Source: Candidatus Colwellbacteria bacterium | Lineage (GTDB): Bacteria > Patescibacteriota > Minisyncoccia > UBA6257 > Colwellbacteraceae | Direction: 5' to 3' | Length of the DNA stretch: 64,000 nt | NCBI GenBank assembly: GCA_016176505.1 | Contig: JACOXB010000006.1 | Span: 7,240-71,239 of the forward strand | Part shown: positions 1 to 64,000 of the stretch, in pieces | Numbering within the stretch: the stretch's first letter is position 1 | Layout of the letters: every line of letters begins with the position of its first letter | Program-made: the position numbers and the translations under genes | The notes under the pieces: generated by a model | What the model saw: the letters and a program-made list of their open reading frames with translations, nothing else | Told to the model about the DNA's origin: nothing | Database searches by the model: none

Positions 1-1
1 A

Positions 2-751
2 ATTCAAGATAAAATTGATATCAGTATTTATTTTAATATCGACACGCCCGAAGACGAAATTTTGGCTGTCAAACGTTCGATCGAAGGATTGGAAGAAGTA
101 AAATCAGTTGAATACGTTTCCCGAGATCAGGCCTTAGCTCTTTTCCAAGAGCGGCACAAAGACGACCAAACTATTACCACCGCCCTTGAAGAACTTGAAG
201 AAAATCCGCTTTCAGCTTCCCTGAATATTAAGGCTGAAAATCCTGACGATTACGCCGTGATCGCCGCTTACCTTAACAATAATGTGCCGACCGAAAGGGT
301 GGAGAATATTACCTACAATCAGAATCAGGTAGTGATTGATCGGTTGGCCTCGATTATCAGAGTCAGCCGCCAAGTCGGCATTCTTTCGGCTCTTTTCCTG
401 ACCGTAGTGGCGATTCTCGTCGCCTTTAACACCATTCTTCTTGGTATTTACTCGAATCGGGAAGAGATTTCGATTATGCGTTTAGTCGGCGCTTCAAATA
501 TGTATGTGCGCGGGCCATTTGTGGTGATGGGCATTATTTACGGCTTGATCACCGCCGTTTTAAGTATTCTGATCACGGCGCCGGTGGTTTATCTTTCCTC
601 TCCCTATGTCAGATTATTTATTCCGGAGATGAATTTAGCCGGGTACTTCGGCTCTCACATCGGCCTCCTCCTTTTGTACCAAATACTTTTCGGTGTCGGC
701 ATCGGCGTTATCTCAAGCTTCATCGCCATCCGAAGATACCTGAGCATCTAA
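2..751 (+). CDS. ftsX: Cell-division permease FtsX, C-terminal part (5' end lies outside window)
   Basis: Reading frame is open to position 2. Periplasmic domain followed by 3 TM helices typical of FtsX. Upstream in-frame residues (IQDKIDISIYF...) continue the protein. Confidence 0.75.
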   Translation: MQDKIDISIYFNIDTPEDEILAVKRSIEGLEEVKSVEYVSRDQALALFQERHKDDQTITTALEELEENPLSASLNIKAENPDDYAVIAAYLNNNVPTERVENITYNQNQVVIDRLASIIRVSRQVGILSALFLTVVAILVAFNTILLGIYSNREEISIMRLVGASNMYVRGPFVVMGIIYGLITAVLSILITAPVVYLSSPYVRLFIPEMNLAGYFGSHIGLLLLYQILFGVGIGVISSFIAIRRYLSI

Positions 752-772
752 ACAATTTTTCTAGCCGAAAAA

Positions 773-862
773 CTAAAGCGAGGGGAAGTTGTCCCGAGGG
801 TGAAGAAATTTTTGCCGCTGGAGCAAAAATATTCTGCTTCTGAGGGATAATTTCCCCGAGCC
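773..862. repeat. Short variant of dispersed repeat family R1 (left flank plus right half of core)
   Basis: ctaaagcgaggggaagttgtcccgagg ... gaagaaatttttgccgctggagcaaaaatattctgcttctgagggataatttccccgagcc is near-identical to 1590-1742 but lacks the central ~63-bp hairpin core. Confidence 0.6.
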
Positions 863-1066
863 TTTGTAACTTTTTTGGATCCCCCCCGTCTTCCCTATTG
901 GTGCGCCTTGAATTTCGGCCCACCACTCGTAGTTCTTTGAAGGGAGGTGATAGATCAGTTCTGGTCCCGAGCATTCGTTCGCTGGTTAACGAGTCTCTGG
1001 AACAGAATCACTGATCTAGTCCGGTCCTGTTGTAGGCAGTGTTTCGACTACCCGGAAGGGGGAAAG

Positions 1067-1486
1067 ATGAAACGCATCGCCGCCATCGTCGCCTTCGGCC
1101 TGGTCTTTGCCCTATCTCCTGGCATAGCCGAGGCCCATCACGCGAACTGGCCCTGCGATCTCCACTGGTGGGAGGGCGTCTGGCATCGGAAGCAGCTCAT
1201 CAAGTGCGAAGAGAACCGCATCGACCCGCCAGGCACGTTCCAGTACGTGCTCGGTATCGCTCGGTGTGAATCCGGCGAAGATCTCATGGACACCTACGCT
1301 GGTGATGGTTACGCTGGTCCTTTCCAGCAAGCCACCCGCTACTGGGACACGCGCTTCGATTATTACAAGAAGCCGTGGGACAAGCACTTAGTCGACAAGC
1401 CCGGGAACTTCCGGGCGAACGTCATCATAAGCTTCCGGATGGCCAAGTCCAAGGGTACCTGGCAAGCCGATTGGGCCTGCGCCTGA
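1067..1486 (+). CDS. Secreted transglycosylase-like (Rpf-like) protein
   Basis: ATG at 1067 with GGAAGGGGGAAAG RBS. Signal peptide MKRIAAIVAFGLVFALSPGIAEA. Motif IARCESGEDLMDTYAGDGYAGPFQQATRYW resembles the Rpf/transglycosylase-like domain (CESGG ... GGLQF ... W). GC is about 60% against ~45% in flanking DNA. Confidence 0.5.
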   Translation: MKRIAAIVAFGLVFALSPGIAEAHHANWPCDLHWWEGVWHRKQLIKCEENRIDPPGTFQYVLGIARCESGEDLMDTYAGDGYAGPFQQATRYWDTRFDYYKKPWDKHLVDKPGNFRANVIISFRMAKSKGTWQADWACA

Positions 1487-1497
1487 CAAAGAAGAGT

Positions 1498-1540
1498 CTG
1501 GTGGCCGAGCACTCAAGCTTGTTGAGTGCTCGGCCACTGG
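1498..1540 (+). terminator. Strong hairpin just after the Rpf-like gene (16-bp stem, 5-nt loop, no T-tract)
   Basis: gtggccgagcactcaa gcttg ttgagtgctcggccac is a perfect inverted repeat. Confidence 0.4.
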
Positions 1541-1589
1541 GCCTAGTTGAATCCGCCAATCGGCGGTTTTTTCGTCTTTAAAAATTTAA

Positions 1590-1742
1590 CTAAAGCGAGG
1601 GGAAGTTGTCCCGAGGAACATCCCGCAGGCCTAGCTCGGCTTGGTCTCCGACTCTAGTCGGAGCGAGCAGGCCGAGGGAGAAGAAATTTTTACCGCTGGA
1701 GCAAAAATATTCTGCTTCTGAGGGATAATTTCCCCGAGCCCC
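1590..1742. repeat. Full-length copy of dispersed repeat family R1 (MITE/REP-like, structured)
   Basis: Core aacatcccgcaggcctagctcggcttggtctccgactctagtcggagcgagcaggccgagggagaagaaatttttaccgctggagcaaaaatattctgcttctga recurs as the reverse complement at 59845-59990 and 62995-63141. It contains a nested hairpin ctcggc...ctccgactctagtcggag...gccgag. Confidence 0.7.
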
Positions 1743-1770
1743 TGATGTGGTAAAATAGTAACCAGCCTAG

Positions 1771-2997
1771 ATGCCTTTTAGATTCAGACCTCCTAAAATT
1801 AGACGCCCCAGAATCTTTAAGCGGAAAGGGGTCGGAAAGCCCGAGATTATTATTGGCATTCCCTCTTATAATGAAGCCGAGAATATCGGTATTTTAACCC
1901 AGATTCTTGACCAAGGGTTGATTAGGTATTTTCCTAATAAACGAGCGCTTATTATAAATGTTGACAATAACTCTTCTGATGGTACTAAAAAGGCCTTTCT
2001 CTCAACTAAAACTAAAACCCCCAAGCGTTACATTAGTACCGCGCCCGGAGTTAAAGGCAAGGGGCGGAATATTAAAAACCTTCTTGAATATTTTTTGAAT
2101 ACTGAATCAGCCGCGGCTCTGATGACGATTGACGCCGATGTTACGGCGGTTGATCCGAAGTGGGTTAAAAATCTTTTAACGCCAATTTTTAAAGGGTTCG
2201 ACCACTGCTTGCCGATTTACCGAAGGAGCGAAGATGATGGTTCGATTACCAACCACTTAGCTTATCCGATTGTTCGCGGTATTTTGGGCGTGGAAATCCG
2301 TCAGCCCATCAGCGGCCAGACCGCTCTTTCGCGTAAAGCGGCGGACCGGATTTACAACCGCCCTTGGCCGAACTGCGCTTACGGCTTTGGCATCGATGCC
2401 CTAATGACTTTGAGCAGCGTTTTTGGCGAGCTAAAGTTGTGTCAGGCGTATCTCGGAACAATTCACCACAAGCCGGTTAAGTTAGAGGACCCATTACTCT
2501 TTAACGAAGTGGCGGCTAGTCTCTTTAGTCTATTAAACGTTCAAAAACAGCTTTGGCAATGGTCAACCCCAATGAGGGTTCGGAGGCCGCCCGTTTTTTT
2601 CGAGGCTAATCACGGGAGCGAGGCGCCTAAAATGGGCATCGCCTACCGTGAATTAAAGGAAATTGTACTAGCCGAGTTTAGTAAGTATAGAAAAGAGATT
2701 GAGGCAATTGTCGGGAAGGATGTCTTTGGTTATCTTTCCCAGAATTTTGGAAAGGGCGGCGATTTAAACATAGATGCCGAACATTGGGCTGCGATTTTGA
2801 GTTGTTTTATTAAAAACTCAAGAACTCATCATCTAAAACGAGCTAAATTCTTAAGGCCGCTTTACCTGGGTCGTTTTCTCACTTTTTATAAAGATTCACT
2901 CGATAAATCGAGAGAAAGAATTGAAGAGGCGATTCTGGCTCAGGCCGCTCTCATCTTTAAGGAGAGAAAGAAATTTATTGATTTCCCTAAAGTTTAA
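1771..2997 (+). CDS. Family 2-like glycosyltransferase
   Basis: IIIGIPSYNEAENIG N-terminal GT-A signature and a DADV (DxD) motif. Confidence 0.55.
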   Translation: MPFRFRPPKIRRPRIFKRKGVGKPEIIIGIPSYNEAENIGILTQILDQGLIRYFPNKRALIINVDNNSSDGTKKAFLSTKTKTPKRYISTAPGVKGKGRNIKNLLEYFLNTESAAALMTIDADVTAVDPKWVKNLLTPIFKGFDHCLPIYRRSEDDGSITNHLAYPIVRGILGVEIRQPISGQTALSRKAADRIYNRPWPNCAYGFGIDALMTLSSVFGELKLCQAYLGTIHHKPVKLEDPLLFNEVAASLFSLLNVQKQLWQWSTPMRVRRPPVFFEANHGSEAPKMGIAYRELKEIVLAEFSKYRKEIEAIVGKDVFGYLSQNFGKGGDLNIDAEHWAAILSCFIKNSRTHHLKRAKFLRPLYLGRFLTFYKDSLDKSRERIEEAILAQAALIFKERKKFIDFPKV

Positions 2998-3021
2998 AAG
3001 GTCGAGTCGATTATTAATTCA

Positions 3022-3444
3022 ATGAAGAAAGAAAATACTTTAATTGTTTCTGCTCTGCTTGTCATTGTTCTGGGTTTGGCTTGGTATCTTTGGTTCGGCG
3101 GCAAGGACGTGGTAAATGCGGATAAGGTCTCGGCGGTTGACCAGGCCGCTACCGATCGAATTACGGTTGAGAGCGTCAATCTTAAAGAGCCAGGCTATGT
3201 GGCGATTTACGCTGATAGCGGCGGCATGCCGGGTGAAATGCTCGGCAACGGCGAACTTTTGGTCGGTCGGCACAAAGATGTAGTTGTTTTTTTGAAGCGA
3301 GAAGCGAAGCAGGGTGAGACGCTTTACGTGATTCTTCACCGAGATGATGGTGATGGCGGATTTGAGTTTCCGGGTCAAGATGCGCCGGTAACTGACGAAA
3401 CCAGTCGAATAATTCTTGATTCCTTTGTTGTTTTAGAGAGCTAA
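3022..3444 (+). CDS. Membrane-anchored hypothetical protein
   Basis: N-terminal TM helix and coherent ORF. The antisense ORF 3040..3378 is judged spurious. Confidence 0.45.
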   Translation: MKKENTLIVSALLVIVLGLAWYLWFGGKDVVNADKVSAVDQAATDRITVESVNLKEPGYVAIYADSGGMPGEMLGNGELLVGRHKDVVVFLKREAKQGETLYVILHRDDGDGGFEFPGQDAPVTDETSRIILDSFVVLES

Positions 3445-3489
3445 AACGAAAGGTCGGGCGAATTCGAGATTGATTAAAGAATTAAATCA

Positions 3490-3738
3490 ATGCTTAATAA
3501 AAAAGCTTTTGGTACAGCTGTCGCTGTTTTTAACGCCATTTTTTGGCTGGTGGCCATGTTTTTCTCCCTTGTCACCGGCGTTGGCGAAATTACCCTAACC
3601 ACGATTGGCTCTTTCTTCCCGTTTTTCGAGTACTCGTGGCTGGGGATGCTTGTCATTGTGGTTGAGCACATTGCCCTTGGTTTTCTCGGCGGTTGGGCGT
3701 TTGCCTGGTTCTACAATCGCTTTAATAAATCAGCTTAG
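3490..3738 (+). CDS. Small integral membrane protein (hypothetical)
   Basis: Two or three hydrophobic helices, 82 aa. Confidence 0.4.
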   Translation: MLNKKAFGTAVAVFNAIFWLVAMFFSLVTGVGEITLTTIGSFFPFFEYSWLGMLVIVVEHIALGFLGGWAFAWFYNRFNKSA

Positions 3739-3756
3739 TCTAAACCGCTTCCGGGA

Positions 3757-5367
3757 ATGGATTCTTTGAGCGAACTTAAGCGGGTTATTAAAGGCGAGGT
3801 TTTACGAGCGCCCGAGGTTCTTGATAAATACAGTGAGGACGCAAGTCTTTTTAAGATCAAGCCTCAGGCGGTTGTTTTTCCTAAAGACGCGGCTGATTTA
3901 GGAGCCCTGGTTAGATCCGGTTTTTCTTTATCGCCTCGAGGCGGAGGGAGCGATATGACCGGCGGCCCCTTGACCGAATCAGTCGTTGTTGACCTTACTA
4001 AGCATTTCAATCGCATCGGCGAGATTAAAGGAAATCGAATTTCGGTTGAGCCAGGCGCTTTTTACCGGGATTTTGAAAAAGAAACCTTAAAACACAACTT
4101 GCTTCTGCCTTCTTTCCCAGCCTCACGCGAGCTTTGCACTTTAGGCGGCATGGTGGCGAACAACGCTGCTGGCGAGAAAACTTTAAGCTACGGTAAAACC
4201 AATCGTTATGTTAAGTCCTTAAAGGTTATTCTCCGGGACGGCAATGAATATTTCTTCAAGCCGCTTAATCAAAAAGAGCTTACCGAGAAGCTCGAATTCA
4301 ATAATCTTGAAGGGGAAATTTATCGCGGAGTTCATAAACTAATTAACGAAAACTACGAAGCGATTCAAGCGGCAAGGCCGAAAGTTTCTAAAAACTCGGC
4401 TGGTTACGCTCTGTGGGATGTTTGGGATAAAAAAACTTTTGATTTAACCCAGCTTTTTACTGGCTCCCAGGGGACGCTCGGCATTATTACTGAAATTGAA
4501 TTTGAGCTTGTCCGGCCGAAACCTTACTCAAAAATGCTTATTATTTTCCTCCGTAATACCGAATCTTTGGCCGAGATTATTAATCAGGTACTTCGCGAAA
4601 AGCCAGAAACTTTCGAATCTTATGATGATCATACTTTAAGTCTGGCCCTCAAATTCCTGCCCCAATTTGTTAAATTACTTAAAGGAAATATTTTGGGGGT
4701 TGCTTGGAAGTTTTTGCCGGAATTCAGGATGATTTTAACCGGCGGAATGCCCAAAATGGTTTTAACGGCCGAATTTACCGGCGACGATCCGGCCGAAATT
4801 GAGGCAAGAGCAAGGATTGCCAGAGCGGCGCTCGAACCCTTCGGAGTGAAAACGCGGATTACTAAATCTGCTAAAGAAGTTGAAAAATATCATTTAATCA
4901 GGCGGGAGAGTTTTAATCTTTTGCGCCACCGCCTTAAGGGGAGAAAGGCCGCGCCCTTTATTGACGACATTATTGTGAGGCCTGAAAAACTGCCGGAATT
5001 TCTGCCCGAACTCGATAAAATTCTCGACGAGTATCCCAGCCTTATTTACGGTATGGCTGGGCATATTGGCGATGGCAACTTTCATATTTTCCCCTTAATG
5101 GATTTAACTGATCCCAAGACCAGAGAAATCATCCCGGCCTTAATGGATGAAGTCTATCGTTTAATTCTCCGGTTCGGGGGCTCGCTTACGGCTGAACATA
5201 ATGATGGCTTGCTTCGAGGGCCGTATTTAAAACAAGTGTACGGCGAAAAAATTTATCACCTATTCGAAGAGGTAAAACGTATTTTTGATCCGGAAAATAT
5301 CTTTAATCCCGGCAAAAAAGTGGGTACGAGTTTAGAATACGCTCTGGCTCACCTAAAAAGCGGGTGA
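3757..5367 (+). CDS. FAD-linked oxidase (GlcD / D-lactate dehydrogenase-like)
   Basis: PCMH-type FAD-binding N-terminus (GGGSDMTGG) and C-terminal FAD-oxidase domain. Confidence 0.7.
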   Translation: MDSLSELKRVIKGEVLRAPEVLDKYSEDASLFKIKPQAVVFPKDAADLGALVRSGFSLSPRGGGSDMTGGPLTESVVVDLTKHFNRIGEIKGNRISVEPGAFYRDFEKETLKHNLLLPSFPASRELCTLGGMVANNAAGEKTLSYGKTNRYVKSLKVILRDGNEYFFKPLNQKELTEKLEFNNLEGEIYRGVHKLINENYEAIQAARPKVSKNSAGYALWDVWDKKTFDLTQLFTGSQGTLGIITEIEFELVRPKPYSKMLIIFLRNTESLAEIINQVLREKPETFESYDDHTLSLALKFLPQFVKLLKGNILGVAWKFLPEFRMILTGGMPKMVLTAEFTGDDPAEIEARARIARAALEPFGVKTRITKSAKEVEKYHLIRRESFNLLRHRLKGRKAAPFIDDIIVRPEKLPEFLPELDKILDEYPSLIYGMAGHIGDGNFHIFPLMDLTDPKTREIIPALMDEVYRLILRFGGSLTAEHNDGLLRGPYLKQVYGEKIYHLFEEVKRIFDPENIFNPGKKVGTSLEYALAHLKSG

Positions 5368-5630
5368 GGCACCTCAACATTAAAATATACGGCTTGGTTC
5401 AGGGCGTTATCTTCAGACAATCGGCTAAAAAGAAGGCTGAGGAGTTGGGTCTTGTCGGATTTGTCCGAAACGAACCTGATGGTACAGTTTATATCGAGGC
5501 CGAGGGGTCAGATGAAGTGCTCGAGATATTCGTTCATTGGTGTCGGGAGGGTCCGGAGCACGCTTCGGTCGAAAAGGTCGAAGCCGAGGAGGGGGATTTT
5601 GAAAACTTCCAAGAGTTCGAAATTAGATGA
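5364..5630 (+). CDS. acyP: Acylphosphatase
   Basis: VxGxVQGVxFR ... GFVRNxxDGTV signature. GTG start overlaps the upstream stop. Confidence 0.7.
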   Translation: MRHLNIKIYGLVQGVIFRQSAKKKAEELGLVGFVRNEPDGTVYIEAEGSDEVLEIFVHWCREGPEHASVEKVEAEEGDFENFQEFEIR

Positions 5631-5641
5631 AGTAACTAAGA

Positions 5642-6100
5642 ATGAAATTAGAAAGTCTAGTTTTTGAAAATAATAGTTCTATTCCGGCGAAATATACTTG
5701 CGATGGCGAGAATATTAATCCGCCGCTTAAGTTTAGCGAAGTGCCCGAAAGTACTGCGAGCCTAGTTTTAATTATGGATGATCCGGATGTGCCGAAATCT
5801 GTTAAGCCTGACGGCATATGGGATCACTGGCTTATTTGGGATATGCCGCCGGAAACATCAGAGATCAGAGAAGGAGAAGCGCCAATGGGAACTCTGGGCA
5901 AAAATACTGGCGGCAGTTTTGGTTATCAAGGGCCTTGCCCGCCGGATCGAGAACACCGATATTTTTTTAAACTTTACGCCCTGGATAAAAAGCTCGGTTT
6001 ACCTCGCGAAACAACCACTAAAAAAGATTTAGAAGCAGCAATGGGAGGGCATATTTTAGCCGAGACCCAACTTATGGGTCGTTACGATCGCGCGAGATGA
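5642..6100 (+). CDS. PEBP / YbhB-YbcL family protein
   Basis: DPDVP ... HRYFFKLYALD motifs of the phosphatidylethanolamine-binding protein family. Confidence 0.7.
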   Translation: MKLESLVFENNSSIPAKYTCDGENINPPLKFSEVPESTASLVLIMDDPDVPKSVKPDGIWDHWLIWDMPPETSEIREGEAPMGTLGKNTGGSFGYQGPCPPDREHRYFFKLYALDKKLGLPRETTTKKDLEAAMGGHILAETQLMGRYDRAR

Positions 6101-6282
6101 GTCTTAACCAGCTCTAGGAGTTCCTGGACGTGCGCTTCCTTATCTTCAGCCATTTTTCCCCAGAACCGATCGCATTCTTCGCAACCGGCCGAGTCAGTTA
6201 AATAATGGTTTTTAATTCGCCAAAGGCTTTTATGCTCCTGGGTTAACTGGAGCAGGAGATTGTAAATGTGGTTACTGAGCAC
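6082..6282 (-). CDS. Small hypothetical protein (66 aa)
   Basis: ORF only; overlaps the 3' end of the PEBP gene. Confidence 0.3.
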   Translation of the reverse strand: MLSNHIYNLLLQLTQEHKSLWRIKNHYLTDSAGCEECDRFWGKMAEDKEAHVQELLELVKTHLARS

Positions 6283-6291
6283 GGAATGTGT

Positions 6292-7470
6292 TTAATTTTT
6301 AATGATTGTTTCGACCTTTTCCCGGCGCCTGATTAATCTGGCGCGGTTCGCCTCTATTAAAACCTCAGCTGGACGCGGTCGCAGATTATAATTCGAGCTC
6401 ATGCTAAAGCCATAAGCCCCGGCATTTAAGATAGCGAGCGCGTCTCCGATTTTAGGGAGGGGGATAGGCCGGTCTTTAGCAAAGAAATCAGCTGATTCGC
6501 AGATATTTCCCACAATTGAAGCTTTAATTTTCTTGCCTCCTTGTCGGCTCAAATTAACTATTTCGTGGTAACTATCATACATGGCTGGCCGAATCAGGTG
6601 ATTAAACCCCGAGTTTACGCCGATAAAAACTTTTGAAGGGTTAATTTTGATGTCTGTGACTGTGACGAGCAGGGTGCCGGCCTCAGCGATTAAATAGCGG
6701 CCTGGTTCGAAAACAAAATTAAGCTTTCGGCCATAAACCGCCTCAAATTCTTTTAAGATCTTAACTACCGAGCGGCCAAGGCGATTTAAATCAAGAGGTT
6801 TTTCATTCGGTCGATAGGGGATGCCGATCCCGCCGCCAAAATCAATAAATTCTAAATCAGGAAAGCGTCGAGCGGTATGAAGCAGGGCCATCATTGCCTC
6901 AATGAATATTTTTTTATTTTCGTTAAGAATACCCGAGCCAATGTGCTGTTGGATTCCATTTACGGTGAGCTTGTATTTTTTAGCGAGAGCCAAAGCCTTA
7001 TTAATTTGGCGAACATCAATGCCAAATTTACTTTCTGGTCCGCCGGTAATGAAGTGATGGTGATTGCCGGCGCCAATACCTTGATTGACCCTGAAGCTGA
7101 TTGATGTGCCAGGTGCTAGCTCGCCCCACATTTTAATCTGGTTAAGCGAATCAAGGTTTACCCTGATTTTTCTCTTGTTAAGAGTTTCGAGCTCCTCCTT
7201 AGTGATATTACTACAGGTATAAATAATATCTTTTGGTTTAAATCCGGCCTTGAGTGAAATTAAAACTTCGCCAAGACTGACAGTTTCCGCTCCAGCCCCG
7301 AGCTTTCTTAAATACCTTAATATCTCGAGATTACTATTAGCCTTAACCGCATAATGAATTCTCAATCTGGGGTGATTAAGATTTTTAGCCAGTTTCTGAT
7401 AGCGGTCTTTAATAACCCTGGCTTCATAAACATAAAGCGGAGCACCGTATTTTTTAACCAGACTTTTCAC
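6292..7470 (-). CDS. lysA: PLP-dependent fold-III decarboxylase, probably diaminopimelate decarboxylase
   Basis: HYAVKANSN lysine-PLP motif, GGG loop, size typical of LysA. Confidence 0.75.
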   Translation of the reverse strand: MKSLVKKYGAPLYVYEARVIKDRYQKLAKNLNHPRLRIHYAVKANSNLEILRYLRKLGAGAETVSLGEVLISLKAGFKPKDIIYTCSNITKEELETLNKRKIRVNLDSLNQIKMWGELAPGTSISFRVNQGIGAGNHHHFITGGPESKFGIDVRQINKALALAKKYKLTVNGIQQHIGSGILNENKKIFIEAMMALLHTARRFPDLEFIDFGGGIGIPYRPNEKPLDLNRLGRSVVKILKEFEAVYGRKLNFVFEPGRYLIAEAGTLLVTVTDIKINPSKVFIGVNSGFNHLIRPAMYDSYHEIVNLSRQGGKKIKASIVGNICESADFFAKDRPIPLPKIGDALAILNAGAYGFSMSSNYNLRPRPAEVLIEANRARLIRRREKVETIIKN

Positions 7471-7504
7471 TAATTAATTTTAGCTAATAAATAGGTTTAA
7501 ATAA

Positions 7505-7531
7505 AAAAACCATCTTCGAAAGATGGGCGGG
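7505..7531 (-). terminator. Rho-independent terminator (minus strand) between the GC-rich element and the lysA start
   Basis: Minus-strand reading ccatctttcgaagatgg followed by ttttttt; a second GC hairpin lies immediately upstream. Confidence 0.5.
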
Positions 7532-8300
7532 GGGCGGGAGGTTCCTGAGAACCCCCCGCCCCCGCGGCGACCGCGGAGGGGTGCGGTCGGGGGCGACGGA
7601 AGGGCCCGGCGGACTCGTAACGAGCAGCTCGGGGAATGGGCACGGGTCAGGCCGCCCGCCAACAGGGCCCACACAGGCCCTCCGTCGTGGTGGATGGCGG
7701 CTGCGCGGCTACCATCCCACCGGGATGAGGAGAAGTCGGTCAGAGCCGACCGCGGTGTTGCTCGAGGGACGCCTCGCCCCTGAAAGGCGTCCACCGCGCT
7801 ATGCCTGCGTCTCGGCCCGTCCGGGATCCGGGCAGCGCTAGGCTTCGGGTCGGCCGAAGGACCGAGCATCTCCTCATCGCTTTAGCGGAGAAAGACTCCG
7901 CCAAGACGTATCATATTGCTCAAGGTGCGGGCGCTCCAACTTATGTCGGAGTGGATGGGGGAGTAAGACAGGACGAGGGACGCCCTGCTTCTTGGAGGAG
8001 AAGGGTTTGGGCATCCCTACCGGGGGAACCTCCCACCATCCAATTTAATTGTGGCCGAAAAGCAGTCTAGCTGTCAATTGGGGATAAGGAGCTCGAACTC
8101 ATCTCCTCAAGAACGCTCTCCGCTCGGATAAATAAACCCTCACTCAGCCAAAAAAGGGTGAAGCTGCTCACGGACTCAACCAATCTAAGGATACCCGACG
8201 TCCTTAGATTGGGATTTAAACATCGTTCGCCGCTCTTCTTCTTAGTGGCCTCGTTCGGTTATTTCCAACCTCGCTCCGAGATGTTCTTTACGGAGACAAG
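7532..8300 (-). ncRNA. GC-rich, hairpin-dense non-coding segment; candidate large structured RNA of unknown class (boundaries approximate)
   Basis: GC is about 65-70% against ~45% background. All six frames are open with Pro/Arg/Gly-rich pseudo-ORFs. Many perfect hairpins (ccaatctaaggacgtcgggtatccttagattgg; gacgcctttcaggggcgaggcgtc). Ends at a minus-strand terminator. I could not find RNase P or tmRNA consensus motifs. Confidence 0.3.
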
Positions 8301-8317
8301 TTCTCGCTTATTTAATT

Positions 8318-8599
8318 TCAGGAGTTATTTTTCTCTTTCGGTTTCCGGATAATATAGGCCGTGATAAGTACCAGGACAATAGTGATAATAATAGCGTAGA
8401 AAAATTTAGCCGCGATTGTATTCTGTTTTAATGGGAAAAGATATTCGATTAGAGTTTTGATAGCATCGTTCCAAGCTAGGCCAACCACTAAGCCGAGGGC
8501 CGCCGCAATATAGGTACCTACTTTTGTTCCAACTTCCCGTTGGAGCCCTTTGCCCCCTTCAGTTACTTTCTTAATGCCTTGTTTTACTTTAGTCGTCAT
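8318..8599 (-). CDS. Small membrane protein (hypothetical)
   Basis: 93 aa with two TM helices and a charged N-terminus. Confidence 0.45.
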   Translation of the reverse strand: MTTKVKQGIKKVTEGGKGLQREVGTKVGTYIAAALGLVVGLAWNDAIKTLIEYLFPLKQNTIAAKFFYAIIITIVLVLITAYIIRKPKEKNNS

Positions 8600-8632
8600 G
8601 CGGATAGAGCATACTAATTTGTTTGGGAAAAA

Positions 8633-8660
8633 TCAAAAGGGCCTGTCGGGCCCTTTTGAT
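8633..8660. terminator. Bidirectional terminator hairpin
   Basis: aaaagggcc tgtc gggcccttttga, with T/A tracts on both sides. Confidence 0.5.
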
Positions 8661-8661
8661 T

Positions 8662-8850
8662 TTATCTGCGGAAATTGTTTCTTCGAGGATTGTTCTTTCG
8701 ATAACAGTCCCGACAATACACCGGCCGACCGTCGGTCGGTTGAAATGGTAATTCGGTAACGGCTGCGCCACAGTCGGCGCAAGTCCATTCTCCTTTTACC
8801 CATTCACCCGGCGTCCGTCGGAAAGTCTCTCCGCCCTGATTTTCCTCCAC
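8662..8850 (-). CDS. Zinc-ribbon small protein
   Basis: CxxC-x20-CxxC (WTCADCG ... YCRDCY). Confidence 0.45.
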   Translation of the reverse strand: MEENQGGETFRRTPGEWVKGEWTCADCGAAVTELPFQPTDGRPVYCRDCYRKNNPRRNNFRR

Positions 8851-9007
8851 TTAATTATTAAGTTGGTGCGAATACGTCGACTCCCGTACTTTACTAATAA
8901 TAGCAAAATAGGGTCGCTAGTCAAATCATAGGGATTGGGGACAAGGGCTTGACAGGGATTTCCCGTTAGAATATGATTAAATAGTTACATAATTATTTAA
9001 CTATCTC

Positions 9008-9331
9008 ATGTTGACTAGGAGACAGGTAGCTGACATTAGATCCGGCATAGGGGGTATTACAACCGGCTTTCCCTTGGTATTCCAAGCGCTTGGGGATCCT
9101 GGTCGATTCAATATCTTCAGGTTGCTGATGGATCGCCATGATATATGCGTCACGGATATCGCCAATGTATTCGGTATTACGGTGTCTGCCGCTTCCCAGC
9201 AGTTGCGCGTGCTTGAGCGTCTTGGTCTCGTCGTCAAGATAAGGATGGGGCAGATGGTATGTTACGAGATCAACCATGAGAACGCTATCGCCAAACGATT
9301 GCTCAAGTTTATTAAAGAGTCGAACAAATAA
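9008..9331 (+). CDS. ArsR-family transcriptional regulator
   Basis: Winged-HTH ICVTDIANVFGITVSAASQQLRVLERLGLV. Confidence 0.65.
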   Translation: MLTRRQVADIRSGIGGITTGFPLVFQALGDPGRFNIFRLLMDRHDICVTDIANVFGITVSAASQQLRVLERLGLVVKIRMGQMVCYEINHENAIAKRLLKFIKESNK

Positions 9332-9349
9332 ATTTATTACTAGTAAACT

Positions 9350-9586
9350 GTGCCTAAAGTTACCATTTACACCACGCCGACCTGCGTCTATTGCAGAATG
9401 ACGAAAGCCTTCTTTAAGGAACATAACGTTGCTTATGAGGAGAGAGATGTTTTAACCGACATGACAGCTCGCGACGAGATGATTAGTAAATCCCACCAGA
9501 TGGGCGTGCCGGTCATCGATGTTGACGGCCAGATTATCGTTGGCTTCGACGAAAAGAGCCTGTCGGAACTATTACAAATAAAATAA
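9350..9586 (+). CDS. Glutaredoxin-like (NrdH-type) protein
   Basis: CVYC active site and ~78 aa thioredoxin fold. Confidence 0.7.
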   Translation: MPKVTIYTTPTCVYCRMTKAFFKEHNVAYEERDVLTDMTARDEMISKSHQMGVPVIDVDGQIIVGFDEKSLSELLQIK

Positions 9587-9623
9587 ATTTCCGAAAATCG
9601 AATAACATTTATGCAGTTTTCTT

Positions 9624-10631
9624 ATGCAGCCCTCAAAGACAATTACCATTGCCAGTATCGCTATTCTCGTAACTCTTACGCTAGTGGTTTTAGCAGCTAC
9701 GGCATTTAGAAACAGTTTTTCCCCACCTCAAGACGGAGAAACTAAAAAGGAAACTGCGAGAGAAATTATGGTAACGGATGGCCTCAAACACAGTGTTCCA
9801 TTAGATGAGATTATCGGCGGCGGCCCGCCGAAAGATGGCATTCCATCCATCGACAATCCGAAGTTTGTTTCAATCGCAGAAACGAGCGGATTTTTAAAGG
9901 ATGACGATCCAGGCATTGCTTTAGACCTTGACGGCACCGCCCGATTTTACCCCTTCCAAATCCTAGTTTGGCATGAAATTGTGAACGATACCGTGAACGG
10001 CGAGCGCGTTCTCGTGACGTACTGCCCTCTTTGCCTTTCCGGAATCGTATTTGATCCCGTTGTTAAGGACGAGCGCGTAGAATTCGGCACCTCGGGCAAA
10101 CTTTGGAACTCGAACTTGGTGATGTATGACCGTAAAACCGATTCGCTCTGGCCCCAGATTTTAGGTGAAGCGGTTGTGGGCGAAATGACCGGCAGCCAAT
10201 TAAAAGTTCTTCCCTCCGACATGATTCGATTTGGAGAATTTAAAGAACAGTATCCTCAAGGGACTGTGCTCTCCCGTGATACGGGGGCAGTGCGTTTCTA
10301 CGGCCAAGATCCATACGGGGATTATTACACCACCCCGGGCACATACTTCCCGGTCAGTAAAAAAGATGATCGCTTGAGCGATAAGGATTTCGTGCTTGGC
10401 ATTGTGATCAATGAAAAGGCGAAGGCCTATTGGCCAGAGGCGGTAAAGAAAGTTGGCGAGATAACCGACCAATTTGAAGGGAAGACCATTGTGGCCCGGT
10501 ATGAAAAAGAAATTGATGCGGTGCGGCTTTTTGAGAAAAAGGCCGATGGCACTCTCGAGCGCATCAACCCGTTCGGCGCATTTTGGTTTTCGTGGGTAGC
10601 GGCCCATCCCGACACAGAACTGTATAAATAA
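9624..10631 (+). CDS. DUF3179-like exported protein
   Basis: N-terminal TM/signal anchor and YCPLC motif. Family assignment is from memory and tentative. Confidence 0.45.
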   Translation: MQPSKTITIASIAILVTLTLVVLAATAFRNSFSPPQDGETKKETAREIMVTDGLKHSVPLDEIIGGGPPKDGIPSIDNPKFVSIAETSGFLKDDDPGIALDLDGTARFYPFQILVWHEIVNDTVNGERVLVTYCPLCLSGIVFDPVVKDERVEFGTSGKLWNSNLVMYDRKTDSLWPQILGEAVVGEMTGSQLKVLPSDMIRFGEFKEQYPQGTVLSRDTGAVRFYGQDPYGDYYTTPGTYFPVSKKDDRLSDKDFVLGIVINEKAKAYWPEAVKKVGEITDQFEGKTIVARYEKEIDAVRLFEKKADGTLERINPFGAFWFSWVAAHPDTELYK

Positions 10632-10639
10632 AATTAGCT

Positions 10640-11161
10640 ATGAAGAAATTTTTAATTCTGGCGGGTATTATCATCGTAATTGCTATTAGTTGGCTTATTA
10701 TTTCAAAAATAAATTCCTCGCCCCAAGAGGAAGTTTCAGCGCCAGTTGCTTCGGCCGAAGTGCCGGATTTCGTGCTTCAAGACTATAGCGGCCAGACAGT
10801 CACTCGGGCTGATTTTTCAGGCAGGCCAATGGTCATTAATTCCTGGGCGGCTTGGTGTCCGTTTTGCCGGGAAGAACTGTCTGATTTTGCCGCGGCTCAA
10901 AAAGAATTTAGCGACCAGGTTGTTATTATCGCTATTAACCGCGCCGAATCACTCGAAACTACTAAAGGATATACTGACGAACAGGGGATTAGCGACAAGC
11001 TTATTTTTCTGCTTGATCCGACCGATTCGTTTTACCAGTCGATCGGCGGTTTCTCTATGCCCGAAACAATTTTTGTAGACAAAAACGGTAATATTGTTGA
11101 CCATAAACGAGGTCCGATGGAGCTCGACGAAATCCGCTCAAGAATTAAAAAGATTTTGTAA
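10640..11161 (+). CDS. TlpA/ResA-like thiol-disulfide oxidoreductase
   Basis: WAAWCPFC CxxC motif with an N-terminal anchor. Confidence 0.7.
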   Translation: MKKFLILAGIIIVIAISWLIISKINSSPQEEVSAPVASAEVPDFVLQDYSGQTVTRADFSGRPMVINSWAAWCPFCREELSDFAAAQKEFSDQVVIIAINRAESLETTKGYTDEQGISDKLIFLLDPTDSFYQSIGGFSMPETIFVDKNGNIVDHKRGPMELDEIRSRIKKIL

Positions 11162-11163
11162 TT

Positions 11164-11919
11164 ATGGAAGCTTCGCTTATTATCCCCGCTTTCATAGCCG
11201 GCATTCTCACCCTGCTTGCGCCTTGCACCCTTCCTTTGGTGCCAGGCTATCTGGGATTTATTAGCGGCGTTTCTGCAAGCGATCTCCAAAATCCGAGCAA
11301 ATCAAAAATGGCTCGCGGGAAAATATTTTTGAACGGCGTTCTTTACGTAATTGGCTTCAGTCTGGTTTTTATAATCCTCGGTAGCCTCTTTGGGCTTACC
11401 GGAGTGGCGCTCGCTAAATACCGGATTTGGCTTTCCCGAATCGGCGGTATTTTTGTGATATTCTTCGGACTGTTCATGATGGGAATTTTGAAACTGCCAT
11501 TTTTAAACGTTGAAAAACGCATCGGGAACATAAAGATCTTAAAGCCGGGCACCCCTGCCAGTTCTTTAGTTTTTGGAGCGACTTTTGCTTTCGGCTGGAC
11601 GCCGTGTGTGGGGCCTATCCTCGGCTCTATCCTCACCCTGGCCGCTTCGTCAGCCACAGTTGGTCAGGGCGCGTTTTTACTCGCCGTTTTTTCCGCCGGC
11701 CTCGCCGTTCCCTTTTTAGCTATTGCGGCAAGCGTCAGCTCCGCCTCTCGCTATCTTGCAAAAATAAGTAAGTATCTCAATGTTGTATCGATTATCGGCG
11801 GAGTATTTCTCGTTTTTCTCGGCATTCTACTTCTGACGAATAACTTTAACGCCTGGCTCGGCTACTTCTACCGCATTTTCGATTTTATAAACTACGACCG
11901 TTTATTGGATTATCTATAA
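11164..11919 (+). CDS. ccdA: Cytochrome c-type biogenesis / disulfide electron-transfer protein CcdA
   Basis: Six TM helices, conserved Cys in TM1 (LLAPCTLPLVPGY) and a second Cys (WTPCVGP). Confidence 0.7.
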   Translation: MEASLIIPAFIAGILTLLAPCTLPLVPGYLGFISGVSASDLQNPSKSKMARGKIFLNGVLYVIGFSLVFIILGSLFGLTGVALAKYRIWLSRIGGIFVIFFGLFMMGILKLPFLNVEKRIGNIKILKPGTPASSLVFGATFAFGWTPCVGPILGSILTLAASSATVGQGAFLLAVFSAGLAVPFLAIAASVSSASRYLAKISKYLNVVSIIGGVFLVFLGILLLTNNFNAWLGYFYRIFDFINYDRLLDYL

Positions 11920-11956
11920 AATAGAATGCTGCGTTCTTGGGGTTGGGGCGAGGCGC

Positions 11957-12796
11957 CTACTTCCCTTCGGGGGCTATAAGATAATTCTCTGATAGGATTT
12001 CGATCTGCGTCTGAAGCACAATCTTAAGGGCCTCATCTAACTGACTGTCCTTTTTGATTTTCTCAGTCGCGTCGGCGAGTTGATCTATTGCCCCTAACGC
12101 AGTTTCTTTAGTTAAAACAGGCGATTCTATAAGCGTCTGAGTTTCGACCACTTCTTCGCTTAGCGTTTGGATGACCCTATCAGGAGATTCGCTAGAGACA
12201 TAATCTTCTATCTCTCGGCTAAGCTCAGCATCAATCAGATCACCGAGTTCTTCAATAACATCAGCCTTAATATCGGTGTTTTCCAAAATCTCTCCTTCTG
12301 CATCGAGTAGCGCTGATGTTTTAACTAAATGATTCAAACGTCCTCGCCTCGCGATTTTATCATCGGGCACACTCAGTATTTCGTGAACGTGTTCTTCTAA
12401 ATTCTCTGTTATCTCGGCAGCCTGATCCGCGGATTCGAGTTCATCATCGGTCGCCATTTGGGTCTCTCTAAGACGTTCCTCGAGACGTTCGGCGTGATAA
12501 GCGGTATTAGCTTCGGGCGAAAAGCGCATGGCTTCTTCTACCTCTTCAATGATATAAATCTCGAGCCCGTGAAGCAGATCGCCGGGGATACTCTGTTGCG
12601 CGGCATAGGTAAACGGAACTAAAACGATGAATAGACCCGCAGCTGTCGCGAGGCCGATCTTTAGAATAAATAAAGGAAGGCGTCTTTCTTGCGGTAAGGG
12701 GTTTCGTAAGACGAATTCCCGGATTGCATTTCTTTCAGAATCCAGTAAACGCACTCCCGAACCCTCTTTATGAAATCGCTTAAGCATCCTGTTCAT
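11957..12796 (-). CDS. Putative anti-sigma factor (single-pass membrane protein with acidic coiled-coil C-terminus)
   Basis: Start overlaps the stop of the ECF sigma gene. One TM helix. Role inferred from position. Confidence 0.4.
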   Translation of the reverse strand: MNRMLKRFHKEGSGVRLLDSERNAIREFVLRNPLPQERRLPLFILKIGLATAAGLFIVLVPFTYAAQQSIPGDLLHGLEIYIIEEVEEAMRFSPEANTAYHAERLEERLRETQMATDDELESADQAAEITENLEEHVHEILSVPDDKIARRGRLNHLVKTSALLDAEGEILENTDIKADVIEELGDLIDAELSREIEDYVSSESPDRVIQTLSEEVVETQTLIESPVLTKETALGAIDQLADATEKIKKDSQLDEALKIVLQTQIEILSENYLIAPEGK

Positions 12797-13292
12797 AGAT
12801 TTTCCTAAGTTGTTTTAAGCCACGACTAATTCGTGCCGATATATTATTTTCGCTCGTGCCGAGGATTTGGGCAATTTCTTTAACTTTCATCTCTTCAATG
12901 TACCGCATCACCAAAACTTCTCGATAACGTTCGCTTATTCCCTTGAGCCGCTGCACGACTTGCTCTTGTGGGGCGATCATCATAATTTCCGCATCTTCAT
13001 ATCGAACCTCAAACCCGACTTTAAGCATCTCATCAAGAGAAACCTCCCTCTTATTCGTTCGAATTTCATTTACGAACGCGTTAGCCGCGCTGCGGTAAAG
13101 AAAGGCTTTGGAATTTTCAATCTTCTTGCCGGCCAAGAGGTATTGCCAATAACGGGTAAAAACTTCTTGGACAAGCTCTAGGGCTCGTTCGCGATTTTGA
13201 AGACGGTAATAAAGGTACCGGAAAATAGCATCGGCATACTTTTTATATACCGATTCGAATTCGCGCCTATGGGATCGCATTAATATAGACAC
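12780..13292 (-). CDS. ECF-type RNA polymerase sigma-70 factor
   Basis: Region 2 (YLYYRL ... ELVQEVF) and region 4 HTH (KEIAQILGTSENNISARISRGLKQLR). Confidence 0.8.
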   Translation of the reverse strand: MSILMRSHRREFESVYKKYADAIFRYLYYRLQNRERALELVQEVFTRYWQYLLAGKKIENSKAFLYRSAANAFVNEIRTNKREVSLDEMLKVGFEVRYEDAEIMMIAPQEQVVQRLKGISERYREVLVMRYIEEMKVKEIAQILGTSENNISARISRGLKQLRKIYEQDA

Positions 13293-13506
13293 ATTAAGTA
13301 GGGTAAGTATGACGATTCCCTAATCGGACTCCTTAAAAATAGAACGTTGTGTCAGGTTTTTCGTTTCGAATGTGTCTCAAATAGCAGTGGGGAATCCCAC
13401 TAATCAAGCGACGCGTAATACCTTGATTGTCAACCTCACTGACACCATAGGGGTGTTACGCGTGTGGCAATACATTTAAAGGTCGATAAATAAATCATTA
13501 AAAATA

Positions 13507-15519
13507 ATGACTACAGTTACACGAAAAATAGTTACTGTTTCTGTTTCCGCAGCGACCATAGTATGGCTCTCTGGTGCAGCTATGCTTGCCCCAGTAGCCG
13601 TAGCCCAGACCTCAGCCGAGGTCCAGGCCCAGATTGACGCCTTACTCGCCCAAATTGTAGCCCTTCAGGCCCAATTAGCAGCAAGAGTCGGGGGCGATGC
13701 TTGTTATCCCTACGCCCGTGACCTCACTCTCGGGGTAAGGGGAGATGATGTCTCGGCCGTCCAGACTTACTTAGTTGCCCAAAATAAAGGCGCAAGAGCG
13801 CAGGCTTTAGCTAGCGTTTTCGCTAGCGGCACTGCTAAGGGTTACTTCGGCCCATTGACTCAAGCGGCACTCGCTGAGTATCAAGCCTCGGTTGGTATCT
13901 CGCCTGCCGCTGGTTACTTTGGTCCGATTACTCGAGCCCATCTCCAGGCTGCCTGTGTTTCTCAGCCTCCAGCCGAAGAAGAAGAGAAAAAGGATGGCGA
14001 GCTTAAAGGCGGTGCTGGTGCAGTTGACCAGTACGACTTAGTTTCTGGTCTTCAGAACGAGGAAGTTGGTGAAGATGAAGAGGATGTAGAAGTAGCTGGT
14101 CTTGAGATTGAAGTTTCCGACAGTTCTGACCTCGAGTTCACTGCTGTTACCCTCGACTTTGACCAGAACAATGCTGACAACGATGACTTTGATGAGTACG
14201 CCGATGAAGTCTCTGTCTGGCTTGATGGCGAGGAGGTCGGCCGCGTCGATGCCAGTCGTTTCGATGAGGATACTGGCTGGCGACGGACTATCACTCTTGA
14301 TAGAGGCGCCATTATTCGCGCTGGTGACACTGGCGAACTCATAGTGGCTATAAGCGGTGTTAGGAATCTCGACAGTAATGACGAGGGCGAAACTTGGGAT
14401 GTCGACTTCGATTTGGTTCGCTACCGTGACGCTACTGGTGCTTCTACCTCAGAAGACCCAGGCACGGCTGTCCGGACCTTCTCGTTCGAAACCTTTGCCA
14501 CTGCGTCTGATCTTGAGCTTCGGGTAAGACTGAATGAGGATGACGAGGACATTAACGACGCCCACGTCATCGACATCGATGATGCTAATGACACGGATGA
14601 TGTTGAATTCCTTTCCTTCACCATGGAAGCGAGAGGGAGGTCCGACATTACCATTGATGAAATTCCGGTTGTGATTACAACTACCGAAGCCGCTGGAGCG
14701 AACTTCGATGACCCTGATGACGTTATCACCAGTGTTTCACTTTGGAGAAACGGCAGGAGGGTTGCCACCGAAAATTTGAGCGCGGCTGACGCCAACGATG
14801 ACACCGAGACCGTTACCTTTGACGACCTCGATCTCGAACTTGATGCCGGCGATATCGACGAGTTTATGGTCAAGCTTGACCTTGTCTCGACTGGTGACGC
14901 GCTTGATAACGGCGATACTATTCAGGTTCAAATGACAGCGGTTGAAGTCGACGCCATTGATGCCGAAGACGAGTCTGGCGAAGAGCTGGTTGCGGCCGAC
15001 CTAACCGGCACGGCCTTAGCTGATGCCCACGTTGTGTATGACGCGGGTATTATAGTTGAGTTCGTGAGCGCCACTGCCACTCGATCGTTTACGGCAGATG
15101 AGGCGGGCGAGTCTGACACTGGGGAGTACAAGATTACCTTTAGGGTGACGGCCTTCGATGGCGACATGAGGATTGACCGTACCTGCGAGGACGACAACGG
15201 CGCTGATGCTGACGGTCAGGGCACTGTCTTTGACTTCACGGTAAGCGCTGGTGATGAGGTGGGTTGGACCGTTGGCTGTCTCTTGAGTTCCAGCTCTGCT
15301 GACAGCGAAGATACGGCTAACACCTTTGAGGTTGATGAAAATAAGACTCGTACCTTCACTCTCACGGTTAATGTCACTCCCGATGAAGACAGCTTCGTCG
15401 AGGTGGCAATTGAGTCCATCAACTGGGGTACTAACCAGGACAACACGAACGCTGAGGACTACACCTTCAGTTTGGATGAATTCAAGACCGACTCGATCTT
15501 CTTGAACGATATCCCGTAG
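13507..15519 (+). CDS. Secreted protein with a peptidoglycan-binding-like domain and a long Asp/Glu-rich region
   Basis: Signal peptide. PG_binding_1-like segment (DVSAVQTYL ... GYFGPLTQAALAEYQ). The remainder is highly acidic. GC is about 55%, higher than neighbours. Confidence 0.55.
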   Translation: MTTVTRKIVTVSVSAATIVWLSGAAMLAPVAVAQTSAEVQAQIDALLAQIVALQAQLAARVGGDACYPYARDLTLGVRGDDVSAVQTYLVAQNKGARAQALASVFASGTAKGYFGPLTQAALAEYQASVGISPAAGYFGPITRAHLQAACVSQPPAEEEEKKDGELKGGAGAVDQYDLVSGLQNEEVGEDEEDVEVAGLEIEVSDSSDLEFTAVTLDFDQNNADNDDFDEYADEVSVWLDGEEVGRVDASRFDEDTGWRRTITLDRGAIIRAGDTGELIVAISGVRNLDSNDEGETWDVDFDLVRYRDATGASTSEDPGTAVRTFSFETFATASDLELRVRLNEDDEDINDAHVIDIDDANDTDDVEFLSFTMEARGRSDITIDEIPVVITTTEAAGANFDDPDDVITSVSLWRNGRRVATENLSAADANDDTETVTFDDLDLELDAGDIDEFMVKLDLVSTGDALDNGDTIQVQMTAVEVDAIDAEDESGEELVAADLTGTALADAHVVYDAGIIVEFVSATATRSFTADEAGESDTGEYKITFRVTAFDGDMRIDRTCEDDNGADADGQGTVFDFTVSAGDEVGWTVGCLLSSSSADSEDTANTFEVDENKTRTFTLTVNVTPDEDSFVEVAIESINWGTNQDNTNAEDYTFSLDEFKTDSIFLNDIP

Positions 15520-15550
15520 GTTGAGTAGCGTAGTTTACGCGAGTAGTGTT

Positions 15551-15594
15551 AAAACCAAAACCGGTCCGACTACAGTCGGACCGGTTTTGGTTTT
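15551..15594. terminator. Long perfect hairpin (bidirectional terminator) after the 670-aa gene
   Basis: aaaaccaaaaccggtccgac taca gtcggaccggttttggtttt. Confidence 0.6.
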
Positions 15595-15713
15595 AGTCGC
15601 CCAGTCGGCCGTCTCGGGAAAACTCCCGTTTTCCCGACCCCTTTCCCGTTCGAATCTTAGCCCGTCATCATAAAACAAAAATCCCTCGCCACAAGGCGGG
15701 GACTTTTGTTTTG

Positions 15714-15784
15714 CTGCCGGGCAGGGATTCGAACCCCGATACTCAGGTCCAAAACCTGATGTCCTACCATTAGACGACCCGGCA
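15714..15784 (-). tRNA. tRNA-Gln (anticodon TTG)
   Basis: Minus-strand cloverleaf. Acceptor TGCCGGG/CCCGGCA, anticodon stem TCAGG/CCTGA with loop TTTTGGA, T-arm GGGGTTCGAATCCCT. No CCA encoded. Confidence 0.8.
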
Positions 15785-15809
15785 ATCATGGATTATCATA
15801 TTAAAACCG

Positions 15810-16271
15810 ATGGCGAAAAACAAATTGTTCGTTGGTTTGATGGTCGGAGTGGTTGCCTTGAGTCTCTTGGGTCTCACCGGTCTTTTTAATGTGCCTTTCG
15901 GCGGCTCTGACAATTCATCCGAAGATAACAGCGGCCCCAAAAGCGTTCCTTGTCTTACAAGTGAGGCTTTCCACATTCATCCCGAACTAACCGTTTTAGT
16001 TAACGGCCAAAAAGAGGCTGTTCCGGCGAATATCGGCATTGTGCCTGGTTGCACTCGCGAGCTTCACACCCACGCTACTGACGGGGTGATTCACGTCGAG
16101 TCAGCGGTTGACCGGGGTTATGTTTTTACTAACTTTCTCGCGGTCTGGGGTAAATCGCTCGAGCGAGGAGGCTATGACTTAAAAATAACTGTTGATGGCG
16201 CCGAAACAACCGATCCGAATTTTATCTTAAAAGACGGTCAAGAAATTATTCTCGAATATACTAGTTTATAA
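15810..16271 (+). CDS. Secreted hypothetical protein
   Basis: Signal peptide; coherent 153-aa ORF. Confidence 0.45.
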   Translation: MAKNKLFVGLMVGVVALSLLGLTGLFNVPFGGSDNSSEDNSGPKSVPCLTSEAFHIHPELTVLVNGQKEAVPANIGIVPGCTRELHTHATDGVIHVESAVDRGYVFTNFLAVWGKSLERGGYDLKITVDGAETTDPNFILKDGQEIILEYTSL

Positions 16272-16277
16272 ACTATC

Positions 16278-16319
16278 ACAGAATATTATAACATTCTACA
16301 GAATGTTATAATATTCTGT
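16278..16319. repeat. AT-rich 42-bp palindrome, family P, copy 1
   Basis: acagaatattataacattct a cagaatgttataatattctgt; related copies at 22870, 39032, 57078. Confidence 0.65.
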
Positions 16320-16339
16320 ACCAAGGCTTAAAAGTAATA

Positions 16340-16403
16340 AAAAAGACCCGCGTTGCGAATCTTACGGAGAGAGCGGTCCGATTCAAATCGGACCGCTCTC
16401 TCC
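16340..16403 (-). terminator. Hairpin terminator downstream of the minus-strand zinc-ribbon gene
   Basis: ggagagagcggtccgat tcaa atcggaccgctctctcc is a 17-bp perfect stem; a T-tract follows on the minus strand about 20 nt later. Confidence 0.45.
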
Positions 16404-16409
16404 TTCCGT

Positions 16410-16871
16410 TCAGTCCCGGTCCCAGCCGTTCGCGACCAGCGTGACCGTTCCCTCCCCAGGAAGGTACGCATCACGTGGGAGATAGTCGTCAGTGCCGGGG
16501 ATCCTAACGGTCTGCAGGCCCATCTGTTGGACCGCCGCCTCGATCTGCTCCGGCCGAACTCGCCGTCGGGCTTCTTGGATCACCTCGTCGAGGAACTCCT
16601 TCGGCACCCGCGAGAGCACGCCGCACTGGGGGCAGTAGAGTCCTGGATCGAACCCGACTGATCCCTGAACGATGTATCTGAGGTTCGTGCCCCCCCGGGG
16701 CGAGAGCTCAGTCCCCATTTCGTGCTCGAACTGCGCGTGGCAGACTGGGCAACTCATCTGCGTTCTGCAGACGAGTTGCGGCCTGGCGTTGAGCGGTCCG
16801 CCGGAACCTCTGGCCTCGATCGAAAACTTCAGAACATTCATCCGTTTCACCTCCCTCCGTTCACTATTCAC
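16410..16871 (-). CDS. GC-rich hypothetical protein with two CxxC pairs (zinc ribbon)
   Basis: CPVC ... CPQC. GC is about 60%. The start codon is uncertain. Confidence 0.4.
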   Translation of the reverse strand: MNSERREVKRMNVLKFSIEARGSGGPLNARPQLVCRTQMSCPVCHAQFEHEMGTELSPRGGTNLRYIVQGSVGFDPGLYCPQCGVLSRVPKEFLDEVIQEARRRVRPEQIEAAVQQMGLQTVRIPGTDDYLPRDAYLPGEGTVTLVANGWDRD

Positions 16872-16943
16872 TTCTCGAAGACCTACGGCGAGGATATCGA
16901 GATTTTATATTTTTGTCAAGAGGCGGTGAAAAAGTTTTTAGAT

Positions 16944-18077
16944 TTAACTTTTGAGATTTTCTATTATCGCCACTTCAAGCGGTACTAAGGTAAAAGGCGA
17001 ATAACGCATTTCGCTGTAAGCCCTGATTAAGGATTTGATTAAGCTGATTATTTTGGCTTCGCTTTCAATTAGTTCGCCCCGTTCTTTAATTTCTTTAACT
17101 TCATCCGGTGTCAGTTCACGCTTGAAAACCTCTTCGAGTCCGGGGTCAAATTTTAAAGCCAGAATCCGACGGAGATAATGAATTAAATCCTTATTTAGCT
17201 GGACCAAGTTAAAGCCCGCCTCGTTGATCTCAGTTAAGTATTCGAGAGAGGCCTGAAGATCATTATCCAAAAGATATTTCGCTAAGGTTGCAGTCCTCAC
17301 TGAGCCAACCTTGCCCAAAATCTGCTCAACATTTTCCAAGCTCGTGCCGCCAGTACTGGCTTCGCCTAAAGACATCACCTGTTCAAGTAAGGCTTCGGCA
17401 TCCCGAAAACTGCCTTCGGAGGCCGTGGCCACGAGTTCTAACGCCGCGTTATCAATTTTTAATTTTTCCTCGATCGCAATCTGGTTCAGTTTCTGTAAAA
17501 TCAATTGAATCGGGATGCGGCGGAAATGGAATCTCTGGGTTCGGGAAATAATGGTCGGCGGCAGTTTGTCATACTCGGTGGTAGCCAGTACAAAAATCGC
17601 ATGGGCCGGTGGTTCTTCAAGCGTTTTTAAAAGCGCATCGGCTGCCTGTTTCGTCAGCTGATGAACCTCGTCAATGATAAAAACTTTGTATTGATAAGAA
17701 GTCGGCGAAAGGCGAATGCCTTCTCTTAAACTCCTGATTTCATCAATACCTCGGTTTGAGGCGGCATCAATTTCAACCACGTCCAAGGCTCGACCTTCAT
17801 CAATTTCAGTGCAAGGGCGGCATTTATTACAAGGTTCGCCTTTTTCGCGGAAAGCTTTATCTTTGGCCCGGGTTTCGCAATTGGCGATTTTGGCCATAAT
17901 CCGGGCGGCTGTGGTTTTGCCGGTTCCGCGCGGGCCGTAGAAAAGATAAGCATGACTGATTTTATCGGACTTGGCCGCATTCTTAAGAATACCCACCGCC
18001 AATTCCTGACCAATCAGGTCTTTTAAGAGTCGCGGCCGATATTTCCGATAGATTGCGAGCGCCATTTTTCCCTTCAA
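16944..18077 (-). CDS. dnaX: DNA polymerase III gamma/tau subunit (short form)
   Basis: Walker A GPRGTGKTT, zinc module CNKCRPC, SRC motif. Confidence 0.8.
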   Translation of the reverse strand: MKGKMALAIYRKYRPRLLKDLIGQELAVGILKNAAKSDKISHAYLFYGPRGTGKTTAARIMAKIANCETRAKDKAFREKGEPCNKCRPCTEIDEGRALDVVEIDAASNRGIDEIRSLREGIRLSPTSYQYKVFIIDEVHQLTKQAADALLKTLEEPPAHAIFVLATTEYDKLPPTIISRTQRFHFRRIPIQLILQKLNQIAIEEKLKIDNAALELVATASEGSFRDAEALLEQVMSLGEASTGGTSLENVEQILGKVGSVRTATLAKYLLDNDLQASLEYLTEINEAGFNLVQLNKDLIHYLRRILALKFDPGLEEVFKRELTPDEVKEIKERGELIESEAKIISLIKSLIRAYSEMRYSPFTLVPLEVAIIENLKS

Positions 18078-18110
18078 TTATAGGGGAGTTTGGCTTAAAA
18101 TGAGAAATAA

Positions 18111-19259
18111 ATGACTGGCCGTTCGATAGCGATTCTCCTCTTTCTCTCCGCTCTCGCCCTAGGCGTTTTTTTATTCAAAACTAACTCGATTAAGCTTGAT
18201 TCTCGACCGCTCGGTTTTATCGGAACCCCAGCCGTCGAGGAAGAGCTAAAACAGCTTGAAAATCCGCCAACCGTAGTTAAGGCAGTTTATGCCACAAGCT
18301 GGTCAATGGCCACGCCGAGCAACTTAGGGCACTTGCTTGATTTAATTGATACCACCGAGCTTAACGCCATTGTGATTGATATTAAAGATTATTCAGGGCA
18401 GGTAGCCTACGATACTAATATTCAAGCCCTCGAAGATTATGGCGCCGAAGATATAAGAATCAAAGACATTAATTCTTTAATTAAAGATCTTCATAATCGC
18501 AATGTTTACGTCATTGGCCGGGTCACGGTTTTTCAAGATCCGATTCTCGCGAAGGCTCGACCAGATCTAGCGATTAAAAATAGAGCTGGCGCAACCTGGC
18601 TTGACCATAAAAGTTTAGCTTGGGTTGATCCGGCGAGTCAGGAGGTCTGGGATTATAATATTGCGATTGCGGGAGACGCTTTAGGTCGCGGTTTTGATGA
18701 GATTAATTTTGACTACATTCGTTTTCCTTCTGACGGCAATGTCGACCTACTGGTATATCCGGTTTATGACAAAGATCTTCGAGAGAAACAAGAGATTATT
18801 CGCGATTTCTTTACTTACTTAAGAGCCGGGCTCGAAGGCGAGAAAATTTCAGCTGATCTTTTTGGCCAAACCACTTTTCAAATGGACGATATGGGCATTG
18901 GCCAGATGATTGAAGATGCTTTTATTCATTTTGATTTTGTAAGCCCGATGGTTTATCCGTCGCATTATGCGGCCGGCGTTGGCGGTTATAATAATCCGGC
19001 GCTTTATCCTTACGAGATCGTTAAGTATTCATTAGACGAGGCGATAAGAAGGAGAGGCGCGCTCGCTCTTCAGGATCCGGAAGTCGAATTAGCCGAACTC
19101 CGGCCCTGGCTCCAAGATTTTGATTTAGGCGCGATCTACACTGGGGCTATGATTCGGGAAGAAATGCGAGCCACTGAGGATGCCGCTGGCGAGAATTTCC
19201 GCGGCTGGATGCTTTGGGATCCGTCGAATGTCTATACAAGTGCCGCCCTAAATCCATGA
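18111..19259 (+). CDS. Putative glycoside-hydrolase-like TIM-barrel protein (DUF4015/GHL-like)
   Basis: N-terminal anchor and conserved acidic TIM-barrel motifs. Family assignment is from memory. Confidence 0.5.
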   Translation: MTGRSIAILLFLSALALGVFLFKTNSIKLDSRPLGFIGTPAVEEELKQLENPPTVVKAVYATSWSMATPSNLGHLLDLIDTTELNAIVIDIKDYSGQVAYDTNIQALEDYGAEDIRIKDINSLIKDLHNRNVYVIGRVTVFQDPILAKARPDLAIKNRAGATWLDHKSLAWVDPASQEVWDYNIAIAGDALGRGFDEINFDYIRFPSDGNVDLLVYPVYDKDLREKQEIIRDFFTYLRAGLEGEKISADLFGQTTFQMDDMGIGQMIEDAFIHFDFVSPMVYPSHYAAGVGGYNNPALYPYEIVKYSLDEAIRRRGALALQDPEVELAELRPWLQDFDLGAIYTGAMIREEMRATEDAAGENFRGWMLWDPSNVYTSAALNP

Positions 19260-19996
19260 CCCACTCGACAGGCCTAGGGCAAACTGAATATGAATTTAGC
19301 TTGGGCGAATTCAAAGGACCGCTTGAGAAACTGCTTGAATTAATCGAAGAGCGCGAGCTTGAGATAACGCGGTTGTCGCTCGCTGAAGTCACGGCTGACT
19401 TTCTTAAATATTTAGAATCTTTAACTGATGTTCACCCCCGGGTATTAGCCGATTTCGTGGCTGTGGCTGCCAAGCTGATTCTTGTAAAATCCCAAGCACT
19501 TTTACCTCAATTAGAACTAGCGCCGGAAGAAGAAAAGGAAATTGCTGAGCTTGAGTCAAGGCTTGAATTCCTCGCGCAGTTTCGGGGTGCTGAACGCGAA
19601 TTTAGTACTCTCTGGGGGAAGGAAATCGCAGAGGCGCGGGATTATTTCCTGGGTTTGCCGCCTGGCTTTTACTTTCGCGAAGAACTAACTCCAGCTGACT
19701 TAGAAATCGAAATTAAAAAAATCAGCTCGATTTTAACCGAACAATTTTTGAAAACTGAATCAGTCGAAGTGAAATTAGTAAGTCTCGAAGAGAAAATCGC
19801 CGAGGTTTTAGCTCGGGTAGACAAGGCGATTAAGACCAGTTTTAATGAAATCGCCCGCGGCCGAGCCAAGGAAGAAGTCGTTGTCTTTTTCCTAGCCCTG
19901 CTTCATCTCCTAAAAGAAAGGCTAGTCGAAATAGAGCAGGGCGAACCATTTTCTGAAATCACGGTTAAAACTATTAAGAATAATGGAAGAGAATAA
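19256..19996 (+). CDS. scpA: Segregation and condensation protein A
   Basis: EYEFSLGEFKGPLEKLLELI N-terminus typical of ScpA. ATG at 19256 overlaps the upstream stop (ATGA). Confidence 0.7.
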   Translation: MTHSTGLGQTEYEFSLGEFKGPLEKLLELIEERELEITRLSLAEVTADFLKYLESLTDVHPRVLADFVAVAAKLILVKSQALLPQLELAPEEEKEIAELESRLEFLAQFRGAEREFSTLWGKEIAEARDYFLGLPPGFYFREELTPADLEIEIKKISSILTEQFLKTESVEVKLVSLEEKIAEVLARVDKAIKTSFNEIARGRAKEEVVVFFLALLHLLKERLVEIEQGEPFSEITVKTIKNNGRE

Positions 19997-20549
19997 GGGA
20001 CTCGAAGAATTAGAAGCCCTGCTTTTCTTATATGGCGAACCAGTTAAATTTAAAAAACTGGCTGACACTTTGGGCCGGAAAGAAAATCAAATCCGCGAAG
20101 AGCTCGAACTTTTAAAACAAAACCTTGATCAGGGCGAGAGGGGATTAACCTTAATTATTTATGATGACCGGGTTCAGTTGACCACGAAACCCGAGCTCCA
20201 GCCGCTTATTCAAAAAGTAGTTGAAGCTGAGATGGATACAGGTCTTACTCCGGCAAGCCTCGAAACCCTGACTATTATTGCTTATCTCGGCCCCTGCAGC
20301 CGGGCTCTCGTTGAACATATCCGGGGCGTTAACTCGAGCTTTATTTTAAGAAGCCTTTTAATCCGGGGGCTGGTTGAGCGAAATCCCGATCCCAAGCATC
20401 CGAATACTTATTTTTATCAAGTCACTTTTGATTTTCTCCGGCATATTGGTTTGGATACGCTCGAAAAACTGCCGGATTATGAAAAATATCGCGAATTAGT
20501 TAAGTCTTATTTAGGTCAGGATGAAGCAAGTGAAGCTAGGGGAAATTAG
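19983..20549 (+). CDS. scpB: Segregation and condensation protein B
   Basis: LEALLFLYGEPV winged-helix ScpB signature, immediately after scpA. Confidence 0.7.
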   Translation: MEENKGLEELEALLFLYGEPVKFKKLADTLGRKENQIREELELLKQNLDQGERGLTLIIYDDRVQLTTKPELQPLIQKVVEAEMDTGLTPASLETLTIIAYLGPCSRALVEHIRGVNSSFILRSLLIRGLVERNPDPKHPNTYFYQVTFDFLRHIGLDTLEKLPDYEKYRELVKSYLGQDEASEARGN

Positions 20550-21429
20550 GCCTTTATCTTTCGTCTTGATTGCTACTGTGATTGTTGGCGGTTTTGCTTT
20601 TGGCTTTTTCTCTTGGATAATTTCGGCTCGACCCGAGGAATTGCCGCCAATTAATGAAGATGCGAATTCCCCGCCGCCTCCGGCGACCCCTGAATTAACG
20701 CCTACGCCCAGCGCTCCGGTTATTGAACAAGTCGAGTTGAATGCCGCCGCGGCTTATCTCCTTGACGGGAAAACCCTTTATGAATTTCGAGCTGACAAAC
20801 GTTGGCCCATTGCTTCGGTTACCAAACTGATGACCGCGTTTGTGGCTCGCGAACTTATGTTTGAAGACGAAGTAATCGTGATTACCCCCGAAGCCGTGGC
20901 CGCGACCGGCGCTGCCGGCGGCTTTAGCGCTTATGAAACTTATCGCTTGAGCGAGCTTGAGAAGGCAATGCTGACGGTTTCTTCAAACGACGCCGCCTTG
21001 GCCATTACTCTCCACTGGGGTGAAGCCGATTTTGTAAAAGAAATGAACCGGCAGGCCGCTATTCTCGGCATGAACGAGACGAACTTCAGCGACTCGACCG
21101 GCATCTCGCTCCAGAATCGATCAACTGCTCTTGACCTCTTCCGTTTGGTAAAATTTATCTGGGAGGAGGAACCGGAGATTTTTGAGATTACCCGCCGGCC
21201 ATCGGTGGCGATTACCGATGAGCTTGGCCGGAGCCGAATCCTTAAAAATATTAATATCTTTGCCGGCCGGGCTGATTTTCTCGGCGGGAAAACCGGGTCA
21301 CTACCTGAGGCCCACGGCAACTTGGTTTCGATCTTCAGCCTACCGAATCAAACTTCCCCGGTGATTATCGTGGTTCTTGGCGCCGCTGATCGGTTTGAAG
21401 AAACAAAGGAAATTTTAGCCAAACTTTAA
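20521..21429 (+). CDS. Serine-type D-Ala-D-Ala carboxypeptidase (PBP5-like)
   Basis: SxxK (ASVTKLM), SxN (SSND) and KTG (GKTGS) motifs. Confidence 0.7.
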   Translation: MKQVKLGEIRPLSFVLIATVIVGGFAFGFFSWIISARPEELPPINEDANSPPPPATPELTPTPSAPVIEQVELNAAAAYLLDGKTLYEFRADKRWPIASVTKLMTAFVARELMFEDEVIVITPEAVAATGAAGGFSAYETYRLSELEKAMLTVSSNDAALAITLHWGEADFVKEMNRQAAILGMNETNFSDSTGISLQNRSTALDLFRLVKFIWEEEPEIFEITRRPSVAITDELGRSRILKNINIFAGRADFLGGKTGSLPEAHGNLVSIFSLPNQTSPVIIVVLGAADRFEETKEILAKL

Positions 21430-21435
21430 AACTAA

Positions 21436-22509
21436 ATGTATCAAATTCACTTACTCGCAGTTACCAAATTCCTTTCCTTATTCTTAATTGCTTTTGCCGT
21501 GGCTTTGGCAATCGCGCCAATCCTAATTCACTTTCTTTACAAATATAAAGCCTGGAAAAAGAAGCCCCGGGAAAACGCTCCTGGCGGCGATCCCACACCC
21601 TTCTTTACTAGGTTCCACGCTACTAAAGAGGTTTCCACTCCCCGGATGGGCGGCATTCTAATCTGGAGCACAATCCTTGTCGTTACTGGCATTACTTTTG
21701 TTGCTGGTTACTTTTTCCCGGATTCATTTCTCGGGAGATTAAACTATGTTTCCCGTTCGCAAACTTGGCTGCCGCTTTTTACTCTCGCTTCAGCCTCCTT
21801 GCTTGGCCTGGTTGATGACATTCTCGTTATTAGAAACAAGGGCCATTATATTGCCGGCGGCGTCCGTTTTCGAGTGAGATTAGGTTTAATTCTTCTTATT
21901 ACTCTGGTTGGTGCTTGGTGGTTTTACTCTAAACTTGAGTGGACCAGTATTTACATTCCTTTTTACGGAAATCTCGAAATTGGCGGTTGGCTGATTCCGC
22001 TTTTCATCGGCGTGGTGCTTGCCACTTTTTCCTCAGGCGTGGTTGATGGTTTAGATGGCTTGTCTTCTGGCGTGCTCGGTTCGATTTTCGCTTCTTTCGG
22101 CGTGATTGCCTACGCCAGAGGTCTTTATGATTTAAGCGCTTTAATCATTGTCATCCTCGGCGCGCTGATGACTTATCTTTGGTTTAATGTTCACCCAGCT
22201 AAGTTTTATATGGGCGAGACGGGCATTATGGGGCTTACCGTCACCTTGGCCGTGATTGCCTTCCTAACTAATGCTGTTTTCCTCCTACCAATTATTGGTT
22301 TTGTTTTAGTACTTGAATCTTCATCAGTTATTATTCAGCTTGCAGCCAAGAAGTTCTTTAAACGAAAAGTCTTTTTATCAGCGCCAATTCACCATCATTT
22401 CGAAGCCAAAGGCTGGCCTGAATCTCAAATCACGATGCGTTTCTGGATTCTCTCGGTCGCTTTCTCCGCCCTCGGCCTCGCCATCTTCTTCATCGACAAA
22501 TTTATTTAG
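21436..22509 (+). CDS. mraY: Phospho-N-acetylmuramoyl-pentapeptide transferase
   Basis: About 10 TM helices, DGLDGL and HHHFE motifs. Confidence 0.85.
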   Translation: MYQIHLLAVTKFLSLFLIAFAVALAIAPILIHFLYKYKAWKKKPRENAPGGDPTPFFTRFHATKEVSTPRMGGILIWSTILVVTGITFVAGYFFPDSFLGRLNYVSRSQTWLPLFTLASASLLGLVDDILVIRNKGHYIAGGVRFRVRLGLILLITLVGAWWFYSKLEWTSIYIPFYGNLEIGGWLIPLFIGVVLATFSSGVVDGLDGLSSGVLGSIFASFGVIAYARGLYDLSALIIVILGALMTYLWFNVHPAKFYMGETGIMGLTVTLAVIAFLTNAVFLLPIIGFVLVLESSSVIIQLAAKKFFKRKVFLSAPIHHHFEAKGWPESQITMRFWILSVAFSALGLAIFFIDKFI

Positions 22510-22521
22510 AGAGCCGCTTTT

Positions 22522-22767
22522 ATGAAAAATAAATTTACTGAGATTGCGGGCTGGATTGGTACCGCTCTAGTAATAGCAGCTTATATACTAGTTAGTTTCA
22601 AGGTCCTTCCTGGAGATAGTGTTATTTATCAGTTAATGAATTTACTCGGGGCAATGGGCGTTTTAACGGTTTCTCTTGTGAGGAGAGTGTACCAGCCCGC
22701 AGTGATACAAGTCGTTTGGATTACGGTAGCCCTAGCGGCATTGTTGAGGATCTTTAGGATTATATAA
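22522..22767 (+). CDS. Small membrane protein (hypothetical)
   Basis: 81 aa with 2-3 TM helices. Confidence 0.4.
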   Translation: MKNKFTEIAGWIGTALVIAAYILVSFKVLPGDSVIYQLMNLLGAMGVLTVSLVRRVYQPAVIQVVWITVALAALLRIFRII

Positions 22768-22869
22768 ATGATGTACTATTTTGCTTAGAAATATGCTTTT
22801 GAGCACTGCTATGCTATAGCATAGTGTTGTGACACGTCAAAGCACCTAATTTATTCATCGTTACAAAGA

Positions 22870-22914
22870 TATTATAACATTATGTATAATCACATTATAC
22901 AGAATGTTATAATA
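22870..22914. repeat. AT-rich palindrome family P, copy 2 (variant with central CAC and TATAAT in both arms)
   Basis: tattataacattatgtataat cac attatacagaatgttataata. Confidence 0.6.
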
Positions 22915-22979
22915 ATTATTTTACGTAGTTGCGTATGTAAAAATGAGAAGGACCCGCGGGATGTCCTTCCCAACGGGTC

Positions 22980-23270
22980 CTAGACCAGTGCGCCGAGCTC
23001 GGCGAGAGCCGCTTCGATCTGGTTCTTCTTGACCTTGATGGCGGCCGATGCCGCCTCACGCCGGCCCTGAGCTTTCGCCAGTTCGGCCGCAGCGGACTCC
23101 ACGTTGTAGTACATGTTGTGGTCGTCCCGACGGTGGGTGCCGTCCTTGAGGGCTTGTTGCCAGAAGTCGTAAGACCTCTTGGTCTCGGCGTACTCCACCT
23201 GCAGTTCGATCAGCTCGTTCTGGAGTCGTACGACTTCCAACAGCTTCGCGACCTGCTCGGTCACGTCCAT
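22980..23270 (-). CDS. GC-rich coiled-coil hypothetical protein
   Basis: 96 aa, about 60% GC, heptad-like sequence. Confidence 0.4.
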   Translation of the reverse strand: MDVTEQVAKLLEVVRLQNELIELQVEYAETKRSYDFWQQALKDGTHRRDDHNMYYNVESAAAELAKAQGRREAASAAIKVKKNQIEAALAELGALV

Positions 23271-23504
23271 CTCGATTCCTTTCTGAAGTGCGAAAGCTGC
23301 GAATAGCAGCCATTACCAGACCACCTGATAACCCAGCCAGATTAGCATAAATCTACGATAAGGTCAAGGTATCTAGCTCTTAAAAACGACCCCCTCTCTT
23401 TTCGTAAAACACATCATTTATATAACTTTTATTGACATAGATATAAAAAGGTGATATTTTAAGGGAGTATCGGCTTCCGCTGATATACCCCCAAGAGGGG
23501 GTCC

Positions 23505-23906
23505 TTGTCCCTTAGCAACTCGGAGAGGGACCGGTTGAAGGAGGCAATCGTGTTCGTCGCCTACGGCTTTATCATCAAGCCGGTCAAGGGTCCGTTCTAC
23601 AACCATCCGCCCCTTGGCACGGGCGATATCCTGAAGCTCCGGAAGCTCTTCCCCGACAACCCGATCTGGCAGGCCAGGACCAGTGGGGTCGGCAACGCCT
23701 ACCACCCGACGCCGGAGCAAGCACGTGCCTTCTACTACGCGTTGAAGGCCTACGCCGAGGCGCACGAGGTGAGCAGCGAGCAGTACCCAACTGGCAACAC
23801 CACCGGGCGGTTTCTCGTCTACAGCGATCTCAAGTCTGTCTTCGACGACCTCATCCCCTTCTTCGAGGACGAGCTCGACCTCCCGCGCACAAGGCGCACA
23901 GCCTAA
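23505..23906 (+). CDS. GC-rich hypothetical protein
   Basis: 133-aa ORF, about 60% GC; a hairpin plus T-tract follows at 23945-23970. Confidence 0.4.
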   Translation: MSLSNSERDRLKEAIVFVAYGFIIKPVKGPFYNHPPLGTGDILKLRKLFPDNPIWQARTSGVGNAYHPTPEQARAFYYALKAYAEAHEVSSEQYPTGNTTGRFLVYSDLKSVFDDLIPFFEDELDLPRTRRTA

Positions 23907-24011
23907 CGGCCCGCATGCGGCACAGTCTTATGGAAAGACTCGCCCCGCGTGCGGGTTTTTCCATTTAGAGAGGAAAGGGAACATATCTCTTGGTGTATAA
24001 TTTGAGTTAGA

Positions 24012-25499
24012 ATGAGCCTTTTGCTAAAGGAGGTGCAGGTTGTGGATGGGACGGGTAAGGCGCCATATAAGGCCGATGTTTTAATTCAGAAAAATATTAT
24101 TTCTGCCATCGGCAACCTGAAATCGCGCGGCGCCGCCCGGGTTATTGACGGCCTGGGCGATTATTTAACCCCTGGTTTTATTGATCTTAATACCAATTCT
24201 GACCATTATCTTTCTCTTTTCACTGATCCGGCCCAATCTGACTTAACTTCCCAGGGCGTCACCACTATTTTCGGCGGCCAGTGCGGTTCGTCGCTTGCGC
24301 CGCTTATCTACGGCACTTTGGAATCAATCCGCAAATGGATTGACCCGTACGAGATTAATGTTAACTGGCACACAACTGCTGAATTTTTAAAAAGCCTGGA
24401 ACGAGTTCCGCTCGGCATTAACTTCGGCACTTTGGTTGGCCACTCGACCATTCGCCGGGCTTTGGTTGGTGATGCTAAACGCCGCTTAACCGAATCTGAG
24501 CTTAATGTTTTTAAACGCCTTCTTCGCGAATCCTTAAACCAGGGTGCTTTTGGTTTTTCAACCGGTCTTGGTTATGTTCACGGCAGTGCGGCTTCAAACC
24601 GGGAAATTGAAGAGCTCGTAAAAGTGGTTAAAGAATTTGACGGCGTCTATGCCACTCACTTGCGTCACCAAGGCGAAAAGATTCTTGATTCAGTAAAAGA
24701 AGCAATTGAAATTGCCGAGCGAACCGGCGTCCGCACCATCATTAGTCATTTTCGGCCGGAAAAAGGATTTAGCGAACAATTTGAAAAAGCAGTTGAAAAA
24801 ATTGAAGCAACTCAGGCGGAAATCTATTTTGATGTTTATCCCTTGCCTTACAGTATCGAAACTATTTACACCCTACTGCCAGAGTGGGTGAGGGTCGGTA
24901 GTCTTGAGATGATGCTCGAGCGCGTTAAAAACGGCGGTGTCACGCCATTAATTAAGAAAGATTGGCCGAATTTTAAGGGTGATGAAATTGAAATTGTCGG
25001 GGCGCCGAATCACGAATATTTAGTTGGTAAATCCCTGGCTCGAGTCGCCGAAAGATTAGAGGTCGACCCGGCCGAAGCCCTGATTCAGGTGATGAAAATG
25101 ACTGAACTCCGAGCCACGATTTTGAAGCGCGATATTGATCTGAAAGTTCTGCCGCGGGCGCTCGCGAGTAGCCGCGCTTTTATTGCCTCAAACGGCAATG
25201 CCGTCTTGCCGCCGGGCTTTGTGAAGCCGAAAGAATCGCTTAGTGTATTCCCAAAATTTCTCGAAATAGTACTCCAGAGTAAGTTGATGACGATTGAGTC
25301 AGCTGTTGCTAAGCTCACAACCGAGGCGATTAAGTTTATATCACCGAAGCGGTCATTAGGCAGGGGAGTAATTAAGGAGGGTATGGCGGCTGATTTAGCT
25401 TTAGTGGGTAAGAATAATTACAGCATTAAAAAAGTAATTCTTGGCGGCGAGCTAGTGGACGAAGTAACTGCAAACGGCCAAATCCTTCGCCGTCGTTAG
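24012..25499 (+). CDS. Amidohydrolase-family protein (D-aminoacylase-like)
   Basis: N-terminal beta-sandwich plus TIM-barrel metal-dependent hydrolase layout. The metal-binding HxH is degenerate. Confidence 0.55.
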   Translation: MSLLLKEVQVVDGTGKAPYKADVLIQKNIISAIGNLKSRGAARVIDGLGDYLTPGFIDLNTNSDHYLSLFTDPAQSDLTSQGVTTIFGGQCGSSLAPLIYGTLESIRKWIDPYEINVNWHTTAEFLKSLERVPLGINFGTLVGHSTIRRALVGDAKRRLTESELNVFKRLLRESLNQGAFGFSTGLGYVHGSAASNREIEELVKVVKEFDGVYATHLRHQGEKILDSVKEAIEIAERTGVRTIISHFRPEKGFSEQFEKAVEKIEATQAEIYFDVYPLPYSIETIYTLLPEWVRVGSLEMMLERVKNGGVTPLIKKDWPNFKGDEIEIVGAPNHEYLVGKSLARVAERLEVDPAEALIQVMKMTELRATILKRDIDLKVLPRALASSRAFIASNGNAVLPPGFVKPKESLSVFPKFLEIVLQSKLMTIESAVAKLTTEAIKFISPKRSLGRGVIKEGMAADLALVGKNNYSIKKVILGGELVDEVTANGQILRRR

Positions 25500-25500
25500 A

Positions 25501-26586
25501 ATGGTTAAGTCAAGAAGGGGAAAACCAGATTACCTGATTCTTCTTGTGGCCGGCCTTTTAATTTTAATGGGCTTTGTGGCTCTGGCTTCAGCCTCTTCTG
25601 ATTTGGGCAAGACAAAGTTTGATGATGCTTATTACTATCTAAAACACCAGGCGCTTTACGGTTTTATCCCGGGTGTCTTCGGCTTTCTCATTGGTTACTT
25701 TATTAATTATCGGTTTTTGAAAAAATGGGCCACTTTGATTTTACTCGGCGCTCTTCTGCTTTTACTTTTAGTTTTTTCGCCTTTTGGTTTTACCTCAGGC
25801 GGAGCTCAGCGGTGGATCGATCTCGGCCCGGTTACAATTCAGCCAAGCGAAATTTTAAAAATTGCTTTTGTGATATATCTCGCGGCCTGGCTCTCTTCAG
25901 CTAAGGGTGACCGCCAGAAAAGTCTTCACGAAAGCTTTCTGCCTTTTATTGCTATTTCCGGTTTCATTGGCATAATTCTTTTGATTCAGAAATCAACCAG
26001 CGCCGCTTTTATTCTCCTTGGTGTCGCCTTCGTTCTTTATATGGTCGGCGGGGCTAAATTAAGATACCTCGGCGCTCTGGCTCTAATGGGAGTACTCCTC
26101 TTCGGCGCATCCATTGCTCTTACTGGTTACCGTTTGGAAAGAATTAAAACTTTTATTTCTGGAGAAGGGCAGTCTTATCATATTGAACAAGCTAAAATTG
26201 TGATTGGTTCTGGCGGCATAACCGGAGTAGGTTATGGCCAGTCGCTCTCGAAAGCCTATTTGCCGGAACGAATCGGTGATTCTATCTTCGCCATCATTGC
26301 CGAGGAGTTTGGCTTAATCGGTTCTTTAGTCATTATTTTTCTATTCTTTGCTTTATCTTTACGCAGTTTTATTCTGGCAAGAAGGGCGAGAGATCAGTTC
26401 GGCCGCTTGATTCTTGTCGGCTTCGGCCTGATTATCGGGCTTCAGGCTTTTATTCATATTGCTGCAAACTCTGGCCTGATTCCCTTGACTGGCGTGCCCC
26501 TGCCCTTTATTAGCTACGGCGGTACGGCCCTTGTTGTCTCAATGACCATGATAGGATTAATGTCGAATATCAGCCGGAATATCTAA
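25501..26586 (+). CDS. ftsW: SEDS-family peptidoglycan polymerase (FtsW/RodA)
   Basis: Ten TM helices and conserved SEDS loop motifs, next to murG. Confidence 0.8.
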   Translation: MVKSRRGKPDYLILLVAGLLILMGFVALASASSDLGKTKFDDAYYYLKHQALYGFIPGVFGFLIGYFINYRFLKKWATLILLGALLLLLLVFSPFGFTSGGAQRWIDLGPVTIQPSEILKIAFVIYLAAWLSSAKGDRQKSLHESFLPFIAISGFIGIILLIQKSTSAAFILLGVAFVLYMVGGAKLRYLGALALMGVLLFGASIALTGYRLERIKTFISGEGQSYHIEQAKIVIGSGGITGVGYGQSLSKAYLPERIGDSIFAIIAEEFGLIGSLVIIFLFFALSLRSFILARRARDQFGRLILVGFGLIIGLQAFIHIAANSGLIPLTGVPLPFISYGGTALVVSMTMIGLMSNISRNI

Positions 26587-26626
26587 CGTGTATACAGTAC
26601 CCTGTACCGAGTACCCAGTATAAAGT

Positions 26627-27016
26627 ATGGCGAACGATATAGATAAAATTCAGCGATTCACGGATCTAAATGCCTGGAAAGAGGCCCATAAGTTAAGCTT
26701 GATTATCTACAAGCTAACTGCTAATTTTCCCGCAGAGGAACGTTATTCTTTGATTGATCAGATGAGAAGAGCCGCAGTTTCAGTCACATCGAACATCTCA
26801 GAAGGATTTTCTAGAAATTCAGCAAATGAGAAGAGACGATTTTACTCCATGGCGAAGGGATCGAATATGGAATTACAGAATCAGCTTATTTTAAGTAAAG
26901 ACTTAGGCTATCTCGATGGCGATGAGTTTAAAAAAGCTTTTGAACAATCGGTCAACGTTAATAAGCTAATCAGCGGGTTGTTTAAGGCGGCTGAAAAATT
27001 AGATCATAATAAGTAA
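26627..27016 (+). CDS. Four-helix-bundle protein (the family found in 23S rRNA intervening sequences)
   Basis: LNAWKEAHKL ... AAVSVTSNISEGFSR signature. Confidence 0.7.
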   Translation: MANDIDKIQRFTDLNAWKEAHKLSLIIYKLTANFPAEERYSLIDQMRRAAVSVTSNISEGFSRNSANEKRRFYSMAKGSNMELQNQLILSKDLGYLDGDEFKKAFEQSVNVNKLISGLFKAAEKLDHNK

Positions 27017-27026
27017 TACGAGATAC

Positions 27027-28178
27027 ATGGTACGGAATACAAGGTACAGAATACTATTTACCGGAGGAGGAACGGGCGGCCATATTTATCCTTTAATTGC
27101 TGTTTCGGCCGAGCTCCAAATGGTCGCGGCCCAGAGCGGGCTTGATCTTCACTTGCGCTATTTAGGTTCGGCCGGGTCTTATCGCCAATTGCTTCAGGAT
27201 AATGGCATTAAAGTCGGTAAAATCTGGTCAAGTAAGTTAAGGCGTTATTTTTCTTTTAAAAACTTTATTGATTTTCCCAAGTTTGGCTTGAGTCTAGTTC
27301 AGGCTTTATGGAAAGTTTTTTGGCAAATGCCGGATGTGGTTTTTTCAAAAGGCGGGCCAAGCGCCTTAGCCGTGGTTTTAGCCGCCCGTTTTTATCGGAT
27401 TCCAGTTGTCATTCATGATTCTGATGCGATACCTGGTTTAACTAATCTTATTACTGGCCGTTACGCCCGAGTGATTACCACCTCCTTCCCTGGCGCTAAA
27501 GATTATTTTCGAAAAACCAAAGCCGAAATTATTAATGTTGGGAATCCGGTTCGCCGTTATCTTTTAAGCGAAGAAATTTCCCAAACTTGGGCCAAAAGTT
27601 TCTTAGGTTTTGATCCGAATCAGCCTTTAATTTTAGTCCTTGGCGGTTCTCAAGGCTCGGAGCGAATTAATAATTTTATCGTCGGCATTTTGCCTTCTTT
27701 GCTTCCTTTAAGTCAGGTTCTGCATCAAACTGGCCGGGGCAATTACGACCGGGTAGTCCAGGCTTTTCAAATCGCCTCGGCTGATATCAGCGAAGAGCTT
27801 AAGCGAAAGTACCAGGTTGTTGATTATTTTGAAAAAGATATGCGGATTGCCCTCGGTGCAGCCGATCTTGTGGTTTCCCGGGCTGGTTCGGGTAGTATTT
27901 TTGAAATCGCCGCTTTTGGCCGGCCCTCGATTTTAATTCCTTTGCCCGAAGCGGCGAATGGTCATCAATCTGAAAACGCCGCTGAATACAGTAAAACCGG
28001 CGCGGCCGAAGTGATCGAAGAATCAAATCTCTTGCCCCATCTTTTCTTAAATCAAATCACCGGCTTATTTAACGACCCGAACGAGCTCACTAAAATGAGC
28101 CAGGCCGCCTTTGCTTTTTACAAACCCGACGCGGCCGTAAACATCGCTCAAATCATTCTTCAGGTAAATGCTTCTTGA
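27027..28178 (+). CDS. murG: Undecaprenyldiphospho-muramoylpentapeptide beta-N-acetylglucosaminyltransferase
   Basis: GGGTGGHIYPLIAV N-terminus and GT-B fold. Confidence 0.85.
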   Translation: MVRNTRYRILFTGGGTGGHIYPLIAVSAELQMVAAQSGLDLHLRYLGSAGSYRQLLQDNGIKVGKIWSSKLRRYFSFKNFIDFPKFGLSLVQALWKVFWQMPDVVFSKGGPSALAVVLAARFYRIPVVIHDSDAIPGLTNLITGRYARVITTSFPGAKDYFRKTKAEIINVGNPVRRYLLSEEISQTWAKSFLGFDPNQPLILVLGGSQGSERINNFIVGILPSLLPLSQVLHQTGRGNYDRVVQAFQIASADISEELKRKYQVVDYFEKDMRIALGAADLVVSRAGSGSIFEIAAFGRPSILIPLPEAANGHQSENAAEYSKTGAAEVIEESNLLPHLFLNQITGLFNDPNELTKMSQAAFAFYKPDAAVNIAQIILQVNAS

Positions 28179-28731
28179 TATTGGCGTCGGAATTTTACTA
28201 TCAATTTTTACAAGCAACTTATTTGGCTTATCACTCACTGGCTCCTTTCTAATTAGCGGTATTATCTTTTCTTTATTCGCGGATATTGATTATATCTTCC
28301 ACCTGATAAAAGGAGGCGACTCAAAGAATGCGTACAAGCATCGGTACCTGCTTCATTACCCGCTTTTATATATTCCAGCGGGGATATTTGTGATTTCATT
28401 TTCTAACCCCGATTTGGCTATATTATTTGGATTTTGTTCTTTTGCGCATTTTCTTCACGACAGCATTGGTATCGGCTGGGGCATTCAGTGGCTTTACCCC
28501 TTCAAGAAAGATCACTATATGTTTCTCTATCGTTATACACCTCCCCATAAAGAGCGACTACCATGGCAAATTATTTATATTTGGAGGCACGACGATATCG
28601 ATGCACTTGCTAGAAAATACGGTGATGAAGATTGGATAAGGAATATTTATTGGCGCTGGCATCCATATGCGATTATCGAATTTTTAACCTTTATAATTGC
28701 CCTTATCGTTCTATATTTTTCTATCAGATAA
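28168..28731 (+). CDS. YdjM-like membrane-bound metal-dependent hydrolase (DUF457-like)
   Basis: Multi-TM protein with His-rich motifs (HxxxH, HFLHD). Confidence 0.45.
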   Translation: MLLDIGVGILLSIFTSNLFGLSLTGSFLISGIIFSLFADIDYIFHLIKGGDSKNAYKHRYLLHYPLLYIPAGIFVISFSNPDLAILFGFCSFAHFLHDSIGIGWGIQWLYPFKKDHYMFLYRYTPPHKERLPWQIIYIWRHDDIDALARKYGDEDWIRNIYWRWHPYAIIEFLTFIIALIVLYFSIR

Positions 28732-28933
28732 TACCTGCTCAGTAATCGATTATACCTTTACCAATTTCTTAATCTCTGGTATTAATAATTCAGGAGACAA
28801 CTGGGTCTCATGGATCTTTGAAAGGGGTGAATATTTTGGAGCTTTGGATTATCGTTGTCGGCGCCCTAGTTCTAGTGGTCCTGCTCGCCAATCTCGATCG
28901 AGGAGGTGGCTGGTGGCTGTAAGCGAAAGGACC

Positions 28934-29164
28934 GTGCTGAAGTGGTACATTGGACTCGCGATCGCAGGTCAGGTGGCGCTGGTCCTCGTTGCCGTGGCTG
29001 GGTCTATCGCGACGGTCGTTGTCGGTGCTCACTGGCTTGGTGTGGTAGCGATCCTGCTTTTCGCCGGGTTCTTCTTCGTCATCGTCACGCAGGCCAAGAG
29101 GTGGTGTCGAGGAGAGCTCGCCAAGCTCGACCGTCGAGAAATGAGAGGGATGACCAATGGCTGA
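28934..29164 (+). CDS. GC-rich small two-TM protein (hypothetical)
   Basis: Putative GTG start; two hydrophobic helices; about 62% GC. Start and coding status are uncertain. Confidence 0.3.
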   Translation: MLKWYIGLAIAGQVALVLVAVAGSIATVVVGAHWLGVVAILLFAGFFFVIVTQAKRWCRGELAKLDRREMRGMTNG

Positions 29165-29420
29165 GACGCGTTCGAGCGAAGCCGTTCGAGCCATAGCCGA
29201 GAGGCATCACAGCCAACGGCGCTCGGGATCCTGGAACAGGCACAGCTCCGGGAAGTTCGACTTCTGTTCGAACGCTGAGTGCGTTCGGATGCGCGCGGCG
29301 ATCAAGGCCCTCGAAGAGCTCGAGGTCGAAGTCGAGCGCCTTAAGGCCGAGATACGCGTACTTCAGCAGGGTTCGAGCATGCCTATGCCCGACCCTAGCG
29401 AGAAAGTGGAAGCGCTGTAG
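29157..29420 (+). CDS. GC-rich small coiled-coil protein (hypothetical)
   Basis: 87 aa with C-terminal heptad repeats, followed by a GC-rich multi-hairpin at 29425-29468. Confidence 0.35.
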   Translation: MAETRSSEAVRAIAERHHSQRRSGSWNRHSSGKFDFCSNAECVRMRAAIKALEELEVEVERLKAEIRVLQQGSSMPMPDPSEKVEAL

Positions 29421-29474
29421 GGCGCTTCCCACGCGGCCCCCGGAAGGCCCGCCTTCTGTGGGGCCTTTCCGTTT

Positions 29475-29503
29475 CTGACTTCTAAAGATTTTAACTCTAT
29501 AAT
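29475..29503 (+). promoter_or_regulatory. Sigma-70-like promoter for gltX
   Basis: CTGACT, then 17 bp, then a perfect TATAAT, 7 bp before the ATG. Confidence 0.45.
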
Positions 29504-29509
29504 TGACAT

Positions 29510-30922
29510 ATGACCGAGAAACCGCGGGTGCGAGTGAGATTTGCCCCTTCGCCGACTGGTTGGCTTCATATTGGCGGGGCCCGAACCGCGCTTTTTAACT
29601 GGCTTTTTGCCAAATCCCAGAAGGGCGATTTTATTCTCCGAATTGAAGATACGGACAAAGAGCGTTCGAAGCCTGAATTTGAAGAAGATATTAAAACCGG
29701 TTTAACTTGGCTTGGTTTAAACTGGGATGAGCTTTACCGCCAAAGCGAAAGAGTAGAGGATTACCGCCGCTATCTTGAAGATCTGCTGCGCCAAGGCTGG
29801 CTTTATTATTGTTTCTGCACTAAAGAAGAGCTTGAAGCTGAACGCCAGGCCATGATGGCTCAGGGCCTTGCGCCAAAGTATTCTAGCCGTTGCCGCAATC
29901 TTTCAAAAGAAGAAGTTGAGAAAAAATTAGCCCAAGGCGAACCATCGGTTCTGCGTTTTAAAGTTGCCGAAACTAAATTAACTTTTAAAGATTTAATCCG
30001 AGGGAGCATCACTTTTGACACTTCTTTAATCGGCGACATTATTGTGGCCCGCAATTTGGATGAACCGCTTTATAACTTTGCCGTTACGGTTGACGATGCC
30101 CTAATGCGCATCACGCATGTGATCCGCGGCGAAGAACATATTTCGAACACGCCGCGTCAGATTTTACTCGCCAAAGCCATGGGTGCCGAACCGCCGCAGT
30201 TTGCCCACTTGCCCCTGATTCTAAATCCGGATCGGAGCAAAATGTCGAAAAGATTTTCTGATACGGCTCTTCGCGATTACGTTAAAGCCGGCTATACCAA
30301 AGATGCCATGGTTAATTTTCTTACTTATCTAGGCTGGCACCCGAAAGAAGACAAGGACGCGATGACGGCCGAAGAGATTATTAAAGAGTTTGACCTGAAG
30401 CGGGTTCAAAAAGCCGGTGCTATTTTTAGCGTCGATAAGCTCGACTGGCTGAATGCGCATTATTTGAAACAAATGCCGCCTGATGTGTTTATGAAACTAG
30501 CCCAACCCTTTTTGCTAGAGAACTGGAAGTTAAATGAAGCTATGGTTCGGGCTGTCCGCGGCCGGGTTGAAAAACTCGGAGATCTAAAAGAGCTGGTTGG
30601 CTTCTATTTTGAAATGCCGGATTACAAGCCCGAGCTCTTAAAATGGCAGGAGATGACCTTTGAACAAGTGGTCGAGAACCTGGAGAAAGCCTCGGTCTTG
30701 ATTGCCGACCTTAGCGAGGCAAAATTCGAAGAAAAAGCCCTTGAAGATTACTTTTTCGAGCGGATCGGCCGAGAAAATAGGGGCGAAATGCTCTGGCCTT
30801 TGCGGGTGGCTTTGTCTGGAAAAACGGCCTCTCCAGGGCCTTTTGAGATTTTAGCGGCTCTGGGCAAGGAAGAATCCCTGAAGAGGGTTGAAAAAGCTGT
30901 CAGTAAAGCTAAAATAGATTAA
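29510..30922 (+). CDS. gltX: Glutamyl-tRNA synthetase
   Basis: HIGH motif (TGWLHIGGARTA) and KMSKR (KMSKS-like). Confidence 0.85.
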   Translation: MTEKPRVRVRFAPSPTGWLHIGGARTALFNWLFAKSQKGDFILRIEDTDKERSKPEFEEDIKTGLTWLGLNWDELYRQSERVEDYRRYLEDLLRQGWLYYCFCTKEELEAERQAMMAQGLAPKYSSRCRNLSKEEVEKKLAQGEPSVLRFKVAETKLTFKDLIRGSITFDTSLIGDIIVARNLDEPLYNFAVTVDDALMRITHVIRGEEHISNTPRQILLAKAMGAEPPQFAHLPLILNPDRSKMSKRFSDTALRDYVKAGYTKDAMVNFLTYLGWHPKEDKDAMTAEEIIKEFDLKRVQKAGAIFSVDKLDWLNAHYLKQMPPDVFMKLAQPFLLENWKLNEAMVRAVRGRVEKLGDLKELVGFYFEMPDYKPELLKWQEMTFEQVVENLEKASVLIADLSEAKFEEKALEDYFFERIGRENRGEMLWPLRVALSGKTASPGPFEILAALGKEESLKRVEKAVSKAKID

Positions 30923-30955
30923 GATTTCCCAGACCGACCCGATATATTTCTAAAA

Positions 30956-32260
30956 TTGTCAAAAAAGTATTCAAAATTTGCCCTTCTCTCATTAGTTTTG
31001 CTTGGTGTTTTAGTTTTTGATTTGAGCCCGGTCTCGGCTGAAAAAGAACTGGCCCTTGATGGCGAGGCGATTGATGAATTGAAAGATGTGATTGATTCGA
31101 AAACCCAAGAGCTTCTCGAAATCAATAAAAAAATTGCCGAGACTCAATTAAAAATTACTGAAGTCCAGGGCAAGGGCGATACTATAGAAAACGCCATTGC
31201 CCAGCTTGATTACGAAATCACGCAATTAAATTACGGCATTCGCTCAAGTGAAATCAGCATTGATAAATTAGTGCTTGAACTCGAGTCATTGGGTTATGAG
31301 CTTGGCGATGTGAAGCAAGATATGGCCAAGAAATCGGCTATTGTCGGCGGACTTCTGCGCGAGATGCAGCAAAAAGACCGCGAAGGCTTGCTCGAACTGT
31401 TTTTGCGAAATCAAAGTCTGGCTGACGGCATGTTCGAGTATCAGGGAATTAAAGTGATTCAGGACGATCTTTCAAACGAGGTCTCTGGTTTGGGTCAGAT
31501 TAGGGACCGGTTGGATCAAACAATTAATTTAACTGATCAAAAGAAAACCGGTTTGGAAAATGAGAATGTAACTTTGCGTTCGCGTAAATCCATTGCCGCT
31601 GACCAGCAAGATGAAAAAGACCGACTCTTGGCAATGAACAAAGCTGAGGAAGGTGCTTATCAGACTGCGCTTCAGCAACTGCGGGCCCAGCAGCAGTCAA
31701 TCATGGAAGAGATTAATAGCATTGAAGCGAAGTTGAAAGCCGGGTTCGATACGTCGAAAGCGCCGGTGCGGACCGCTGGCAGATTATCCTGGCCTTTAGG
31801 TGAGGGGGTGGGCCGGATTACTCAGAATTATGGCGAGACGGCTTATGCTTATCAGTTTTATAAAGGCAAACCTCACAACGGCACAGATATTGGTGCGCCG
31901 ATTGGTACACCGGTTTATGCGGCCGCTGACGGCACAGTTGCCCGGGCTGACAACAACGGTCGCTATCAGTACGGCCGCTACATTATGATTGATCACGGCG
32001 GCGGTTTATCAACTCTTTATGCTCATCTTTCCGGGCAAGTGGTTTCCTCTGGTCAGAGCGTGAAAAGAGGGGATTTGATTGGCTATGTCGGCTCAACCGG
32101 CTTCTCCACCGGGCCCCATCTCCACTTTGGCGCTTACGCCACGCCTTCTGGCGGCTGGGGCACTACTGATTCAAGAGAACGGGGCGGCTTTATTTCCCTG
32201 CCGCCAGCCTCAGGTCTGGTGCCGGTTGGTGTCACCTTCGACGCCATGGGCTACCTGTAG
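30956..32260 (+). CDS. M23-family metalloendopeptidase with N-terminal coiled coil (EnvC-like)
   Basis: HNGTDIGAP ... DHGGG ... YAHL M23 catalytic motifs and a signal peptide. Confidence 0.75.
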   Translation: MSKKYSKFALLSLVLLGVLVFDLSPVSAEKELALDGEAIDELKDVIDSKTQELLEINKKIAETQLKITEVQGKGDTIENAIAQLDYEITQLNYGIRSSEISIDKLVLELESLGYELGDVKQDMAKKSAIVGGLLREMQQKDREGLLELFLRNQSLADGMFEYQGIKVIQDDLSNEVSGLGQIRDRLDQTINLTDQKKTGLENENVTLRSRKSIAADQQDEKDRLLAMNKAEEGAYQTALQQLRAQQQSIMEEINSIEAKLKAGFDTSKAPVRTAGRLSWPLGEGVGRITQNYGETAYAYQFYKGKPHNGTDIGAPIGTPVYAAADGTVARADNNGRYQYGRYIMIDHGGGLSTLYAHLSGQVVSSGQSVKRGDLIGYVGSTGFSTGPHLHFGAYATPSGGWGTTDSRERGGFISLPPASGLVPVGVTFDAMGYL

Positions 32261-32475
32261 GATTGGCGATTATTTGAGATAATATTCGAGATTGATTAGT
32301 GATATAATCAGAATGTGCCTGACTTCAGCCCCATTTTTGATACGCTAAAAGAAATTCTCTCTGCCGGAGCCGTCTTACTTGAAAAACTCGGCCGTTTCTT
32401 CATTGCTTTAATTAATTTAGTGATTGATTTACTCGGAAAGATCGGCGGCAAAGATTAAAATTTGACATTCTATAA

Positions 32476-33066
32476 ATGGAGGAATTAAACAACGCCGTTG
32501 AAAGCGACGAATTAGTTTTAATTCTTCACGGTGCCTCAAAAGGCATTAATTCAGAACCGGTAACCTCGATTTTTAATCGATTAAAGACAGCGTCGAAGAG
32601 GGTATCTGCGATCGAATTTTCTTTTATTACTAAAAAGACGGATCCTGATCCCGATCAAATCGTTGAAACCGAAGAATTAGAGAATTATTTAAAAGCTCAG
32701 CGCTATAAGAGATTAACAGTCATTGCTCACTCCAATGGCGGCCTCGTGGCATTAGTCGCCACCACTCGAGGCCTCGTTATCAATCACTTAATTCTGCTCG
32801 GTTTAACTTCGGTCACAAAAGAGGGGACTAAGCAAATCATCGCAGAAATAGTTCGGAAGATAACCTCCGAAGGAAATAGGGTAACCATAATACAACCAGA
32901 AAACGATCCCTATTCAACCCCCTTAGAAGTTAAAAACTTTATAAACGAGTTCGATTTAGACGTTGAGCTTTATACCATTCCAGGAGATCATTACTTCAGG
33001 GGAGCCGAGCCTAAACTTTCAGATCTAATATATGAATTAGTATCTGCTACTGAGCATGCTCAGTAG
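32476..33066 (+). CDS. Alpha/beta-fold serine hydrolase (hypothetical)
   Basis: GxSxG (AHSNGG). The stop codon lies inside the palindrome ctgctactgagcatgctcagtag. Confidence 0.5.
   Translation: MEELNNAVESDELVLILHGASKGINSEPVTSIFNRLKTASKRVSAIEFSFITKKTDPDPDQIVETEELENYLKAQRYKRLTVIAHSNGGLVALVATTRGLVINHLILLGLTSVTKEGTKQIIAEIVRKITSEGNRVTIIQPENDPYSTPLEVKNFINEFDLDVELYTIPGDHYFRGAEPKLSDLIYELVSATEHAQ
33044..33066. repeat. Palindrome ctgctactgagcatgctcagtag, copy 1; second copy at 34118-34143
   Basis: Perfect inverted repeat centred on gcatgc. Together with copy 2 it brackets the dehydrogenase gene and precedes the AbrB-like gene. Confidence 0.5.
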
Positions 33067-33129
33067 TAGGTTCGATCTAAGAGTGGGATCAATTTCCTGC
33101 CGGTTTGTGGTCTGATATAATTTGCTTAT

Positions 33130-34071
33130 ATGAATATGAAGTTCAAGAAGGCCTTACTTATAAACATCGATGGCCCCGCCCTAGATAAGAAATATTGGGA
33201 AAAGCTCGACCAGCTCATAGATAAAAGAGTTTATCTTCCGAAAGACAGTTCTGATATCGAGAAAGAATTACCAGATACAGATTGCCTGCTTGTTGGTTTC
33301 GGCGTGCCGGTCACCAAAGAGCAGATAGACCGAGCCCCCGATCTTAAATACATAGGCGTTTTAGCTACCGCCTTTGGGAAAATTGATGTCGATTATGCAG
33401 GAAAAAGAAATATTCCTGTTTGTAATCTAGCGGGATATAGTACTGAGTCGGTTGCAGAATTTACAATCGCCGCCATCCTAGAGCACATACGAGGACTCGA
33501 GGAGGGTAAAAAGAGAGGTAGGGAGGGGAAATATCCAGAGGAGGGGATGAGCGCAAAAGAAATAAAAGGTAAAGTATTCGGGATAATAGGCTTAGGAAGC
33601 ATCGGAAGACGAGTCGGAGAGTTAGCGCAAGGTTTTAATGCCGATGTTAGATATTGGTCCAGAAATAAGAAAGAGGTTCCTTTCGGATATCGAGACGCCG
33701 ATTCCCTAATCGCTGAGGCTGATTTTCTGTCTATAAATCTTGCTCAAACACCAGATACAGAGAGCTTCTTAAATAAAAGAAGGCTCGATAGTCTTAAAGA
33801 AGGAGCGGTCGTTATAAACACGACACCGATGGAATTAGTTGATATCGACGCCCTAGCGGAGAAACTTTCTAAAAACGATATAACTTTTATTCTTGATCAT
33901 TCGGACGAAATGAGTAAAGAGGATTTGGCAAAGCTTTCTAAATACGAAAACTGTATTATTTATCCTCCTATTGCTTATATAACAGGAGAGGCCCGGATCA
34001 ATAAACAAGAACTGTTTATCAGTAATATTCAGAGCTTCCTCAGTGGTAAACCCACGAATAAAGTTAACTAG
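33130..34071 (+). CDS. D-isomer-specific 2-hydroxyacid dehydrogenase family protein
   Basis: NAD-binding GIIGLGSIGRRVG and catalytic-domain layout. Confidence 0.7.
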   Translation: MNMKFKKALLINIDGPALDKKYWEKLDQLIDKRVYLPKDSSDIEKELPDTDCLLVGFGVPVTKEQIDRAPDLKYIGVLATAFGKIDVDYAGKRNIPVCNLAGYSTESVAEFTIAAILEHIRGLEEGKKRGREGKYPEEGMSAKEIKGKVFGIIGLGSIGRRVGELAQGFNADVRYWSRNKKEVPFGYRDADSLIAEADFLSINLAQTPDTESFLNKRRLDSLKEGAVVINTTPMELVDIDALAEKLSKNDITFILDHSDEMSKEDLAKLSKYENCIIYPPIAYITGEARINKQELFISNIQSFLSGKPTNKVN

Positions 34072-34117
34072 GTGTATTCCGAGGGAGGGCTAAGCCATTC
34101 CTATTCGAATGTCCATC

Positions 34118-34143
34118 CTGCTACTGAGCATGCTCAGTAGCAG
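34118..34143. repeat. Palindrome ctgctactgagcatgctcagtagcag, copy 2 (candidate operator)
   Basis: Same 26-bp inverted repeat as 33044-33066, about 30 bp upstream of the AbrB-like ORF. Confidence 0.5.
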
Positions 34144-34173
34144 GTTCAGTAGCAATCCTCTAAGATATTAGAG

Positions 34174-34347
34174 ATGGTAAAGAAACCTCATATCCGAAAA
34201 CTCACCCGCATGGGCGGCGGCCGCTCGCTCGGTCTCGTCCTCCCCGCCGATTTAGTCCGCGACCTCAACTGGCGCGAACGCCAAAAAGTCGTGGTCAAGA
34301 AGGTCGGGAAAAGGATAGTCGTCGAGGATTGGCCAGTTCGAGAGTGA
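34174..34347 (+). CDS. AbrB/MazE/SpoVT-family small DNA-binding protein (57 aa)
   Basis: MVKKPHIRKLTRMGGGRSLGLVLPADLVRDLNW... has a swapped-hairpin-like core. About 60% GC. Not in the ORF track (shorter than 60 aa). Immediately upstream of the methyltransferase. Confidence 0.45.
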   Translation: MVKKPHIRKLTRMGGGRSLGLVLPADLVRDLNWRERQKVVVKKVGKRIVVEDWPVRE

Positions 34348-34359
34348 GGGGGTAATTTC

Positions 34360-35313
34360 ATGAAAAAACCATCATCAAATAAAAGCCTACATAAAGCAAA
34401 AGATATCAAGAATGATGAATTTTATACTCGTTTTGATGATATTCAGGCAGAACTAAATTTTTATAAAGACCAGTTTAAAGGCAAAGTAATTTACTGTAAT
34501 TGCGATGATCCGGCCGAAAGCGCCTTCATTGATTTTTTCAAATTGAATTTCGATTACTTAGGTATTAAAAAGTTAATTGGTACTCGCTATCAAAAATCAA
34601 ACCTCTTTTTGTTTGCCGACCCTGCTAGACGGAACGGTTATAGGTTAGAAATAACAGCGAAAAATAAAGACGACAAAAAACCCGTCAAAATAAATTTGAA
34701 AGGAGACGGTGACTTTCGTTCGCCGGAATGCATTGAGTTATTAGAAGAGGCGGACATTGTTATTACTAACCCGCCGTTTTCACTGTTTCGTGAATATGTC
34801 GCTCAATTGATGAAATACAATAAAAAGTTTTTGATAATTGGAAACGATAACGCCATTAAATATAAAGGGATTTTTGAGCTAATAAAAGAAAATAAAGTAT
34901 GGCTTGGTTACACTAGAGCTAAGGAGTTTTATAGACCAGACGGCTCAACACAAAAATTTGGCAATGTTGGTTGGTATACTAATTTAGATGTTAAAAAGCG
35001 ACATGAAGAGTTGTTTTTGTATAAAACATACAAAGACAATAAAAAAGATTACCCAAAATATGATAATTATGACGCAATTGAAGTCTCAAGAATAAAGAAC
35101 ATACCAATGGATTATGAAGGATCAATGGGTGTTCCAATTACTTTCTTAAACAAGCACAACCCTGGGCAATTTGATATTATTGATCTACTAAATAGATATA
35201 CCTTGCTTGATACGCAAAAGACAAATGAAGATGTTAGAGCAAGACATTCCCACACTTGTAATATAAACGGTAAGGCCGTCTATTCTAGGATCGTGATTAA
35301 AAGAAAAAAATAA
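34360..35313 (+). CDS. EcoRI-family N6-adenine DNA methyltransferase (M.EcoRI-like)
   Basis: Collinear with M.EcoRI as I recall it: KSLHKAKDIKNDEFYT, VIYCNCDDP, NPPFSLFREY, FLIIGN, YPKYDNYDAI, MGVPITFL. About 33% GC, well below the window average. Confidence 0.8.
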   Translation: MKKPSSNKSLHKAKDIKNDEFYTRFDDIQAELNFYKDQFKGKVIYCNCDDPAESAFIDFFKLNFDYLGIKKLIGTRYQKSNLFLFADPARRNGYRLEITAKNKDDKKPVKINLKGDGDFRSPECIELLEEADIVITNPPFSLFREYVAQLMKYNKKFLIIGNDNAIKYKGIFELIKENKVWLGYTRAKEFYRPDGSTQKFGNVGWYTNLDVKKRHEELFLYKTYKDNKKDYPKYDNYDAIEVSRIKNIPMDYEGSMGVPITFLNKHNPGQFDIIDLLNRYTLLDTQKTNEDVRARHSHTCNINGKAVYSRIVIKRKK

Positions 35314-35316
35314 ACT

Positions 35317-36426
35317 ATGGATACGATACATCAACGAATAAAAGTAAAAGATGTTTTTAATGGCTACCTAGATAAAGATTGGGACGGCGTTGTCGGTTAT
35401 GGCGGAAAATTAGATATTCGCCCAATTTACCAGCGTGAGTTTATCTACAACCCAGAAAATGAGCGAGCGGTTATAGACACAATTTTGAAGGAGCATCCGC
35501 TAAATCTGATGTATTGGGTCAAAAATAAGAACCACAATTTTGAATTATTGGATGGGCAACAGCGAACCTTGTCAATTTGCCGTTTTCTTGATCATAAATA
35601 TCACATTGAACTCAACGGAGAAAAAAGATATTGTGATACATTATTGAAGGAAGATTTGGATAAAATAAAAAATTACGAACTAGATGTCTATATTTGCGAA
35701 GGAAAAGAAAAAGAAATTTTAGAATGGTTTAAAACCATAAATATTAAAGGTAAAGAATTAAACCCTCAAGAATTATTAAACGCCACTCATACAGGAACTT
35801 GGCTTACCGACGCAAAAAGGTATTTTAGCAAGCCAAATTGTGCCGCCAAGGGTTTGGGAGAAGATTATATTAACGCAAGCGTGGAACGACAGGAATTTTT
35901 AGAAACCGCTTTGAAATGGATAAACAATGGAGACGCGCAAGGTTATATGGCGATTCACAGAAACGACGCGAACGCAAAAGAACTACAAGATTATTTTGCT
36001 AATGTAATTAAATGGATTAAAAAAACTTTTACTACCCATCGCAGAGAAATGAAAAATGTGAACTGGGGCGAGCTATATAATCAATTCAAGGATGTGAAGC
36101 TTGATGCCGGTAAATTGGAGAAAGAAATTGCCAAACTGATGGAGGACGAAGAAATTGGTGATCAAAAAGGAATTTATGATTATGTCTTGACGAGAAATGA
36201 GCGAAGCTTGAATCTGCGAACTTTTGACGAAAAAACCAAACGCCGAACTTACGAAAAACAAAAAGGAATTTGTCCACATTGTAAGGGAGAGAATAAGAAA
36301 AAGAAATGGAAATTTGAGGAAATGGAAGGTGATCATAAAAAACTTTGGAGCGAGGGAGGAAAAACAATCCCAGAAAATTGCCAAATGTTATGCAAGGACT
36401 GTCATCGAGAAAAATCTGGAAAATAA
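35317..36426 (+). CDS. DUF262 (DGQQR, ParB-like) plus C-terminal HNH nuclease fusion; GmrSD-like type IV restriction candidate
   Basis: LLDGQQRTL motif at the N-terminus. C-terminal CPHCKG ... GDHKKLWSEGG ... NCQMLCKDCHREK is a canonical HNH. AT-rich like the MTase, 4 bp downstream of it. Confidence 0.7.
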   Translation: MDTIHQRIKVKDVFNGYLDKDWDGVVGYGGKLDIRPIYQREFIYNPENERAVIDTILKEHPLNLMYWVKNKNHNFELLDGQQRTLSICRFLDHKYHIELNGEKRYCDTLLKEDLDKIKNYELDVYICEGKEKEILEWFKTINIKGKELNPQELLNATHTGTWLTDAKRYFSKPNCAAKGLGEDYINASVERQEFLETALKWINNGDAQGYMAIHRNDANAKELQDYFANVIKWIKKTFTTHRREMKNVNWGELYNQFKDVKLDAGKLEKEIAKLMEDEEIGDQKGIYDYVLTRNERSLNLRTFDEKTKRRTYEKQKGICPHCKGENKKKKWKFEEMEGDHKKLWSEGGKTIPENCQMLCKDCHREKSGK

Positions 36427-36516
36427 TACGAACGGGGGAGATAGTAAGGGAGATTAAAATTGTTGAGAGCGGGTCAGATTGATGGGGGAAGAGGTAGGGT
36501 TTAGAATAAGGTCATC

Positions 36517-37542
36517 ATGGAACGCAAAACATTAATTCAACAAATAGAGGGATTAAGGAGCTCCAAGGTAATCACTTATATCACTAGCGATCGGCAGGGG
36601 CCGGTGAGCGCTAAAGTGGCTATGGATATCATTCCCGTCATGAGCCGACAGCTTCGAGATATCGGAAAAACCGAAAACATCGATTTATTTCTTTATAGTA
36701 CGGGGGGAGATACTATGGTGCCGTGGCGTTTGGTCTCTATGGTCAGGGAATACTGCGAGAAGTTTTCCGTACTAATACCATACAAAGCCCATAGTGCGGC
36801 AACTATGATTGCGCTCGGGGCGGATGAAGTAGTGATGAGCGATCTCTCTGAGCTGTCACCGATCGATCCGTCAACGGCAAACGTTTTTAACCCAATCGAT
36901 CCAAAAAATCCGCAGAATAGAGTTGCCATCTCCGTCGAAGACGTAATGGCCTATTTCGATCTAGTTAAAAACAAATTTGGGGTGAAAAACGACGAGGACC
37001 TCACTAAAGTCTTCGTAAAGTTTATCGAGTCGAACCCTCAGATTCACCCTCTAGCACTAGGTAACGTAAATCGTATCCATAATTTAATTCGTATTCTTGC
37101 GCAGAGGCTTCTAAAAAGCCACAGGTCGCCCATGAAAGAGGAAGAAATAAATAAAGTGGTTGATTACTTTACGGAAAAACTTTACTCACACCAATACTTT
37201 ATCGGTCGCAAAGAAGCCAAAGAAGATCTGGGGCTAAAAACGGTAGTTTTTGCTGATAGCGCACTTTCTAAAGCGATGACCGATCTTTACGGAGAATATG
37301 AGAAAGAAATGGAACTCGGTGTAATATGGAATCCGGAAAATGAGCTCGGCCTAAACGCTGCACAGAATAGAAAAACATATAAGATTGCCTTTATTGAGGG
37401 CAACCAACCCTCGAATTATTTTGAACTTGAAGTCGAATATCGCAGGCAGCAGATGAATGTAGCCCAACAAACTCCTCAAGGCTCGATCCAGGTTCCGCAA
37501 GAACAGGTTATTTGGCGGGTTGTCGGCCAGGGGTGGAGATAA
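36517..37542 (+). CDS. ClpP-fold serine protease (SDH / S49-like family)
   Basis: LFLYSTGGDTMVPWRL ... YKAHSAATMIALGADEV aligns with the ClpP/S49 oxyanion and catalytic-Ser regions. Confidence 0.55.
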   Translation: MERKTLIQQIEGLRSSKVITYITSDRQGPVSAKVAMDIIPVMSRQLRDIGKTENIDLFLYSTGGDTMVPWRLVSMVREYCEKFSVLIPYKAHSAATMIALGADEVVMSDLSELSPIDPSTANVFNPIDPKNPQNRVAISVEDVMAYFDLVKNKFGVKNDEDLTKVFVKFIESNPQIHPLALGNVNRIHNLIRILAQRLLKSHRSPMKEEEINKVVDYFTEKLYSHQYFIGRKEAKEDLGLKTVVFADSALSKAMTDLYGEYEKEMELGVIWNPENELGLNAAQNRKTYKIAFIEGNQPSNYFELEVEYRRQQMNVAQQTPQGSIQVPQEQVIWRVVGQGWR

Positions 37543-37551
37543 GGAATACCT

Positions 37552-37974
37552 ATGTCGACCATTAAACCAAAAATAAATTACGCCTTTCTATGTGATTATG
37601 CCTTTATTAGTGGGGGCGATAAGTTAAATATTATCGGGATTTTTAAAAACATAAACACGCAGAATCTTCCAGCTCAACACCCTTTGATGTTTGTGGTTAC
37701 TAGTATAGCCGTGGCGACTAAGGGTAACTTTAAAGTAAATATCAAATTTGTTCGCCGGCTAGATAATGTGGAGATAATCCCGCCCCTAGATTTCGATATT
37801 TCCATGGTTTCAGATGAGGGATCTAGAGAGGGGGAACTTGGCGTAATAGGTCAAATTGCAAATCTAAAATTCGAGGAAGCCGGGATGTACGATGTCCTAG
37901 TTCTTGTTAACGGAGAGAACATAGGAAGTTTGCCTCTCCAAGTACTCCATTTAAAGAAAAATGCCGCGAAATAA
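37552..37974 (+). CDS. Hypothetical 140-aa protein (second gene of the protease operon)
   Basis: 10-bp spacing from the protease gene; soluble; no family recognised. Confidence 0.4.
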   Translation: MSTIKPKINYAFLCDYAFISGGDKLNIIGIFKNINTQNLPAQHPLMFVVTSIAVATKGNFKVNIKFVRRLDNVEIIPPLDFDISMVSDEGSREGELGVIGQIANLKFEEAGMYDVLVLVNGENIGSLPLQVLHLKKNAAK

Positions 37975-38344
37975 AAAAGCGGAGAAGCCGAAATCATCAT
38001 TTCAATTTCTGGCAACAGAGAGTGAGTCGACTGGTGATATAACGCCGCTGGAAAAACGAGTAAGTCCTATCGAGATCAGGGTTGGGCAACTCGAGGTAAA
38101 ACTAGAGGCGCTAGAAGAACGACTGAAAGGCGAACGAGCTCTAAAATTATGGGTGATAGGTACCGTACTAGCGATTGTTGCAGGCATTTTCGGGGCCCTT
38201 ACGATATACATCAATTTAACCAAAGATTCACAGGACTCATACCGAGAGCTTCAGAATAATTATTACGAGAAACTACTGGAGCTAAGGAAAGATATTTTAT
38301 CAGAGAAAAACGCTAGCTCTCAACCACCTCAAAGCGCTAAGTGA
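37961..38344 (+). CDS. Coiled-coil protein with one TM helix (127 aa)
   Basis: Overlaps the previous gene by 14 nt; heptad region then a TM segment. Confidence 0.4.
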   Translation: MPRNKKAEKPKSSFQFLATESESTGDITPLEKRVSPIEIRVGQLEVKLEALEERLKGERALKLWVIGTVLAIVAGIFGALTIYINLTKDSQDSYRELQNNYYEKLLELRKDILSEKNASSQPPQSAK

Positions 38345-38388
38345 GCAGGATCCTCGGACAGCCGTAATTTAATTGAGAAATAAAATTT

Positions 38389-38955
38389 ATGGATAATTTC
38401 GAATTTTTTATTAGGAATACTTCTATAAATATAAGAGAGCTTAGGGATAAAATCGGTAAGTCGTTGCTCGATCTTAGAGTAGATAATATTAAACAAATCA
38501 GAGAACTTATTAAGCAGTTTATTATAATTTCCGGTGCGATTATCGGTTTCACGATACCGGTGTTTGGAAGAACTAAACTTATCAGAACGCCAGTATTTCT
38601 TACCGGTGGACTAATAGAGCTGTTAATCGTCATGGTGTATGCCTTTTATTACCTGATGCATATTTTAGAGAGCGAAAATCAAAAGTTAGGAGAACAGCAC
38701 GAACGTTATAATAAGATTATTGATAGCCTAAGAGATAATCTGATTATTTTTGCCACGAGCGATAAGACCGAGAAAGACGCACAAAAGCAACTTGACTCCG
38801 ATAAACAAGTGTTGGATGAATTTCTATCCGAAGAGGCGGGCGACAAGGGTAATAAGAAAGATTACGCCTTAAATATTATTTTTTCTGCGTTTTTGGTCGG
38901 ACTCGTATTGATAATCTTATCAATGATAAATTTTCAGAATTTAATTTCGGATTAG
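38389..38955 (+). CDS. Three-TM membrane protein (188 aa)
   Basis: AT-rich; hydrophobic helices at roughly 55-75, 85-110 and 165-185; charged coiled-coil middle region. Confidence 0.4.
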   Translation: MDNFEFFIRNTSINIRELRDKIGKSLLDLRVDNIKQIRELIKQFIIISGAIIGFTIPVFGRTKLIRTPVFLTGGLIELLIVMVYAFYYLMHILESENQKLGEQHERYNKIIDSLRDNLIIFATSDKTEKDAQKQLDSDKQVLDEFLSEEAGDKGNKKDYALNIIFSAFLVGLVLIILSMINFQNLISD

Positions 38956-39031
38956 CATTATGGAAAAGTTAGTTTCGCTCGGATTTATATTTATCGTAGT
39001 GAGCCTGGGGTTTTACGGCCTCTAAGTTATT

Positions 39032-39072
39032 ACAGATATTATAACATTCTGCAGAATGTTATAATGTTCTAT
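39032..39072. repeat. AT-rich palindrome family P, copy 3
   Basis: acagatattataacattctg cagaatgttataatgttctat. Confidence 0.6.
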
Positions 39073-39121
39073 TTATGACAAATTGATGGCGGAGCGGTTG
39101 TGCTATATTTAAACTATATCA

Positions 39122-39559
39122 ATGAGATGGAGCGGGAATAGGGATTTATCAAAATGGTTTATTCCCTTTATGGCTTTGTGGGGGATTTTCTTTGGCGAGT
39201 TCTTGCCGGTGTGCTTGGAGAATAGTTTTAACTGTTTCCCCAAAACAACGCCGCCAGGCGCCAAAGAGTCAATGTTCTCCGGCCTTGATATGTTCATCCC
39301 AACCGTAGTGATTTATTTTATTCTGGCTACGGTTTTCTGGTGGCTCTATCGAAAACTAGATTGGAAAATAGTCTTTGTTATAGCGATTGTGGTCGGTCAG
39401 GTTCTGGAGTTTGCCTTCTTTAGGCCCCAAGAGGGAGACGGCGTAAATGTGGTTGATAATCCGCTCTACTCATTCTTATTTTTCTTAATCATCTGGCCAA
39501 TTCTACTCGTAGCGCCATATGGCATTTTCCAGAAATTCTTTGCCAAGAAGAAGAAATAA
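39122..39559 (+). CDS. Membrane protein (hypothetical)
   Basis: 145 aa with 4 TM helices. Confidence 0.4.
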   Translation: MRWSGNRDLSKWFIPFMALWGIFFGEFLPVCLENSFNCFPKTTPPGAKESMFSGLDMFIPTVVIYFILATVFWWLYRKLDWKIVFVIAIVVGQVLEFAFFRPQEGDGVNVVDNPLYSFLFFLIIWPILLVAPYGIFQKFFAKKKK

Positions 39560-39579
39560 TTGAGAAATAAAATTTAAAA

Positions 39580-39780
39580 GTGGAGTTATACAGGAAAGAC
39601 GTCAAAGCCGGAATGGAGGTAGAAGTAGTGCTGAAAGAGGATCAGAGGACGGGAGAACTAACCCGCGGAATAGTGGCGGAAATTTTAACCAATTCTGAAT
39701 TTCATCCCCGGGGTATAAAAGTTCGCCTCAAGTCCGGCCAAGTCGGCCGCATCCAAAAAATCCTGCGAATGGTAGAATAA
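39580..39780 (+). CDS. YwbE-family small protein
   Basis: VEVVLKEDQRTGELTRGIVAEILTNS ... HPRGIKVRL matches the YwbE family as I recall it. Confidence 0.55.
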   Translation: MELYRKDVKAGMEVEVVLKEDQRTGELTRGIVAEILTNSEFHPRGIKVRLKSGQVGRIQKILRMVE

Positions 39781-39784
39781 ACGC

Positions 39785-40261
39785 ATGAAAGTTAATAGCT
39801 TTCTTAAATTACTTATCGCCATTAGTATCTCGGAATTCGCCGGAATCGTTGGCTCGTTTTTTACCGTTTCGGCAGTCCCGAACTGGTATGCCGCTCTCGA
39901 GAAACCAGTATTAAACCCGCCGAGCTGGATCTTCGGACCGGTTTGGATCATCCTCTACGCCTTAATGGGAGTTGCCGTATTTCTGGTCTGGGAGAAGGGC
40001 TGGAAGAAAAGAGAAGTTAAAAAGGCGCTTGGTGTATTTGGGATTCAGCTTTTCCTAAACGCTATCTGGTCAATCGTCTTTTTCGGTCTTCAAAATCCTT
40101 TTTGGGCTCTGATTAATATCGCCTTTCTTTGGCTCGCGATTATTTGGACAATATTTAAGTTTTATCCACTTTCGAAGCCGGCGTCATATCTACTCGCGCC
40201 CTATATCTTATGGGTTAGTTTCGCTGTATATTTAAACTACGCTATTTGGGCTCTAAATTAA
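39785..40261 (+). CDS. tspO: TspO/MBR tryptophan-rich sensory protein
   Basis: Five TM helices and a Trp-rich signature (NPPSWIFGPVWIILY). Confidence 0.75.
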   Translation: MKVNSFLKLLIAISISEFAGIVGSFFTVSAVPNWYAALEKPVLNPPSWIFGPVWIILYALMGVAVFLVWEKGWKKREVKKALGVFGIQLFLNAIWSIVFFGLQNPFWALINIAFLWLAIIWTIFKFYPLSKPASYLLAPYILWVSFAVYLNYAIWALN

Positions 40262-40270
40262 AATAGAATT

Positions 40271-40540
40271 GTGGCGGTAATTCATAAAAAATCTTGGCCG
40301 GAGCAATTTGAAGCAATCTTTTCGAGAAGGAAAAAGTTTGACCTCCGACTGGCCGATTTTGAGGCCAAGGAAGGGGATACGATAGTGTTTGAAGAATGGG
40401 ATCCGAAAAAGAAAGAATATACTGGCCGGAAAATCGAGAAGAAAATCACTTTTGTTTTTAAATTTAAGCCTGACGAGTCCCCATACCACTCCAAAGAAGA
40501 AATTCAAAAATACGGTTTTCAGATCTTTTCTCTCGAATAG
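40271..40540 (+). CDS. DUF3850 (ASCH-like) small protein
   Basis: HKKSWPEQFEAI ... FDLRLADF pattern. Confidence 0.45.
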   Translation: MAVIHKKSWPEQFEAIFSRRKKFDLRLADFEAKEGDTIVFEEWDPKKKEYTGRKIEKKITFVFKFKPDESPYHSKEEIQKYGFQIFSLE

Positions 40541-40687
40541 GTCGCTCCCAATCATATTTGACTTTATTATCAATATAGAGTAGAATAGGCGAGTAAGTTT
40601 CTTGTTTCCCTTCCTTGCATAAAACCTATGTAAGCTTGAAGGATAAGCTAAGATAGGTCGACTTACTCTCACAATATGTAAGGAGAA

Positions 40688-40921
40688 ATGGCAAAGAAGT
40701 TGTACGTAGGCGGATTGTCCTTCATCACTGACAGAGCCACTGGCCGTTCCAAGGGTTTTGGTTTTGTTGAGATGTCTACTGACGAAGAAGCTCAGAAAGC
40801 GATTGAAATGTTCAATGGCAAAGAGCTTGACGGCAGAACAGTGACAGTCAACGAGGCCAAGCCGATGGAGGATCGTCCCCGTGGGGGCGGTGGCGGCTTC
40901 GGCGGTCGAAACCGCTGGTAG
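40688..40921 (+). CDS. RRM-type glycine-rich RNA-binding protein
   Basis: RNP2 LYVGGL, RNP1 KGFGFVEM, Gly-rich tail. Preceded by a 140-nt 5' UTR. Confidence 0.8.
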   Translation: MAKKLYVGGLSFITDRATGRSKGFGFVEMSTDEEAQKAIEMFNGKELDGRTVTVNEAKPMEDRPRGGGGGFGGRNRW

Positions 40922-40929
40922 TAGAAAAG

Positions 40930-40962
40930 AAAAATCCCCTCGATTAAAGGGGATTTTTCTTT
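40930..40962 (+). terminator. Rho-independent terminator after the RRM gene
   Basis: aaaaatcccctcgattaaaggggattttt followed by cttttag. Confidence 0.6.
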
Positions 40963-40975
40963 TAGAATTGTATTA

Positions 40976-41638
40976 ATGATAAAACTTTCGCCGTCAGCTT
41001 TAAATTTATTTCTTGAATGTCCCCGGTGTTTCTGGGCCGAGCGGGTGAGGGGAATCCATCGGCCGAATGGGCCGTTTCCGTCACTCCCTGGCGGCATTGA
41101 TAGCGTGCTTAAGAAATACTTTGATAAGTTTCGGGAAAAAGACGAACTGCCGCCGGAAATTGAAGGTAAGGTTGAAGGCAAGCTATTGAACGATCCGGTT
41201 CTCCAGATTTGGCGGCAAAATCTGAAAGGCATACGGTATTACGATAAGGAACTCGATGCCGAGCTAATGGGGGCCTTGGATGACTGCTTAATTGACGGCA
41301 GTGATTATATTGCGGTTGATTATAAAACCCGGGGCTGGCTCCCCAAAGATGATTCTCATACTTATTATCAAAACCAGCTTAATGTCTATACGCTTCTCCT
41401 CGAGAAGAACGGCTACAAGCACAAAAATTTTGCCTATCTTGTTTTCTATTCTCCAGAGGAAGTACTGGGGCAGGGGACTATCAAGTTCAATGTCGAGGTT
41501 CGAAAAGTAGAGGTTAATCCAAAAGTGGCTTATAAGGTTTTTGAAGAAGCAGTTGAAGTTTTACGCGGACCTCAGCCACCGGCGCATTCCGATTGCCAGT
41601 TTTGTTCCTGGGGAAACGACTATATTATCCTCGACTAA
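40976..41638 (+). CDS. Cas4-like PD-(D/E)XK nuclease with four Cys (putative Fe-S); stand-alone
   Basis: N-terminal CPRC, DYKT (D-ExK), QxxxY (QLNVYTLL), C-terminal CQFC. No cas genes or array nearby. Confidence 0.55.
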   Translation: MIKLSPSALNLFLECPRCFWAERVRGIHRPNGPFPSLPGGIDSVLKKYFDKFREKDELPPEIEGKVEGKLLNDPVLQIWRQNLKGIRYYDKELDAELMGALDDCLIDGSDYIAVDYKTRGWLPKDDSHTYYQNQLNVYTLLLEKNGYKHKNFAYLVFYSPEEVLGQGTIKFNVEVRKVEVNPKVAYKVFEEAVEVLRGPQPPAHSDCQFCSWGNDYIILD

Positions 41639-41657
41639 AAACAACTAAGGAGTATAA

Positions 41658-41700
41658 AAACGCGAAAGCCCCTGGACGCGGGAGCAGGAGCTCTCGCGTC
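41658..41700. terminator. Bidirectional GC-rich hairpin between convergent genes
   Basis: cccctggacgcgggag caggag ctctcgcgtccagggg. Confidence 0.5.
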
Positions 41701-41708
41701 CAGGGGCA

Positions 41709-42200
41709 TCAGAGGTACTGACCAGGGTGACCGGCGTCGTCGGTGGTCTTGGGCCCATCAGGGCTCTGGGTTTGGAAAGGAAACGGAATTCCCACCACGA
41801 TCGGGATCGGTCCCGATTCTGCTTTAGGTTCGGGTTCAGACCAGACTACAGTCCAGTCCTTCCGTATGCTGACTGAAGGGGTGGCCCAGAGCTCGAAGGC
41901 GGCGTCGATTGAGAGCCGGAAGACGCCGAGGATCAGCCTTGACTCGCGGCGGAGCCTGGCGGCTCTTTGCGTTAGTCGCTCTCGCTCAGCTTTGTCAGTT
42001 GAGCGGTTAGCAGCGACGAAGTTCTCGAAGCCGTCTTGATCGCGCCGGATCCCCAGGGTGTAGAGCTTCTTGAGGTCGAGGTCGGACAGTCGGCCGACGA
42101 CGTGGTCTCCGTCTTCAACTTCTGTGTCCGGCTCGATTAGATTCTCCTCGCTCATTTCCTCGAGTTCTCGCTGGATAAGCTCCAGCCAAGGTGCGCCCAT
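41709..42200 (-). CDS. Hypothetical protein (GC-rich, 163 aa)
   Basis: Coherent ORF at about 58% GC. Confidence 0.35.
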   Translation of the reverse strand: MGAPWLELIQRELEEMSEENLIEPDTEVEDGDHVVGRLSDLDLKKLYTLGIRRDQDGFENFVAANRSTDKAERERLTQRAARLRRESRLILGVFRLSIDAAFELWATPSVSIRKDWTVVWSEPEPKAESGPIPIVVGIPFPFQTQSPDGPKTTDDAGHPGQYL

Positions 42201-42324
42201 CGTCTTCCTCCCTTCAGAGAACTAGATTGTCAACAACAGCTACTTATTTTATAACCCAGTTTTATTGGTAATGTCAATCGTGAATAATCATGTTTACTGG
42301 GCTATTATTAAGTAAAGAGAATAA

Positions 42325-42558
42325 ATGAGGATATTTGTTAAAGCCAAGCCGAATGCTAAAGAGACGCGGATTGAGAAACTAGATGAGAATCGTTTTGCCG
42401 TAGCGGTGAAAGAGCCGCCGATTGGCGGCCGAGCTAATGTCGCGATTGAAAAGGTGATTGCTGAGCACTTTAAAGTGCCAGTCTCAAGAGTGCGGATTGT
42501 TTCCGGCCATACTTCGCGGCAAAAAGTATTCGAGATAACAGGCGAACTTTTTTGTTAG
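42325..42558 (+). CDS. DUF167 / YggU-family protein
   Basis: KAKPNAK ... V ... PP..G.AN ... FEI pattern. Confidence 0.6.
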   Translation: MRIFVKAKPNAKETRIEKLDENRFAVAVKEPPIGGRANVAIEKVIAEHFKVPVSRVRIVSGHTSRQKVFEITGELFC

Positions 42559-43514
42559 TTTTTCAACCTTGAGCCGCTGTGAAATTTTTTATGGATTTCG
42601 CGCAGTTTTTTACTGGTAACGTGAGTATAAATTTGAGTGGCCGTAATGCTCTGATGTCCTAGAAATTCTTGAAGGATGCGGATGTCCACTCCTTGGCTTA
42701 AGAGATCTGTCGCGAAAGAGTGACGAAGAACATGAGGGGTAGTGTTCGCGGGTAAACCGGCGAGAAGCGCATATTTTTGGATGCTCTTCTCAATAGATCG
42801 AGCGGTAAGGCGGCGTGAGGCGCTAGACATGCTCCTATAGTTTATAAATAGGGCCTTATCATTATCAGTACGAGATTTCAGGTATCTTTTAAGCCATTGA
42901 AGCGTTCTTGACGAAAAATACACCGTACGGGCCCTACTGCCTTTGCCAACAATTCCTAGTTCTAGCTCATTTAAATTAAGTGACGATTGAATTTGTTCGC
43001 GATTTAGGGCAACCAGTTCTGATATCCGCATGCCGGTGGAAAAAAATGTTTCGAGTATGGCCCTATCTCTAAGTCCGCTCGCCTTATTCACGTTAGGAAT
43101 CGAAAATAATCTTTCAAGTTGTTCTAGCGTGAGAAAACGGACCTCTTTCTCGCCTTTATCGCGAGGTAATTTTATTTTCTCTGGCGGCAGGGCTAGAATG
43201 TCGCGCTCAGCAAAATAAGTTAATAAAGAGCGCAGGGCTATCAAATAATAAGCCTGGGTGCTTTTACTGAGCGATTTTGAAGACCGCTTGGATCGGGTCT
43301 GACGGGCGAGGTAGATTCGGTATTTCCAGACATGGTCAGGGGAGAGGTCGTGAGGTTTTAAATCAGAGAGTTTATTTTCTTTTAACCAATCTAAAAACCG
43401 ATTTAAAAACCGAGCATAATTTTCTTGAGTTTTAGATGATAAACCTTTTTGGACATCAAGCCAGTCTAAATAATCTGGAAGATGCTGGGGAAGTGGTTTT
43501 GAGCTTTTAACCAT
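42555..43514 (-). CDS. xerC: Tyrosine site-specific recombinase XerC/XerD
   Basis: HVLRHSFATDLL ... GHQSITATQIYTHV catalytic box (R..H..R..Y) and an N-terminal core-binding domain. Confidence 0.8.
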   Translation of the reverse strand: MVKSSKPLPQHLPDYLDWLDVQKGLSSKTQENYARFLNRFLDWLKENKLSDLKPHDLSPDHVWKYRIYLARQTRSKRSSKSLSKSTQAYYLIALRSLLTYFAERDILALPPEKIKLPRDKGEKEVRFLTLEQLERLFSIPNVNKASGLRDRAILETFFSTGMRISELVALNREQIQSSLNLNELELGIVGKGSRARTVYFSSRTLQWLKRYLKSRTDNDKALFINYRSMSSASRRLTARSIEKSIQKYALLAGLPANTTPHVLRHSFATDLLSQGVDIRILQEFLGHQSITATQIYTHVTSKKLREIHKKFHSGSRLKN

Positions 43515-43629
43515 ATTAAGGGTCTATTAAGTTAAATTATGCGAACTTTATGGCTGGAGTTCAATAGGCCCTTGGGGATATCCCCTCGCCCTATTCAAAC
43601 CCCTGTTTTTGGCTCAAAATTGACCTAGA

Positions 43630-44961
43630 ATGAGTGATTTAGCCCAAAGGCGGGGTTCTGTCCATTTCATCGGAATAGGCGGGATTGGGATGAGCGCCCT
43701 TGCCCGATACTACCTCAGCCAGGGGTTTCGAGTGAGCGGCTCAGACCTCGGGGAGGCGCCGGCCGAGTTCAAGCTCGGGCATTTTAAAAAATTTAATCCC
43801 AGGCCGGATTTAGTAATTTACAGTCAAGCGATTCCATCGGATGATCCGGAGCTGATTTTAGCTCGAGAGTTGAATATCCAGACCAGAACCTATCCTCAGG
43901 CTCTGGCCGAACTCACGCGTCAGTTTAGGACAATAGCGGTGGCCGGCAGTCACGGCAAGAGCACAACCACTGCCCTACTCTCTTTAATTTTGATTCGGGC
44001 CGGACTTGACCCAACGGTTATTGTCGGTACAAAACTTAAAGAATTTGATAATAAAAACTTTCGGGCCGGCAAAAGCAATATTTTAATTATTGAGGCGGAT
44101 GAATACCAGGACGCCTTTCTAAATTACTCCCCTGCTTTAATCTTAATTACCAATATTGACCGAGAGCATCTTGATTACGCCAAACACTTCGGCAATGTTA
44201 AGAAGAGTTTTCTTAAGTTTATTAGTAACTTAGATGAAAACGGAGTTCTGGTTCTGAATCGGGATGACGCTCCCCTCCTCGAATTAGGAAACAGGAAACT
44301 AGGAGCTAGGAAAATAGATTGGTATTCACTTGAACAAGAAAAACTAGCTGAAAAAGTCAAAAAACATCTTAAAATTCCGGGAAAACATAACTTATCCAAT
44401 GCCCTCGGCGCCCTGACCGCGGCTCAGAGGCTAGGCGTCTCCGAGAAAGTAGCCCTTGAGGCCATTGCTGATTATCGTGGCGCCTGGCGCCGGATGGAAT
44501 ATCGAGGTTTATACAATATACAAAATACTAAATACGAAATACTCGTCTACGATGACTATGCTCATCATCCGACCGAAATCAAGGCGACGCTTAACGCTTT
44601 TAAAGAGGCTTTTCCGGGTCATTTTTTAATTTGTGTTTTCCAGCCGCATCAGAGCCATAGGCTCGAGATCCTATTTAAAGATTTTACCCAAGCCTTTGAT
44701 AGGGCCGATGCTTTGATTCTCCTTAATGTTTATAAGGTGGTTGGCCGCGATTCTTTAAATCCCAGTGTCGATTCTGGGAAATTGGCCGAGGCGGTCGAAA
44801 AAAGAAGGAGTGGGCCGGATCAAGTTATTCATCTTCCCTCCTTAGACAAGCTTAAAGAGACGGTTACGGGCTTAATCAAATCCCCTGCTCCGGCAATTCT
44901 TGTGATGATGGGCGCGGGTGATATTGCGGACCTAACCCCACAGTTAGTATCGCGTATATAG
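43630..44961 (+). CDS. murC: UDP-N-acetylmuramate--L-alanine ligase
   Basis: GIGGIGMSALA N-terminus and Mur ligase P-loop GSHGKSTT. Confidence 0.85.
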   Translation: MSDLAQRRGSVHFIGIGGIGMSALARYYLSQGFRVSGSDLGEAPAEFKLGHFKKFNPRPDLVIYSQAIPSDDPELILARELNIQTRTYPQALAELTRQFRTIAVAGSHGKSTTTALLSLILIRAGLDPTVIVGTKLKEFDNKNFRAGKSNILIIEADEYQDAFLNYSPALILITNIDREHLDYAKHFGNVKKSFLKFISNLDENGVLVLNRDDAPLLELGNRKLGARKIDWYSLEQEKLAEKVKKHLKIPGKHNLSNALGALTAAQRLGVSEKVALEAIADYRGAWRRMEYRGLYNIQNTKYEILVYDDYAHHPTEIKATLNAFKEAFPGHFLICVFQPHQSHRLEILFKDFTQAFDRADALILLNVYKVVGRDSLNPSVDSGKLAEAVEKRRSGPDQVIHLPSLDKLKETVTGLIKSPAPAILVMMGAGDIADLTPQLVSRI

Positions 44962-44980
44962 TATTATGTATACCGTATAG

Positions 44981-45748
44981 ATGTATTTTCGGGACGAAAA
45001 TCATTTTAAGGGAACCAATGGTTATGTGATTGACGATGTTTGGTATCCCCGCGTAACCGCGATTGTTAATATCAAAGCCAAACCGGCGCTTTACCGCTTT
45101 TACGCTGAACTTGAAGATTTTGCTGCTGGCGAGGCCATTAAAAAAAAGTCGGCTGATGAGGGCACGAGAGTTCACGAAACAGCTGAGGCGATTTTAGTTG
45201 GCGATCAGCCGATTGTGACCCCGGATATTGCGCCGGCGATAGAGGCTTTTCGGAAATTTCTTGGCGAGCGGAATGTCCAGGTTGACCGCGACTGGGTTGA
45301 GAAAAGAATTATTAACTACAGCGAACGTTATGCCGGCACGATTGACGCCCTGGCTTTAATCGACGGTAAGTTCGGCTTAATAGATATTAAAACCTCGCAA
45401 GCTATTTATCGCGATTATAATCTTCAGACTGCGGCTTATCTTCCTCCCCTTTTAGATCAGTTTCGTAATCTTCAGACCCGCTGGATTTTAAGAATTGATC
45501 AGATCCAAAAATGTTTAAAATGCGGTGCTATTCGCCGAGTGAAAGGCGGCCGCGAAAAAATCAGGACTCAATTTAATAATGGTACCAAGTCTTGTATTGA
45601 ATCAGAACATGAGTGGTCAGAACTGGCGGGAGAAGTTGAGCTAAAAGAATTCCCCTACTGGCAGGATGATTATCAGGCTTTCCTTAGCGCTAAAAAACTT
45701 TGGGAATGGGAAAATGATTATTGGCTGAAATTGATCGGTTATCTTTGA
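44981..45748 (+). CDS. Second PD-(D/E)XK-family nuclease (RecB/lambda-exo-like) with inserted CxxC ribbon
   Basis: GTIDALALIDGKFGLIDIKTSQ (D ... D/ExK), QTAAY (QxxxY), CLKCG. Confidence 0.45.
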   Translation: MYFRDENHFKGTNGYVIDDVWYPRVTAIVNIKAKPALYRFYAELEDFAAGEAIKKKSADEGTRVHETAEAILVGDQPIVTPDIAPAIEAFRKFLGERNVQVDRDWVEKRIINYSERYAGTIDALALIDGKFGLIDIKTSQAIYRDYNLQTAAYLPPLLDQFRNLQTRWILRIDQIQKCLKCGAIRRVKGGREKIRTQFNNGTKSCIESEHEWSELAGEVELKEFPYWQDDYQAFLSAKKLWEWENDYWLKLIGYL

Positions 45749-45825
45749 CAATAGGGCGCTTTTATTGTTAGGATTCTCCTGTAGTTCTTCGATAGCGCTT
45801 CGATAATAAGGGAGGAAGGGATTAG

Positions 45826-46137
45826 ATGGGCAGTGTCGTGGAAGATGCGATCATTCAGCAGTTCACGAGAGTCTTCGGCGAGGAGAGCGTCGTCTACTTG
45901 ATGGGCGGCGAATCCAAAGAAGTGGCGGTCAGGAAGATGCAGCTCGCTTCAGAGCTCGCTCGCGAACTCGCCCGACAGAATGTCAGTGAACCAGTGATCT
46001 CAACCTGGTTTACAAGAGAAAGTCCGAGGCTCGACGGCCAGAAGCCGCTCGAGTTTCTGGCGGAGAAGTCGGTTCAGGAGGCCCGGGCAGAGCTCTGGGA
46101 ACTGGTTAGGGCTGGGATCGACTACGATAAGATGTAG
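45826..46137 (+). CDS. DUF2384 (Xre/MbcA/ParS-type) antitoxin-like protein
   Basis: C-terminal WFTRESPRLDGQKPLEFL ... VQEARAELWELVRAGIDY resembles the DUF2384 toxin-binding domain. About 60% GC. Confidence 0.45.
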   Translation: MGSVVEDAIIQQFTRVFGEESVVYLMGGESKEVAVRKMQLASELARELARQNVSEPVISTWFTRESPRLDGQKPLEFLAEKSVQEARAELWELVRAGIDYDKM

Positions 46138-46145
46138 GAGGTGCG

Positions 46146-46463
46146 ATGAATAATTCTCCGGTGCCGGTAATTGAGGTTGAGGAGTTGAGGTACGGCAGGA
46201 TAAAGTACCAGGTAACGGCTTTGGTCTGGCCGAACCTCTGGCTGCGTTACGCGCGGACTTGGCACGGGGCGATTCGCCTCGTCGAAGAGTTCGGCAGGAG
46301 GCTGGAAGCTCGGGGTGTGCGCGTCATCGGCATCGGGGTGTATCTCGCGAGGCCTCCCGCCACCTGGACGCCGTCGACGCCGTTGCCGGGCGGCCGGGAA
46401 GCTCCGATCCGTGGCGGGCCTGGTCAACCATACCCTCCGGGCATGCTGGAGGAGAAGGAGTAG
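46146..46463 (+). pseudogene. Possible degraded partner toxin gene (pseudogene?) downstream of the antitoxin
   Basis: The first ~65 aa look protein-like, then Pro/Gly-rich low complexity. No intact RES-type domain recognised. Confidence 0.2.
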
Positions 46464-46645
46464 CTTCATCCTCTTGGGGTGAAGCTACTCCAAGAGGATC
46501 TACGGTGTTATATTATTTTCAATAATAATCGGCGTTTGCTGCCAGTCTCGGCCAATAAGATAACCAATACCAAAGCTTAAAAGACTAATTAAGAATACTA
46601 AGAGCGCTATTTGGACATAGGGCTTTTTTATTAAATTACGAATTC

Positions 46646-46674
46646 TTGACATCAGGTTAATTCTACTAGATACT
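46646..46674 (+). promoter_or_regulatory. Candidate promoter for rpmA
   Basis: TTGACA, then 17 bp, then GATACT. Overlaps a 14-bp tandem repeat (tagatactagcttc / tagattctagcttc). Confidence 0.4.
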
Positions 46675-46703
46675 AGCTTCTAGATTCTAGCTTCTCGAGA
46701 AAT

Positions 46704-46985
46704 ATGGCCAAGACTAAAGCAGGGGGGACAACTAAGTTAGGCCGAGATTCGGCCTCGAAACGTTTAGGCGTGAAGCGCTATGATGGCCAAATGGTCGTGC
46801 CGGGTGAAATTTTAATTCGCCAGCGCGGGACCAAATTTCTACCTGGCCGTAATGTGGCTCGAGGGGCTGATGATACTCTTTACGCGAAAGTTGGCGGTTT
46901 AGTTAAATTTACAACTAGGCGGAAAACCCGTTTTGACGGGAAAAAGAGAATCGTTAAAGCGATTGAGATTCAACCAAGATCGTAA
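46704..46985 (+). CDS. rpmA: 50S ribosomal protein L27
   Basis: [19 protein letters not shown] ... IRQRGTKF signature. Confidence 0.85.
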
Positions 46986-47397
46986 TTTCGGTTTTAATCC
47001 CCTGCCCTAAATCGATTTCGACTTGATGTTCACCAAGCGTTCTCAAGTGGGTAGTTTCGATTTTTAGATTGGCGTCTTTTAGCTCGGGATACTCTTCGAC
47101 TAATCTTTCTCTTATTTCAACATCACTGACTGAACTGAAAACTTCGCCCCGCTCCCCTGTTTTCACCCGGAAATTCAACGGACCGGATTTTTTAATTTGC
47201 TCAAGCCTATTTTTTAGTTCTTCAATCTCTGCGGCTAAAGCTTTTTGCCTAACCTCCAGTTTTTTAATATTTTCTGGCGTGGCTGGATCAACTAATTTTT
47301 GAGGAATCAAAAAATTCCGAGCATAGCCGTCGGATACATTTTTTACATCTCCCTTTCTCCCCAGCGCTTTAATATCTTGGAGCAGAATTACTTTCAC
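46954..47397 (-). CDS. rplI: 50S ribosomal protein L9
   Basis: [33 protein letters not shown]-terminus. Confidence 0.85.
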
Positions 47398-48713
47398 CTA
47401 ATTTCTCTTTTGATAAGCTCTATAGCTTTATTGAGTTGGGGGTCTCGGTCAGCGAGAACATCCTCGTCAGTTAAAGTAACTGGATAATCAGGCGCGAGTC
47501 CATTGCCTTCAAGCAGAGTGCCGTCCGCCAAGAGCCAGTTCGCAATCGTGATTTTTAGAGTTGAGCCATCGCTTAATTCCTCAAGTTCCTGGACCGTGCC
47601 TTTGCCGAAAGTTTTTTCACCAACAAGTTCCACACCGCGGTTCACCCGAAGCGAGCCAGCCAGGATTTCAGAGGCAGAAGCTGAACCTTCGTTAACTAAA
47701 ACCACGACCGGAAAATCAGCTAAGAGCCCGTTACCCTTAGCTCGGAAAACTTTTTCTTCACCAGAACTAAATTTCTCAATCACCACTACATCGCCCCGAT
47801 CGAGAAACCAGCCAGCCAAATTAACCGAGACATCAAGATAGCCGCCCGGATTATTTCGCAGATCAAGAACTATGCCTTTACCTCGAGCCCGAAGCCCCTC
47901 GAATACTGCCTGATAAAAAGCCCGAGGGGCATTGCCGCTAAAGCTATAGAGCTTAAGATAAATAATATTCCCCTCTTTCATTTCCCATTCAACCGTGGGG
48001 ATGGTGATGTTTTCCCTCGTAATCTTAAACTCTCTGGGCTCATTCCAGCTTTCGCGGAGAATGGTAAGCGTGACTGAGGTGCCGAGTTCGCCCCGGATCA
48101 GTTTTACCGATTCATCAATAGTTAAATCTCCGGTCGAGCGGCCGTCTACTTCGAGAATTTGATCACCAGGTTGAAGGCCTGCTTTTTCAGCTGGCGAATT
48201 TTTAAGTGGCGCGACAATAATTAGTTGGTCGTCCCGGATATCAATCTCAGCGCCAATACCGCTAAAACTGCCTTTGACATCCTCGTTAAATTTCTCCGAA
48301 TCTTCCGGACTTAGAAAAACGCTGTTCGGATCATCCAGAGCTTCGGTTAAGCCGCGGATAGCTCCGTAAATTAATTCTTGGTCGTCGAGCTCTTCGGCGC
48401 CAATATAGTTTCGTTTAATTGCATCCCAGGCTTCCCAAAAAATACTAAAGTCCGCTGTAACCCCTTCCGGGGTTTCGGCGCCGGAGAGACCCTCGATAGT
48501 AATATTTCTTGTTTGATCAAGCCCGGTTTCGTAGCCAATATAGTAAGAACCGGCCGAAGCGCTGCCGACCGCGAGAGAGAAAATAAGAGCCAAAATCATC
48601 TTTTTATTCTTCTGATTGAGTTTGAACTTCACTTGCGGGGTTCTGGTATAATACCAGATAATTGATGGAAGAAGAATACCTTGAGGAGATAAAGCGGCGC
48701 GGGAAGGAATCAA
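47394..48713 (-). CDS. ctpA: Carboxyl-terminal processing protease (S41) with PDZ domain
   Basis: PDZ ([13 protein letters not shown]) and S41 catalytic region (GSASASEI ... K). Confidence 0.8.
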
Positions 48714-48922
48714 GGGTTTACGAGGAACATCAACTAGTCGGACTGCTTTTGGCTGAGATTCTAGAAGATGAAGAGCATAAATCTCTTTATATGAAACTGG
48801 CCAAGGAGCACGAGACTGATTTTTTGTTTAAACTGGCGAAGTCGGTAGCGGAGCGGAAAAGGGTGAAGAAAAAAGGCGCTTATTTTATGAGGATTTTAAC
48901 CCAAATAGGCAAGAAAAAGTGA
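48662..48922 (+). CDS. Hypothetical charged small protein
   Basis: 86-aa ORF only. Confidence 0.3.
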   Translation: MMEEEYLEEIKRRGKESRVYEEHQLVGLLLAEILEDEEHKSLYMKLAKEHETDFLFKLAKSVAERKRVKKKGAYFMRILTQIGKKK

Positions 48923-49377
48923 TGGATATTTTAACGATTAGAGATAGAGAAGAGAAAAAATTTCTAGCCAAGAAAGCAGTAGAATTCGATTTTAAAAAAT
49001 TTACTAAAAAGGAGATTGGCGAGTTGATTCGGGAAATGCGCCGAACCATGGACGAGGCTGACGGTACGGGTCTCGCGGCTAATCAGGTCGGGCTTGATTT
49101 TAAAATGTTTGTGGCCAAGTGCGATAATAAATTTTACGCTATTTTTAATCCGGAAATTGTAAGCGCTTCAAAAGTCAAAGCACTTGGAGTCGAGGGGTGT
49201 CTTTCCGTACCCGAGTTTTATCTTGAAATTCCTCGGGCCGAAGAGGTCGTGCTTAAGGGTTTTGATAAGAATGGCAAAAGAATCAAGATTAAAGCTTGGG
49301 GACTTTTAGCCAGAATTTTTCAGCACGAAGTAGACCACCTAAACGGCAAATTGATTAGTGACTACGTCAAAAAATAA
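48919..49377 (+). CDS. def: Peptide deformylase
   Basis: GLAANQVG, EGCLSVP, HEVDHLNG motifs. Confidence 0.85.
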   Translation: MMDILTIRDREEKKFLAKKAVEFDFKKFTKKEIGELIREMRRTMDEADGTGLAANQVGLDFKMFVAKCDNKFYAIFNPEIVSASKVKALGVEGCLSVPEFYLEIPRAEEVVLKGFDKNGKRIKIKAWGLLARIFQHEVDHLNGKLISDYVKK

Positions 49378-50233
49378 TTTTGTTTTTTTTGGCACGCCAA
49401 GATTCGCGGCTGTTATTCTTGAGAAACTAATTGCTGGCGGTTGGGCGCCGCAGGCTTTAGTTTGTAATCCAGATCGACCCGTAGGAAGGAAACAAGTAAT
49501 TACTCCGCCGCCGACTAAAACTAGTATCTTGAATCTAGAATCTAGTATTAAGAATGAAATTAAGATTTTTCAGCCGAAGAATAAAAACGAGCTTGTGAGC
49601 ATCAGTGATCAGTTGTTCCAAGAGGCTGATTTTGGTATTTTGGCTGCTTATGGCCAGATTGTGCCGCTCGAGGTTATAAATAAAGCTCGTTTTGGCATTA
49701 TTGGGGTGCACCCCTCGCTTTTACCAAAATTCCGAGGCCCGACCCCTATTCAGTCAGCTATTTTAGAAGGCGAAACTACGACTGGTGCTACGCTGTTTTT
49801 AATGGATGAAAAAGTGGATCATGGTCCGGTAATTAGTAGTAAGGGATTAGTAGTAAGTAGTAAGGATGGTTACGAGACATTGGAAACGAGATTGGCGGAG
49901 TTGGCCGGAGATTTGTTGATTGAAACTTTGCCGAAGTTTGTGAAGGGTGAAATTACTCCCCTGCCCCAGAATGAGGCCGAGGCTACTTATACTAAGAAAT
50001 TTACAACCGAAGATGGTTATATAAATCCGAAAGAACTTCAAGCGGCAACAAGCGGCGCTAATCAAGAAAAAGCAATTGAGATTGAGCGGAAAATCAGAGC
50101 GTTGAATCCTGAACCTGGAGTTTGGACCGAATTGGATGGCGTGAGGACAAAAATCCTTGAAGGCGTTTTAATTGATTCTCGGCTCAAACTTGTTAAAATC
50201 CAGAAGGCCGGAAAGAGGCCAATAACGTTATAA
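49358..50233 (+). CDS. fmt: Methionyl-tRNA formyltransferase
   Basis: FFGTP N-terminus, formyl-transferase HPSLLP motif, immediately downstream of def. Confidence 0.85.
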   Translation: MTTSKNNFVFFGTPRFAAVILEKLIAGGWAPQALVCNPDRPVGRKQVITPPPTKTSILNLESSIKNEIKIFQPKNKNELVSISDQLFQEADFGILAAYGQIVPLEVINKARFGIIGVHPSLLPKFRGPTPIQSAILEGETTTGATLFLMDEKVDHGPVISSKGLVVSSKDGYETLETRLAELAGDLLIETLPKFVKGEITPLPQNEAEATYTKKFTTEDGYINPKELQAATSGANQEKAIEIERKIRALNPEPGVWTELDGVRTKILEGVLIDSRLKLVKIQKAGKRPITL

Positions 50234-50234
50234 A

Positions 50235-50305
50235 TGCGGGATCGTCTAATGGTAGGACGCCTGACTCTGGATCAGGTAATCTAGGTTCGAATCCTAGTCC
50301 CGCAG
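50235..50305 (+). tRNA. tRNA-Gln (anticodon CTG)
   Basis: Acceptor TGCGGGA/TCCCGCA, anticodon stem CCTGA/TCAGG with loop CTCTGGA, T-arm CTAGGTTCGAATCCTAG. Confidence 0.8.
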
Positions 50306-50310
50306 CTAAT

Positions 50311-50347
50311 GTAAAACAAGTATACCCTTGCGGTATACTTATTTTAC
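50311..50347 (+). terminator. Terminator hairpin after tRNA-Gln
   Basis: aagtatacc cttgc ggtatactt followed by atttt. Confidence 0.5.
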
Positions 50348-50351
50348 ATAA

Positions 50352-50372
50352 GACTAGGATTCGAACCGAAGG
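50352..50372 (-). repeat. Inverted 16-nt copy of the tRNA-Gln T-arm/acceptor (ggttcgaatcctagtc)
   Basis: Reverse complement is identical to 50284-50299 of the tRNA. Confidence 0.45.
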
Positions 50373-50476
50373 AGGGGTCGGGAGGAAAGTATAAGGTTCC
50401 TCCCGTGTAGGAAAACAGCGAGCGAAGCGAGCGCCAGAAACCGAGGGTGTCTGGGGAGCGAGTGGATATGAGCGAC

Positions 50477-50547
50477 GTTCGACTCCCTAGCCCCGCAGCC
50501 AAGTCGTGCTGGCGCGAAGAGCGTATGAGTCTCGTGCGCTCGAGGAG
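50477..50547 (+). repeat. Degenerate tRNA-Gln 3'-end copy plus a conserved ~50-bp segment (att-like scar A)
   Basis: gttcgactccctagccccgcag resembles the tRNA 3' end. It is followed by ccaagtcgtgctggcgcgaagagcgtatgagtctcgtgcgctcgaggag, which repeats at 51362-51412. Confidence 0.5.
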
Positions 50548-50569
50548 GGTAGCGTGATACGATTTCTAC

Positions 50570-51337
50570 ATGATGAGCAAGACAATAATACATAAGATTC
50601 CCAACGAGTTTGGCGAGAAGCTAGATGTATTAGTTGAAGGGAATGAGGGTGCCCCAGAAATGCTAGTTTTTGTTCATGGCTATGGGACAGATAAAGACGA
50701 GGGGTTCTCATCCTTTATTGATTTATCTAACGCTTTCAAGGATGAGTACTTAAATATTAGATACGACCAGGCGGGCTACGGAAAGAGTGAGGGAGAGGAT
50801 AAGGCCTTTAATCTTCAAAGGGCTGCGGGAGATCTACGCAGTATTCTCAGATGGGCCAAGGAACAGTATCCAGATAAGAGAGTAAATATCCTAGCGCACT
50901 CCCTGGGTATATTTGCTCCCCTTCTGCTATCACCCGAGGACGTAGAAAGGTTTGGATTTACTAGTATCCCTAATGCAGATACTGAGTATTCAATAGACTT
51001 CCTCCAAAAGAGAATTAAGGCTGCTGGGGGTAGGGTAGATGAAAGTGGGATTAGTGCCTACCCAAGAAGTAAAGGTGCAGTTCAGTTCATAGGGGCTGAG
51101 TTCTGGAAAACGTTGAGGAGCTTAGATCCCGTTAAACTCATTAGTAATTTAGCCAAGACATCTAAAATAGCCATCTTCAGGCCAATGCAGGACGATGTGC
51201 TTGGACTAGATCATTTTGATGAGTACAAGAATATAGAGGGAGTTCAATACACAGAATTGGATGGAGATCATAATTTCACCAAGTTAGAAGATAGAAAAGC
51301 TGCGATAGATGCACTTAGGGAGTTCCTCAAGAAGTGA
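50570..51337 (+). CDS. Alpha/beta hydrolase (hypothetical)
   Basis: GxSxG (AHSLG), HGYG oxyanion region. Lies between the two att-like scars. Confidence 0.55.
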   Translation: MMSKTIIHKIPNEFGEKLDVLVEGNEGAPEMLVFVHGYGTDKDEGFSSFIDLSNAFKDEYLNIRYDQAGYGKSEGEDKAFNLQRAAGDLRSILRWAKEQYPDKRVNILAHSLGIFAPLLLSPEDVERFGFTSIPNADTEYSIDFLQKRIKAAGGRVDESGISAYPRSKGAVQFIGAEFWKTLRSLDPVKLISNLAKTSKIAIFRPMQDDVLGLDHFDEYKNIEGVQYTELDGDHNFTKLEDRKAAIDALREFLKK

Positions 51338-51344
51338 GATCGGT

Positions 51345-51412
51345 TTGATTCCTAGACCCCCAGCCAAGTCGTGCTGGCGCGAAGAGCGTATGGGTCTCGG
51401 GCGCTCGAGGAG
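51345..51412 (+). repeat. Second degenerate tRNA-Gln 3'-end copy plus conserved segment (att-like scar B)
   Basis: ggtttgattcctagacccccagcc followed by aagtcgtgctggcgcgaagagcgtatgggtctcgggcgctcgaggag. Confidence 0.5.
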
Positions 51413-51455
51413 CGTCAAGTCGTGAGCGTTTTTACTACTAAGATATAATTAGCAA

Positions 51456-52058
51456 ATGGAGTACAAAGCTTTAGTCTTCGATTTTTTTGGAGTTCTTTGC
51501 TCTGAAGTAGCACCACCTTGGTTCCACGAGCATTTTCCCAATCGAGGTCATTCCCTTAAGGATGAATTAATGTATCCCGCTGATCGGGGTGAGGTGTCGC
51601 AGGAGAATCTTTTTATACAACTCGCAAAATTGTCTGGTATTTCTGCTAAAGAAATAGAAGAGGATTGGATTAAGCGTGCCGCTATCAATACAGAACTCCT
51701 AAACTTTATTAAAGAATTTAAGAGTCTATATAAATTAGGAATCCTTTCAAATTCTATGTCCCCATATTTTCATACGATTACGGAAGATCTCGGGTTGGAT
51801 GAGATCTTCGATGAGATAATTATTTCGAGCGAGATAGGACATACTAAACCAGAACCAGAAGCATATCAAGCAGTATTAACCAGGCTTAATGTTTTACCTA
51901 GTGAGACATTACTAATTGACGATAATACGCAATACATAAATGGTGCTGGCGAACTAGGAATTGACGGCTATATCTTTATCTCAAATCAAGATTTACAGCT
52001 TGATCTCAAAAATGAATTCAAAGGCTCCAGCTCGAGTAGGTCAGTATCGCCTATATAA
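51456..52058 (+). CDS. HAD-superfamily hydrolase (family IA-like)
   Basis: ALVFDFFGVL motif I region, LIDDN motif IV. Confidence 0.5.
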   Translation: MEYKALVFDFFGVLCSEVAPPWFHEHFPNRGHSLKDELMYPADRGEVSQENLFIQLAKLSGISAKEIEEDWIKRAAINTELLNFIKEFKSLYKLGILSNSMSPYFHTITEDLGLDEIFDEIIISSEIGHTKPEPEAYQAVLTRLNVLPSETLLIDDNTQYINGAGELGIDGYIFISNQDLQLDLKNEFKGSSSSRSVSPI

Positions 52059-52071
52059 TATTTAAGCGAGC

Positions 52072-52779
52072 ATGGATATACCTTTTCGCTACGCCTACGC
52101 CGCACTAACCATCCCGTTCATTGCAGTCTGGCTGATTCTTTTTATTTTCAGTAAGAATACACGTAAAGAACAGCTAATTTTAAGTTCTCTTTTCGCTCCG
52201 CTCGGGCCTATCAGCGAACTCATTTATTTCCGAGACTATTGGTTGCCCCAAAGCATTTGGCCGTTTTCTTTCGGAACATTCCCGTTCATGATCGAGGATC
52301 TTGTCTTCGCCTTTGTGATCGCGGGCATCGGGGGGGTTATTTATGAAGCCGTATTAAGGAAACGCTTAGCCAGCACAGGGGCTCGATTACCACGCCGGAT
52401 TAGACCGTTTATTATAGCGCTACTCGGTATTGCAACTATGTTTTTTCTTTTAAAGATGGGTATTAATTCCATCTACGCTTCGTCGGCAGCGTTTCTAGTT
52501 ATTGCGTTGCTGATAATAGCTAATCGTAGAGATTTGCTCGCCGATGCCCTGGGAAGCGGAGTTGGCGTTATGCTCATTATGTTTCTGTCTTATTTTTTAC
52601 TTTCTAACGTTATAGTTAAGAATACCGACCAACTGCTGATGCAGGCATGGTTGATTTATGGGGAGCCAATTGCTATACGATTTCTCGGTATCCCTCTAAC
52701 CGAAATGATCTGGGGTTTTACTTGGGGCTTGGTAATCGGACCGCTATATGAGTTTTTGAGAAAAATGCGGGTAGTTTAA
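52072..52779 (+). CDS. Integral membrane protein (hypothetical)
   Basis: 235 aa with about 7 TM helices. Confidence 0.4.
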   Translation: MDIPFRYAYAALTIPFIAVWLILFIFSKNTRKEQLILSSLFAPLGPISELIYFRDYWLPQSIWPFSFGTFPFMIEDLVFAFVIAGIGGVIYEAVLRKRLASTGARLPRRIRPFIIALLGIATMFFLLKMGINSIYASSAAFLVIALLIIANRRDLLADALGSGVGVMLIMFLSYFLLSNVIVKNTDQLLMQAWLIYGEPIAIRFLGIPLTEMIWGFTWGLVIGPLYEFLRKMRVV

Positions 52780-52874
52780 AATTAGGGACACTCGAATTAC
52801 GTAAATAGGTACGTACTTATTTACGTACTAGCGATACAATATACCAGATACTGAATACTAAATACTGATTTATT

Positions 52875-55800
52875 TTATCCCCGGAGTTTCCGGGAGAGAA
52901 GATAGATAAGATACGTAGCGAGCGCGCCTAAAGCGGCACCGACAAGCATGCCGACATAAGTATTCTCAGTGCCGAGCATCAAGGCGCTAAGCATTGTGGC
53001 GAGAAGCGGGGGTAGCGGTTTGGGCAAATCCGAGGTTGTTTCTGGGGCTGGAGCTGGTTCCTCTTCAGCTAATGCCGGTGGAGCAGGTTCTTCACTGGGA
53101 GCGCCTGGGGTTTCAGAGCCTGCAGAGCCTTCTTCAGCTGGAGCAGCAGGCTGCTCTATCGTGATTCCCGGAGTTTCCGGAGGGGTCGGAGTTTCGGCCG
53201 GGATTTCGGTTTCTTCTTGAGGCGCTGGTTCTTCTTCCTCTTCTTCAGGTTCAGCATAAGTGGTATAGGTTACACTCGTCCCTAAAAAACTACCCCCTGA
53301 ACTATGGGTAGCAGCATAGACCGAAGCCTTAGTAGCCGTGAAGGTACAGAGTCCATCGGTTACGACACAGGTGGTCGGCGGGCCAATGCCGTCATTAGTC
53401 CAATCCTCTACTCCGCTTGTAGAGCGAAGAATATCAAGAATTCGGCCGTTCAAATCTACGCCGACAAAAATATTCAGAGTAATGGCTGGGTCAAAAGCAA
53501 GTTCTGTATCAGGCAGGCCCCATTTAAGAGCGCCATCAACTACCACGCCTCCAGCTAAACCAGAAAGGCTGTCGGCCGTGACTGCTTCGCTCACCAGTTC
53601 GCCAATATCGATGTTCTCACCATCGCTCCGAGTGATGACGACGCCGTTCGGTAAAGTGATAGTGCTCATCCCATCGCCTGTCGGGACATTAATTTCCGTC
53701 TCCCCCAAGGTTATAACTGAAGGAGTGGATCCGCTGTTACCGCTCGTGGCGGCGAAATGACCGCCTAAAAGCTCGACAAAGTGAGTGTTGCCGAAATCAA
53801 GGAAGTTCCCGTCTACATCTTGGTTAATTTCGTTCCCGTCAATTAAATCGACGAAAATATCAAAGAAGGAATCGGCCGGATTAGTTCTCTGCCAATTTTC
53901 TTGAGCAGTCTCGTTAAGGTGATAGGTTCCCGGTTCATCAATCGGGAAAGTAAATCGGCCGTCGTCATCCGTTTCTGTTGTCGCGAGAGTCTCGTCATCG
54001 CTATTAAGTAGGTTTATCAGCCAGCCGCCGAGGCCTAATTCTCCTTCATCCCAAATACCATCAACATCAAGATCGTTCCACTTGTAGCCGACTATGGTCG
54101 AAATAGGCGGGGCGGGAATAACTTGATTGCCGAAGTTAACATTGGTTTCGTCGCTGCCGTCTACGATAGAGACTTCCCAGCAGCCGTCCTCAGTATCAGG
54201 AAAAGTTTGAACCCAATCATTCTGAAGGAGTTCGCAAACAAAATAGTTATCATCTTCAAGGTCTTCAAAAGAGTAGAGGCCATCTACGTCCGTAAGCGTC
54301 TCGTCTAGCTGGTCATCGCCGACCCAAAGCTGAATAGTCCAGTCCTCGAGTCCGGGCTCGTCATCATCCCAGATGCCGTCCCCGTTCAGGTCATTAAATT
54401 TAGTCCCGAAAATCGAGCCGAGTTCAGGTTCAACTGGCGGGATAATCACCGGGTTATCATCATTAGTGATCGTACAGGTTTTAGTTTCTCCCAATCCAAC
54501 CGTTACGTTACCGTTTTCGTCACAATCGCCGCTAAAACTGGCCGTATAACCCGGATCGCCATCTTCACTGACGATATAATCCCCAGCATCAACCGTGTTT
54601 TCCTCGCCATTTATTACTTCAGCGTCATCGATAAAGAGGGAGAAGTCATCAGCGGTGAGGTCGCCGTCATCGTCATTTATAACAACTTTCTCGACGATAA
54701 GAGTGCCTGGTTGATCGTCATTGGTGATAACGCAAGTGGCAGTTTCGCCGACGGATAAGAAGACCTCACTGCAGTTATCGTAAGTTGTGCTATAGCCGCC
54801 GACTTCTGGTTCGGTTACAGTGTAGTTCCCGGCATCTAGCGTGAGTTCATTTTCGCCCTCTTCTGGTGAATCCGCCTCCTCGAAGTCTATAGGTTCGCCG
54901 CCGTTTACCTGAAACGAGAAATCTTGGGCCTCAAATGTCCCGCCGTTATCGTTTATAACCAGTTTTTGGATGATAAGCGTTACTGACTCGTCGTCATTCG
55001 TAATAGTACAAGTGGCAGAACCGCCAGCAGGAATATCTAGGTCATCGCAATTATCATATGAAGTGGTATATCCCGGAACCATAGGTTCGGTAATCGTGTA
55101 TGTATCGGGATCGACGCTTAGTTCATTTTCGCCCGTTTCTTCGTCGATTTGTTCGAAGTCTATGGGTTCACCCCCGTTTACTTGGAATGAAAAATCTCCA
55201 GGCTCCAAGGTGCCGCCGTTGTCGTTTATAACCACCTTCTTGACGGTGAGGGTGCCGGTGTCCACGACCGTGACCGAGTTAGTGTTACAGCTGTTATTAT
55301 TGTCAGCCAACTCAGCGACTTTATTACCTGGATCTGCCTTACAGGTTTGATTAGTCCTCGGATTAGTAATGGTTCCGATGGCTGTTGGGTGAACGCCAAC
55401 AGAAAAATCAATATAGGCACCAACTGGGATTGTAATCGTATCCCCCGTATTATTACTGACCTTACAGTTTAGATCTCTATTTTGAGCGCCGGTTTGGTCG
55501 CAGATAATCGATCCGGTGCCGCCTGTACCTGACGTCGTAATGACCGCTGGATCATAATCGTCGACGCCAGTACTCGGCATCTCGTCTTGCAATATCTTCT
55601 CGTTCTTATTAAAGACTGCCTCTGCTGTCCCGACATTTTCAACTCTAACTTTCCAGGTGAAAGTGCCGTTTAACCCAGCCGTTCCATTGACGTTATTCGA
55701 TTTGGTGGCGGTTAAGTCTGGGGCTGAATCAGTAAAACTAGTTTCAGCGAGCCTTTCGCCCGAGAGAGTGCTCGCCACTACGGTATAAAGCGGTCGGTAA

Positions 55801-56441
55801 ACGTCCTCGAGAGTGTATTCGTGGGTGAATGAGCCTTCGGCATTCGCCGTTACCGCGGCGCTTTCTTCGCTAGGAGCAATCTCTTCTGTACCCTCGCCGG
55901 AAATTTTAAGGAGAATGTTTTGAAACGATTGGAAAAATCGGCCTAAAATCGTAACGACTCCGCCAGGATGGTAATCAGTTTCATCGGTTGTGAGGGTTGG
56001 TTCGGATTGGGTTTCCAGCTCTGTCAAAGACGAGCTTTCTTCTGGTGCGCTCGTTTCTGTCTCTGTTGACGAAGACTCGGTCTCGGTTACCTCTGGCTGG
56101 AACTCCGTTTCTTCTACTGCCGTAGACTCCGTTTCGGAGATAGGAGTTGTTTCCGAACCGTTTTCAGCTTCTGGTTCTGGAATGGATTCCGTTTCGGAGA
56201 TAGTTTCTGTTTTCGAAGTTGTTTCTTCGGTTGCCGCAGGACTCGATTCGCTATCGGTTGGTACTTCTGTATCAGTTGTTACGTCTGACGAAGTTTCTGA
56301 AGAAGCAGTTTCTGAAGCGACCGACGCTGTCTCGTCATCGGCATACCCAACTTGGAGCAGCGAGAAATTAGTCGAAAGAGATAAAACAACTACGGTAGCG
56401 AGGAATACCGCGAAAATTGATTGATTTTTGGGCGACTTCAT
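52875..56441 (-). CDS. Large repetitive cell-surface protein (1188 aa) with C-terminal TM anchor
   Basis: Signal peptide. S/T/E-rich linker. Three copies of a ~90-aa KVVINDNGGT ... FSFQVNGGEPIDFE repeat. Two SdrD-B/Cna-B-like repeats (GTKFNDLNGDGIWDDDEPGL). Pro/Ala/Glu-rich stalk, then a TM helix and RKLRG tail. Confidence 0.7.
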   Translation of the reverse strand: MKSPKNQSIFAVFLATVVVLSLSTNFSLLQVGYADDETASVASETASSETSSDVTTDTEVPTDSESSPAATEETTSKTETISETESIPEPEAENGSETTPISETESTAVEETEFQPEVTETESSSTETETSAPEESSSLTELETQSEPTLTTDETDYHPGGVVTILGRFFQSFQNILLKISGEGTEEIAPSEESAAVTANAEGSFTHEYTLEDVYRPLYTVVASTLSGERLAETSFTDSAPDLTATKSNNVNGTAGLNGTFTWKVRVENVGTAEAVFNKNEKILQDEMPSTGVDDYDPAVITTSGTGGTGSIICDQTGAQNRDLNCKVSNNTGDTITIPVGAYIDFSVGVHPTAIGTITNPRTNQTCKADPGNKVAELADNNNSCNTNSVTVVDTGTLTVKKVVINDNGGTLEPGDFSFQVNGGEPIDFEQIDEETGENELSVDPDTYTITEPMVPGYTTSYDNCDDLDIPAGGSATCTITNDDESVTLIIQKLVINDNGGTFEAQDFSFQVNGGEPIDFEEADSPEEGENELTLDAGNYTVTEPEVGGYSTTYDNCSEVFLSVGETATCVITNDDQPGTLIVEKVVINDDDGDLTADDFSLFIDDAEVINGEENTVDAGDYIVSEDGDPGYTASFSGDCDENGNVTVGLGETKTCTITNDDNPVIIPPVEPELGSIFGTKFNDLNGDGIWDDDEPGLEDWTIQLWVGDDQLDETLTDVDGLYSFEDLEDDNYFVCELLQNDWVQTFPDTEDGCWEVSIVDGSDETNVNFGNQVIPAPPISTIVGYKWNDLDVDGIWDEGELGLGGWLINLLNSDDETLATTETDDDGRFTFPIDEPGTYHLNETAQENWQRTNPADSFFDIFVDLIDGNEINQDVDGNFLDFGNTHFVELLGGHFAATSGNSGSTPSVITLGETEINVPTGDGMSTITLPNGVVITRSDGENIDIGELVSEAVTADSLSGLAGGVVVDGALKWGLPDTELAFDPAITLNIFVGVDLNGRILDILRSTSGVEDWTNDGIGPPTTCVVTDGLCTFTATKASVYAATHSSGGSFLGTSVTYTTYAEPEEEEEEPAPQEETEIPAETPTPPETPGITIEQPAAPAEEGSAGSETPGAPSEEPAPPALAEEEPAPAPETTSDLPKPLPPLLATMLSALMLGTENTYVGMLVGAALGALATYLIYLLSRKLRG

Positions 56442-56603
56442 GTTTTGTTGGGTTTGGCACTCGCCCTTGATTGCCCCATTATCCCATAAATCGTCGGGGA
56501 AGTCAATGTGCTAATTATAGCACGGGTTGGATGCCTGAGGCCACGGAGTTAATAAATCGGGGATAACGGAAAAGGTTGATTTTATGATGTTAGAATAGAA
56601 GAA

Positions 56604-57092
56604 ATGGAGTTTTTAATCGGGGCTCTCTTAGCTCTTCTTATCTGGCCGGTTTTTTATCGAGGGGCGCCGTTTGTGCCCACGCCTACCCGGACGATCGAAA
56701 AAATGATTGATCTTGCCGAAGTTAAGCCTGGCGAAAAAGCAGTTGATTTGGGTTCAGGCGACGGCCGAATGGTGATTGCCTTAGCTAAGGCTGGTGCCGA
56801 GGCTCACGGGTATGAAGTGAATCCCCTGCTCGTTTTCTGGTCAAGGCGAAAAATTAAACAAGCCGGGCTAAAAAATAAAGCCTTTATCCATCGAAAAAGT
56901 TTTTGGAGTGTAGATCTTTCGGATTTTAACGTCATTACTCTCTACGGCGTGAGCTTAATGATGAAAAGACTAGAAAAGAAGCTGGATCAGGAGTTAAAGG
57001 ATGGCGCCAGAATCGTTTCTTTTGCTTTCGATTTTCCTGTTTGGCGGCCAGAAAAGAAAGAGAACGGAGTGTATCTATACAGAATATTATAA
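56604..57092 (+). CDS. Small class-I SAM-dependent methyltransferase
   Basis: Motif I VDLGSGDGRMV. The stop codon lies inside palindrome P copy 4. Confidence 0.55.
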   Translation: MEFLIGALLALLIWPVFYRGAPFVPTPTRTIEKMIDLAEVKPGEKAVDLGSGDGRMVIALAKAGAEAHGYEVNPLLVFWSRRKIKQAGLKNKAFIHRKSFWSVDLSDFNVITLYGVSLMMKRLEKKLDQELKDGARIVSFAFDFPVWRPEKKENGVYLYRIL

Positions 57093-57130
57093 CATTCCGT
57101 ATAATCACATTATACAGAATGTTATATTAT
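57078..57130. repeat. AT-rich palindrome family P, copy 4 (variant with central CAC and TATAAT)
   Basis: acagaatattataacattccgtataat cac attatacagaatgttatattat. Confidence 0.6.
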
Positions 57131-57169
57131 TATTTTTCTATTCAAAAAGCAGAAGCCTCCAACGAAAAC

Positions 57170-57201
57170 AAAAGGACCCCGACTATAGTCGGGGTCCTTT
57201 T
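57170..57201 (-). terminator. Terminator hairpin at the 3' end of rnpB
   Basis: aaaaggaccccgactatagtcggggtcctttt followed by a T-tract on the minus strand. Confidence 0.55.
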
Positions 57202-57202
57202 G

Positions 57203-57592
57203 TGGAGGCAATCCGTAAGCCGGATTCTGTCGAGGACAGTAATTTATCTAGCTCTTCGATCGCTCTCAGAGTCAAGCGGCACTATCCGACCGAAGTCGGA
57301 CCACGGCCTTGCACTCGGGTAAGGTTTTAGCCGTTTCACTCCAGTCTTTTTATCCCTATAACTGGATTAGGCCGTCTACGTTGGGATCGGGCCTGTCCGA
57401 CCCTTGCAAGTCGGACCGTCACTGTTCGCACCTCTATCCTTACGGACGACGGGCATTACCCGCTACCTTTCTCCGACTATAGTCGGAGTGAGTGTCCGGA
57501 CTTTCCTCCCCATCCTCGAGCTCTAAGGTAAAGAACGATCTTTATCTGGGTTGGAGCTCGTTAGACAGAGCTACTGCCTGGATTACCTCCAG
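57203..57592 (-). ncRNA. rnpB: RNase P RNA (bacterial type A-like)
   Basis: Minus strand contains GGAGGAAAGTCCGGAC (CR-I / P4 5' strand) and GACAGAATCCGGCTTACGG (P4 3' strand / CR-V). P1 pairing is GGAGGTAATCC with GGATTGCCTCC. About 390 nt. Confidence 0.75.
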
Positions 57593-57621
57593 CGAGTTTA
57601 TAGCATAGTGGGTTTTAGATT

Positions 57622-58029
57622 TCAAGATCCTAAAATAGCGTATCCAAAGCCTTGTTGACCAGGCGGTCGGCTATTTTTAGCCCGAGGGATCTGGATAAAT
57701 TTCACATTTTTAAAATCCTGCTTTAAATTCCAGATTTCGATAAAAAATGGTTGGAGCTCCTTGTTTTTAATCTTGTACTCGCCATTTAGCTGGCGAGTTA
57801 AGAGTTCGCTGTCGGTTCTGAGCTCAACTTCAGTCGCGGCGGCTCGCTTTCCACCGAGGAGGTGCTTCGCTTTTTTTAAGGCAAAAACAACGGCTTTATA
57901 TTCAGCTACATTATTAGTGGTCTTGCCGATGGCTTCACCATATTCCTTTTCGCCTACGACTGCGCCAATCGCGGCTGGGCCAGGATTGCCTCTGGCGCCG
58001 CCATCGGTGTAAATTATGAATTTACTCAT
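57622..58029 (-). CDS. rnhA: Ribonuclease HI
   Basis: IYTDGGARGNPGPAAIGAV with D/E/D catalytic residues. Confidence 0.8.
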   Translation of the reverse strand: MSKFIIYTDGGARGNPGPAAIGAVVGEKEYGEAIGKTTNNVAEYKAVVFALKKAKHLLGGKRAAATEVELRTDSELLTRQLNGEYKIKNKELQPFFIEIWNLKQDFKNVKFIQIPRAKNSRPPGQQGFGYAILGS

Positions 58030-58579
58030 TTCCGATTAGTTTAAGAAAAACTTTATAGGCAGTCCTCGCATCATCAAGAGCGCGATGAGGTTGGCCTTGG
58101 TCAACTCGGAAATATTTAGCCAATTGGCCAAGAGTAAGATTGGGTGCTTCGGGTCGCTCGCCTAATGCCATCCAAGCCAAAGAGAAAATATCCAACCCTT
58201 TATAAAAATAATTAGATGGAAGATCTAAATCTTCAACTGCTTTTTGAAGCCACATCCAGTCAAAGGGGAGATTGTTGGCGACCAGGATCGAATCATTAAC
58301 AAATTCTAAGAACTTTTTAACTCCTTCTTCTTTGGAAACAGCATTTTGCCAGTCTTTTTCATTGTAGCCACTGATTGTGAGAGCCTCGGGGTTCGCATCT
58401 TCAAGGCGTTCGGGCTTGATTTTGATCTCGAATTCGCCTAAAGATTTAAATTCTCTGGCCGAAACCCTAATGGCTCCGAGTTCAATGATCTCGGCTTTCA
58501 AGTCGAGCCTAGTGGCTTCGGTGTCGAAAAAGGATAATTCTCTTTCCGCAAGCGGGATGTCAAAATGTTTATAAGGCAT
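58022..58579 (-). CDS. DEDDh 3'-5' exonuclease domain protein (DnaQ-like)
   Basis: Exo I FFDTEATRL, Exo III H..A.DDA motif. Confidence 0.65.
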   Translation of the reverse strand: MPYKHFDIPLAERELSFFDTEATRLDLKAEIIELGAIRVSAREFKSLGEFEIKIKPERLEDANPEALTISGYNEKDWQNAVSKEEGVKKFLEFVNDSILVANNLPFDWMWLQKAVEDLDLPSNYFYKGLDIFSLAWMALGERPEAPNLTLGQLAKYFRVDQGQPHRALDDARTAYKVFLKLIGNE

Positions 58580-59663
58580 GTTTTTTTCTTAAAGCTTCAA
58601 TCGCGGGCAGTTTTTTGCCGGCCAGAAAATCGAGCATCGCGCCGCCGCCGGTAGATAAAAACAAGTTCCTGTTTTTAGTATCTTGTATTTTGTATCTAGT
58701 ATTAAGTATTCCTAGGGAGGTGATGGTTTCGCCGCCGCCGATGATTGTCCTAGCTACTTTGTTTTTTAAGATCGCTCGAGCGATTGCTTCGGTGCCGTGG
58801 CTGAATTTCTTTTGTTCAAAAAGTCCCATTGGGCCGTTCCAAACAATAGTTTTGGCTTGAGCAATAATTTCGGCATAAAGCGCTCTGGTTTCCGGACCAA
58901 TATCAAGAATTTTGCCACCTTCGGTCAGCCAATCAATTGGAGTGACGATTTTTTTATGATTAATAATCGGCTTCAGTTCACGAAGCAAGGCCGGAGCGTG
59001 AAGCGATTTGCCAATATTAAATCCCCTTCCCGCGAGGAAAGTATTAGCTGGTCCGCCGCCCAAGAGAATCCAATCAGCCTTAGGTAACAAATTTTTAATC
59101 ACACCTAATTTATCTTCGGTTTTAGCGCCGCCGATAATGACTACTAGGGGGTGTCGAGGATTATTTTTAACCCGACTCAAATTTTTAACCTCCGCTTTTA
59201 AAATTGGGCCAGCTTGGCTTGGTAGAAATTTTGTAATAGCGACAACAGAGGCGGCTTCACGATGAGCAGTAGCAAAATCATCATTGATATATCGATCGGC
59301 TAAGGTCGAAAGCTGTCTCGCGAGCGTCTGACTGTTTCTGTTTTCGCCAGGCAAGAAACGCAGGTTTTCGAGAAGAAAAACGCTTCGAGGCGGAGATGCG
59401 GCTATTTTTTGCTTGGCCTTATCGAAATTAAAGTCGGGCATGAAAACGACTTTACGGTTTAGGACCCTTGAAAGGACTGGGACGAATGGACGGAGGCTTA
59501 GGGTCCCATCTTTTCCCTTGGGACGGCCGCGGTGGCTTAAAATCACTACTTTATGACCTCTTTTCTGGATGGCCTTAATGGTCGAAACAGCGGCTTTGAA
59601 CCTGAGGTTATCTTTAAAGTTTTTCTCCTTAATATCGAGATTTAGACGCAAAAGATAAGTCAT
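58569..59663 (-). CDS. pgk: Phosphoglycerate kinase
   Basis: N-domain RxDxNVP-like (LRLNLDIK ... SHRGRPKGK), C-terminal GGGA and GGGE motifs. Upstream of tpiA on the same strand. Confidence 0.8.
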   Translation of the reverse strand: MTYLLRLNLDIKEKNFKDNLRFKAAVSTIKAIQKRGHKVVILSHRGRPKGKDGTLSLRPFVPVLSRVLNRKVVFMPDFNFDKAKQKIAASPPRSVFLLENLRFLPGENRNSQTLARQLSTLADRYINDDFATAHREAASVVAITKFLPSQAGPILKAEVKNLSRVKNNPRHPLVVIIGGAKTEDKLGVIKNLLPKADWILLGGGPANTFLAGRGFNIGKSLHAPALLRELKPIINHKKIVTPIDWLTEGGKILDIGPETRALYAEIIAQAKTIVWNGPMGLFEQKKFSHGTEAIARAILKNKVARTIIGGGETITSLGILNTRYKIQDTKNRNLFLSTGGGAMLDFLAGKKLPAIEALRKKHAL

Positions 59664-59704
59664 ACATTAGTAGTATGTAGTATGTAGTATGTAGTAGCAA
59701 CGGG

Positions 59705-59838
59705 ATAAAAAACACCCCGACCGAAGCCGGGGTGCACCAAGCAAGATGGGCAATCCTTGATTAGTGTGTTAGCACCTCCAGAGATTGCCTAACACTCACT
59801 CTAAGTGAAGTATAACAAAAGATAGCTTAAAAGTCAAG
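59705..59838 (-). promoter_or_regulatory. Promoter plus a ~95-nt structured leader ending in an intrinsic terminator, upstream of pgk (attenuator / small-RNA candidate)
   Basis: Minus strand: TTGACT, then 17 bp, then TATACT. Hairpin gtgttagg ... cctaacac. Terminator caccccggc ttcg gtcggggtg plus tttttt, about 40 nt before the pgk start. Confidence 0.35.
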
Positions 59839-59844
59839 CCTTAA

Positions 59845-59990
59845 TTGTCTCGGCCAGTTGCTCTTCAGAAGCAGAATATTTTTACTCCAGCGGCAAAAAT
59901 TTCTTCTCCCTCGGCCAGCTCACTCCGACTAGAGTCGGAGACCAAGCCGAGCTAGGCCTGCGGGATGTTCCCTAGAGCAATCTGCCCGAG
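59845..59990 (-). repeat. Repeat family R1, copy 3 (reverse orientation)
   Basis: Reverse complement matches the 1627-1720 core with 3-4 substitutions. Termini attgctct ... gaagagcaact are inverted repeats of each other. Confidence 0.7.
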
Positions 59991-60001
59991 ATTAAGATGC
60001 T

Positions 60002-60628
60002 TTAGTTGCCTTGGGCCCTCTTCCTGAAGACAATAAATTTATAGCCGATGAAGTTCCAGACTAGGGCGGCGAAAGTGGCAAAGAAGGCGGCGAGGTTTGC
60101 TAGGAGAACTACCGCCATGAACGACTCAATGCCTCCGCTAACGATCAAGGGGATTATCCGCAGAGCACCAGCAGCTACGCCCACATTTATTACTAAGCCG
60201 ACTAGGCTGACCCCTAAAAATTCGATAAATTCTGCCTTCTTCTTCGAACCCGCCTCAAAAGTCCAGTATTTGTTCCAAAAATAACTGTTTATAACAGCCG
60301 CGGTAAATGATATCGCTTTAAAAACCCCGAACCAAAAACCAGCTGCGATGCCGCTCATAATAAATAATAAATTGAGGACGCCGAAGTCCACAAAAGTGTT
60401 TAGGCCGCCGACCACAGCAAATTTACCGATTTGCCAGAGGATCTGGAGCCAGCGACTTAAAAATTTAACTATAAAAAGTCCAACAATGGTTAAAAGTCCT
60501 AGGGTTGAAGCGATGCCAATTTGAATAAGGGTTGGAAGACTCGGAACAAGGTTCAGGACAGTGGGAAACGAAAGAACAGCCACGAGAACCGCGGCCAAAA
60601 CACCAACTTTTAAATCTTTCTTAGACAT
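60002..60628 (-). CDS. GtrA-family membrane protein
   Basis: C-terminal KFAVVGGLNTFVDFGVLNLL GtrA signature with an N-terminal extension of two TM helices. Confidence 0.55.
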   Translation of the reverse strand: MSKKDLKVGVLAAVLVAVLSFPTVLNLVPSLPTLIQIGIASTLGLLTIVGLFIVKFLSRWLQILWQIGKFAVVGGLNTFVDFGVLNLLFIMSGIAAGFWFGVFKAISFTAAVINSYFWNKYWTFEAGSKKKAEFIEFLGVSLVGLVINVGVAAGALRIIPLIVSGGIESFMAVVLLANLAAFFATFAALVWNFIGYKFIVFRKRAQGN

Positions 60629-60635
60629 ATCTATA

Positions 60636-61367
60636 TTATAAACCTTTTATCTTTTTAATTTCTCCTGGCTTTAGGCTCGCGCCACCAACAAGAGCACCGT
60701 CAATCTCTGAGCGAGCTAGGAATGATTTTGCGTTGCGGCTAGTGACTGAACCGCCGTAGAGCACCTTGATAGCTCGTAGCTCGTAGCTCTTAGCCAGTAG
60801 CCATTTTAGATAGGCGATGATTTTAGCGGCTTGGGCAGGCGTGTCAGGCTTGCTTCCCTTCTCCGTACTAATAGCCCAGATGGGCTCATAGACAATTAAC
60901 AAATTCTGTACCCTGTACCTTGTGCCTTGTACCTTGTGCAAATCTTTTTTGAGTTGGTTGCTGAGGAAGCGCTTAATTGCTGCGGGTCCTTGGCGGTGGA
61001 TGGCTTTATCTTCGCCGATACAAAGAATTACTTTAAGGCCGGCTCGAAGTGCGGTCTTCACCTTTTGATTAATTAACTCGTCAGTTTCGTCTAAATAACG
61101 GCGGCGTTCAGAATGGCCGAGAATCACGTATTTAACTTTTAGGTTTTTAAGCTGATCCGGTGAAACTTCGCCAGTAAAAGGGCCGCCTTTATAAAAAGCA
61201 TCTTGGGCGCCAAGGGCGGCGCGTTTGAGAATTCGGCCGACTGATTCAAGATAGGGATAAGGCGGAGCGATAATCGCATTTTTAAAATCACTCGCTTTGG
61301 CTAATTTAACAGCTTCTCGGAGTGTGTTCGGGTTGCTCTTCCAGTTAGCAACGATAAGTTTTGCCAT
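60636..61367 (-). CDS. tpiA: Triose-phosphate isomerase
   Basis: VANWKSN, GHSERR and C-terminal GGS motifs. Confidence 0.85.
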   Translation of the reverse strand: MAKLIVANWKSNPNTLREAVKLAKASDFKNAIIAPPYPYLESVGRILKRAALGAQDAFYKGGPFTGEVSPDQLKNLKVKYVILGHSERRRYLDETDELINQKVKTALRAGLKVILCIGEDKAIHRQGPAAIKRFLSNQLKKDLHKVQGTRYRVQNLLIVYEPIWAISTEKGSKPDTPAQAAKIIAYLKWLLAKSYELRAIKVLYGGSVTSRNAKSFLARSEIDGALVGGASLKPGEIKKIKGL

Positions 61368-61396
61368 TAGTATTCAGTATATCTTATTGGTGATTC

Positions 61397-61981
61397 TTAT
61401 TGCGCCTTGCGCCGCCGGTAAATAAACCAGCCAAGAAAGACTATGAGGGCGACCGCGATTAAGTAATCGAATTTGCGAAAGTAAGGTTCGATCTTAATCC
61501 AGTTTTCGCCCAGGACAAAACCAATATAAGTAAGAAGTAGAGACCAGAGGAAGGAACCGATAAAAGTATAGATTACGAATCGGCCTAGTTTTACTTTAAA
61601 AAGACCGGCTGGGAAAGAAATAAAAGTTCTGACAATCGGAACTAGCCGGCCGATAAAAACCGAGAGCTCGCCAAAACGCTTAAACCAAGCCTCGGCCATT
61701 AGGAAATGCTTTTTACCCTGGAGGCGGGGTTCAAGCGGTCTTGCGAGGGCGTAAGAAATAAGCGAACCTGCCAGATTGCCTAGGGCGCCCACTGTAACGG
61801 CAAACCAAAAATTAAAAGCACCCCGGCTCGCGAGAAATCCGGAAAAAGGCATAATAATTTCCGAAGGAATCGGGATATTAGCGCTTTCAAGGGTCATTAA
61901 GGCGAAAATACCAAGATACCCCCAGCCATTAATAGTGCCTAAGACAAAACTGGAGATTTTTGCGATAAGAGAACCGAACAT
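61397..61981 (-). CDS. DedA / SNARE-associated family membrane protein
   Basis: Conserved DedA core (FAVTVGALGNLAGSLISYALAR) and 4-5 TM helices. Confidence 0.65.
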   Translation of the reverse strand: MFGSLIAKISSFVLGTINGWGYLGIFALMTLESANIPIPSEIIMPFSGFLASRGAFNFWFAVTVGALGNLAGSLISYALARPLEPRLQGKKHFLMAEAWFKRFGELSVFIGRLVPIVRTFISFPAGLFKVKLGRFVIYTFIGSFLWSLLLTYIGFVLGENWIKIEPYFRKFDYLIAVALIVFLGWFIYRRRKAQ

Positions 61982-62976
61982 TAATTCTTCGCGAGGAGCA
62001 GGGCTGCCTCATCCGGATCAACGGGATTGATTTCAATGCCGCTTCCCAGTTCAAAACCGGCCGAAATAGTGGTCCGAGGAATAATTTCAACGTGCCAATG
62101 ATATTGATGATAACGGTTGCGGTTGCGGAGCGGAGCGGTGTGAATATAAAAATTGTAATCCGGCAGCTTAAGTGATCTTTCGAGCTTCTTTAGGGATTTA
62201 CTAAGGACTTCGGCCACGGCTCGAAGTAAGCCATCAGTTGATTCTTCAAAAAACGGGGAATGAGATTTGGGGAAGACTCTCATTTCAAAAGGCTCGCGGC
62301 CGACGAATGGCAAAAAGGCAATAGCATTTTTAGTTTCATACACCACTCGCTTTTTTTCTTTTTTCTCCCAGGCGATCTGAATACAGTGGACACAGGCTTT
62401 ATGTTTTCGAAAATAGTTTTGAGAACCTTCGAGAGAACGGGCAATATCAGGCGGTAGAACCGGAATAGCCAGAAGCTGATAATGGGGATGATAAATTGAA
62501 GAACCGGCTTTAGCGCCCCAGTTTTGAAAAATAGAAATATAGGTTAATTTCTGGTCACGACTTATAGCGAGATAGCGTTCTTTAAAAGTTTGAAAGACGA
62601 GAGCGGCTTCGCTCGGTTTCAGCCTAGGAAAATTATTAAGATGATCGCGAGTAACAATGACTTCGTGGTAGCCAAAAGCCGGAAGAGTGGCAAACGGACC
62701 TCGCTTCTTTATTTTCGGCGACCTACTGCCTGACGGTGAAGGCATGACTGCCGGGTAAATATTCGGGATTACTTGGATGCGCCAATTTTTACCCTTAGGG
62801 TGCTTAAGAATAGCCTCGCGGTTATTTTTCTCTTCCCAATTTTCGAGCGGACAATCTTTCTTCGACGGGATAAGTCTTTTTCCCGTTTCTTTAAACTGTT
62901 GAACCCTTCGGTGGCGGCCTGGAGCAATTAGAATCCAGTCTCCAGAAACTAAATCTTGTCTTAATTCAGGATTCAT
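61981..62976 (-). CDS. galT: Galactose-1-phosphate uridylyltransferase-like (HIT superfamily, GalT type)
   Basis: HPHYQ motif (YHPHYQLLAIP) and zinc-site Cys/His (CPLENW). Confidence 0.65.
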   Translation of the reverse strand: MNPELRQDLVSGDWILIAPGRHRRVQQFKETGKRLIPSKKDCPLENWEEKNNREAILKHPKGKNWRIQVIPNIYPAVMPSPSGSRSPKIKKRGPFATLPAFGYHEVIVTRDHLNNFPRLKPSEAALVFQTFKERYLAISRDQKLTYISIFQNWGAKAGSSIYHPHYQLLAIPVLPPDIARSLEGSQNYFRKHKACVHCIQIAWEKKEKKRVVYETKNAIAFLPFVGREPFEMRVFPKSHSPFFEESTDGLLRAVAEVLSKSLKKLERSLKLPDYNFYIHTAPLRNRNRYHQYHWHVEIIPRTTISAGFELGSGIEINPVDPDEAALLLAKN

Positions 62977-62994
62977 AAGGAATTTGAGTTTTTG

Positions 62995-63141
62995 GTAACC
63001 CTCAGGTAATTGCTCTTCGGAAGCAGAATATTTTTACTCCAGCGGTAAAAATTTCTTCTCCCTCGGCCTGCTCGCTCCGACTAGAGTCGGAGACCAAGCC
63101 GAGCTAGGCCTGCGGGATGTTCCTTAGAGCAACTTACCTTC
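62995..63141 (-). repeat. Repeat family R1, copy 4 (reverse orientation)
   Basis: Near-identical to copy 3 and to the core of copy 1; between the galT start and the PBP stop. Confidence 0.7.
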
Positions 63142-63156
63142 GACCAAAAACTCAAT

Positions 63157-64000
63157 TTATCGAAGTCTATTTTCATAATACCACCTAAAGACATCTCGGG
63201 CGATGGGGACAGCGTTCAGGCTTCCCTCTCTCGCGTCTTCAACAAGAATCAAAATCGCAATCTGGGGATTTAGAGCCGGGGCGTAACCAATAAAAAGGGC
63301 GTTGGTTTTGGTATTACTAGCGATCTGGGCGCTTCCGGTTTTAGCCGCAATCGACATCGGGACATCATTAAGGGCGTGAGCCGTGCCATAAGTTTCGGTG
63401 ACCGCATCAATCATCCCCTCTTCGACTTCACTAAGAGCCGAGCGCCACTCGCCTACATCGAACAAGAGCTCTGGCGAATCGGTTTTCTTAATATGGGGGA
63501 CATAGGCTTGGCCGCCAGTCGCAATTGCGCTTGTGGCAGATAAGAGCTCGATCGGCGTTAAGAGCAAATCTCCCTGACCGATCGAGACGTTATAAGTATC
63601 ACCCACCCGCCAGATCTGGCCAGTTCTTGATTCTTTTTCTTCCGGACTCGGCAAAAAGCCAGCCGCCTCACCGGGTAAATCAATACCGGTCTTTTTATCA
63701 AAGCCGAACTTTTGCCAATATTGCCTTAGTTTTTCAATGCCTACGCCGCGAATATTCTCAAAACCGCCGCCGACAGTGTAGAAATAAACGTTGGAAGAAC
63801 GGGCTAAGGCCGAACGTAAATTAACCCAGCCATGAGCTTTCCAGTCGAGAAATCGGCTCGGTTGATCCGGGAAATAAGGATTTGGGATTTCGATATAACC
63901 AGCTGAGTAAACTGAGGTTTCTGGGCTGACTACGCTTTCGCCGAGAGCCGCTATGGCATGAACCGGTTTAATGGTTGAACCAGGAGCGTAAAGACCGGAA
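63157..64000 (-). CDS. Penicillin-binding protein transpeptidase domain (PBP2/FtsI-like), 5' part beyond the window edge
   Basis: KTGS and C-terminal motifs. The frame stays open upstream of the listed TTG start (FDKKTGIDLPGEAAGFLPSPEEK...), so the gene continues to the window end. Confidence 0.7.
   Translation of the reverse strand, partial: SGLYAPGSTIKPVHAIAALGESVVSPETSVYSAGYIEIPNPYFPDQPSRFLDWKAHGWVNLRSALARSSNVYFYTVGGGFENIRGVGIEKLRQYWQKFGFDKKTGIDLPGEAAGFLPSPEEKESRTGQIWRVGDTYNVSIGQGDLLLTPIELLSATSAIATGGQAYVPHIKKTDSPELLFDVGEWRSALSEVEEGMIDAVTETYGTAHALNDVPMSIAAKTGSAQIASNTKTNALFIGYAPALNPQIAILILVEDAREGSLNAVPIARDVFRWYYENRLR

Follow-up and report, generated by a model that had tools for sequence, protein, structure and literature searches.

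Horizontally acquired islets and islands are, in the amelioration framework of Lawrence and Ochman, reportedly recognised by atypical base composition. Phage "morons" are said by Hendrix and colleagues to be promoter-gene-terminator units of different GC lying between phage genes. Within bacteria, a survey of Patescibacteria (PMC12455944) documents horizontal transfer and genomic islands, with islands and single-gene transfers accounting for up to 13% of a genome, restriction-modification islands among them, and with mostly intra-phylum transfers detected via tree incongruence.

The window analyzed here, a 64,000-nucleotide stretch of DNA, derives from Candidatus Colwellbacteria (CPR/Patescibacteria, class Paceibacteria), a tiny groundwater bacterium, and contains at least six loci (seven transcription units; 0.9-1.6, 16.3-16.9, 22.9-24.0, 28.9-29.5, 41.6-42.3, and 45.7-46.5 kb) that are self-contained expression cassettes. 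Like the islands of the amelioration framework, the cassettes are atypical at all codon positions, patchy, and absent from close relatives, with conserved flanks, and some have relatives in distant lineages. They differ in being very small (0.4-0.8 kb, 1-3 ORFs) and scattered singly in intergenic slots, and in lacking integrase, tRNA, direct-repeat, or transposase hallmarks; in two of them, the decay towards host composition that the model predicts has not occurred. With morons they share their own promoter, ribosome-binding site, small ORF, terminator, deviant GC, and insertion between genes, but they lie between chromosomal housekeeping genes (dnaX, murG, gltX, and the L27 gene) rather than in a prophage, and searches of IMG/VR, INPHARED, and PHROGs turned up no phage relatives. 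Integron cassettes likewise consist of small ORFs, most of them orphans, each with an imperfect inverted repeat downstream, and vary in content from strain to strain; unlike them, the cassettes described here have their own promoters and lack attC core sites (RYYYAAC...GTTRRRY), an integron integrase, attI, and an array, and their hairpins precede U-runs, which identifies them as terminators. The survey concerns the same phylum and a groundwater habitat, and its restriction-modification islands resemble the 32-40 kb island of the window, whereas the searched part of its text describes neither single-gene, GC-rich, Shine-Dalgarno (SD)-bearing cassettes in an SD-poor host nor slot reuse (PMC12455944).

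GC-rich segments and cassette anatomy

Overall GC of the window is 45.8%, and its standard deviation over 300-nt windows is 0.057; the median across 62 related loci is 0.041. All nine GC-rich islets listed in an earlier note are present, eight in a segment GC scan (Table 1) and the 34.2 kb islet, only ~175 nt long, at 0.62 GC in 150-nt windows. Islet ORFs have a GC3 of 0.66-0.86 vs. ~0.45 for native genes. With a high-GC3 ORF defined as one exceeding the median GC3 by 0.2 or more, the same algorithm found 9 in the 64 kb window and 12 in the 1,087 kb of the 62 related loci (0.7 expected in the window, ~13-fold denser, Poisson P = 6e-8). The codon periodicity signal-to-noise ratio is 2.0-10.9 in the coding islet segments (10.9 in the native gltX) and 1.0 in the 7.5-8.1 kb block. 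The GC-rich segments are of three kinds: cassettes (six loci), non-coding structured RNA, and a gene with mainly amino-acid-driven GC. Two extra GC bumps, at 20.6-21.0 and 31.7-32.3 kb, lie inside native genes and are also found in the sister species.

Table 1. Coordinates, layout, products, and terminators of features in the window
Feature	Position	Strand	Layout	Product and composition	Terminator hairpin (dG in kcal/mol)
GC ≥55% segments, left part	852-1708, 7379-8146, 13527-15369, 16285-16935			13527-15369 weak (0.54-0.55)	
GC ≥55% segments, right part	22888-24077, 28784-29646, 41542-42252, 45783-46611				
Rpf-like cassette	940-1575	+	SD GGAAGGGGGAAAG, ORF 1067-1486, then two terminator hairpins	139 aa, signal peptide, lysozyme-like motif CESG...GYAG.FQQA.RYW; GC3 0.76	dG -51.8, z -7.5
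GC-rich non-coding structured RNA element	7500-8075	-	Ends in hairpin and U7		
Rod-like structured RNA	8100-8303	-	Directly 5' of the GC block	~200 nt; not itself GC-rich	
Acidic secreted protein with PG_binding_1 domain	13507-15519	+	No SD	670 aa; Pfam PG_binding_1 24.9; GC1/2/3 0.63/0.42/0.53	
Zinc-ribbon cassette	16325-16925	-	TTGACA-17-TATCCT promoter, SD GGAGGGAGGTGA, ORF 16410-16841, then two hairpins and U-run	143 aa, two CxxC pairs; GC3 0.76	dG -43.5, z -7.0
96-aa cassette	22920-23300	-	ORF 22980-23270 and terminator hairpin; divergent from the 118-aa cassette	Coiled-coil-like; GC3 0.82	z -4.8
118-aa cassette	23432-23975	+	TTGACA-17-TATTTT promoter, 5'UTR, SD GGAGG, ORF ~23550-23906, conserved long hairpin terminator	GC3 0.86	
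Small-protein operon cassette	28860-29482	+	Possible 28-aa TM peptide, ORFs 28934-29164 and 29157-29420, hairpin (sequence read directly)	76-aa two-TM protein and 87-aa coiled-coil protein; GC 0.57-0.61	z -1.6
Low-GC island	32260-40688		8.4 kb, absent from the sister species	GC ~0.35-0.40	
AbrB/MazE-like ORF (tiny GC-rich islet)	34174-34347	+	No SD; left edge of the low-GC restriction-modification island	57 aa; GC 0.57, GC3 0.67	
41.7 kb cassette	41645-42290	-	TTGACA promoters, SD GGGAGGAAG, ORF 41709-42200, hairpin and U-run	163 aa; GC3 0.68	dG -39.4, z -8.4
Two-gene cassette	45745-46510	+	TTGACA-18-TAGGAT promoter, SD GGGAGGAAGG, ORF 45826-46137, SD AGGAGG, ORF 46146-46463, hairpin	103 aa, GC3 0.71; 105 aa, no family, GC3 0.75	z -4.3

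The cassettes follow a common plan: a promoter of the TTGACA type, a strong GGAGG SD within a 5'UTR, between one and three small ORFs, and a GC-rich terminator hairpin of very high stability. They sit in intergenic slots between conserved core genes. Promoters and terminators were also read directly in the sequence; the promoters of the 45.7 kb and zinc-ribbon cassettes both rank among the top matches of the promoter scanner. Hairpin terminators of their own, as the earlier note had proposed, are borne out for seven units, with dG of -22 to -52 kcal/mol and z of -4.2 to -8.4 in all but the weakest, that of the 28.9 kb cassette. Native core genes (~45% GC3) often begin a few bases 3' of a TATAAT box. 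An SD is present at 7/9 islet starts vs. 4/60 native starts (p = 2.5e-6), a contrast that holds with best-of-candidates treatment of the native genes (p = 8e-5) and under composition control (0/200,000 draws), and the genomes of relatives are likewise SD-poor. Pooled islet GC1, GC2, and GC3 correspond to source GC contents of 0.59, 0.59, and 0.62 in a calibration on 75 loci, so that all three codon positions imply a cassette source of ~60% GC or more.

The islet proteins are small near-orphans, with 2-9 homologs each among billions of proteins, and their phylogenies are therefore thin. The zinc-ribbon protein has only 9 matches in 1.84 billion representatives (top identity 32%), and the 41.7 kb protein has two homologs only, one being the source MAG's own protein and the other (40%) native-looking in a 56% GC contig (L085). 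The Rpf-like protein resembles the Rpf/Transglycosylase-like domain (PF06737) in its ARCESG...GYAG.FQQA..YW motif, signal peptide, and predicted helical structure, but its family numbers only 5 members among 5.8 billion proteins, and its AF2 model is poor (pLDDT 52). The 118-aa protein gave an AF2 model with pLDDT 86 and no PDB match. The assignment of several products to families common in Actinobacteria is not well supported: Pfam matches are below threshold for the Rpf-like ORF (Transglycosylas, 17.2 vs. a cut-off of 27), marginal for the 41.7 kb ORF (DUF6381, 26.7 vs. 26.6), and weak for the 103-aa ORF (Xre_MbcA_ParS_C). The AbrB/MazE-like ORF also scores below threshold (MazE_antitoxin, 21.9 vs. 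24.7).

Insertion slots

Sequence comparison with relatives indicates that the coding islets are for the most part insertions specific to the window, lying between conserved core genes. Their slots are empty or otherwise filled in relatives, outgroups with abutting flanks polarise the insertions, and slots are reused across the lineage. The flanking genes of the zinc-ribbon cassette abut in L003, a sister species, and in L007, a distant relative, making the 672-bp insertion derived; nothing separates murG from gltX in L003, L006, and L007, and the 1,331-bp insertion between them, which also carries a low-GC ydjM-like gene (28168-28731), is derived as well. The 45.7 kb cassette lies between a 255-aa gene and the L27 gene; L007, L008, and L009 have nothing in this slot, and L006 has a GC-rich insert there that is unrelated to the cassette. 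Between the GT4 and amidohydrolase genes, L003 has no insert, L004 and L091 have one gene, the window has three, and L007 has an XRE-like cassette. The 96-aa cassette was not found in L003, L004, or L091; its protein is identical in two independent assemblies. The 23.5 kb gene varies between near-identical strains. At the 41.7 kb cassette, the comparison with L003 extends to the position matching window 41638, where its contig ends.

The Rpf-like gene occupies the same slot between FtsX and GT2 genes in the sister species (82% amino-acid identity, GC3 0.74, dS 1.38). This islet is therefore older than the split between the two species, and uptake is not all recent.

Origin of the cassettes

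We put at about 70% the probability that six or more loci are small cassettes horizontally acquired from a GC-richer, SD-using gene pool. The GC-rich units look imported ready to run, through an ordinary kind of gene transfer. The pool would be of ~60% GC or more, with sources not all alike: the Rpf-like gene would trace to organisms or phages of ~71% GC, and the other cassette families have relatives in genomes of 35-56% GC. No target duplication, direct repeats, nearby transposase, dedicated integrase, or mobility genes were found at the cassette insertions, which makes illegitimate or homology-facilitated recombination the most likely route. Short DNA fragments would have been taken up by the cell and then recombined in. 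The same slots are used repeatedly across the lineage; some cassettes, such as the Rpf-like one, are old, and others, such as the 23.5 kb gene, differ from strain to strain. Of the repeated uptake from high-GC donors proposed in the earlier note, horizontal acquisition from GC-richer sources is retained on the strength of insertions, composition, and SD sites, and the actinobacterial host is not.

No donor with near-identical sequence was found, and L089 and L085 look like recipients rather than sources. Two islets hold a GC3 of 0.75-0.86 across a species-level divergence long enough for neutral decay to have brought it well on the way to 0.47; their back-calculated ancestral GC3 on the native clock is 1.04 and 1.21. 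Such persistence requires either that the genes spread laterally into the shared slot at a later time or that high GC is actively maintained.

A possible but unlikely alternative is that the cassettes form a gene pool circulating within Patescibacteria, as moron-like units on phages or plasmids or via transformation, high GC and SD sites being properties of the pool, possibly selected, rather than marks of a recent donor. The reuse of slots across the lineage fits this, as does the 23.5 kb family, which occurs in several SD-poor, CPR-like genomes, each copy with its own strong SD. This gene has a GC3 of 0.86 in the window, and L004 and L091 carry it in the same slot with values of 0.85-0.86; its dS is 0.39 vs. 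1.28-1.36 for its neighbours (3.5-fold lower), with dN/dS of 0.44; GC1, GC2, and GC3 agree, with no sign of faster GC3 decay. Most transfer into Patescibacteria comes from other Patescibacteria in the survey (PMC12455944). Against such a pool stand the absence of relatives in the three phage collections named above and of prophage or plasmid genes nearby, and the Rpf-like relatives outside the genus, which lie in 71% GC contigs (L084 and L101). High GC is also not intrinsic to the 23.5 kb family, since the copies in L089 and L094 are low in GC3 (its low-GC members show 67% and 55% identity, the former being the L089 homolog, with GC3 0.41).

We consider it distinctly unlikely that the organism is an episymbiont of an actinobacterium from which it repeatedly takes short pieces of host DNA. 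The Rpf-like family offers what favours this: Ala/Arg-rich signal peptides occur in three relatives (P0003-P0005), one of which is encoded on a 197 kb contig of 71% GC alongside zf-CGNR, ABATE, PPK, and CHAD genes, a combination typical of Actinobacteria; another relative (P0002) is found on a phage-like contig, also of 71% GC, that carries a RusA gene; and a back-calculated ancestral GC3 of ~0.95 suits a donor of ~70% GC. However, ~70% GC is indicated by this family only among those examined, and the other families have relatives at 56%, 54%, 44%, and 35% GC, so that an actinobacterial donor is plausible for one islet and shown for none. No Pfam match to an "actinobacterial" family rises clearly above threshold, 50,697 phage genomes and 72,556 plasmids gave no matches, and Colwellbacteria have no known host. 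In the survey, which covers 125 Patescibacteria, Actinomycetota account for 1/130 donor events (PMC12455944).

It is highly improbable that the islets are native genes with GC3 raised in place, by codon or mRNA-structure selection or by GC-biased gene conversion, a variant that places them at recombination hot spots. Although high GC3 persists over species-level divergence, and GC1 (0.58) and GC2 (0.42) of the 23.5 kb gene are only modestly above native values, absence from the closest relatives and slots closed in outgroups largely refute this explanation. Moreover, pooled amino-acid composition (GC1 and GC2) also suits ~59% GC, the islets carry foreign-style SD sites, the Rpf-like relatives are compositionally native within their 71% GC contigs, and native bumps (those in the S11 and M23 peptidase genes, for instance) are conserved in the sister species and look different. 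The chance of a chimeric assembly, which the earlier note had allowed for, or of a bin contaminated by high-GC fragments is negligible: this is a short-read metagenome assembly whose contigs break at an AT-rich palindrome at 22884, but islet/core junctions recur at 99.96-100% identity in assemblies of up to five SRR runs, the same islets occupy the same slots in sister species from other studies, and host-like AT-rich islet promoters are fused to native flanks. Junctions were checked, and chimerism refuted, at four of the six cassette loci (Rpf-like, zinc-ribbon, 22.9-24.0, and 45.7-46.5 kb), with two to five independent assemblies reproducing them (two at the zinc-ribbon locus, and five for both junctions of the 45.7 kb cassette).

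Structured RNAs, the PG-binding gene, and the low-GC island

The GC block at 7.5-8.3 kb, previously counted among the imported islets, is non-coding and folded. Its GC-rich element ends ~30 nt upstream of the start codon of an Orn/DAP/Arg decarboxylase gene (6292-7470, minus strand) and lacks 3-periodicity; it has MFE z values of -8.5 (minus strand) and -5.6 (plus strand), and its halves score -5.0 and -3.5, compared with -3.7 for RNase P. A homolog at the same position in a sister contig (L088) shows conserved motifs and compensatory stem changes, and no Rfam family matched. The 7.5-8.1 kb block is a native, undescribed structured RNA that the sister species also has, not imported DNA. The adjoining rod-like RNA, for which Rfam gave no match and a covariance-model scan of 1.26 Mb of loci no additional copy, is conserved in a different genomic context in L007. 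All of its 53 predicted pairs are paired in both the window and L007, and 12 are changed on both sides, whereas sliding the partners gives 0-3 double changes and 1/500 shuffles reaches 12.

The PG-binding gene, also taken earlier for a donor-derived islet, has a GC3 near native and is only mildly GC-rich; its GC comes mainly from codon positions 1 and 2 and thus largely reflects amino-acid composition. It lies in a 6.8 kb segment (8865-15709) adjoining tRNA-Gln that the sister species lacks, window positions 8864 and 15710 being adjacent in the L003 alignment. The gene for an ECF sigma factor lies at 12780-13292. The low-GC island encodes an EcoRI-type methylase, a GmrSD/HNH nuclease, and an SDH protease; with low-GC insertions also in the genome, the mosaic runs both ways.

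Composition and translation signals of the islets

The 64 kb window has an overall GC content of 45.8%, and the standard deviation of GC in 300-nt windows is 0.057 vs. a median of 0.041 across 62 related loci. In addition to the segments of at least 55% GC listed in the table, a small islet at 34.2 kb reaches a GC of 0.62 in 150-nt windows. ORFs of the islets (small GC-rich segments, named here by position) have a GC at third codon positions (GC3) of 0.66–0.86, vs. a median of 0.45 for long native genes. One algorithm, run on the window and on the 62 related loci (1,087 kb), counted 9 high-GC3 ORFs in the window vs. 12 in the related loci (0.7 expected, Poisson P = 6e-8). The GC segments, the GC3 values and the ORF density relative to these loci bear out the mosaic of GC-rich islets described in the earlier note; it is real and peculiar to the genome of the window.

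The islets differ from native genes in their translation signals as well. A Shine-Dalgarno (SD) core of even 4 nt precedes 4 of 60 native genes, with a mean anti-SD duplex of –1.6 kcal/mol, vs. 7 of 9 islet genes, in which the duplex averages –10.5 kcal/mol (p = 2.5e-6). Duplexes of –11 kcal/mol or better occur at 6 of 9 islet starts vs. 4% of 20-nt windows inside islet DNA, and none of 200,000 random draws matched this. Even when each native gene is credited with its strongest SD among the candidate starts of its first 50 codons, –9 kcal/mol or better is reached by 7% of native vs. 67% of islet genes (p = 8e-5). The SD contrast is a foreign signature measured separately from GC content, and SD usage could serve as a marker of foreign genes across SD-poor phyla. 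Five related Colwellbacteria loci (L003, L006, L007, L014 and L088) are equally SD-poor. A TATAAT-like box lies 5–12 nt before the start codon in about 17 of the 60 native genes, suggesting leaderless mRNAs; leaderless or SD-independent initiation may therefore be widespread in the native genes of this lineage. The SD contrast was unexpected, as were the persistence of GC3 in two islets and two undescribed RNA elements, both described below.

Calibration of GC at codon positions 1, 2 and 3 against coding GC in 75 loci gave source GC estimates of 0.59, 0.59 and 0.62 for the nine pooled islet ORFs (1,039 codons; GC1/2/3 = 0.63/0.44/0.75). The agreement between amino-acid composition and synonymous sites argues against codon-level selection on native genes. 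For the acidic PG_binding_1 protein, which lacks an SD, the corresponding estimates are 0.59, 0.56 and 0.49, the last placing its GC3 near native, and its GC is mainly an amino-acid effect.

Features of the window, with positions and strand where assigned
Feature	Position	Remark
GC ≥55%, Rpf-like islet	852–1708	
GC ≥55%, GC block	7379–8146	
GC ≥55%, acidic protein	13527–15369	weak
GC ≥55%, zinc-ribbon islet	16285–16935	
GC ≥55%, 22.9–24.0 kb islets	22888–24077	
GC ≥55%, 28.9 kb islet	28784–29646	
GC ≥55%, 41.7 kb islet	41542–42252	
GC ≥55%, 45.8 kb islet	45783–46611	
GC block RNA	7500–8075	minus
Rod-like RNA	8303–8100	minus
PG_binding_1 gene	13507–15519	acidic product
Region next to tRNA-Gln(TTG)	8865–15709	tRNA at 15713–15784
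23S-IVS-protein gene	26627–27016	PF05635, GC 0.38
ydjM-like gene	28168–28731	low GC
Restriction-modification island	32260–40688	low GC, 8.4 kb
Hairpins reported as flanking this island	33044–33088, 34099–34143	near-identical
AbrB/MazE-like ORF	34174–34347	57 aa, GC-rich
Tyrosine recombinase gene	42555–43514	
~150-nt repeat	771–862, 1588–1740, 59849–59996, 63001–63142	85–97% identical over shared part
AT-rich palindrome ATATTATAACATTCTnCAGAATGTTATAAT	16263–16321, 22859–22925, 39036–39075, 57076–57137	extended –10 box in both directions
65-nt direct repeat	50486–50550, 51351–51415	GC-rich, 92% identical; flanks gene 50570–51337
RNase P RNA, class A	57200–57590	minus

Cassette architecture, insertion sites and sources

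Read directly from the sequence, each coding islet appears to be a complete expression unit, with promoter, 5′UTR, ORFs and terminator hairpin. The predicted promoters have a TTGACA –35 box followed 17–18 nt on by a –10 box, and three are among the top matches of a consensus scanner. The 5′UTRs contain a GGAGG-type SD site and are followed by one to three small ORFs. Seven hairpins were predicted, in agreement with the proposal that islets carry their own terminators; they are GC-rich and usually followed by a U-run, with a dG of –22 to –52 kcal/mol and z of –4.2 to –8.4 in six of the seven.

The junctions between islets and core genes recur in independent run-level assemblies. Assemblies from two SRR runs span 22884–25405 at 99.96–100% identity, the dnaX/zinc-ribbon junction recurs in two run-level assemblies, and both sides of the 45.8–46.5 kb islet recur in five assemblies from different SRR runs. 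A chimeric contig, the alternative raised alongside the original claim, is excluded at these loci.

Anchoring on FtsW put the organism within CPR/Patescibacteria, adjacent to Candidatus Colwellbacteria. Two islet proteins match NCBI proteins HYS89_00785 and HYS89_00655 of a Colwellbacteria MAG, encoded on a contig of 74,258 bp, at 100% and 99% identity. The closest relative of the window is the assembly CAYNZK01 (sister-species loci L003 and L088), which is collinear with it at ~80% amino-acid identity and a dS of 1.4–2.3. The 16.4, 22.9–24.0, 28.9 and 45.8 kb islets are absent from close relatives in which the flanks are conserved and collinear. The zinc-ribbon islet lies within 672 bp in the window, and its flanking genes abut in L003 and L007; the murG-gltX gap is 1,331 bp vs. 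at most 35 bp in relatives, and the gap between the GT4 and amidohydrolase genes is 1,502 bp vs. 161 bp in L003. The slot of the 45.8–46.5 kb islet is closed in L007, L008 and L009, and in L006 it holds an unrelated GC-richer single-gene cassette (15877–16323) with a 148-aa ORF and a GC hairpin. Similarly, the GT4/amidohydrolase slot of L007 holds a GC-richer XRE-like HTH gene with an AAGGAGG SD site (8046–8418). The Rpf-like islet is common to the window and the sister species in the same slot. Because the window also has low-GC insertions (the 23S-IVS-protein gene, the ydjM-like gene and the restriction-modification island), the intergenic slots are gain hot spots in both compositional directions.

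Comparison of empty and filled sites shows the 23.5 kb cassette bordered by a native TTGACATAGATA element on one side and by the amidohydrolase promoter, also native, on the other; the cassette replaces ~70 nt of the empty site with no target duplication. No integrase or transposase genes were found adjoining the cassettes. The tyrosine recombinase in the window, which is matched by orthologs across relatives, resembles a housekeeping Xer protein. No repeat family common to the islets was found; the ~150-nt element and the AT-rich palindrome that recur in the window do not belong to islet sequence.

The cassettes resemble several known systems in part. Like genomic islets, the pooled islets have atypical GC at both synonymous and non-synonymous positions, a property not shared by the 13.5–15.5 kb gene; the hallmarks of mobility (integrase or transposase, tRNA target, direct repeats) are missing from the cassettes. 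Integron cassettes have attC cores (RYYYAAC / GTTRRRY) and form arrays next to intI/attI, whereas the cassette hairpins lack such cores and are followed by U-runs, and the cassettes of the window are solitary, with no integron integrase found. In architecture the cassettes resemble phage morons, with which they share an autonomous promoter and terminator, here predicted, and a deviant GC; however, morons sit inside a phage or prophage, and the cassettes are instead flanked by dnaX, murG, gltX, murC and the L27 gene.

The proteins encoded by the islets are near-orphans: among 5.8 billion proteins, there are 5 matches to the Rpf-like, 2 to the 41.7 kb and 8 to the 23.5 kb protein. A search of 1.84 billion representatives gave 9 matches to the zinc-ribbon protein, with identities of at most 32%. 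Both extra-genus relatives of the Rpf-like gene whose DNA was retrieved sit in contigs of 71% GC, and the gene is compositionally native in each; one contig looks chromosomal (zf-CGNR, ABATE, PPK and CHAD genes), and the other is phage-like, with RusA. Two further relatives, P0003 and P0005, share an Ala/Arg-rich composition with the high-GC Rpf-like member. The 41.7 kb protein has a 40% relative, native-looking in a 56% GC contig, and the 32% zinc-ribbon relative is in a 54% GC contig. In the 23.5 kb family, a 67% relative has a GC3 of 0.41 (44% GC genome) and a 55% relative a GC3 of 0.50 (35% GC contig). The copies in L089 and L085 bear AAGGAGG sites, yet these genomes are SD-poor themselves, so they, too, look like recipients.

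Repeated uptake from high-GC donors had been proposed, possibly from an actinobacterial host. GC-richer sources are supported, and a connection with an actinobacterial host is unproven. The idea of a single actinobacterial donor gains no support: relatives in distant genomes reach 71% GC in the Rpf-like family (two contigs), and the other families have 1–7 relatives each, at 35–56% GC. A phage origin was rejected: no relatives turned up in IMG/VR when it was scanned with alignments of the 23.5 kb and Rpf-like families, tblastn of four islet proteins vs. 50,697 phage records (INPHARED) found no match, and PHROGs gave one non-significant match. A plasmid origin was likewise rejected, as tblastn of two islet proteins vs. 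72,556 plasmids (PLSDB) found no match. A defence or toxin-antitoxin function was also rejected, PADLOC returning only a 33-residue zinc-ribbon match and NCBIfam nothing useful for islet proteins.

The Pfam matches behind the suggested product families fall short of their cut-offs or only just reach them. The Rpf-like protein scores 17.2 bits vs. a gathering score of 27 for PF06737 (Rpf/Transglycosylas). The protein carries a signal peptide together with a lysozyme-like CESG...GYAG.FQQA.RYW motif, of which CESG is conserved in the alignment, and a role as a secreted muralytic enzyme is plausible. The 45.8 kb pair, previously called a DUF2384 system, has a toxin-antitoxin-like gene order; one ORF scores 17.9 bits vs. 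a threshold of 24.5 for the Xre/MbcA/ParS antitoxin C-terminal domain, and Pfam, NCBIfam, PADLOC and PHROGs all gave nothing for the 105-aa ORF downstream, where such a system would have a RES or ART toxin. Neither gene reaches a family threshold. The 41.7 kb protein passes DUF6381 (PF19908) marginally, at 26.7 vs. 26.6 bits across 25 residues only. The 23.5 kb family has a confident alpha/beta model with no PDB match.

The evidence supports ordinary horizontal acquisition at an unusually fine grain, in which moron-like mini-cassettes from GC-richer, SD-using sources enter reusable slots of an SD-poor CPR genome. Horizontal gene transfer and genomic islands have already been documented in Patescibacteria (PMC12455944). 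How CPR bacteria, with their tiny streamlined genomes, gain genes is an active question, and the window gives a base-resolution picture: complete promoter-to-terminator units of less than 1 kb enter the spaces that separate essential genes, and these spaces are used repeatedly within the lineage.

Several further elements lie near the islets or between core genes. Each copy of the ~150-nt repeat precedes a gene in the same orientation (Rpf-like, GT2, phosphoglycerate kinase or GalT/HIT-like). The Rpf islet has a copy on either side, and the sister species lacks the repeat at that site; the repeat could be MITE-like or a leader common to these genes. Three of four copies of the palindrome lie between convergent gene ends, including one just after the RNase P RNA, and short-read assemblies break there. 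The 65-nt direct repeat is just downstream of tRNA-Gln(CTG). The 6.8 kb region abutting tRNA-Gln(TTG) is absent from the sister species, native-like in composition and without an integrase; it encodes DUF3179, thioredoxin-like and DsbD-like proteins, an ECF sigma factor with a DUF5667 protein, and the acidic PG-binding protein. The 23S-IVS-protein gene, between ftsW and murG, occurs in L029 and L071 but not in L003. The low-GC island encodes an EcoRI-type adenine methylase, a GmrSD-N/HNH nuclease and an SDH-type protease, and the AbrB/MazE-like ORF just upstream of the methylase gene could encode a controller protein.

Age of the cassettes and persistence of GC3

Between the window and the sister species, the Rpf-like islet has a dS of 1.38 vs. 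1.55–2.28 for native genes, with GC3 of 0.76 and 0.74. The 23.5 kb gene, present at the same slot in L004 and L091 with GC3 of 0.85–0.86, has a dS of 0.39 vs. 1.28–1.36 for its neighbours (dN/dS 0.44). Its distribution is patchy at short range: the native-gene dS between L003 and L004 is only 0.27, yet L004 has the gene and L003 lacks it. Transfer of this islet by homologous recombination was rejected, as its total nucleotide identity equals that of its flanks and no block of raised identity reaches into them.

Under an F81 model of decay towards a GC3 of 0.47, the native clock and vertical descent since the split give ancestral GC3 values of 1.04 for the Rpf-like islet and 1.21 for the 23.5 kb gene, neither of which is possible. 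A clock from the four-fold sites of each islet gives 0.95 and 0.96, which under this model would be feasible for a donor of ~70% GC. Either the common ancestors of the copies are younger than the species, which would imply lateral spread into one slot with identical boundaries, or the high GC3 of the two islets is actively maintained. A broader form of the latter would make the GC-rich SD cassettes a maintained separate expression class and not decaying imports, with host genes leaderless or SD-less, selection or biased repair holding GC3 at 0.75–0.86 over species-level divergence, and cassettes moving between sister species into the same slots; we consider this combination improbable. The failure of the two islets to decay towards host composition makes them a concrete test case for amelioration models.

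Structured RNA elements at 7.5–8.3 kb

The earlier note had counted the 7.5–8.3 kb block among the imported islets, and this does not hold: the block has no codon periodicity (S/N 1.0), folds strongly and has a homolog at the same position in the sister species. Minus-strand folding vs. shuffles gives z of –8.5 (–5.0 and –3.5 for the halves), with –3.7 for RNase P and about –2 to +2.4 for native coding sequence. We therefore read the region as a predicted RNA and not as an import. GC peaks in CPR-like genomes are accordingly not readable as horizontal transfer by default, one of nine here being a conserved structured RNA without an Rfam family.

The sister-species contig L088 ends inside the homologous element (10790–11058). 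Both copies share CUUUUCGGCCAnAAUUAAAUU, an apical CUUCUCCUC(C)AAGAA and GCCCGyACCUUGA, and the window copy has ~300 nt of extra GC-rich hairpins. The long hairpin shows G-C to C-G and G-C to A-U double changes, and a further hairpin a C-G to U-A change. These come from independent MFE folds, as the MAFFT-based alignment fold misaligns the 3′ arms and undercounts compensatory pairs.

At its 3′ end, the GC block has a strong hairpin and a U7 run, followed ~30 nt further on by the start codon of an Orn/DAP/Arg decarboxylase gene; a terminator-like hairpin with a U-run is predicted at this distance in both species. The GC block would be either a separate RNA gene or a giant attenuator-type or cis-regulatory leader of the decarboxylase gene. 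In the sister species, the decarboxylase gene is called as two ORFs of 72 and 309 aa (L088 9558–10766) and may be disrupted. A glycogen-debranching-type (GDE_C) gene at L088 8320–9561 is absent from the window (6282–6292).

Directly 5′ of the GC block is a rod-like RNA of ~200 nt, which is kept in the distant locus L007 (7851–8036) in a different context. All of its 53 pairs are paired in both sequences, 12 of them double-compensatory vs. 0–3 with slid partners, a control that leans in its favour as the structure was derived from the same two sequences.

No family for the region came from Rfam searches of the whole window at gathering score and E ≤ 1, or of 7440–8360 and L007 at E ≤ 10, and the most permissive filters gave only generic hairpin matches to miRNA models for 7500–8303. 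No Rfam family was otherwise matched by this stretch, including 6S, tmRNA, SRP, riboswitches, T-box, group I/II introns, OLE, GOLLD, ROOL and HEARO, and ARAGORN found no tmRNA. Searches of the compared loci with nhmmer and covariance model R1 found no further copies, and a metagenome scan with a 19-base conserved motif gave four chance matches in AT-rich coding DNA. Both RNA elements are candidates for new RNA classes. To our knowledge, the non-coding RNAs of this phylum are almost unexplored. The RNase P RNA of the window is a divergent CPR version, scoring 104.6 bits vs. a gathering score of 100, with large indels relative to the model.

Follow-up and report, generated by a model that had tools for sequence, protein, structure and literature searches.

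The segment at 34.1-39.6 kb of the window (the whole 64,000-nt stretch of DNA analyzed here, which derives from a groundwater Colwellbacteria genome, Candidatus Colwellbacteria, CPR) raises the question of whether its seven neighboring genes form one integrated anti-phage system, as the first-pass annotation suggested when it described a defence island of an architecture matching no named system, or are parts of independent standing. The region is a largely ordinary accessory island and not one new multi-gene defence system, and it is in our judgement likely to be a mosaic in which at least five independently mobile units follow one another head to tail within a long co-directional gene run (Table 1). 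The description as a conflict-type accessory island is supported, with one component, the restriction-modification (R-M) genes, a true defence system. The SDH-type protease and the AbrB-type R-M controller are the leads that deserve tests.

Table 1. Features of the segment, with positions in the window (GC content of the window, 45.8%).
Feature	Position	Strand	GC (%)	Basis or remark
GC-rich palindrome, second copy (1 mismatch), with TACTGA-N6-TCAGTA	33044..33069			outside island
Operator-like site of AbrB-like gene	34117..34151	+		palindrome plus third half-site
AbrB/MazE-fold (swapped-hairpin) small DNA-binding protein, 57 aa	34174..34347	+	57.5	MazE_antitoxin profile and homologues
M.EcoRI-family (gamma-class) N6-adenine DNA methyltransferase, 317 aa	34360..35313	+	32.8	Pfam, PADLOC
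DUF262 (ParB-like, DGQQR) + HNH restriction endonuclease, 369 aa	35317..36426	+	35.9	Pfam, PADLOC
Sigma-70-like promoter, TTGATG-17-TAGAAT	36479..36507	+		ends 9 nt before protease ATG
SDH-type ClpP/crotonase-fold serine protease, 341 aa, cytoplasmic	36517..37542	+	44.2	Pfam and relatives
DUF6941 protein, 140 aa, soluble	37552..37974	+	39.2	Pfam PF22091, E 3e-24
Single-pass membrane protein, 127 aa, coiled-coil flanks	37961..38344	+	43.5	ORF, TM prediction
Perfect 20-bp direct repeat, left copy, TAATTGAGAAATAAAATTTA	38370..38389			
188-aa protein, 3 predicted TM segments	38389..38955	+	34.6	inside repeat-bounded segment
AT-rich perfect palindrome, ATTATAACATTCTG/CAGAATGTTATAAT	39038..39065			
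145-aa protein, 4 predicted TM segments	39122..39559	+		no family match; second gene in repeat-bounded segment
Perfect 20-bp direct repeat, right copy	39557..39576			ends 3 nt before GTG start of DUF2196 gene

All seven ORFs are present on the + strand where the first-pass annotation had placed them. However, their co-directionality is background, because nearly all long ORFs from ~18.1 to 41.6 kb lie on that strand. The reported composition shifts were borne out, with the methyltransferase and nuclease genes below, and the AbrB-like gene above, the window average. The flanks, described as housekeeping-type, are ordinary yet not strictly housekeeping, with 2-hydroxyacid dehydrogenase and alpha/beta-hydrolase genes upstream and genes for a 4-TM protein, DUF2196 and TspO downstream. 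The domain calls for the methyltransferase, nuclease, protease and AbrB-like protein likewise held, and of the three small proteins presented as membrane proteins, two are predicted to be so (the 127-aa protein with 1 TM segment and the 188-aa protein with 3) but the DUF6941 protein has no predicted TM segment.

The first unit would be a regulator cassette, in which an operator of the form TACTGA-N6-TCAGTA-N6-TCAGTA precedes the gene for the 57-aa AbrB/MazE-fold protein. The perfect palindrome CCTGCTACTGAGCA/TGCTCAGTAGCAGG spans 34117-34144 and is followed by a third TCAGTA half-site at 34146-34151, the site ending 23 nt from the AbrB-like start codon. The ORF matches Pfam MazE_antitoxin/AbrB at E 1.7e-4 (21.9 bits, just below the gathering cut-off of 24.7) and has 20 homologues at 63-93% identity, three of which have PF04014 on record. 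Of the 7 fetched loci with an AbrB-like homologue, 6 contain TACTGA-N6-TCAGTA, always directly 5' of the homologue's gene, as against 0 of the 108 other fetched loci; the three-half-site layout recurs in L112, L113 and L114, and the palindrome without the third half-site in L108, L109 and L110. From this distribution, the upstream palindrome is a predicted transcription-factor operator of the AbrB-like gene, not an island boundary. A further copy at 33044, located 61 nt 5' of the 2-hydroxyacid dehydrogenase gene, overlaps the hydrolase stop codon, and the palindrome pair therefore flanks the dehydrogenase gene and does not delimit the island. The AbrB-like protein would bind its own operator; it is probably a repressor that regulates its own expression, encoded ahead of the R-M operon. 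Because its stop codon lies 12 nt before the methylase ATG (a gap containing GAGGGGG), it probably also sets expression of the R-M operon, a control that would be akin to that by the C proteins of other R-M systems. Homologues of the regulator are found in unrelated gene contexts, with R-M genes adjacent in only two of seven; in L112 the gene for a Type ISP R-M enzyme begins within the homologue.

The second unit would be a classical Type II R-M cassette. The methyltransferase matches Pfam EcoRI_methylase (PF13651) at E 1.5e-115 and PADLOC MTase_II over its full length at E 2e-114, and its NPPF motif appears as TNPPF in the translation. The nuclease, which starts 3 nt past the methyltransferase stop, matches Pfam GmrSD_N/DUF262 (E 2e-18; the sequence contains LLDGQQRT) and HNH (4e-10), as well as PADLOC REase_II PDLC03418 at E 8e-112 over model positions 2-370 of 372. 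Copies of the nuclease at least 90% identical occur in Buchananbacteria, other CPR lineages and other metagenomes. The methylase-nuclease adjacency is kept in L023 (53/53% identity), L044 and L086-L091, and the cassette stands alone, without the protease, on Mammaliicoccus and Aeromonas plasmids. By profile and gene order, these two genes are thus a predicted classical Type II pair in which the nuclease is the cognate enzyme, and this part of the island belongs to a known system. As in related enzymes, the methyltransferase may place its methyl group on an adenine of a specific site and the DUF262-HNH enzyme may cut DNA without that mark.

The third unit would be the gene for the SDH-type ClpP-fold serine protease, standing alone under a promoter of its own. 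The protein matches Pfam SDH_protease at E 1.5e-13 and comprises a ClpP/crotonase-fold N-terminal region of ~125 residues, a helical middle domain and a Gln-rich beta C-terminus; the candidate triad is S93, D117 (or D142) and H225, the nucleophilic serine falling within an A-x-S-A-x-T motif. In many related loci a TTGAAA-17-TAAAAT promoter lies equally close to the protease start. Relatives number 2238 at E<=1e-5, and the clade of the window protease comprises 80 genome loci at 70-84% identity, distributed over Patescibacteria, Omnitrophota, Nitrospirota, Smithella, Bacteroidota and others. Synonymous sites have reached saturation (pS 0.79-0.91), with dN at 0.11-0.22, and purifying selection on the clade is strong. 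The protease has a polar position, upstream of R-M operons and interchangeable small modules: the downstream genes belong to many unrelated families, the methyltransferase cluster lies downstream in 16 loci and upstream in 2, Res downstream in 9 and upstream in 1, RadC (8) and GrpE (9) are found upstream only, and PADLOC identifies Type III/II methyltransferases downstream in related loci. The R-M family of the window (M.EcoRI/DUF262-HNH) is missing from 77 of the 80 loci. The protease is, by these genomic criteria, a stand-alone accessory unit with its own predicted promoter.

It could be argued that in CPR bacteria the enzyme serves proteostasis, as a heat-shock protease, and that its neighbors are irrelevant insertions. 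The gene lies inside hrcA-grpE-...-dnaK-dnaJ in ~10 loci, with GrpE upstream in 9, an HrcA-like gene upstream in 7 and, on the downstream side, DnaK in 4 and DnaJ in 4, and both the strong purifying selection and the amelioration of its GC content to that of the host (r=0.63) would fit such a role. However, a strict pattern scan of 185,579 species genomes gave only 119 matches, four MAGs each carry two copies, identity remains at 72-79% across unrelated phyla, and the protease gene is found flanked by RadC, Fic/Doc, Phd, PIN-like genes, recombinases and R-M genes. In addition, the homologue from E. coli (37% identity over 278 aa, E 2e-60) is prophage cargo: in 47 of 5426 genomes (0.9%), lambdoid prophages carry it by itself on the opposite strand, between Q and the holin gene. 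A proteostasis role is accordingly improbable. For a defence gene, both the high conservation and the position in the heat-shock operon region are unusual.

The prophage setting of the E. coli homologue also bears on whether the protease operon might be what is left of a prophage module for head maturation; in favor, one could cite weak matches to ClpP-related head-maturation protease models (35 bits against an NCBIfam cut-off of 120, and PHROG 1684 at 4.5e-8). However, no portal, capsid or terminase gene is found among the annotated window flanks or the annotated recurrent neighbor clusters of related loci, the best PHROG match is to an unannotated family (phrog_11747, 2e-37), and a pattern scan of IMG/VR revealed no close relative. 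In the E. coli prophage, a separate HK97 prohead protease adjoins the portal gene, whereas the SDH gene occupies the Q-lysis moron slot, and a head-maturation origin is scarcely credible. With moderate-to-low confidence, it is proposed instead that the enzyme acts as a self-contained protease in phage-host conflict, in either defence or exclusion.

The DUF6941 protein and the single-pass coiled-coil membrane protein would constitute the fourth unit, a two-gene module. The former is predicted to be all-beta (a low-confidence AF2 model, pLDDT 54) and has only 8 homologues by word search, at no more than 54% identity; the latter gave just weak XhlA-like matches. TM/coiled-coil relatives follow DUF6941 in L001, L006, L015, L023, L037, L050, L100 and L103. 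The spacing from protease to 127-aa gene (9 nt to the DUF6941 gene, which overlaps the 127-aa gene by 14 nt) is compatible with one transcript. It is possible that the three genes constitute a single system of the abortive-infection type in which, by analogy with NfeD/stomatin processing or protease-activated pore-formers, the protease would process or release the small membrane protein to cause membrane damage and DUF6941 would act as sensor or adaptor. The tight packing is in keeping with this proposal, as is the recurrence of the protease, DUF6941 and TM/coiled-coil order with short gaps in the window and the first six of these loci; in 8 of the 80 loci, a co-oriented DUF6941 gene lies downstream of the protease at a distance of no more than 5 kb. 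Among solved structures, the protease family comes nearest to 1510-N, matched by the family profile at 8e-4 (ClpP, 2e-3), the stomatin-cleaving NfeD protease of the stomatin operon, which cleaves a coiled-coil membrane protein encoded beside its own gene. However, some 70 of the 80 loci have unrelated genes in place of DUF6941, the DUF6941 pair exists without the protease (L100, L101 and L103), and a 249-aa gene is inserted between them in L105. Further, protease sequence barely tracks partner class (identity of 0.80 within and 0.78 between classes), the E. coli relative is solitary, a PADLOC scan of the trio gave no matches, and the XhlA/BhlA-type matches of the membrane proteins fall far under threshold. 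A three-gene system is thus unlikely, and the DUF6941 pair is preferred as a separate module that may be co-transcribed with the protease here.

The last membrane gene of the island lies within a 1.19-kb segment between the perfect 20-bp direct repeats, and this segment, with its 3-TM gene, AT-rich palindrome and 4-TM gene, may represent an insert and the fifth unit. No homologue of the 188-aa protein was found in any related locus. The two palindrome types, GC-rich and AT-rich, that had been taken to bracket the island are both present and non-random, but neither delimits it; the AT-rich palindrome is not an island boundary because a second, longer copy lies at 16278-16319 (16287).

Some of these units do recur together. 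L023 holds five of the seven genes in the order of the window (methyltransferase, nuclease, protease, DUF6941, TM protein), L087 has the protease, a 243-aa gene and then the R-M pair, and in L044 the protease adjoins an inverted R-M pair. The protease and this R-M family thus occur together in four differing arrangements, the window included, and with DUF6941 in 8 of the 80 loci some functional coupling is therefore possible. These loci are what could be adduced for all seven genes as one integrated system. However, L023 lacks the AbrB-like and 188-aa genes, the order and orientation of the R-M genes relative to the protease vary by locus, five different GC levels are seen among the parts, and the last gene falls inside the repeat-bounded insert. 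Every part (protease, R-M genes, DUF6941 pair and AbrB-like gene) occurs apart elsewhere, such that the single-system claim is already largely refuted and very unlikely to be correct.

Within the mosaic, several units resemble known systems. As with C proteins, a small DNA-binding protein gene lies directly 5' of co-oriented R-M genes, with a conserved palindromic operator before it; however, C proteins are of the Xre-type HTH class, whereas the putative regulator here has the AbrB/MazE swapped-hairpin fold, and its homologues are R-M-linked in only the two of seven contexts noted above. The R-M pair resembles the Type II systems of REBASE and PADLOC (RM type II) with an HNH nuclease and an M.EcoRI-family gamma N6A methyltransferase in its methylase-first operon with near-touching stop and start, its NPPF methylase and HNH nuclease with a full-length PADLOC REase_II match, and its carriage by Firmicute and Proteobacterial plasmids. 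It departs from the usual Type II form in the AbrB-fold gene, rather than an HTH controller, that precedes it and in the N-terminal DUF262/ParB-like DGQQR domain of the nuclease, a domain better known in Type IV enzymes. GmrSD, BrxU and SspE (DUF262-DUF1524) share that N-terminal domain and a C-terminal His-Me finger nuclease; however, the C-terminus here is a classical HNH (PF01844) rather than DUF1524, a cognate methylase always accompanies the gene, and the PADLOC mREase_IV score is marginal (1.4e-3). The protease shares the fold of its N-terminal region with ClpP, SppA and NfeD/1510-N, but has neither a membrane anchor nor an NfeD OB domain, and neither a stomatin/SPFH partner nor an evident ATPase partner; its invariant residues fit an S-D-H order, unlike those of Ser-Lys proteases and ClpP (S-H-D), and its helical middle domain and Gln-rich C-terminus are unique. 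The E. coli prophage 'SDH family Clp fold serine proteinase' (PGAP name, NF047768-related) is of the same family, and both proteins score 60-69 bits against the NCBIfam equivalog cut-off of 250. The ~60 C-terminal residues present in the CPR clade are missing from the E. coli protein, whose gene, unlike the window gene, is solitary and on the opposite strand, but the two proteins share the GGDT, HSxxT, PIDPS, SVE, HPLxLG and SHxY motifs, and both genes are accessory, patchy and single transcription units.

The picture with the best support is a mosaic of five units, namely a regulator cassette, a Type II restriction-modification (R-M) cassette, a protease gene, a DUF6941 plus coiled-coil membrane pair and a 1.19-kb repeat-bounded insert, in what is an ordinary composite accessory region carrying a known kind of R-M system. 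The window matches a contig of 74 kb in a MAG assigned to Candidatus Colwellbacteria (Patescibacteria/CPR), with locus tags HYS89_00720-00750. Translation of the window returned all seven plus-strand ORFs of the first-pass annotation, and its domain calls were largely right, with the AbrB/MazE-like call on the 57-aa protein falling just below the Pfam cut-off (PF04014, 21.9 bits against a gathering score of 24.7). The composition shifts it described are likewise present, as the GC values in the table show against 45.8% for the window, whereas the co-directionality it had noted is background, since nearly all long ORFs between 18 and 41.6 kb lie on the plus strand. PADLOC v2, a check the annotation had proposed, matched the methylase and the nuclease (MTase_II and REase_II). 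For protease, DUF6941 and membrane proteins it gave no significant defence-system match, the marginal ones being Dsr1 (2.9e-3, along a helical stretch) and a 2TM effector (0.034). Between 32 and 41 kb no RNA family was found (Rfam, E<=0.1), terminator and promoter scans stood at or below shuffle expectation, and no island-free allele was seen in short Logan contigs of the same strain. About 3 kb past the island lies a gene for a 319-aa tyrosine recombinase (Phage_integrase, 1e-39), which may be either a XerC/D-like housekeeping enzyme or part of an element, and in relative L066 a related integrase is found 2 kb downstream of the protease gene. Most of the island is ordinary: a CPR genome here holds a further instance of a Type II R-M cassette that travels widely, together with small accessory genes; the modestly novel leads are the protease clade and the AbrB-type operator and controller.

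Coordinates of features in the window and in fetched relative loci
Feature	Sequence	Position	Strand	GC (%)
AbrB-like gene	window	34174-34347	+	57.5
Methylase gene	window	34360-35313	+	32.8
Nuclease gene	window	35317-36426	+	35.9
SDH protease gene (341 aa)	window	36517-37542	+	44.2
DUF6941 gene	window	37552-37974	+	39.2
127-aa protein gene	window	37961-38344	+	43.5
188-aa protein gene	window	38389-38955	+	34.6
Perfect 20-bp direct repeat, TAATTGAGAAATAAAATTTA	window	38370-38389 and 39557-39576		
TACTGA-N6-TCAGTA motif in GC-rich palindrome, two copies	window	about 33044-33069 and 34117-34151		
AT-rich palindrome	window	39038-39065		
AT-rich palindrome, longer copy (20-nt arms)	window	16278-16319		
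GC-rich hairpin (18-nt arms)	window	16366-16403		
Perfect inverted repeat (22-nt arms)	window	15550-15595		
tRNA-Gln	window	15713-15784		
Tyrosine recombinase gene	window	42555-43514	-	
TACTGA-N6-TCAGTA directly upstream of AbrB-like homologue	L108	3473-3490		
same	L110	954-971		
same	L112	88-105		
same	L113	2465-2482		
same	L114	2392-2409		
AbrB-like homologue, 75% identical	L112	147-350		
Type ISP R-M gene	L112	347-1850		
Genes preceding R-M/protease block	L023	5577-7830		
331-aa "SDH family Clp fold serine proteinase" (E. coli)	L096	5992-6987		
same	L098 and L099	5001-5996		
Heat-shock operon frame	L024, L027, L036, L045, L050, L056, L061, L077, L010; L087			

The methylase matches EcoRI_methylase (PF13651, E 1.5e-115) and PADLOC MTase_II (2e-114), and its translation contains ITNPPF, an instance of the (D/N)PP(Y/F) motif. 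The nuclease, which starts 3 nt after the methylase stop, combines an N-terminal GmrSD_N/DUF262 domain (PF03235, E 2e-18; LLDGQQRT) with an HNH domain (E 4e-10) of the pattern CxxC...H...N...CxxC, and aligns with positions 2-370 of 372 in the PADLOC model REase_II (PDLC03418, 8e-112). The same methylase-to-nuclease order, in which the stop of one gene touches or overlaps the start of the other, recurs in loci L023 (53/53% identity), L044 and L086-L091, and the order is found also on plasmids of Mammaliicoccus sciuri and Aeromonas caviae, with no protease nearby there. Nuclease copies at least 90% identical occur in Buchananbacteria and several metagenomes, which fits the low GC of the gene and a recent arrival. 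The first-pass annotation had placed the two genes within a defence architecture matching no named system and had held that a classical R-M pair would count against this; such a pair is what the profile searches return, and methylase and nuclease are predicted to form a classical stand-alone Type II R-M cassette, whose mechanism would follow from what is known of the families. A full-text search for DUF262-HNH Type II enzymes found only Type IV papers. Palindrome avoidance over the 64-kb window gave no clear candidate recognition site: with 21 occurrences against 21.0 expected, GAATTC showed no deficit, nor did CAATTG, and the mild deficits of the 4-mers TGCA (55 against 99 expected), GATC (239 against 310) and CATG (71 against 110) could not be linked to the pair. 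L023, a syntenic relative, has a conflict island richer than that of the window: ahead of its R-M/protease block stand a pair made up of a HigB/RelE-like gene and an HTH antitoxin gene, a MazG-like gene and a gene for a 254-aa protein, and after the block come a DUF45-like metallohydrolase fused region and TspO.

The two palindromes that the annotation had taken for island brackets bear a different reading. The GC-rich pair, at 33044 and 34118, flanks a dehydrogenase gene, not the island, and its motif precedes AbrB-like homologues elsewhere; the palindromes were rejected as att sites or island boundaries. The GC-rich palindrome contains TACTGA-N6-TCAGTA, followed six bases on by a third TCAGTA; the window holds two copies of TACTGA-N6-TCAGTA where none is expected by chance. 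Homologues of the AbrB-like ORF are true ones (63-93% identity; PF04014 is on record for P0297, P0298 and P0303), and the motif stands immediately upstream of the homologue in 6 of the 7 fetched loci that carry one, three of these six also having the third half-site, while it is absent from the remaining 108 fetched loci. Because of this distribution the upstream "bracket" is read as a putative operator of the AbrB-like regulator. The other copy in the window is 61 nt upstream of the gene for the 2-hydroxyacid dehydrogenase, which may therefore be under the same control. The AbrB-like stop is separated by 12 nt from the methylase ATG. In L112, the homologue shares 4 nt with the start of a following gene, the product of which, of more than 1000 aa, has N6_Mtase and Type_ISP_C matches and is a Type ISP R-M enzyme; the remaining homologues stand ahead of unrelated genes. 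Gene and putative operator look like a portable regulator cassette that fronts an R-M operon here and in L112, with a regulatory role that we infer from operator conservation and gene position. A 695-aa IF-2 protein (P0122) grouped with the 57-aa protein at 90% identity is a clustering artefact and not a fusion. A second, longer copy of the AT-rich palindrome stands elsewhere in the window, and after it comes a GC-rich hairpin; a separate perfect inverted repeat lies near tRNA-Gln.

Downstream of the protease, the DUF6941 gene (Pfam E 3e-24) has nearest relatives only 45-54% identical, in contrast to the protease clade. Paired with a gene for a single-pass coiled-coil protein, it follows the protease in several loci, occurs without it in L100, L101 and L103, and in L105 has another gene between its two members. 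One TM segment is predicted in the 127-aa protein and three in the 188-aa protein; AlphaFold2 gave a poor model of DUF6941 (pLDDT 54, from 8 sequences), and a full-text literature search on the domain found nothing relevant. The 188-aa gene, which has no relative in any fetched locus, shares a segment of 1,187 bp with the AT-rich palindrome and a gene for a 145-aa 4-TM protein. Since perfect 20-bp direct repeats bound it, this segment suggests a separate insertion or a duplication junction.

The protease itself matches PF01972 SDH_protease (E 1.5e-13, 50.9 bits against a gathering score of 31.3), although only over profile positions 36-162 of 286, and has no predicted TM segment. In a family alignment of 40 sequences at 33-76% identity, S93 and H225 never vary, and conservation of D117 and D142 is at least 90%; S93 falls on the 1510-N nucleophile motif, and the conserved residues fit an S-D-H order of putatively catalytic positions. 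A broader family profile gave marginal PDB matches to NfeD/1510-N (8e-4) and ClpP (2e-3), where the single sequence or a shallow profile gave none, and the AlphaFold2 model was poor (pLDDT 66, from 43 near-identical sequences). Against NCBIfam NF047768, an equivalog, the protease scores 60.4 bits and an E. coli relative 69 bits, both below the curated cut-off of 250. Residues 283-341 form, in the CPR clade, a predicted beta-hairpin region of about 60 residues with invariant glutamines (QQ...QQTPQG...Q.Q...QGW); this C-terminal region is missing from the E. coli relative. Relatives number 2238, the best 120 of which all have 77-84% identity and lengths of 341-360 aa. The clade matched 119 times in genomes, and the 80 loci fetched (70-84% identical) belong to Patescibacteria, Omnitrophota, Nitrospirota, Smithella/Syntrophaceae, Bacteroidota and others, with two copies in each of four MAGs. 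Clustering at 50% identity leaves the clade as one representative among about 3,600 clusters of the wider family, the next relatives being at most 46% identical. Recent horizontal transfer as the sole cause of this conservation was rejected, since synonymous sites are saturated (pS 0.79-0.91; dN 0.11-0.22) and gene GC follows host GC (r=0.63); the simplest reading would be ordinary-to-strong purifying selection together with horizontal spread much later than phylum divergence. A pattern scan of IMG/VR showed no close relative, INPHARED phages gave two weak matches only, and full-text searches on the family (PF01972, SDH protease, "Clp fold serine proteinase") or on ClpP-like defence found nothing relevant.

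The neighbourhoods of the 80 loci are variable. Downstream are found DUF6941 (8 loci), a TM protein of about 200 aa (10), a trio ending in a PIN-like protein (3-5), HindIII-type R-M genes (2), many singletons and sometimes no same-strand gene; protease sequence hardly tracks partner class (identity 0.80 within classes, 0.78 between). Neighbours show strong polarity. A beta-class methylase cluster follows the protease in the same orientation in 16 loci and precedes it in 2, and Type III Res is downstream nine times and upstream once; only upstream are RadC (8), GrpE (9), an HrcA-like gene (7) and Fic (4). PADLOC returned mostly Type III/II methylases for 148 downstream neighbours, and SoFic, PDC-S04, AbiEii and Cas4-like matches for 148 upstream ones. 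Two frames recur. One runs from RadC through the protease and variable small genes to Type III Mod and Res (L006, L011, L025, L032, L058; without RadC in L037, L046, L081, L085), and its conserved ends and swappable middle resemble the cargo hotspot of a mobile element. The other, in about ten CPR loci, is hrcA-like, grpE, protease, variable genes, dnaK, dnaJ, the variable slot holding an EcoRI-methylase or DUF262 nuclease cassette in L087 and L077. In many loci a TTGAAA-17-TAAAAT promoter precedes the protease ATG by about 10 nt, and the window protease has a predicted one, TTGATG-17-TAGAAT, in the equivalent position. The E. coli relative (37% identity over 278 aa, E 2e-60), which has no PADLOC match, is encoded by a solitary gene that runs on the opposite strand between the genes for antiterminator Q and the lambda-family holin in lambdoid prophages, and is present in 47 of 5426 complete genomes. 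Accessions of the prophage SDH protein are WP_086714419 and WP_044064371. This Q-holin slot commonly carries lysogenic-conversion and defence cargo. An iss gene lies near the E. coli relative in the lysis region.

With modest confidence, the protease may be regarded as a self-contained serine protease with a role in phage-host or mobile-element conflict, because its spread is patchy, multi-copy and cross-phylum, because it has its own predicted promoter, because it holds a moron position in E. coli prophages, and because its company is consistent (R-M, TA-like, RadC and Fic genes). However, its high conservation and its heat-shock-operon contexts do not fit a typical defence gene. For loci with DUF6941, a possible reading, weaker because the parts occur independently of each other, is that protease, DUF6941 and membrane effector would make up a three-gene system analogous to NfeD-stomatin. 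Extending the conflict role further is tentative, and we lean against it: the protease clade and its E. coli moron relatives would be a new kind of anti-phage or phage-exclusion gene, a self-contained serine protease acting alone or as the constant 5' core of cassettes with swapped modules (DUF6941 plus membrane protein, the TM protein of about 200 aa, the PIN-like trio and others), and the AbrB-fold repressors with their TACTGA-N6-TCAGTA motif would be portable R-M controllers. The family behaves like mobile conflict cargo in candidate-phyla bacteria and E. coli prophages, and since an E. coli relative exists, its role is directly testable in E. coli with standard phage panels.

In comparison with known systems, the methylase-nuclease pair resembles Type II R-M in its NPPF methylase, its adjacent separate HNH nuclease gene and an M-R pairing kept in unrelated hosts. 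It shares with GmrSD-type Type IV enzymes an N-terminal DUF262 with DGQQR, but the window nuclease has a PF01844 HNH and no DUF1524 match, its family is always paired with a methylase, and mREase_IV scores marginally (1.4e-3), which speaks against a GmrSD-type Type IV enzyme. The protease differs from phage prohead proteases in scoring 35 bits against a cut-off of 120; no structural phage genes such as portal, capsid or terminase are among the annotated window flanks or the annotated recurrent neighbour clusters of related loci, and the E. coli prophage has its SDH gene separate from the HK97 protease. These results speak against a head-maturation protease. From NfeD/STOPP-stomatin operons the window protease differs in having no TM segment, and neither it nor the downstream genes have an NfeD or Band_7 match. 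A Type II toxin-antitoxin module (MazEF/VapBC-like) would have a toxin gene directly downstream of the antitoxin, where the AbrB-like gene here has the methylase; Pfam and PADLOC gave no toxin-family match among the seven genes. With R-M controller (C) proteins the AbrB-like cassette has in common a small regulator 5' of R-M genes and its own conserved putative operator, but those proteins are Xre-type helix-turn-helix whereas the regulator here is AbrB-like with no HTH match, and linkage is not consistent, homologues adjoining R-M genes in 2 of 7 contexts. Its place ahead of two different kinds of R-M genes suggests a non-HTH class of R-M controller.

Follow-up and report, generated by a model that had tools for sequence, protein, structure and literature searches.

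The DNA analysed here, a stretch of 64 kb from a Candidatus Colwellbacteria genome (hereafter, the window), carries a methyltransferase (MTase) gene followed directly by a nuclease gene and preceded by a small ORF whose membership in the module is uncertain (Table 1). The MTase gene ends in a TAA stop, after which 3 nt (ACT) lead to the nuclease gene, and both ORFs share one frame. The coordinates and lengths of these two ORFs, as given in a preliminary description made by inspection of the DNA, were reproduced. A promoter and terminator scan of positions 33900-36700 gave counts at or below shuffle expectation.

Table 1. Features of the locus, in coordinates of the window.
Feature	Coordinates	Strand	Length	Sources
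AbrB/MazE (SpoVT)-fold ORF, membership in module uncertain	34174..34347	+	57 aa	Pfam MazE_antitoxin
EcoRI-family (PF13651) N6-adenine DNA methyltransferase, putative M subunit	34360..35313	+	317 aa	ORF list, Pfam, PADLOC
DUF262(DGQQR)+HNH nuclease, putative R subunit	35317..36426	+	369 aa	ORF list, Pfam, PADLOC

Sequence features of the gene pair and its surroundings

The MTase matches the Pfam model EcoRI_methylase (PF13651) over profile positions 2-345 of 345 (E 1.5e-115) and the PADLOC model MTase_II (PDLC03297) over its full length (E 2e-114), and an identical protein (100 %) is recorded in GenBank from a Candidatus Colwellbacteria MAG. Each of the motifs from which collinearity with M.EcoRI had been read (NDEFYT, CNCDDP, NPPFSLFREY, YPKYDNYDAI and MGVPITFL) was found in the translation, and the catalytic NPPF (aa 137-140) is intact. 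Identity to genuine M.EcoRI, represented by an E. coli plasmid copy adjoining an annotated 'type-2 restriction enzyme EcoRI', is 46 % by tblastn and 52 % by MAFFT alignment. Three hypervariable blocks (aa ~78-112, 184-200 and 274-304) are putative target-recognition blocks. A PDB sequence search with the MTase returned zero relatives, and NCBIfam holds no model matching either the MTase or the nuclease.

The nuclease combines an N-terminal ParB/Srx-fold DUF262 domain (Pfam GmrSD_N/DUF262, aa 34-158, E 2e-18; YQREF at aa 38-42 and DGQQR at aa 79-83), a helical domain in its middle part and a classical C-terminal HNH (PF01844, aa 319-367, E 4e-10) with the zinc-finger HNH residues C319, C322, D339-H340, N354, C359, C362 and H364. 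Pfam thus bears out the earlier reading of this protein as a DGQQR-bearing, GmrSD-like DUF262 domain joined to a classical HNH. The distinction drawn from GmrSD, SspE and BrxU, which carry DUF1524 rather than a PF01844 HNH, is consistent with reviews, and Pfam detected no DUF1524 in the nuclease at E <= 0.01. The PADLOC model REase_II (PDLC03418) matches the nuclease over its full length (E 7.9e-112), with weak additional matches to NsnA, PD-T4-2_A and mREase_IV. The AF2 model has a pLDDT of 89; Foldseek returned ParB-CDP, Noc, BrxU, SspE, Gme-HNH and McrA, at domain level only and with E values of at least 1e-3, and a PDB sequence search found the HNH of McrA (E 0.04) and nothing further. Enzymology of a BanLI-type DUF262-HNH nuclease was not found in the literature searched, and this nuclease family is absent from a 2008 fold classification of Type II REases.

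In agreement with the preliminary description, which had noted that an R.EcoRI-like gene is missing, PADLOC found no R.EcoRI-like PD-(D/E)XK gene among the 45 window ORFs of at least 170 aa, and the DUF262-HNH gene was the only one of them to match an REase model. Avoidance of GAATTC had likewise not been apparent, and the count of 21 against 21.1 expected (maximal-order Markov) agrees, a result that does not exclude GAATTC specificity; one of the positions quoted for this site (3460) is exact, while those quoted as 4290 and 4725 are actually 4294 and 4720. RTCAGG occurs 70 times on both strands of the window against 68.7 expected. Conspicuous depletion was not seen in the window among palindromic 4- and 6-mers or all 5- and 6-mers. 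As candidate recognition sites, TGCA (0.55) and CATG (0.64) were low but are commonly depleted, 64 kb being uninformative for this purpose.

The GC content of the module is 0.33-0.36 (MTase, 0.33) against 0.46 for the window. M-R modules occupy differing neighbourhoods even at 89 % identity; one pair lies inside an integrase/Mob element and others are found on plasmids. Low GC, shifting neighbourhoods, the integrase/Mob element and the plasmids support the view that the module is mobile. The AbrB-like ORF, separated from the start of the MTase gene by 12 nt, matches Pfam MazE_antitoxin below the gathering score (E 1.7e-4). L005-L007 contain a related M-R pair and, two genes upstream of it, a 57-aa ORF of 56 % identity; none of the other ~90 loci has such an ORF. 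Its GC content of 0.575, compared with 0.33 for the MTase gene, suggests a different origin. The ORF may control transcription of the module, or it may be what is left of an antitoxin. Neither this ORF nor the SDH protease is a family-wide component; they occur only in close CPR relatives.

Relation to BanLI and linkage across genomes

Aligned along its entire length, the nuclease shares 46 % identity with R.BanLI (369/372 aa, BLASTP E 2e-123), and the MTase is 46 % identical to M.BanLI (E 2e-93). R.BanLI itself matches PDLC03418 at 372/372 positions (E 6.6e-274); by this alignment, the PADLOC REase_II model is essentially R.BanLI. BanLI was described in 2014 from Bifidobacterium animalis subsp. 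lactis as an R-M system (O'Connell Motherway et al.; PMC3990576). In REBASE, where it appears as Ban8145ORF124P / M.Ban504ORFAP, the BanLI-type nuclease is placed among the Type II REases (PMC13091528). Its locus was retrieved from metagenomes by exact match to one published primer, and the same probe gave zero matches against viral contigs. Judged from these homologies, the M-R module in Colwellbacteria is a further copy of a recorded R-M family and not a new kind of system.

SMRT sequencing of BanLI methylation revealed RTC(6mA)GG modified at 1576/1576 sites, the site RTCAGG being asymmetric and methylated on one strand only, and M.BanLI cloned in E. coli reproduced RTC(6mA)GG methylation (PMC3990576). 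The cloned BanLI locus reduced plating of P1vir ~10-fold (EOP 0.1), and pre-methylation by M.BanLI increased transformation 1.8-fold (PMC3990576). Because the published 'RM' construct begins at the integrase ATG, expression of M and R from it was uncontrolled. Restriction of this weakness provides thin support for a classical REase role of the nuclease; furthermore, a simple Type IIP mechanism does not accommodate an asymmetric site that is methylated on one strand only. The target of the present MTase is probably not RTCAGG, because its variable blocks differ from those of M.BanLI and include a ~17-aa deletion, common to other CPR copies, in the variable region. More generally, a target motif is not transferable at 46 % identity, as true M.EcoRI (GAATTC) is equally distant.

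Among 70 testable species-representative loci, 69 carry an EcoRI-family MTase gene upstream of the nuclease gene on the same strand, with M and R abutting in 62 and separated by nested passenger genes in 7, while the sole locus that lacks a linked MTase runs off its contig. With this degree of accompaniment, accidental juxtaposition, a doubt raised at the outset, does not account for the pair. Linked loci span nearly all bacterial phyla and some archaea, and the same arrangement was present in 5/5 plasmids from five genera and in all metagenomic contexts examined. Of 62 distinct pairs, 35 have M and R genes that overlap, by 4 or 11 nt, and the sequences of M and R diverge together (Mantel r 0.55; maximum among 2000 permutations, 0.29). 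Across the 62 pairs, DGQQR is conserved in all 62 and HNH in 61; NPPF is kept in 61/62 partner MTases, which answers the objection that the MTase might be inactive. NPPF, DGQQR and HNH with its zinc-finger cysteines are intact in the present copy and invariant in alignments A1 and A2. By this pattern, M and R are a genuine functional pair. The nuclease family comprises 365 clusters at 50 % identity (E <= 1e-30). Plasmid records number 66 with the nuclease and 77 with a PF13651-type MTase, and the plasmid hosts include Enterococcus, Staphylococcaceae, lactobacilli, Bifidobacterium and Klebsiella/Aeromonas.

Interpretation of the M-R pair

The pair is very probably a BanLI-family two-gene R-M module residing on a low-GC island of a Candidatus Colwellbacteria genome. 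By homology to M.BanLI and M.EcoRI, the MTase would add an N6-methyl group to adenine within a short target, and the DUF262-HNH protein, co-transcribed downstream, would be the restriction subunit, its HNH active site presumably cutting or nicking DNA that does not bear the partner's mark. The ParB/Srx-like DGQQR domain most likely binds or hydrolyses NTP and gates the nuclease (compare GmrSD, BrxU and SspE). Of the interpretation offered in the preliminary description, the functional pairing stands, but its alternative of a 'new R-M logic' does not, and a 'Type IV-like' enzyme is unlikely: the pair is homologous over its full length to the named system BanLI (46 % for each protein), and PADLOC models cover both genes. 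The impression of an unusual mechanism was justified, because biochemistry of the nuclease family was not found in the literature searched.

A refinement of this R-M reading, which can be advanced tentatively as a real possibility, is that the nuclease is sequence-blind and that the MTase supplies target recognition within an M-R complex. The ParB-like NTP switch would then provide communication along DNA or licensing, and sites methylated on one strand would be spared self-cleavage after replication. The comparative data point in this direction in several ways. Nuclease sequences are uniformly conserved, each with ~2 inserted residues, and have no hypervariable block. In the MTase, three hypervariable blocks are rich in indels and contribute ~55 inserted residues to each sequence; mean pairwise identity is 0.60 for R, 0.66 for the M core and 0.20 for the variable part of M. 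Nucleases that are 97 % identical, from Firmicutes (L065) and Bacteroidaceae (L082), are paired with MTases whose variable blocks are unrelated, and a similar pattern is seen in L058, L059 and L088. BanLI marks one strand of an asymmetric site, as a Type III Mod does. Because a single MTase is the norm for the family (69/70 loci), the explanation proposed for BanLI in 2014, that a second methylase was lost, is unlikely. The M-then-R order with overlaps, the single-chain M-R fusions P0258 (688 aa) and P0386, and the invariant NTP-binding motif DGQQR are also consistent with M-directed recognition. However, this support is entirely comparative, and a target-recognition role for the variable blocks of EcoRI-family MTases, for which there is no PDB structure, is only putative. 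In addition, MTases with differing loops could have one common specificity, an artefactual frameshift at the ATGA overlap could account for the fusions, and a motif is on record for one member only.

It is possible, although doubtful, that the BanLI family represents an unrecognised class of NTP-gated, methyltransferase-directed restriction, in which a ParB/Srx-HNH protein takes the place of Type III Res, specificity resides in swappable M blocks, one strand is methylated and the nuclease, an effector with no specificity of its own, is recruited or licensed by M. If this were true, the textbook Type II system EcoRI would be an atypical offshoot of an MTase family that is partnered on plasmids most often by the DUF262-HNH nuclease (66 vs 77 records).

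An SspE-like mechanism, in which the DUF262 domain binds host m6A, stimulating the NTPase and licensing the HNH to nick unmarked invader DNA, would make methylation necessary for defence itself, beyond protection. The precedent is SspE, a DUF262 protein with a His-Me nuclease, described as dependent for its activity on the host phosphorothioate mark (PMC9646914); the same N-domain with its DGQQR motif is present here, and a modification enzyme is always co-encoded. This mechanism is nevertheless unlikely, as m6A binding by any DUF262 domain was not found in the literature searched, and the weak but real protection afforded by BanLI pre-methylation is explained no better than by plain R-M. Highly improbable is a Type IV-like enzyme whose DUF262 domain, like those of GmrSD and BrxU, would detect modified bases in foreign DNA, with the MTase unrelated or, as the preliminary description had suggested, acting as a 'guard': the N-domain does belong to the same Pfam family as GmrS, BrxU and SspE are among the best structure-search matches (domain level only, E >= 1e-3), and PADLOC matches NsnA, PD-T4-2_A and mREase_IV weakly, but near-obligate same-strand overlapping linkage with one MTase family (69/70) and co-divergence would be unexpected for a stand-alone enzyme, the M and R genes are translationally coupled, a nuclease directed against the mark of its operon partner would be suicidal, transformation rose 1.8-fold rather than falling after BanLI pre-methylation, and the nuclease family is without DUF1524.

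As a BanLI-family R-M module, the locus alone is ordinary: the family is catalogued, and an uncultured bacterium has supplied one more copy. Greater interest attaches to the family itself, which is large, distributed through nearly every bacterial phylum and some archaea, plasmid-borne in clinically and industrially relevant genera, and a practical barrier to transformation. The single-MTase norm, the conserved R and mosaic M, the fusions and the invariant NTP motif lead to a testable hypothesis for a ParB-like NTP switch in restriction.

Comparison with known systems

GmrSD, BrxU and SspE share with the nuclease an N-terminal ParB/Srx-fold DUF262 domain with DGQQR and an architecture in which an NTPase domain is followed by a helical domain and, at the C terminus, a His-Me nuclease, and the structural matches to BrxU (7p9k) and SspE (6jiv) hold at domain level only (E >= 1e-3). 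Unlike the present protein, with its classical zinc-finger HNH (PF01844) and 369 aa, they carry DUF1524 and are 560-770 aa long. In contrast to Type IV enzymes of the GmrSD family, the nuclease is not stand-alone, as an m6A MTase is co-encoded in 69/70 loci.

The MTase belongs to the same Pfam family as M.EcoRI (PF13651) and is collinear with it, but its variable blocks differ, the EcoRI order is R then M whereas here it is M then R, and R.EcoRI is a PD-(D/E)XK enzyme (PADLOC PDLC03551) unrelated to the DUF262-HNH nuclease (PDLC03418). Type III systems such as EcoP15I resemble the module in their M (mod)-first operon, in one-strand methylation of an asymmetric site (on record for BanLI only), and in pairing an MTase whose blocks vary with an R subunit that is conserved and has an NTP-binding motif. 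They differ in that R here is without an SF2 helicase/translocase or PD-(D/E)XK, Pfam identifying only GmrSD_N and HNH, and in that the MTase comes from another family; an M-R complex and a two-site requirement are only hypothesised for the present pair.

The module differs from BanLI in its host, a CPR/Patescibacteria bacterium, in an MTase that is 53 aa shorter than M.BanLI and has other variable blocks, and in its setting, where a small AbrB-like ORF precedes the module and an SDH-type protease follows it, with no adjacent integrase. The two systems nevertheless consist of the same two protein families, alignable over their full length (46 % and 46 %), encoded M then R by abutting or overlapping genes on a low-GC mobile island, with the same catalytic motifs, NPPF, DGQQR and a CxxC...DH...N HNH.

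The gene pair and its surroundings

The motifs quoted for the methyltransferase (MTase, M) in the preliminary description were all found in its translation, which matches a GenBank protein from a Candidatus Colwellbacteria MAG at 100 % identity. Its gene and that of the DUF262-HNH nuclease (R) are on the same strand and in the same frame, with a TAA stop and three bases at the gap. The claim that no R.EcoRI-like gene is present held in a PADLOC scan of the window's 45 ORFs of >=170 aa, which revealed no further restriction endonuclease; genuine R.EcoRI from an E. coli plasmid matches another PADLOC model than the window's nuclease. GAATTC is not avoided in the window (21 observed vs 21.1 expected), and k-mer analysis of the window found no specifically depleted word. 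Two of the GAATTC positions originally quoted were slightly wrong, while every other point of the observation was confirmed.

Housekeeping genes predominate in the window, murG, gltX, pgk, tpi and ftsW among them. Because GC is low in both the MTase (0.33) and nuclease (0.36) genes (window, 0.46) and stays low to ~39 kb, the M-R module was assigned to a foreign island. A perfect palindrome, CCTGCTACTGAGCATGCTCAGTAGCAGG, occupies the space between the AbrB-like ORF and a gene for a 2-hydroxyacid dehydrogenase. It lacks a T-run, a partial repeat, TCAGTAGCA, comes after it, and it might serve as a terminator or operator. The GC-rich (0.575) AbrB-like ORF stops 12 nt ahead of the low-GC MTase gene. 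At L005-L007 a 56 % identical counterpart is found two genes before a related M-R pair, while the other comparison loci have none; the window's ORF may encode a controller-like regulator or a leftover antitoxin. Family searches with two small ORFs downstream of the nuclease yielded no match. An SDH protease 75 % identical to that of the window adjoins a related M-R pair at locus L002, but upstream instead of downstream, and the genes downstream of the window's nuclease could together represent a defence or mobile island that has been shuffled. Among the window's long ORFs, neither a CRISPR array nor further cas genes came to notice, so the 220-aa protein encoded farther along is apparently a solitary Cas4/RecB-like nuclease.

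Features of the window and of loci collected for comparison (L numbers)
Feature	Location	Strand	Description
Palindrome	34117-34144		28 nt
AbrB/MazE-fold ORF	34174-34347		57 aa
MTase ORF	34360-35313	+	317 aa; Pfam EcoRI_methylase PF13651, entire profile, E 1.5e-115
Nuclease ORF	35317-36426	+	369 aa; GmrSD_N/DUF262 aa 34-158, E 2e-18; HNH PF01844 aa 319-367, E 4e-10
SDH-type ClpP-like serine protease	36517-37542		downstream of nuclease
DUF6941 protein	37552-37974		downstream of nuclease
Downstream gene group	36517-38955		contains the two small ORFs
220-aa protein	40976-41638		matches to four Cas4 models (best E 3e-13)
RM.BanLIF primer site	L098 2200-2216		BanLI locus
Element with two M-R pairs	L008 5048-9867		L009 likewise
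Nested passenger genes	L032, L036, L044, L047, L049, L061, L071 (M-R junction); also L026 189-836
True M.EcoRI	L100 2501-3481		EcoRI plasmid
EcoRI-family MTase locus	L102 2501-4148		Campylobacter coli plasmid
EcoRI-family MTase	L103		Vibrio harveyi plasmid

Membership in the BanLI family

The M-R pair adds a member to a catalogued R-M family and does not constitute a new kind of system. Of the PADLOC models, REase_II PDLC03418 covers the whole nuclease (E 8e-112), and the MTase is hit by MTase_II PDLC03297 (E 2e-114). [quoted passage not shown] The name BanLI was given in a study that aligned M.BanLI with M.EcoRI and revealed by SMRT sequencing one-strand methylation, RTC(6mA)GG, at 1576/1576 genomic sites (PMC3990576). 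Cloned M.BanLI reproduced the methylation activity, P1vir plating was ~10-fold lower with the cloned BanLI locus, and transformation was 1.8-fold higher after pre-methylation (PMC3990576). The BanLI locus was retrieved from metagenome contigs using a published primer as exact probe, and its order is integrase, M (370 aa), R (372 aa). Aligned along its whole length, the window nuclease shares 46 % identity with R.BanLI (E 2e-123), and the MTase likewise shares 46 % with M.BanLI. Because R.BanLI matches PDLC03418 over 372/372 positions (E 6.6e-274), that PADLOC model is effectively the BanLI model.

RM.BanLIF, the forward primer used in 2014 for cloning 'RM.BanLI' behind a synthetic ribosome-binding site (PMC3990576), anneals at the integrase ATG (MAKRET...), not at banLI.M. 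The construct thus expressed M and R only indirectly, a possible contributor to the weak BanLI restriction reported (EOP 0.1).

The AlphaFold2 model of the nuclease is confident (pLDDT 89) and predicts an N-domain resembling ParB/Srx, then a helical domain and, last, an HNH of the beta-beta-alpha-metal type. Searches of the PDB with Foldseek returned domain-level similarity only, with E no better than 1e-3, to ParB-CDP, Noc, BrxU, SspE, Gme-HNH and McrA, and no solved Type II enzyme of this architecture. The BanLI-type family is absent from the reviews of DUF262 defence proteins consulted, which name GmrSD, BrxU, SspE, Menshen, Dazbog and PD-T4-2, and its nuclease from a 2008 census of Type II REase folds; a literature search found no biochemistry of this nuclease.

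Linkage of methyltransferase and nuclease

Searching 1.84 billion representative proteins gave 365 clusters (50 % identity) at E <= 1e-30; with the threshold relaxed to E <= 1e-3 the number rose to 3707. The nuclease occurs in 66 plasmid records and a PF13651-type MTase in 77, the remainder of the latter including true EcoRI plasmids of Enterobacteriaceae. In metagenomic relatives (nuclease identity 89 %, 63 % and 55 %), a PF13651 MTase lies directly upstream amid wholly different genes: dnaK neighbours one pair, rpoB another and an integrase/Mob_Pre element the third. Plasmid homologues from Mammaliicoccus, Lactiplantibacillus, Aeromonas, Gordonia and Enterococcus share the MTase-then-nuclease arrangement (5/5). 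The element of the third metagenomic relative (L008; integrase/Mob_Pre/resolvase) carries two convergent, divergent-sequence M-R pairs (R 38 %, M 44 % identical), which presumably give a single mobile element two specificities.

Scanning species-representative genomes yielded 80 nuclease loci, which span almost every bacterial phylum and include two archaea; 70 of the 80 have at least 900 bp upstream. Among these 70, the MTase abuts the nuclease in 62 and lies upstream with a 0.5-3.6 kb insertion in seven; the last shows no MTase, having a RhuM gene upstream followed by the contig end. The seven insertions hold Bro-N, RhuM, HEPN, DUF6261, DUF1828/1829 and DUF2130 with T5orf172 genes. Genes of such kinds nest in R-M operons, Type I included. 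In 35 of the 62 distinct pairs the two genes overlap, by 4 or 11 nt, and the pairwise distances of M and R are correlated (Mantel r 0.55; permutation maximum 0.29). DGQQR is retained in 62/62 nucleases and the HNH signature in 61/62. The preliminary description had named two grounds for doubting the pair. Accidental juxtaposition is ruled out by the MTase lying upstream in 69/70 loci, and the objection of an inactive MTase fails with NPPF kept in 61/62 orthologues; because neither stands, the pair is regarded as a functional unit.

Patterns bearing on mechanism and comparison with known systems

The conservation patterns that may be relevant to mechanism are new in the present analysis and purely comparative. 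Conservation is more even along the nuclease, with ~2 inserted residues in each sequence and zero hypervariable blocks, than along the MTase, where three blocks are rich in indels and insertions come to ~55 residues per sequence. Pairwise identity averages 0.60 in R, against 0.66 in the core of M and 0.20 in its variable blocks. Where nucleases are 97 % identical (Firmicutes L065, Bacteroidaceae L082), the second and third variable blocks of their MTases are unrelated in sequence and different in length. Two single-chain fusions, P0258 (688 aa; EcoRI_methylase, GmrSD_N and HNH in one polypeptide) and P0386 (515 aa; partial, without HNH), are either natural or frameshift artefacts at the overlapping stop/start. 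Together with a single MTase as the norm, one-strand methylation by BanLI and the NTP-binding motif, which is invariant, these patterns point to a logic like that of Type III systems, in which specificity would come from M and cleavage from an NTP-gated ParB-fold/HNH subunit; this is a tentative reading, somewhat improbable as it stands. The 2014 proposal of BanLI as an 'incomplete Type IIS' system whose second methylase was lost (PMC3990576) is disfavoured because one MTase is the norm in BanLI-type loci. The Type IV-like reading entertained in the preliminary description is unlikely.

EcoRI-family MTases on the C. coli and V. harveyi plasmids lack both kinds of partner, EcoRI-type and DUF262-HNH, so the MTase family has further, uncharacterised partners or orphan members; the gene after the C. 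coli MTase encodes a hypothetical protein of 230 aa without a match in a PADLOC search. Some MTases with DUF262-HNH partners, the L082 MTase and the first L008 MTase, have a C-terminal variable block that hardly differs from the one in true M.EcoRI (…KFRKG.DEKDL.INGKCPYFRILIKNK). This likeness suggests that variable blocks pass between EcoRI-type and BanLI-type systems. The window MTase is itself equidistant from M.BanLI (RTCAGG) and true M.EcoRI (GAATTC), at 46-52 % identity each, and departs from both in three variable blocks.
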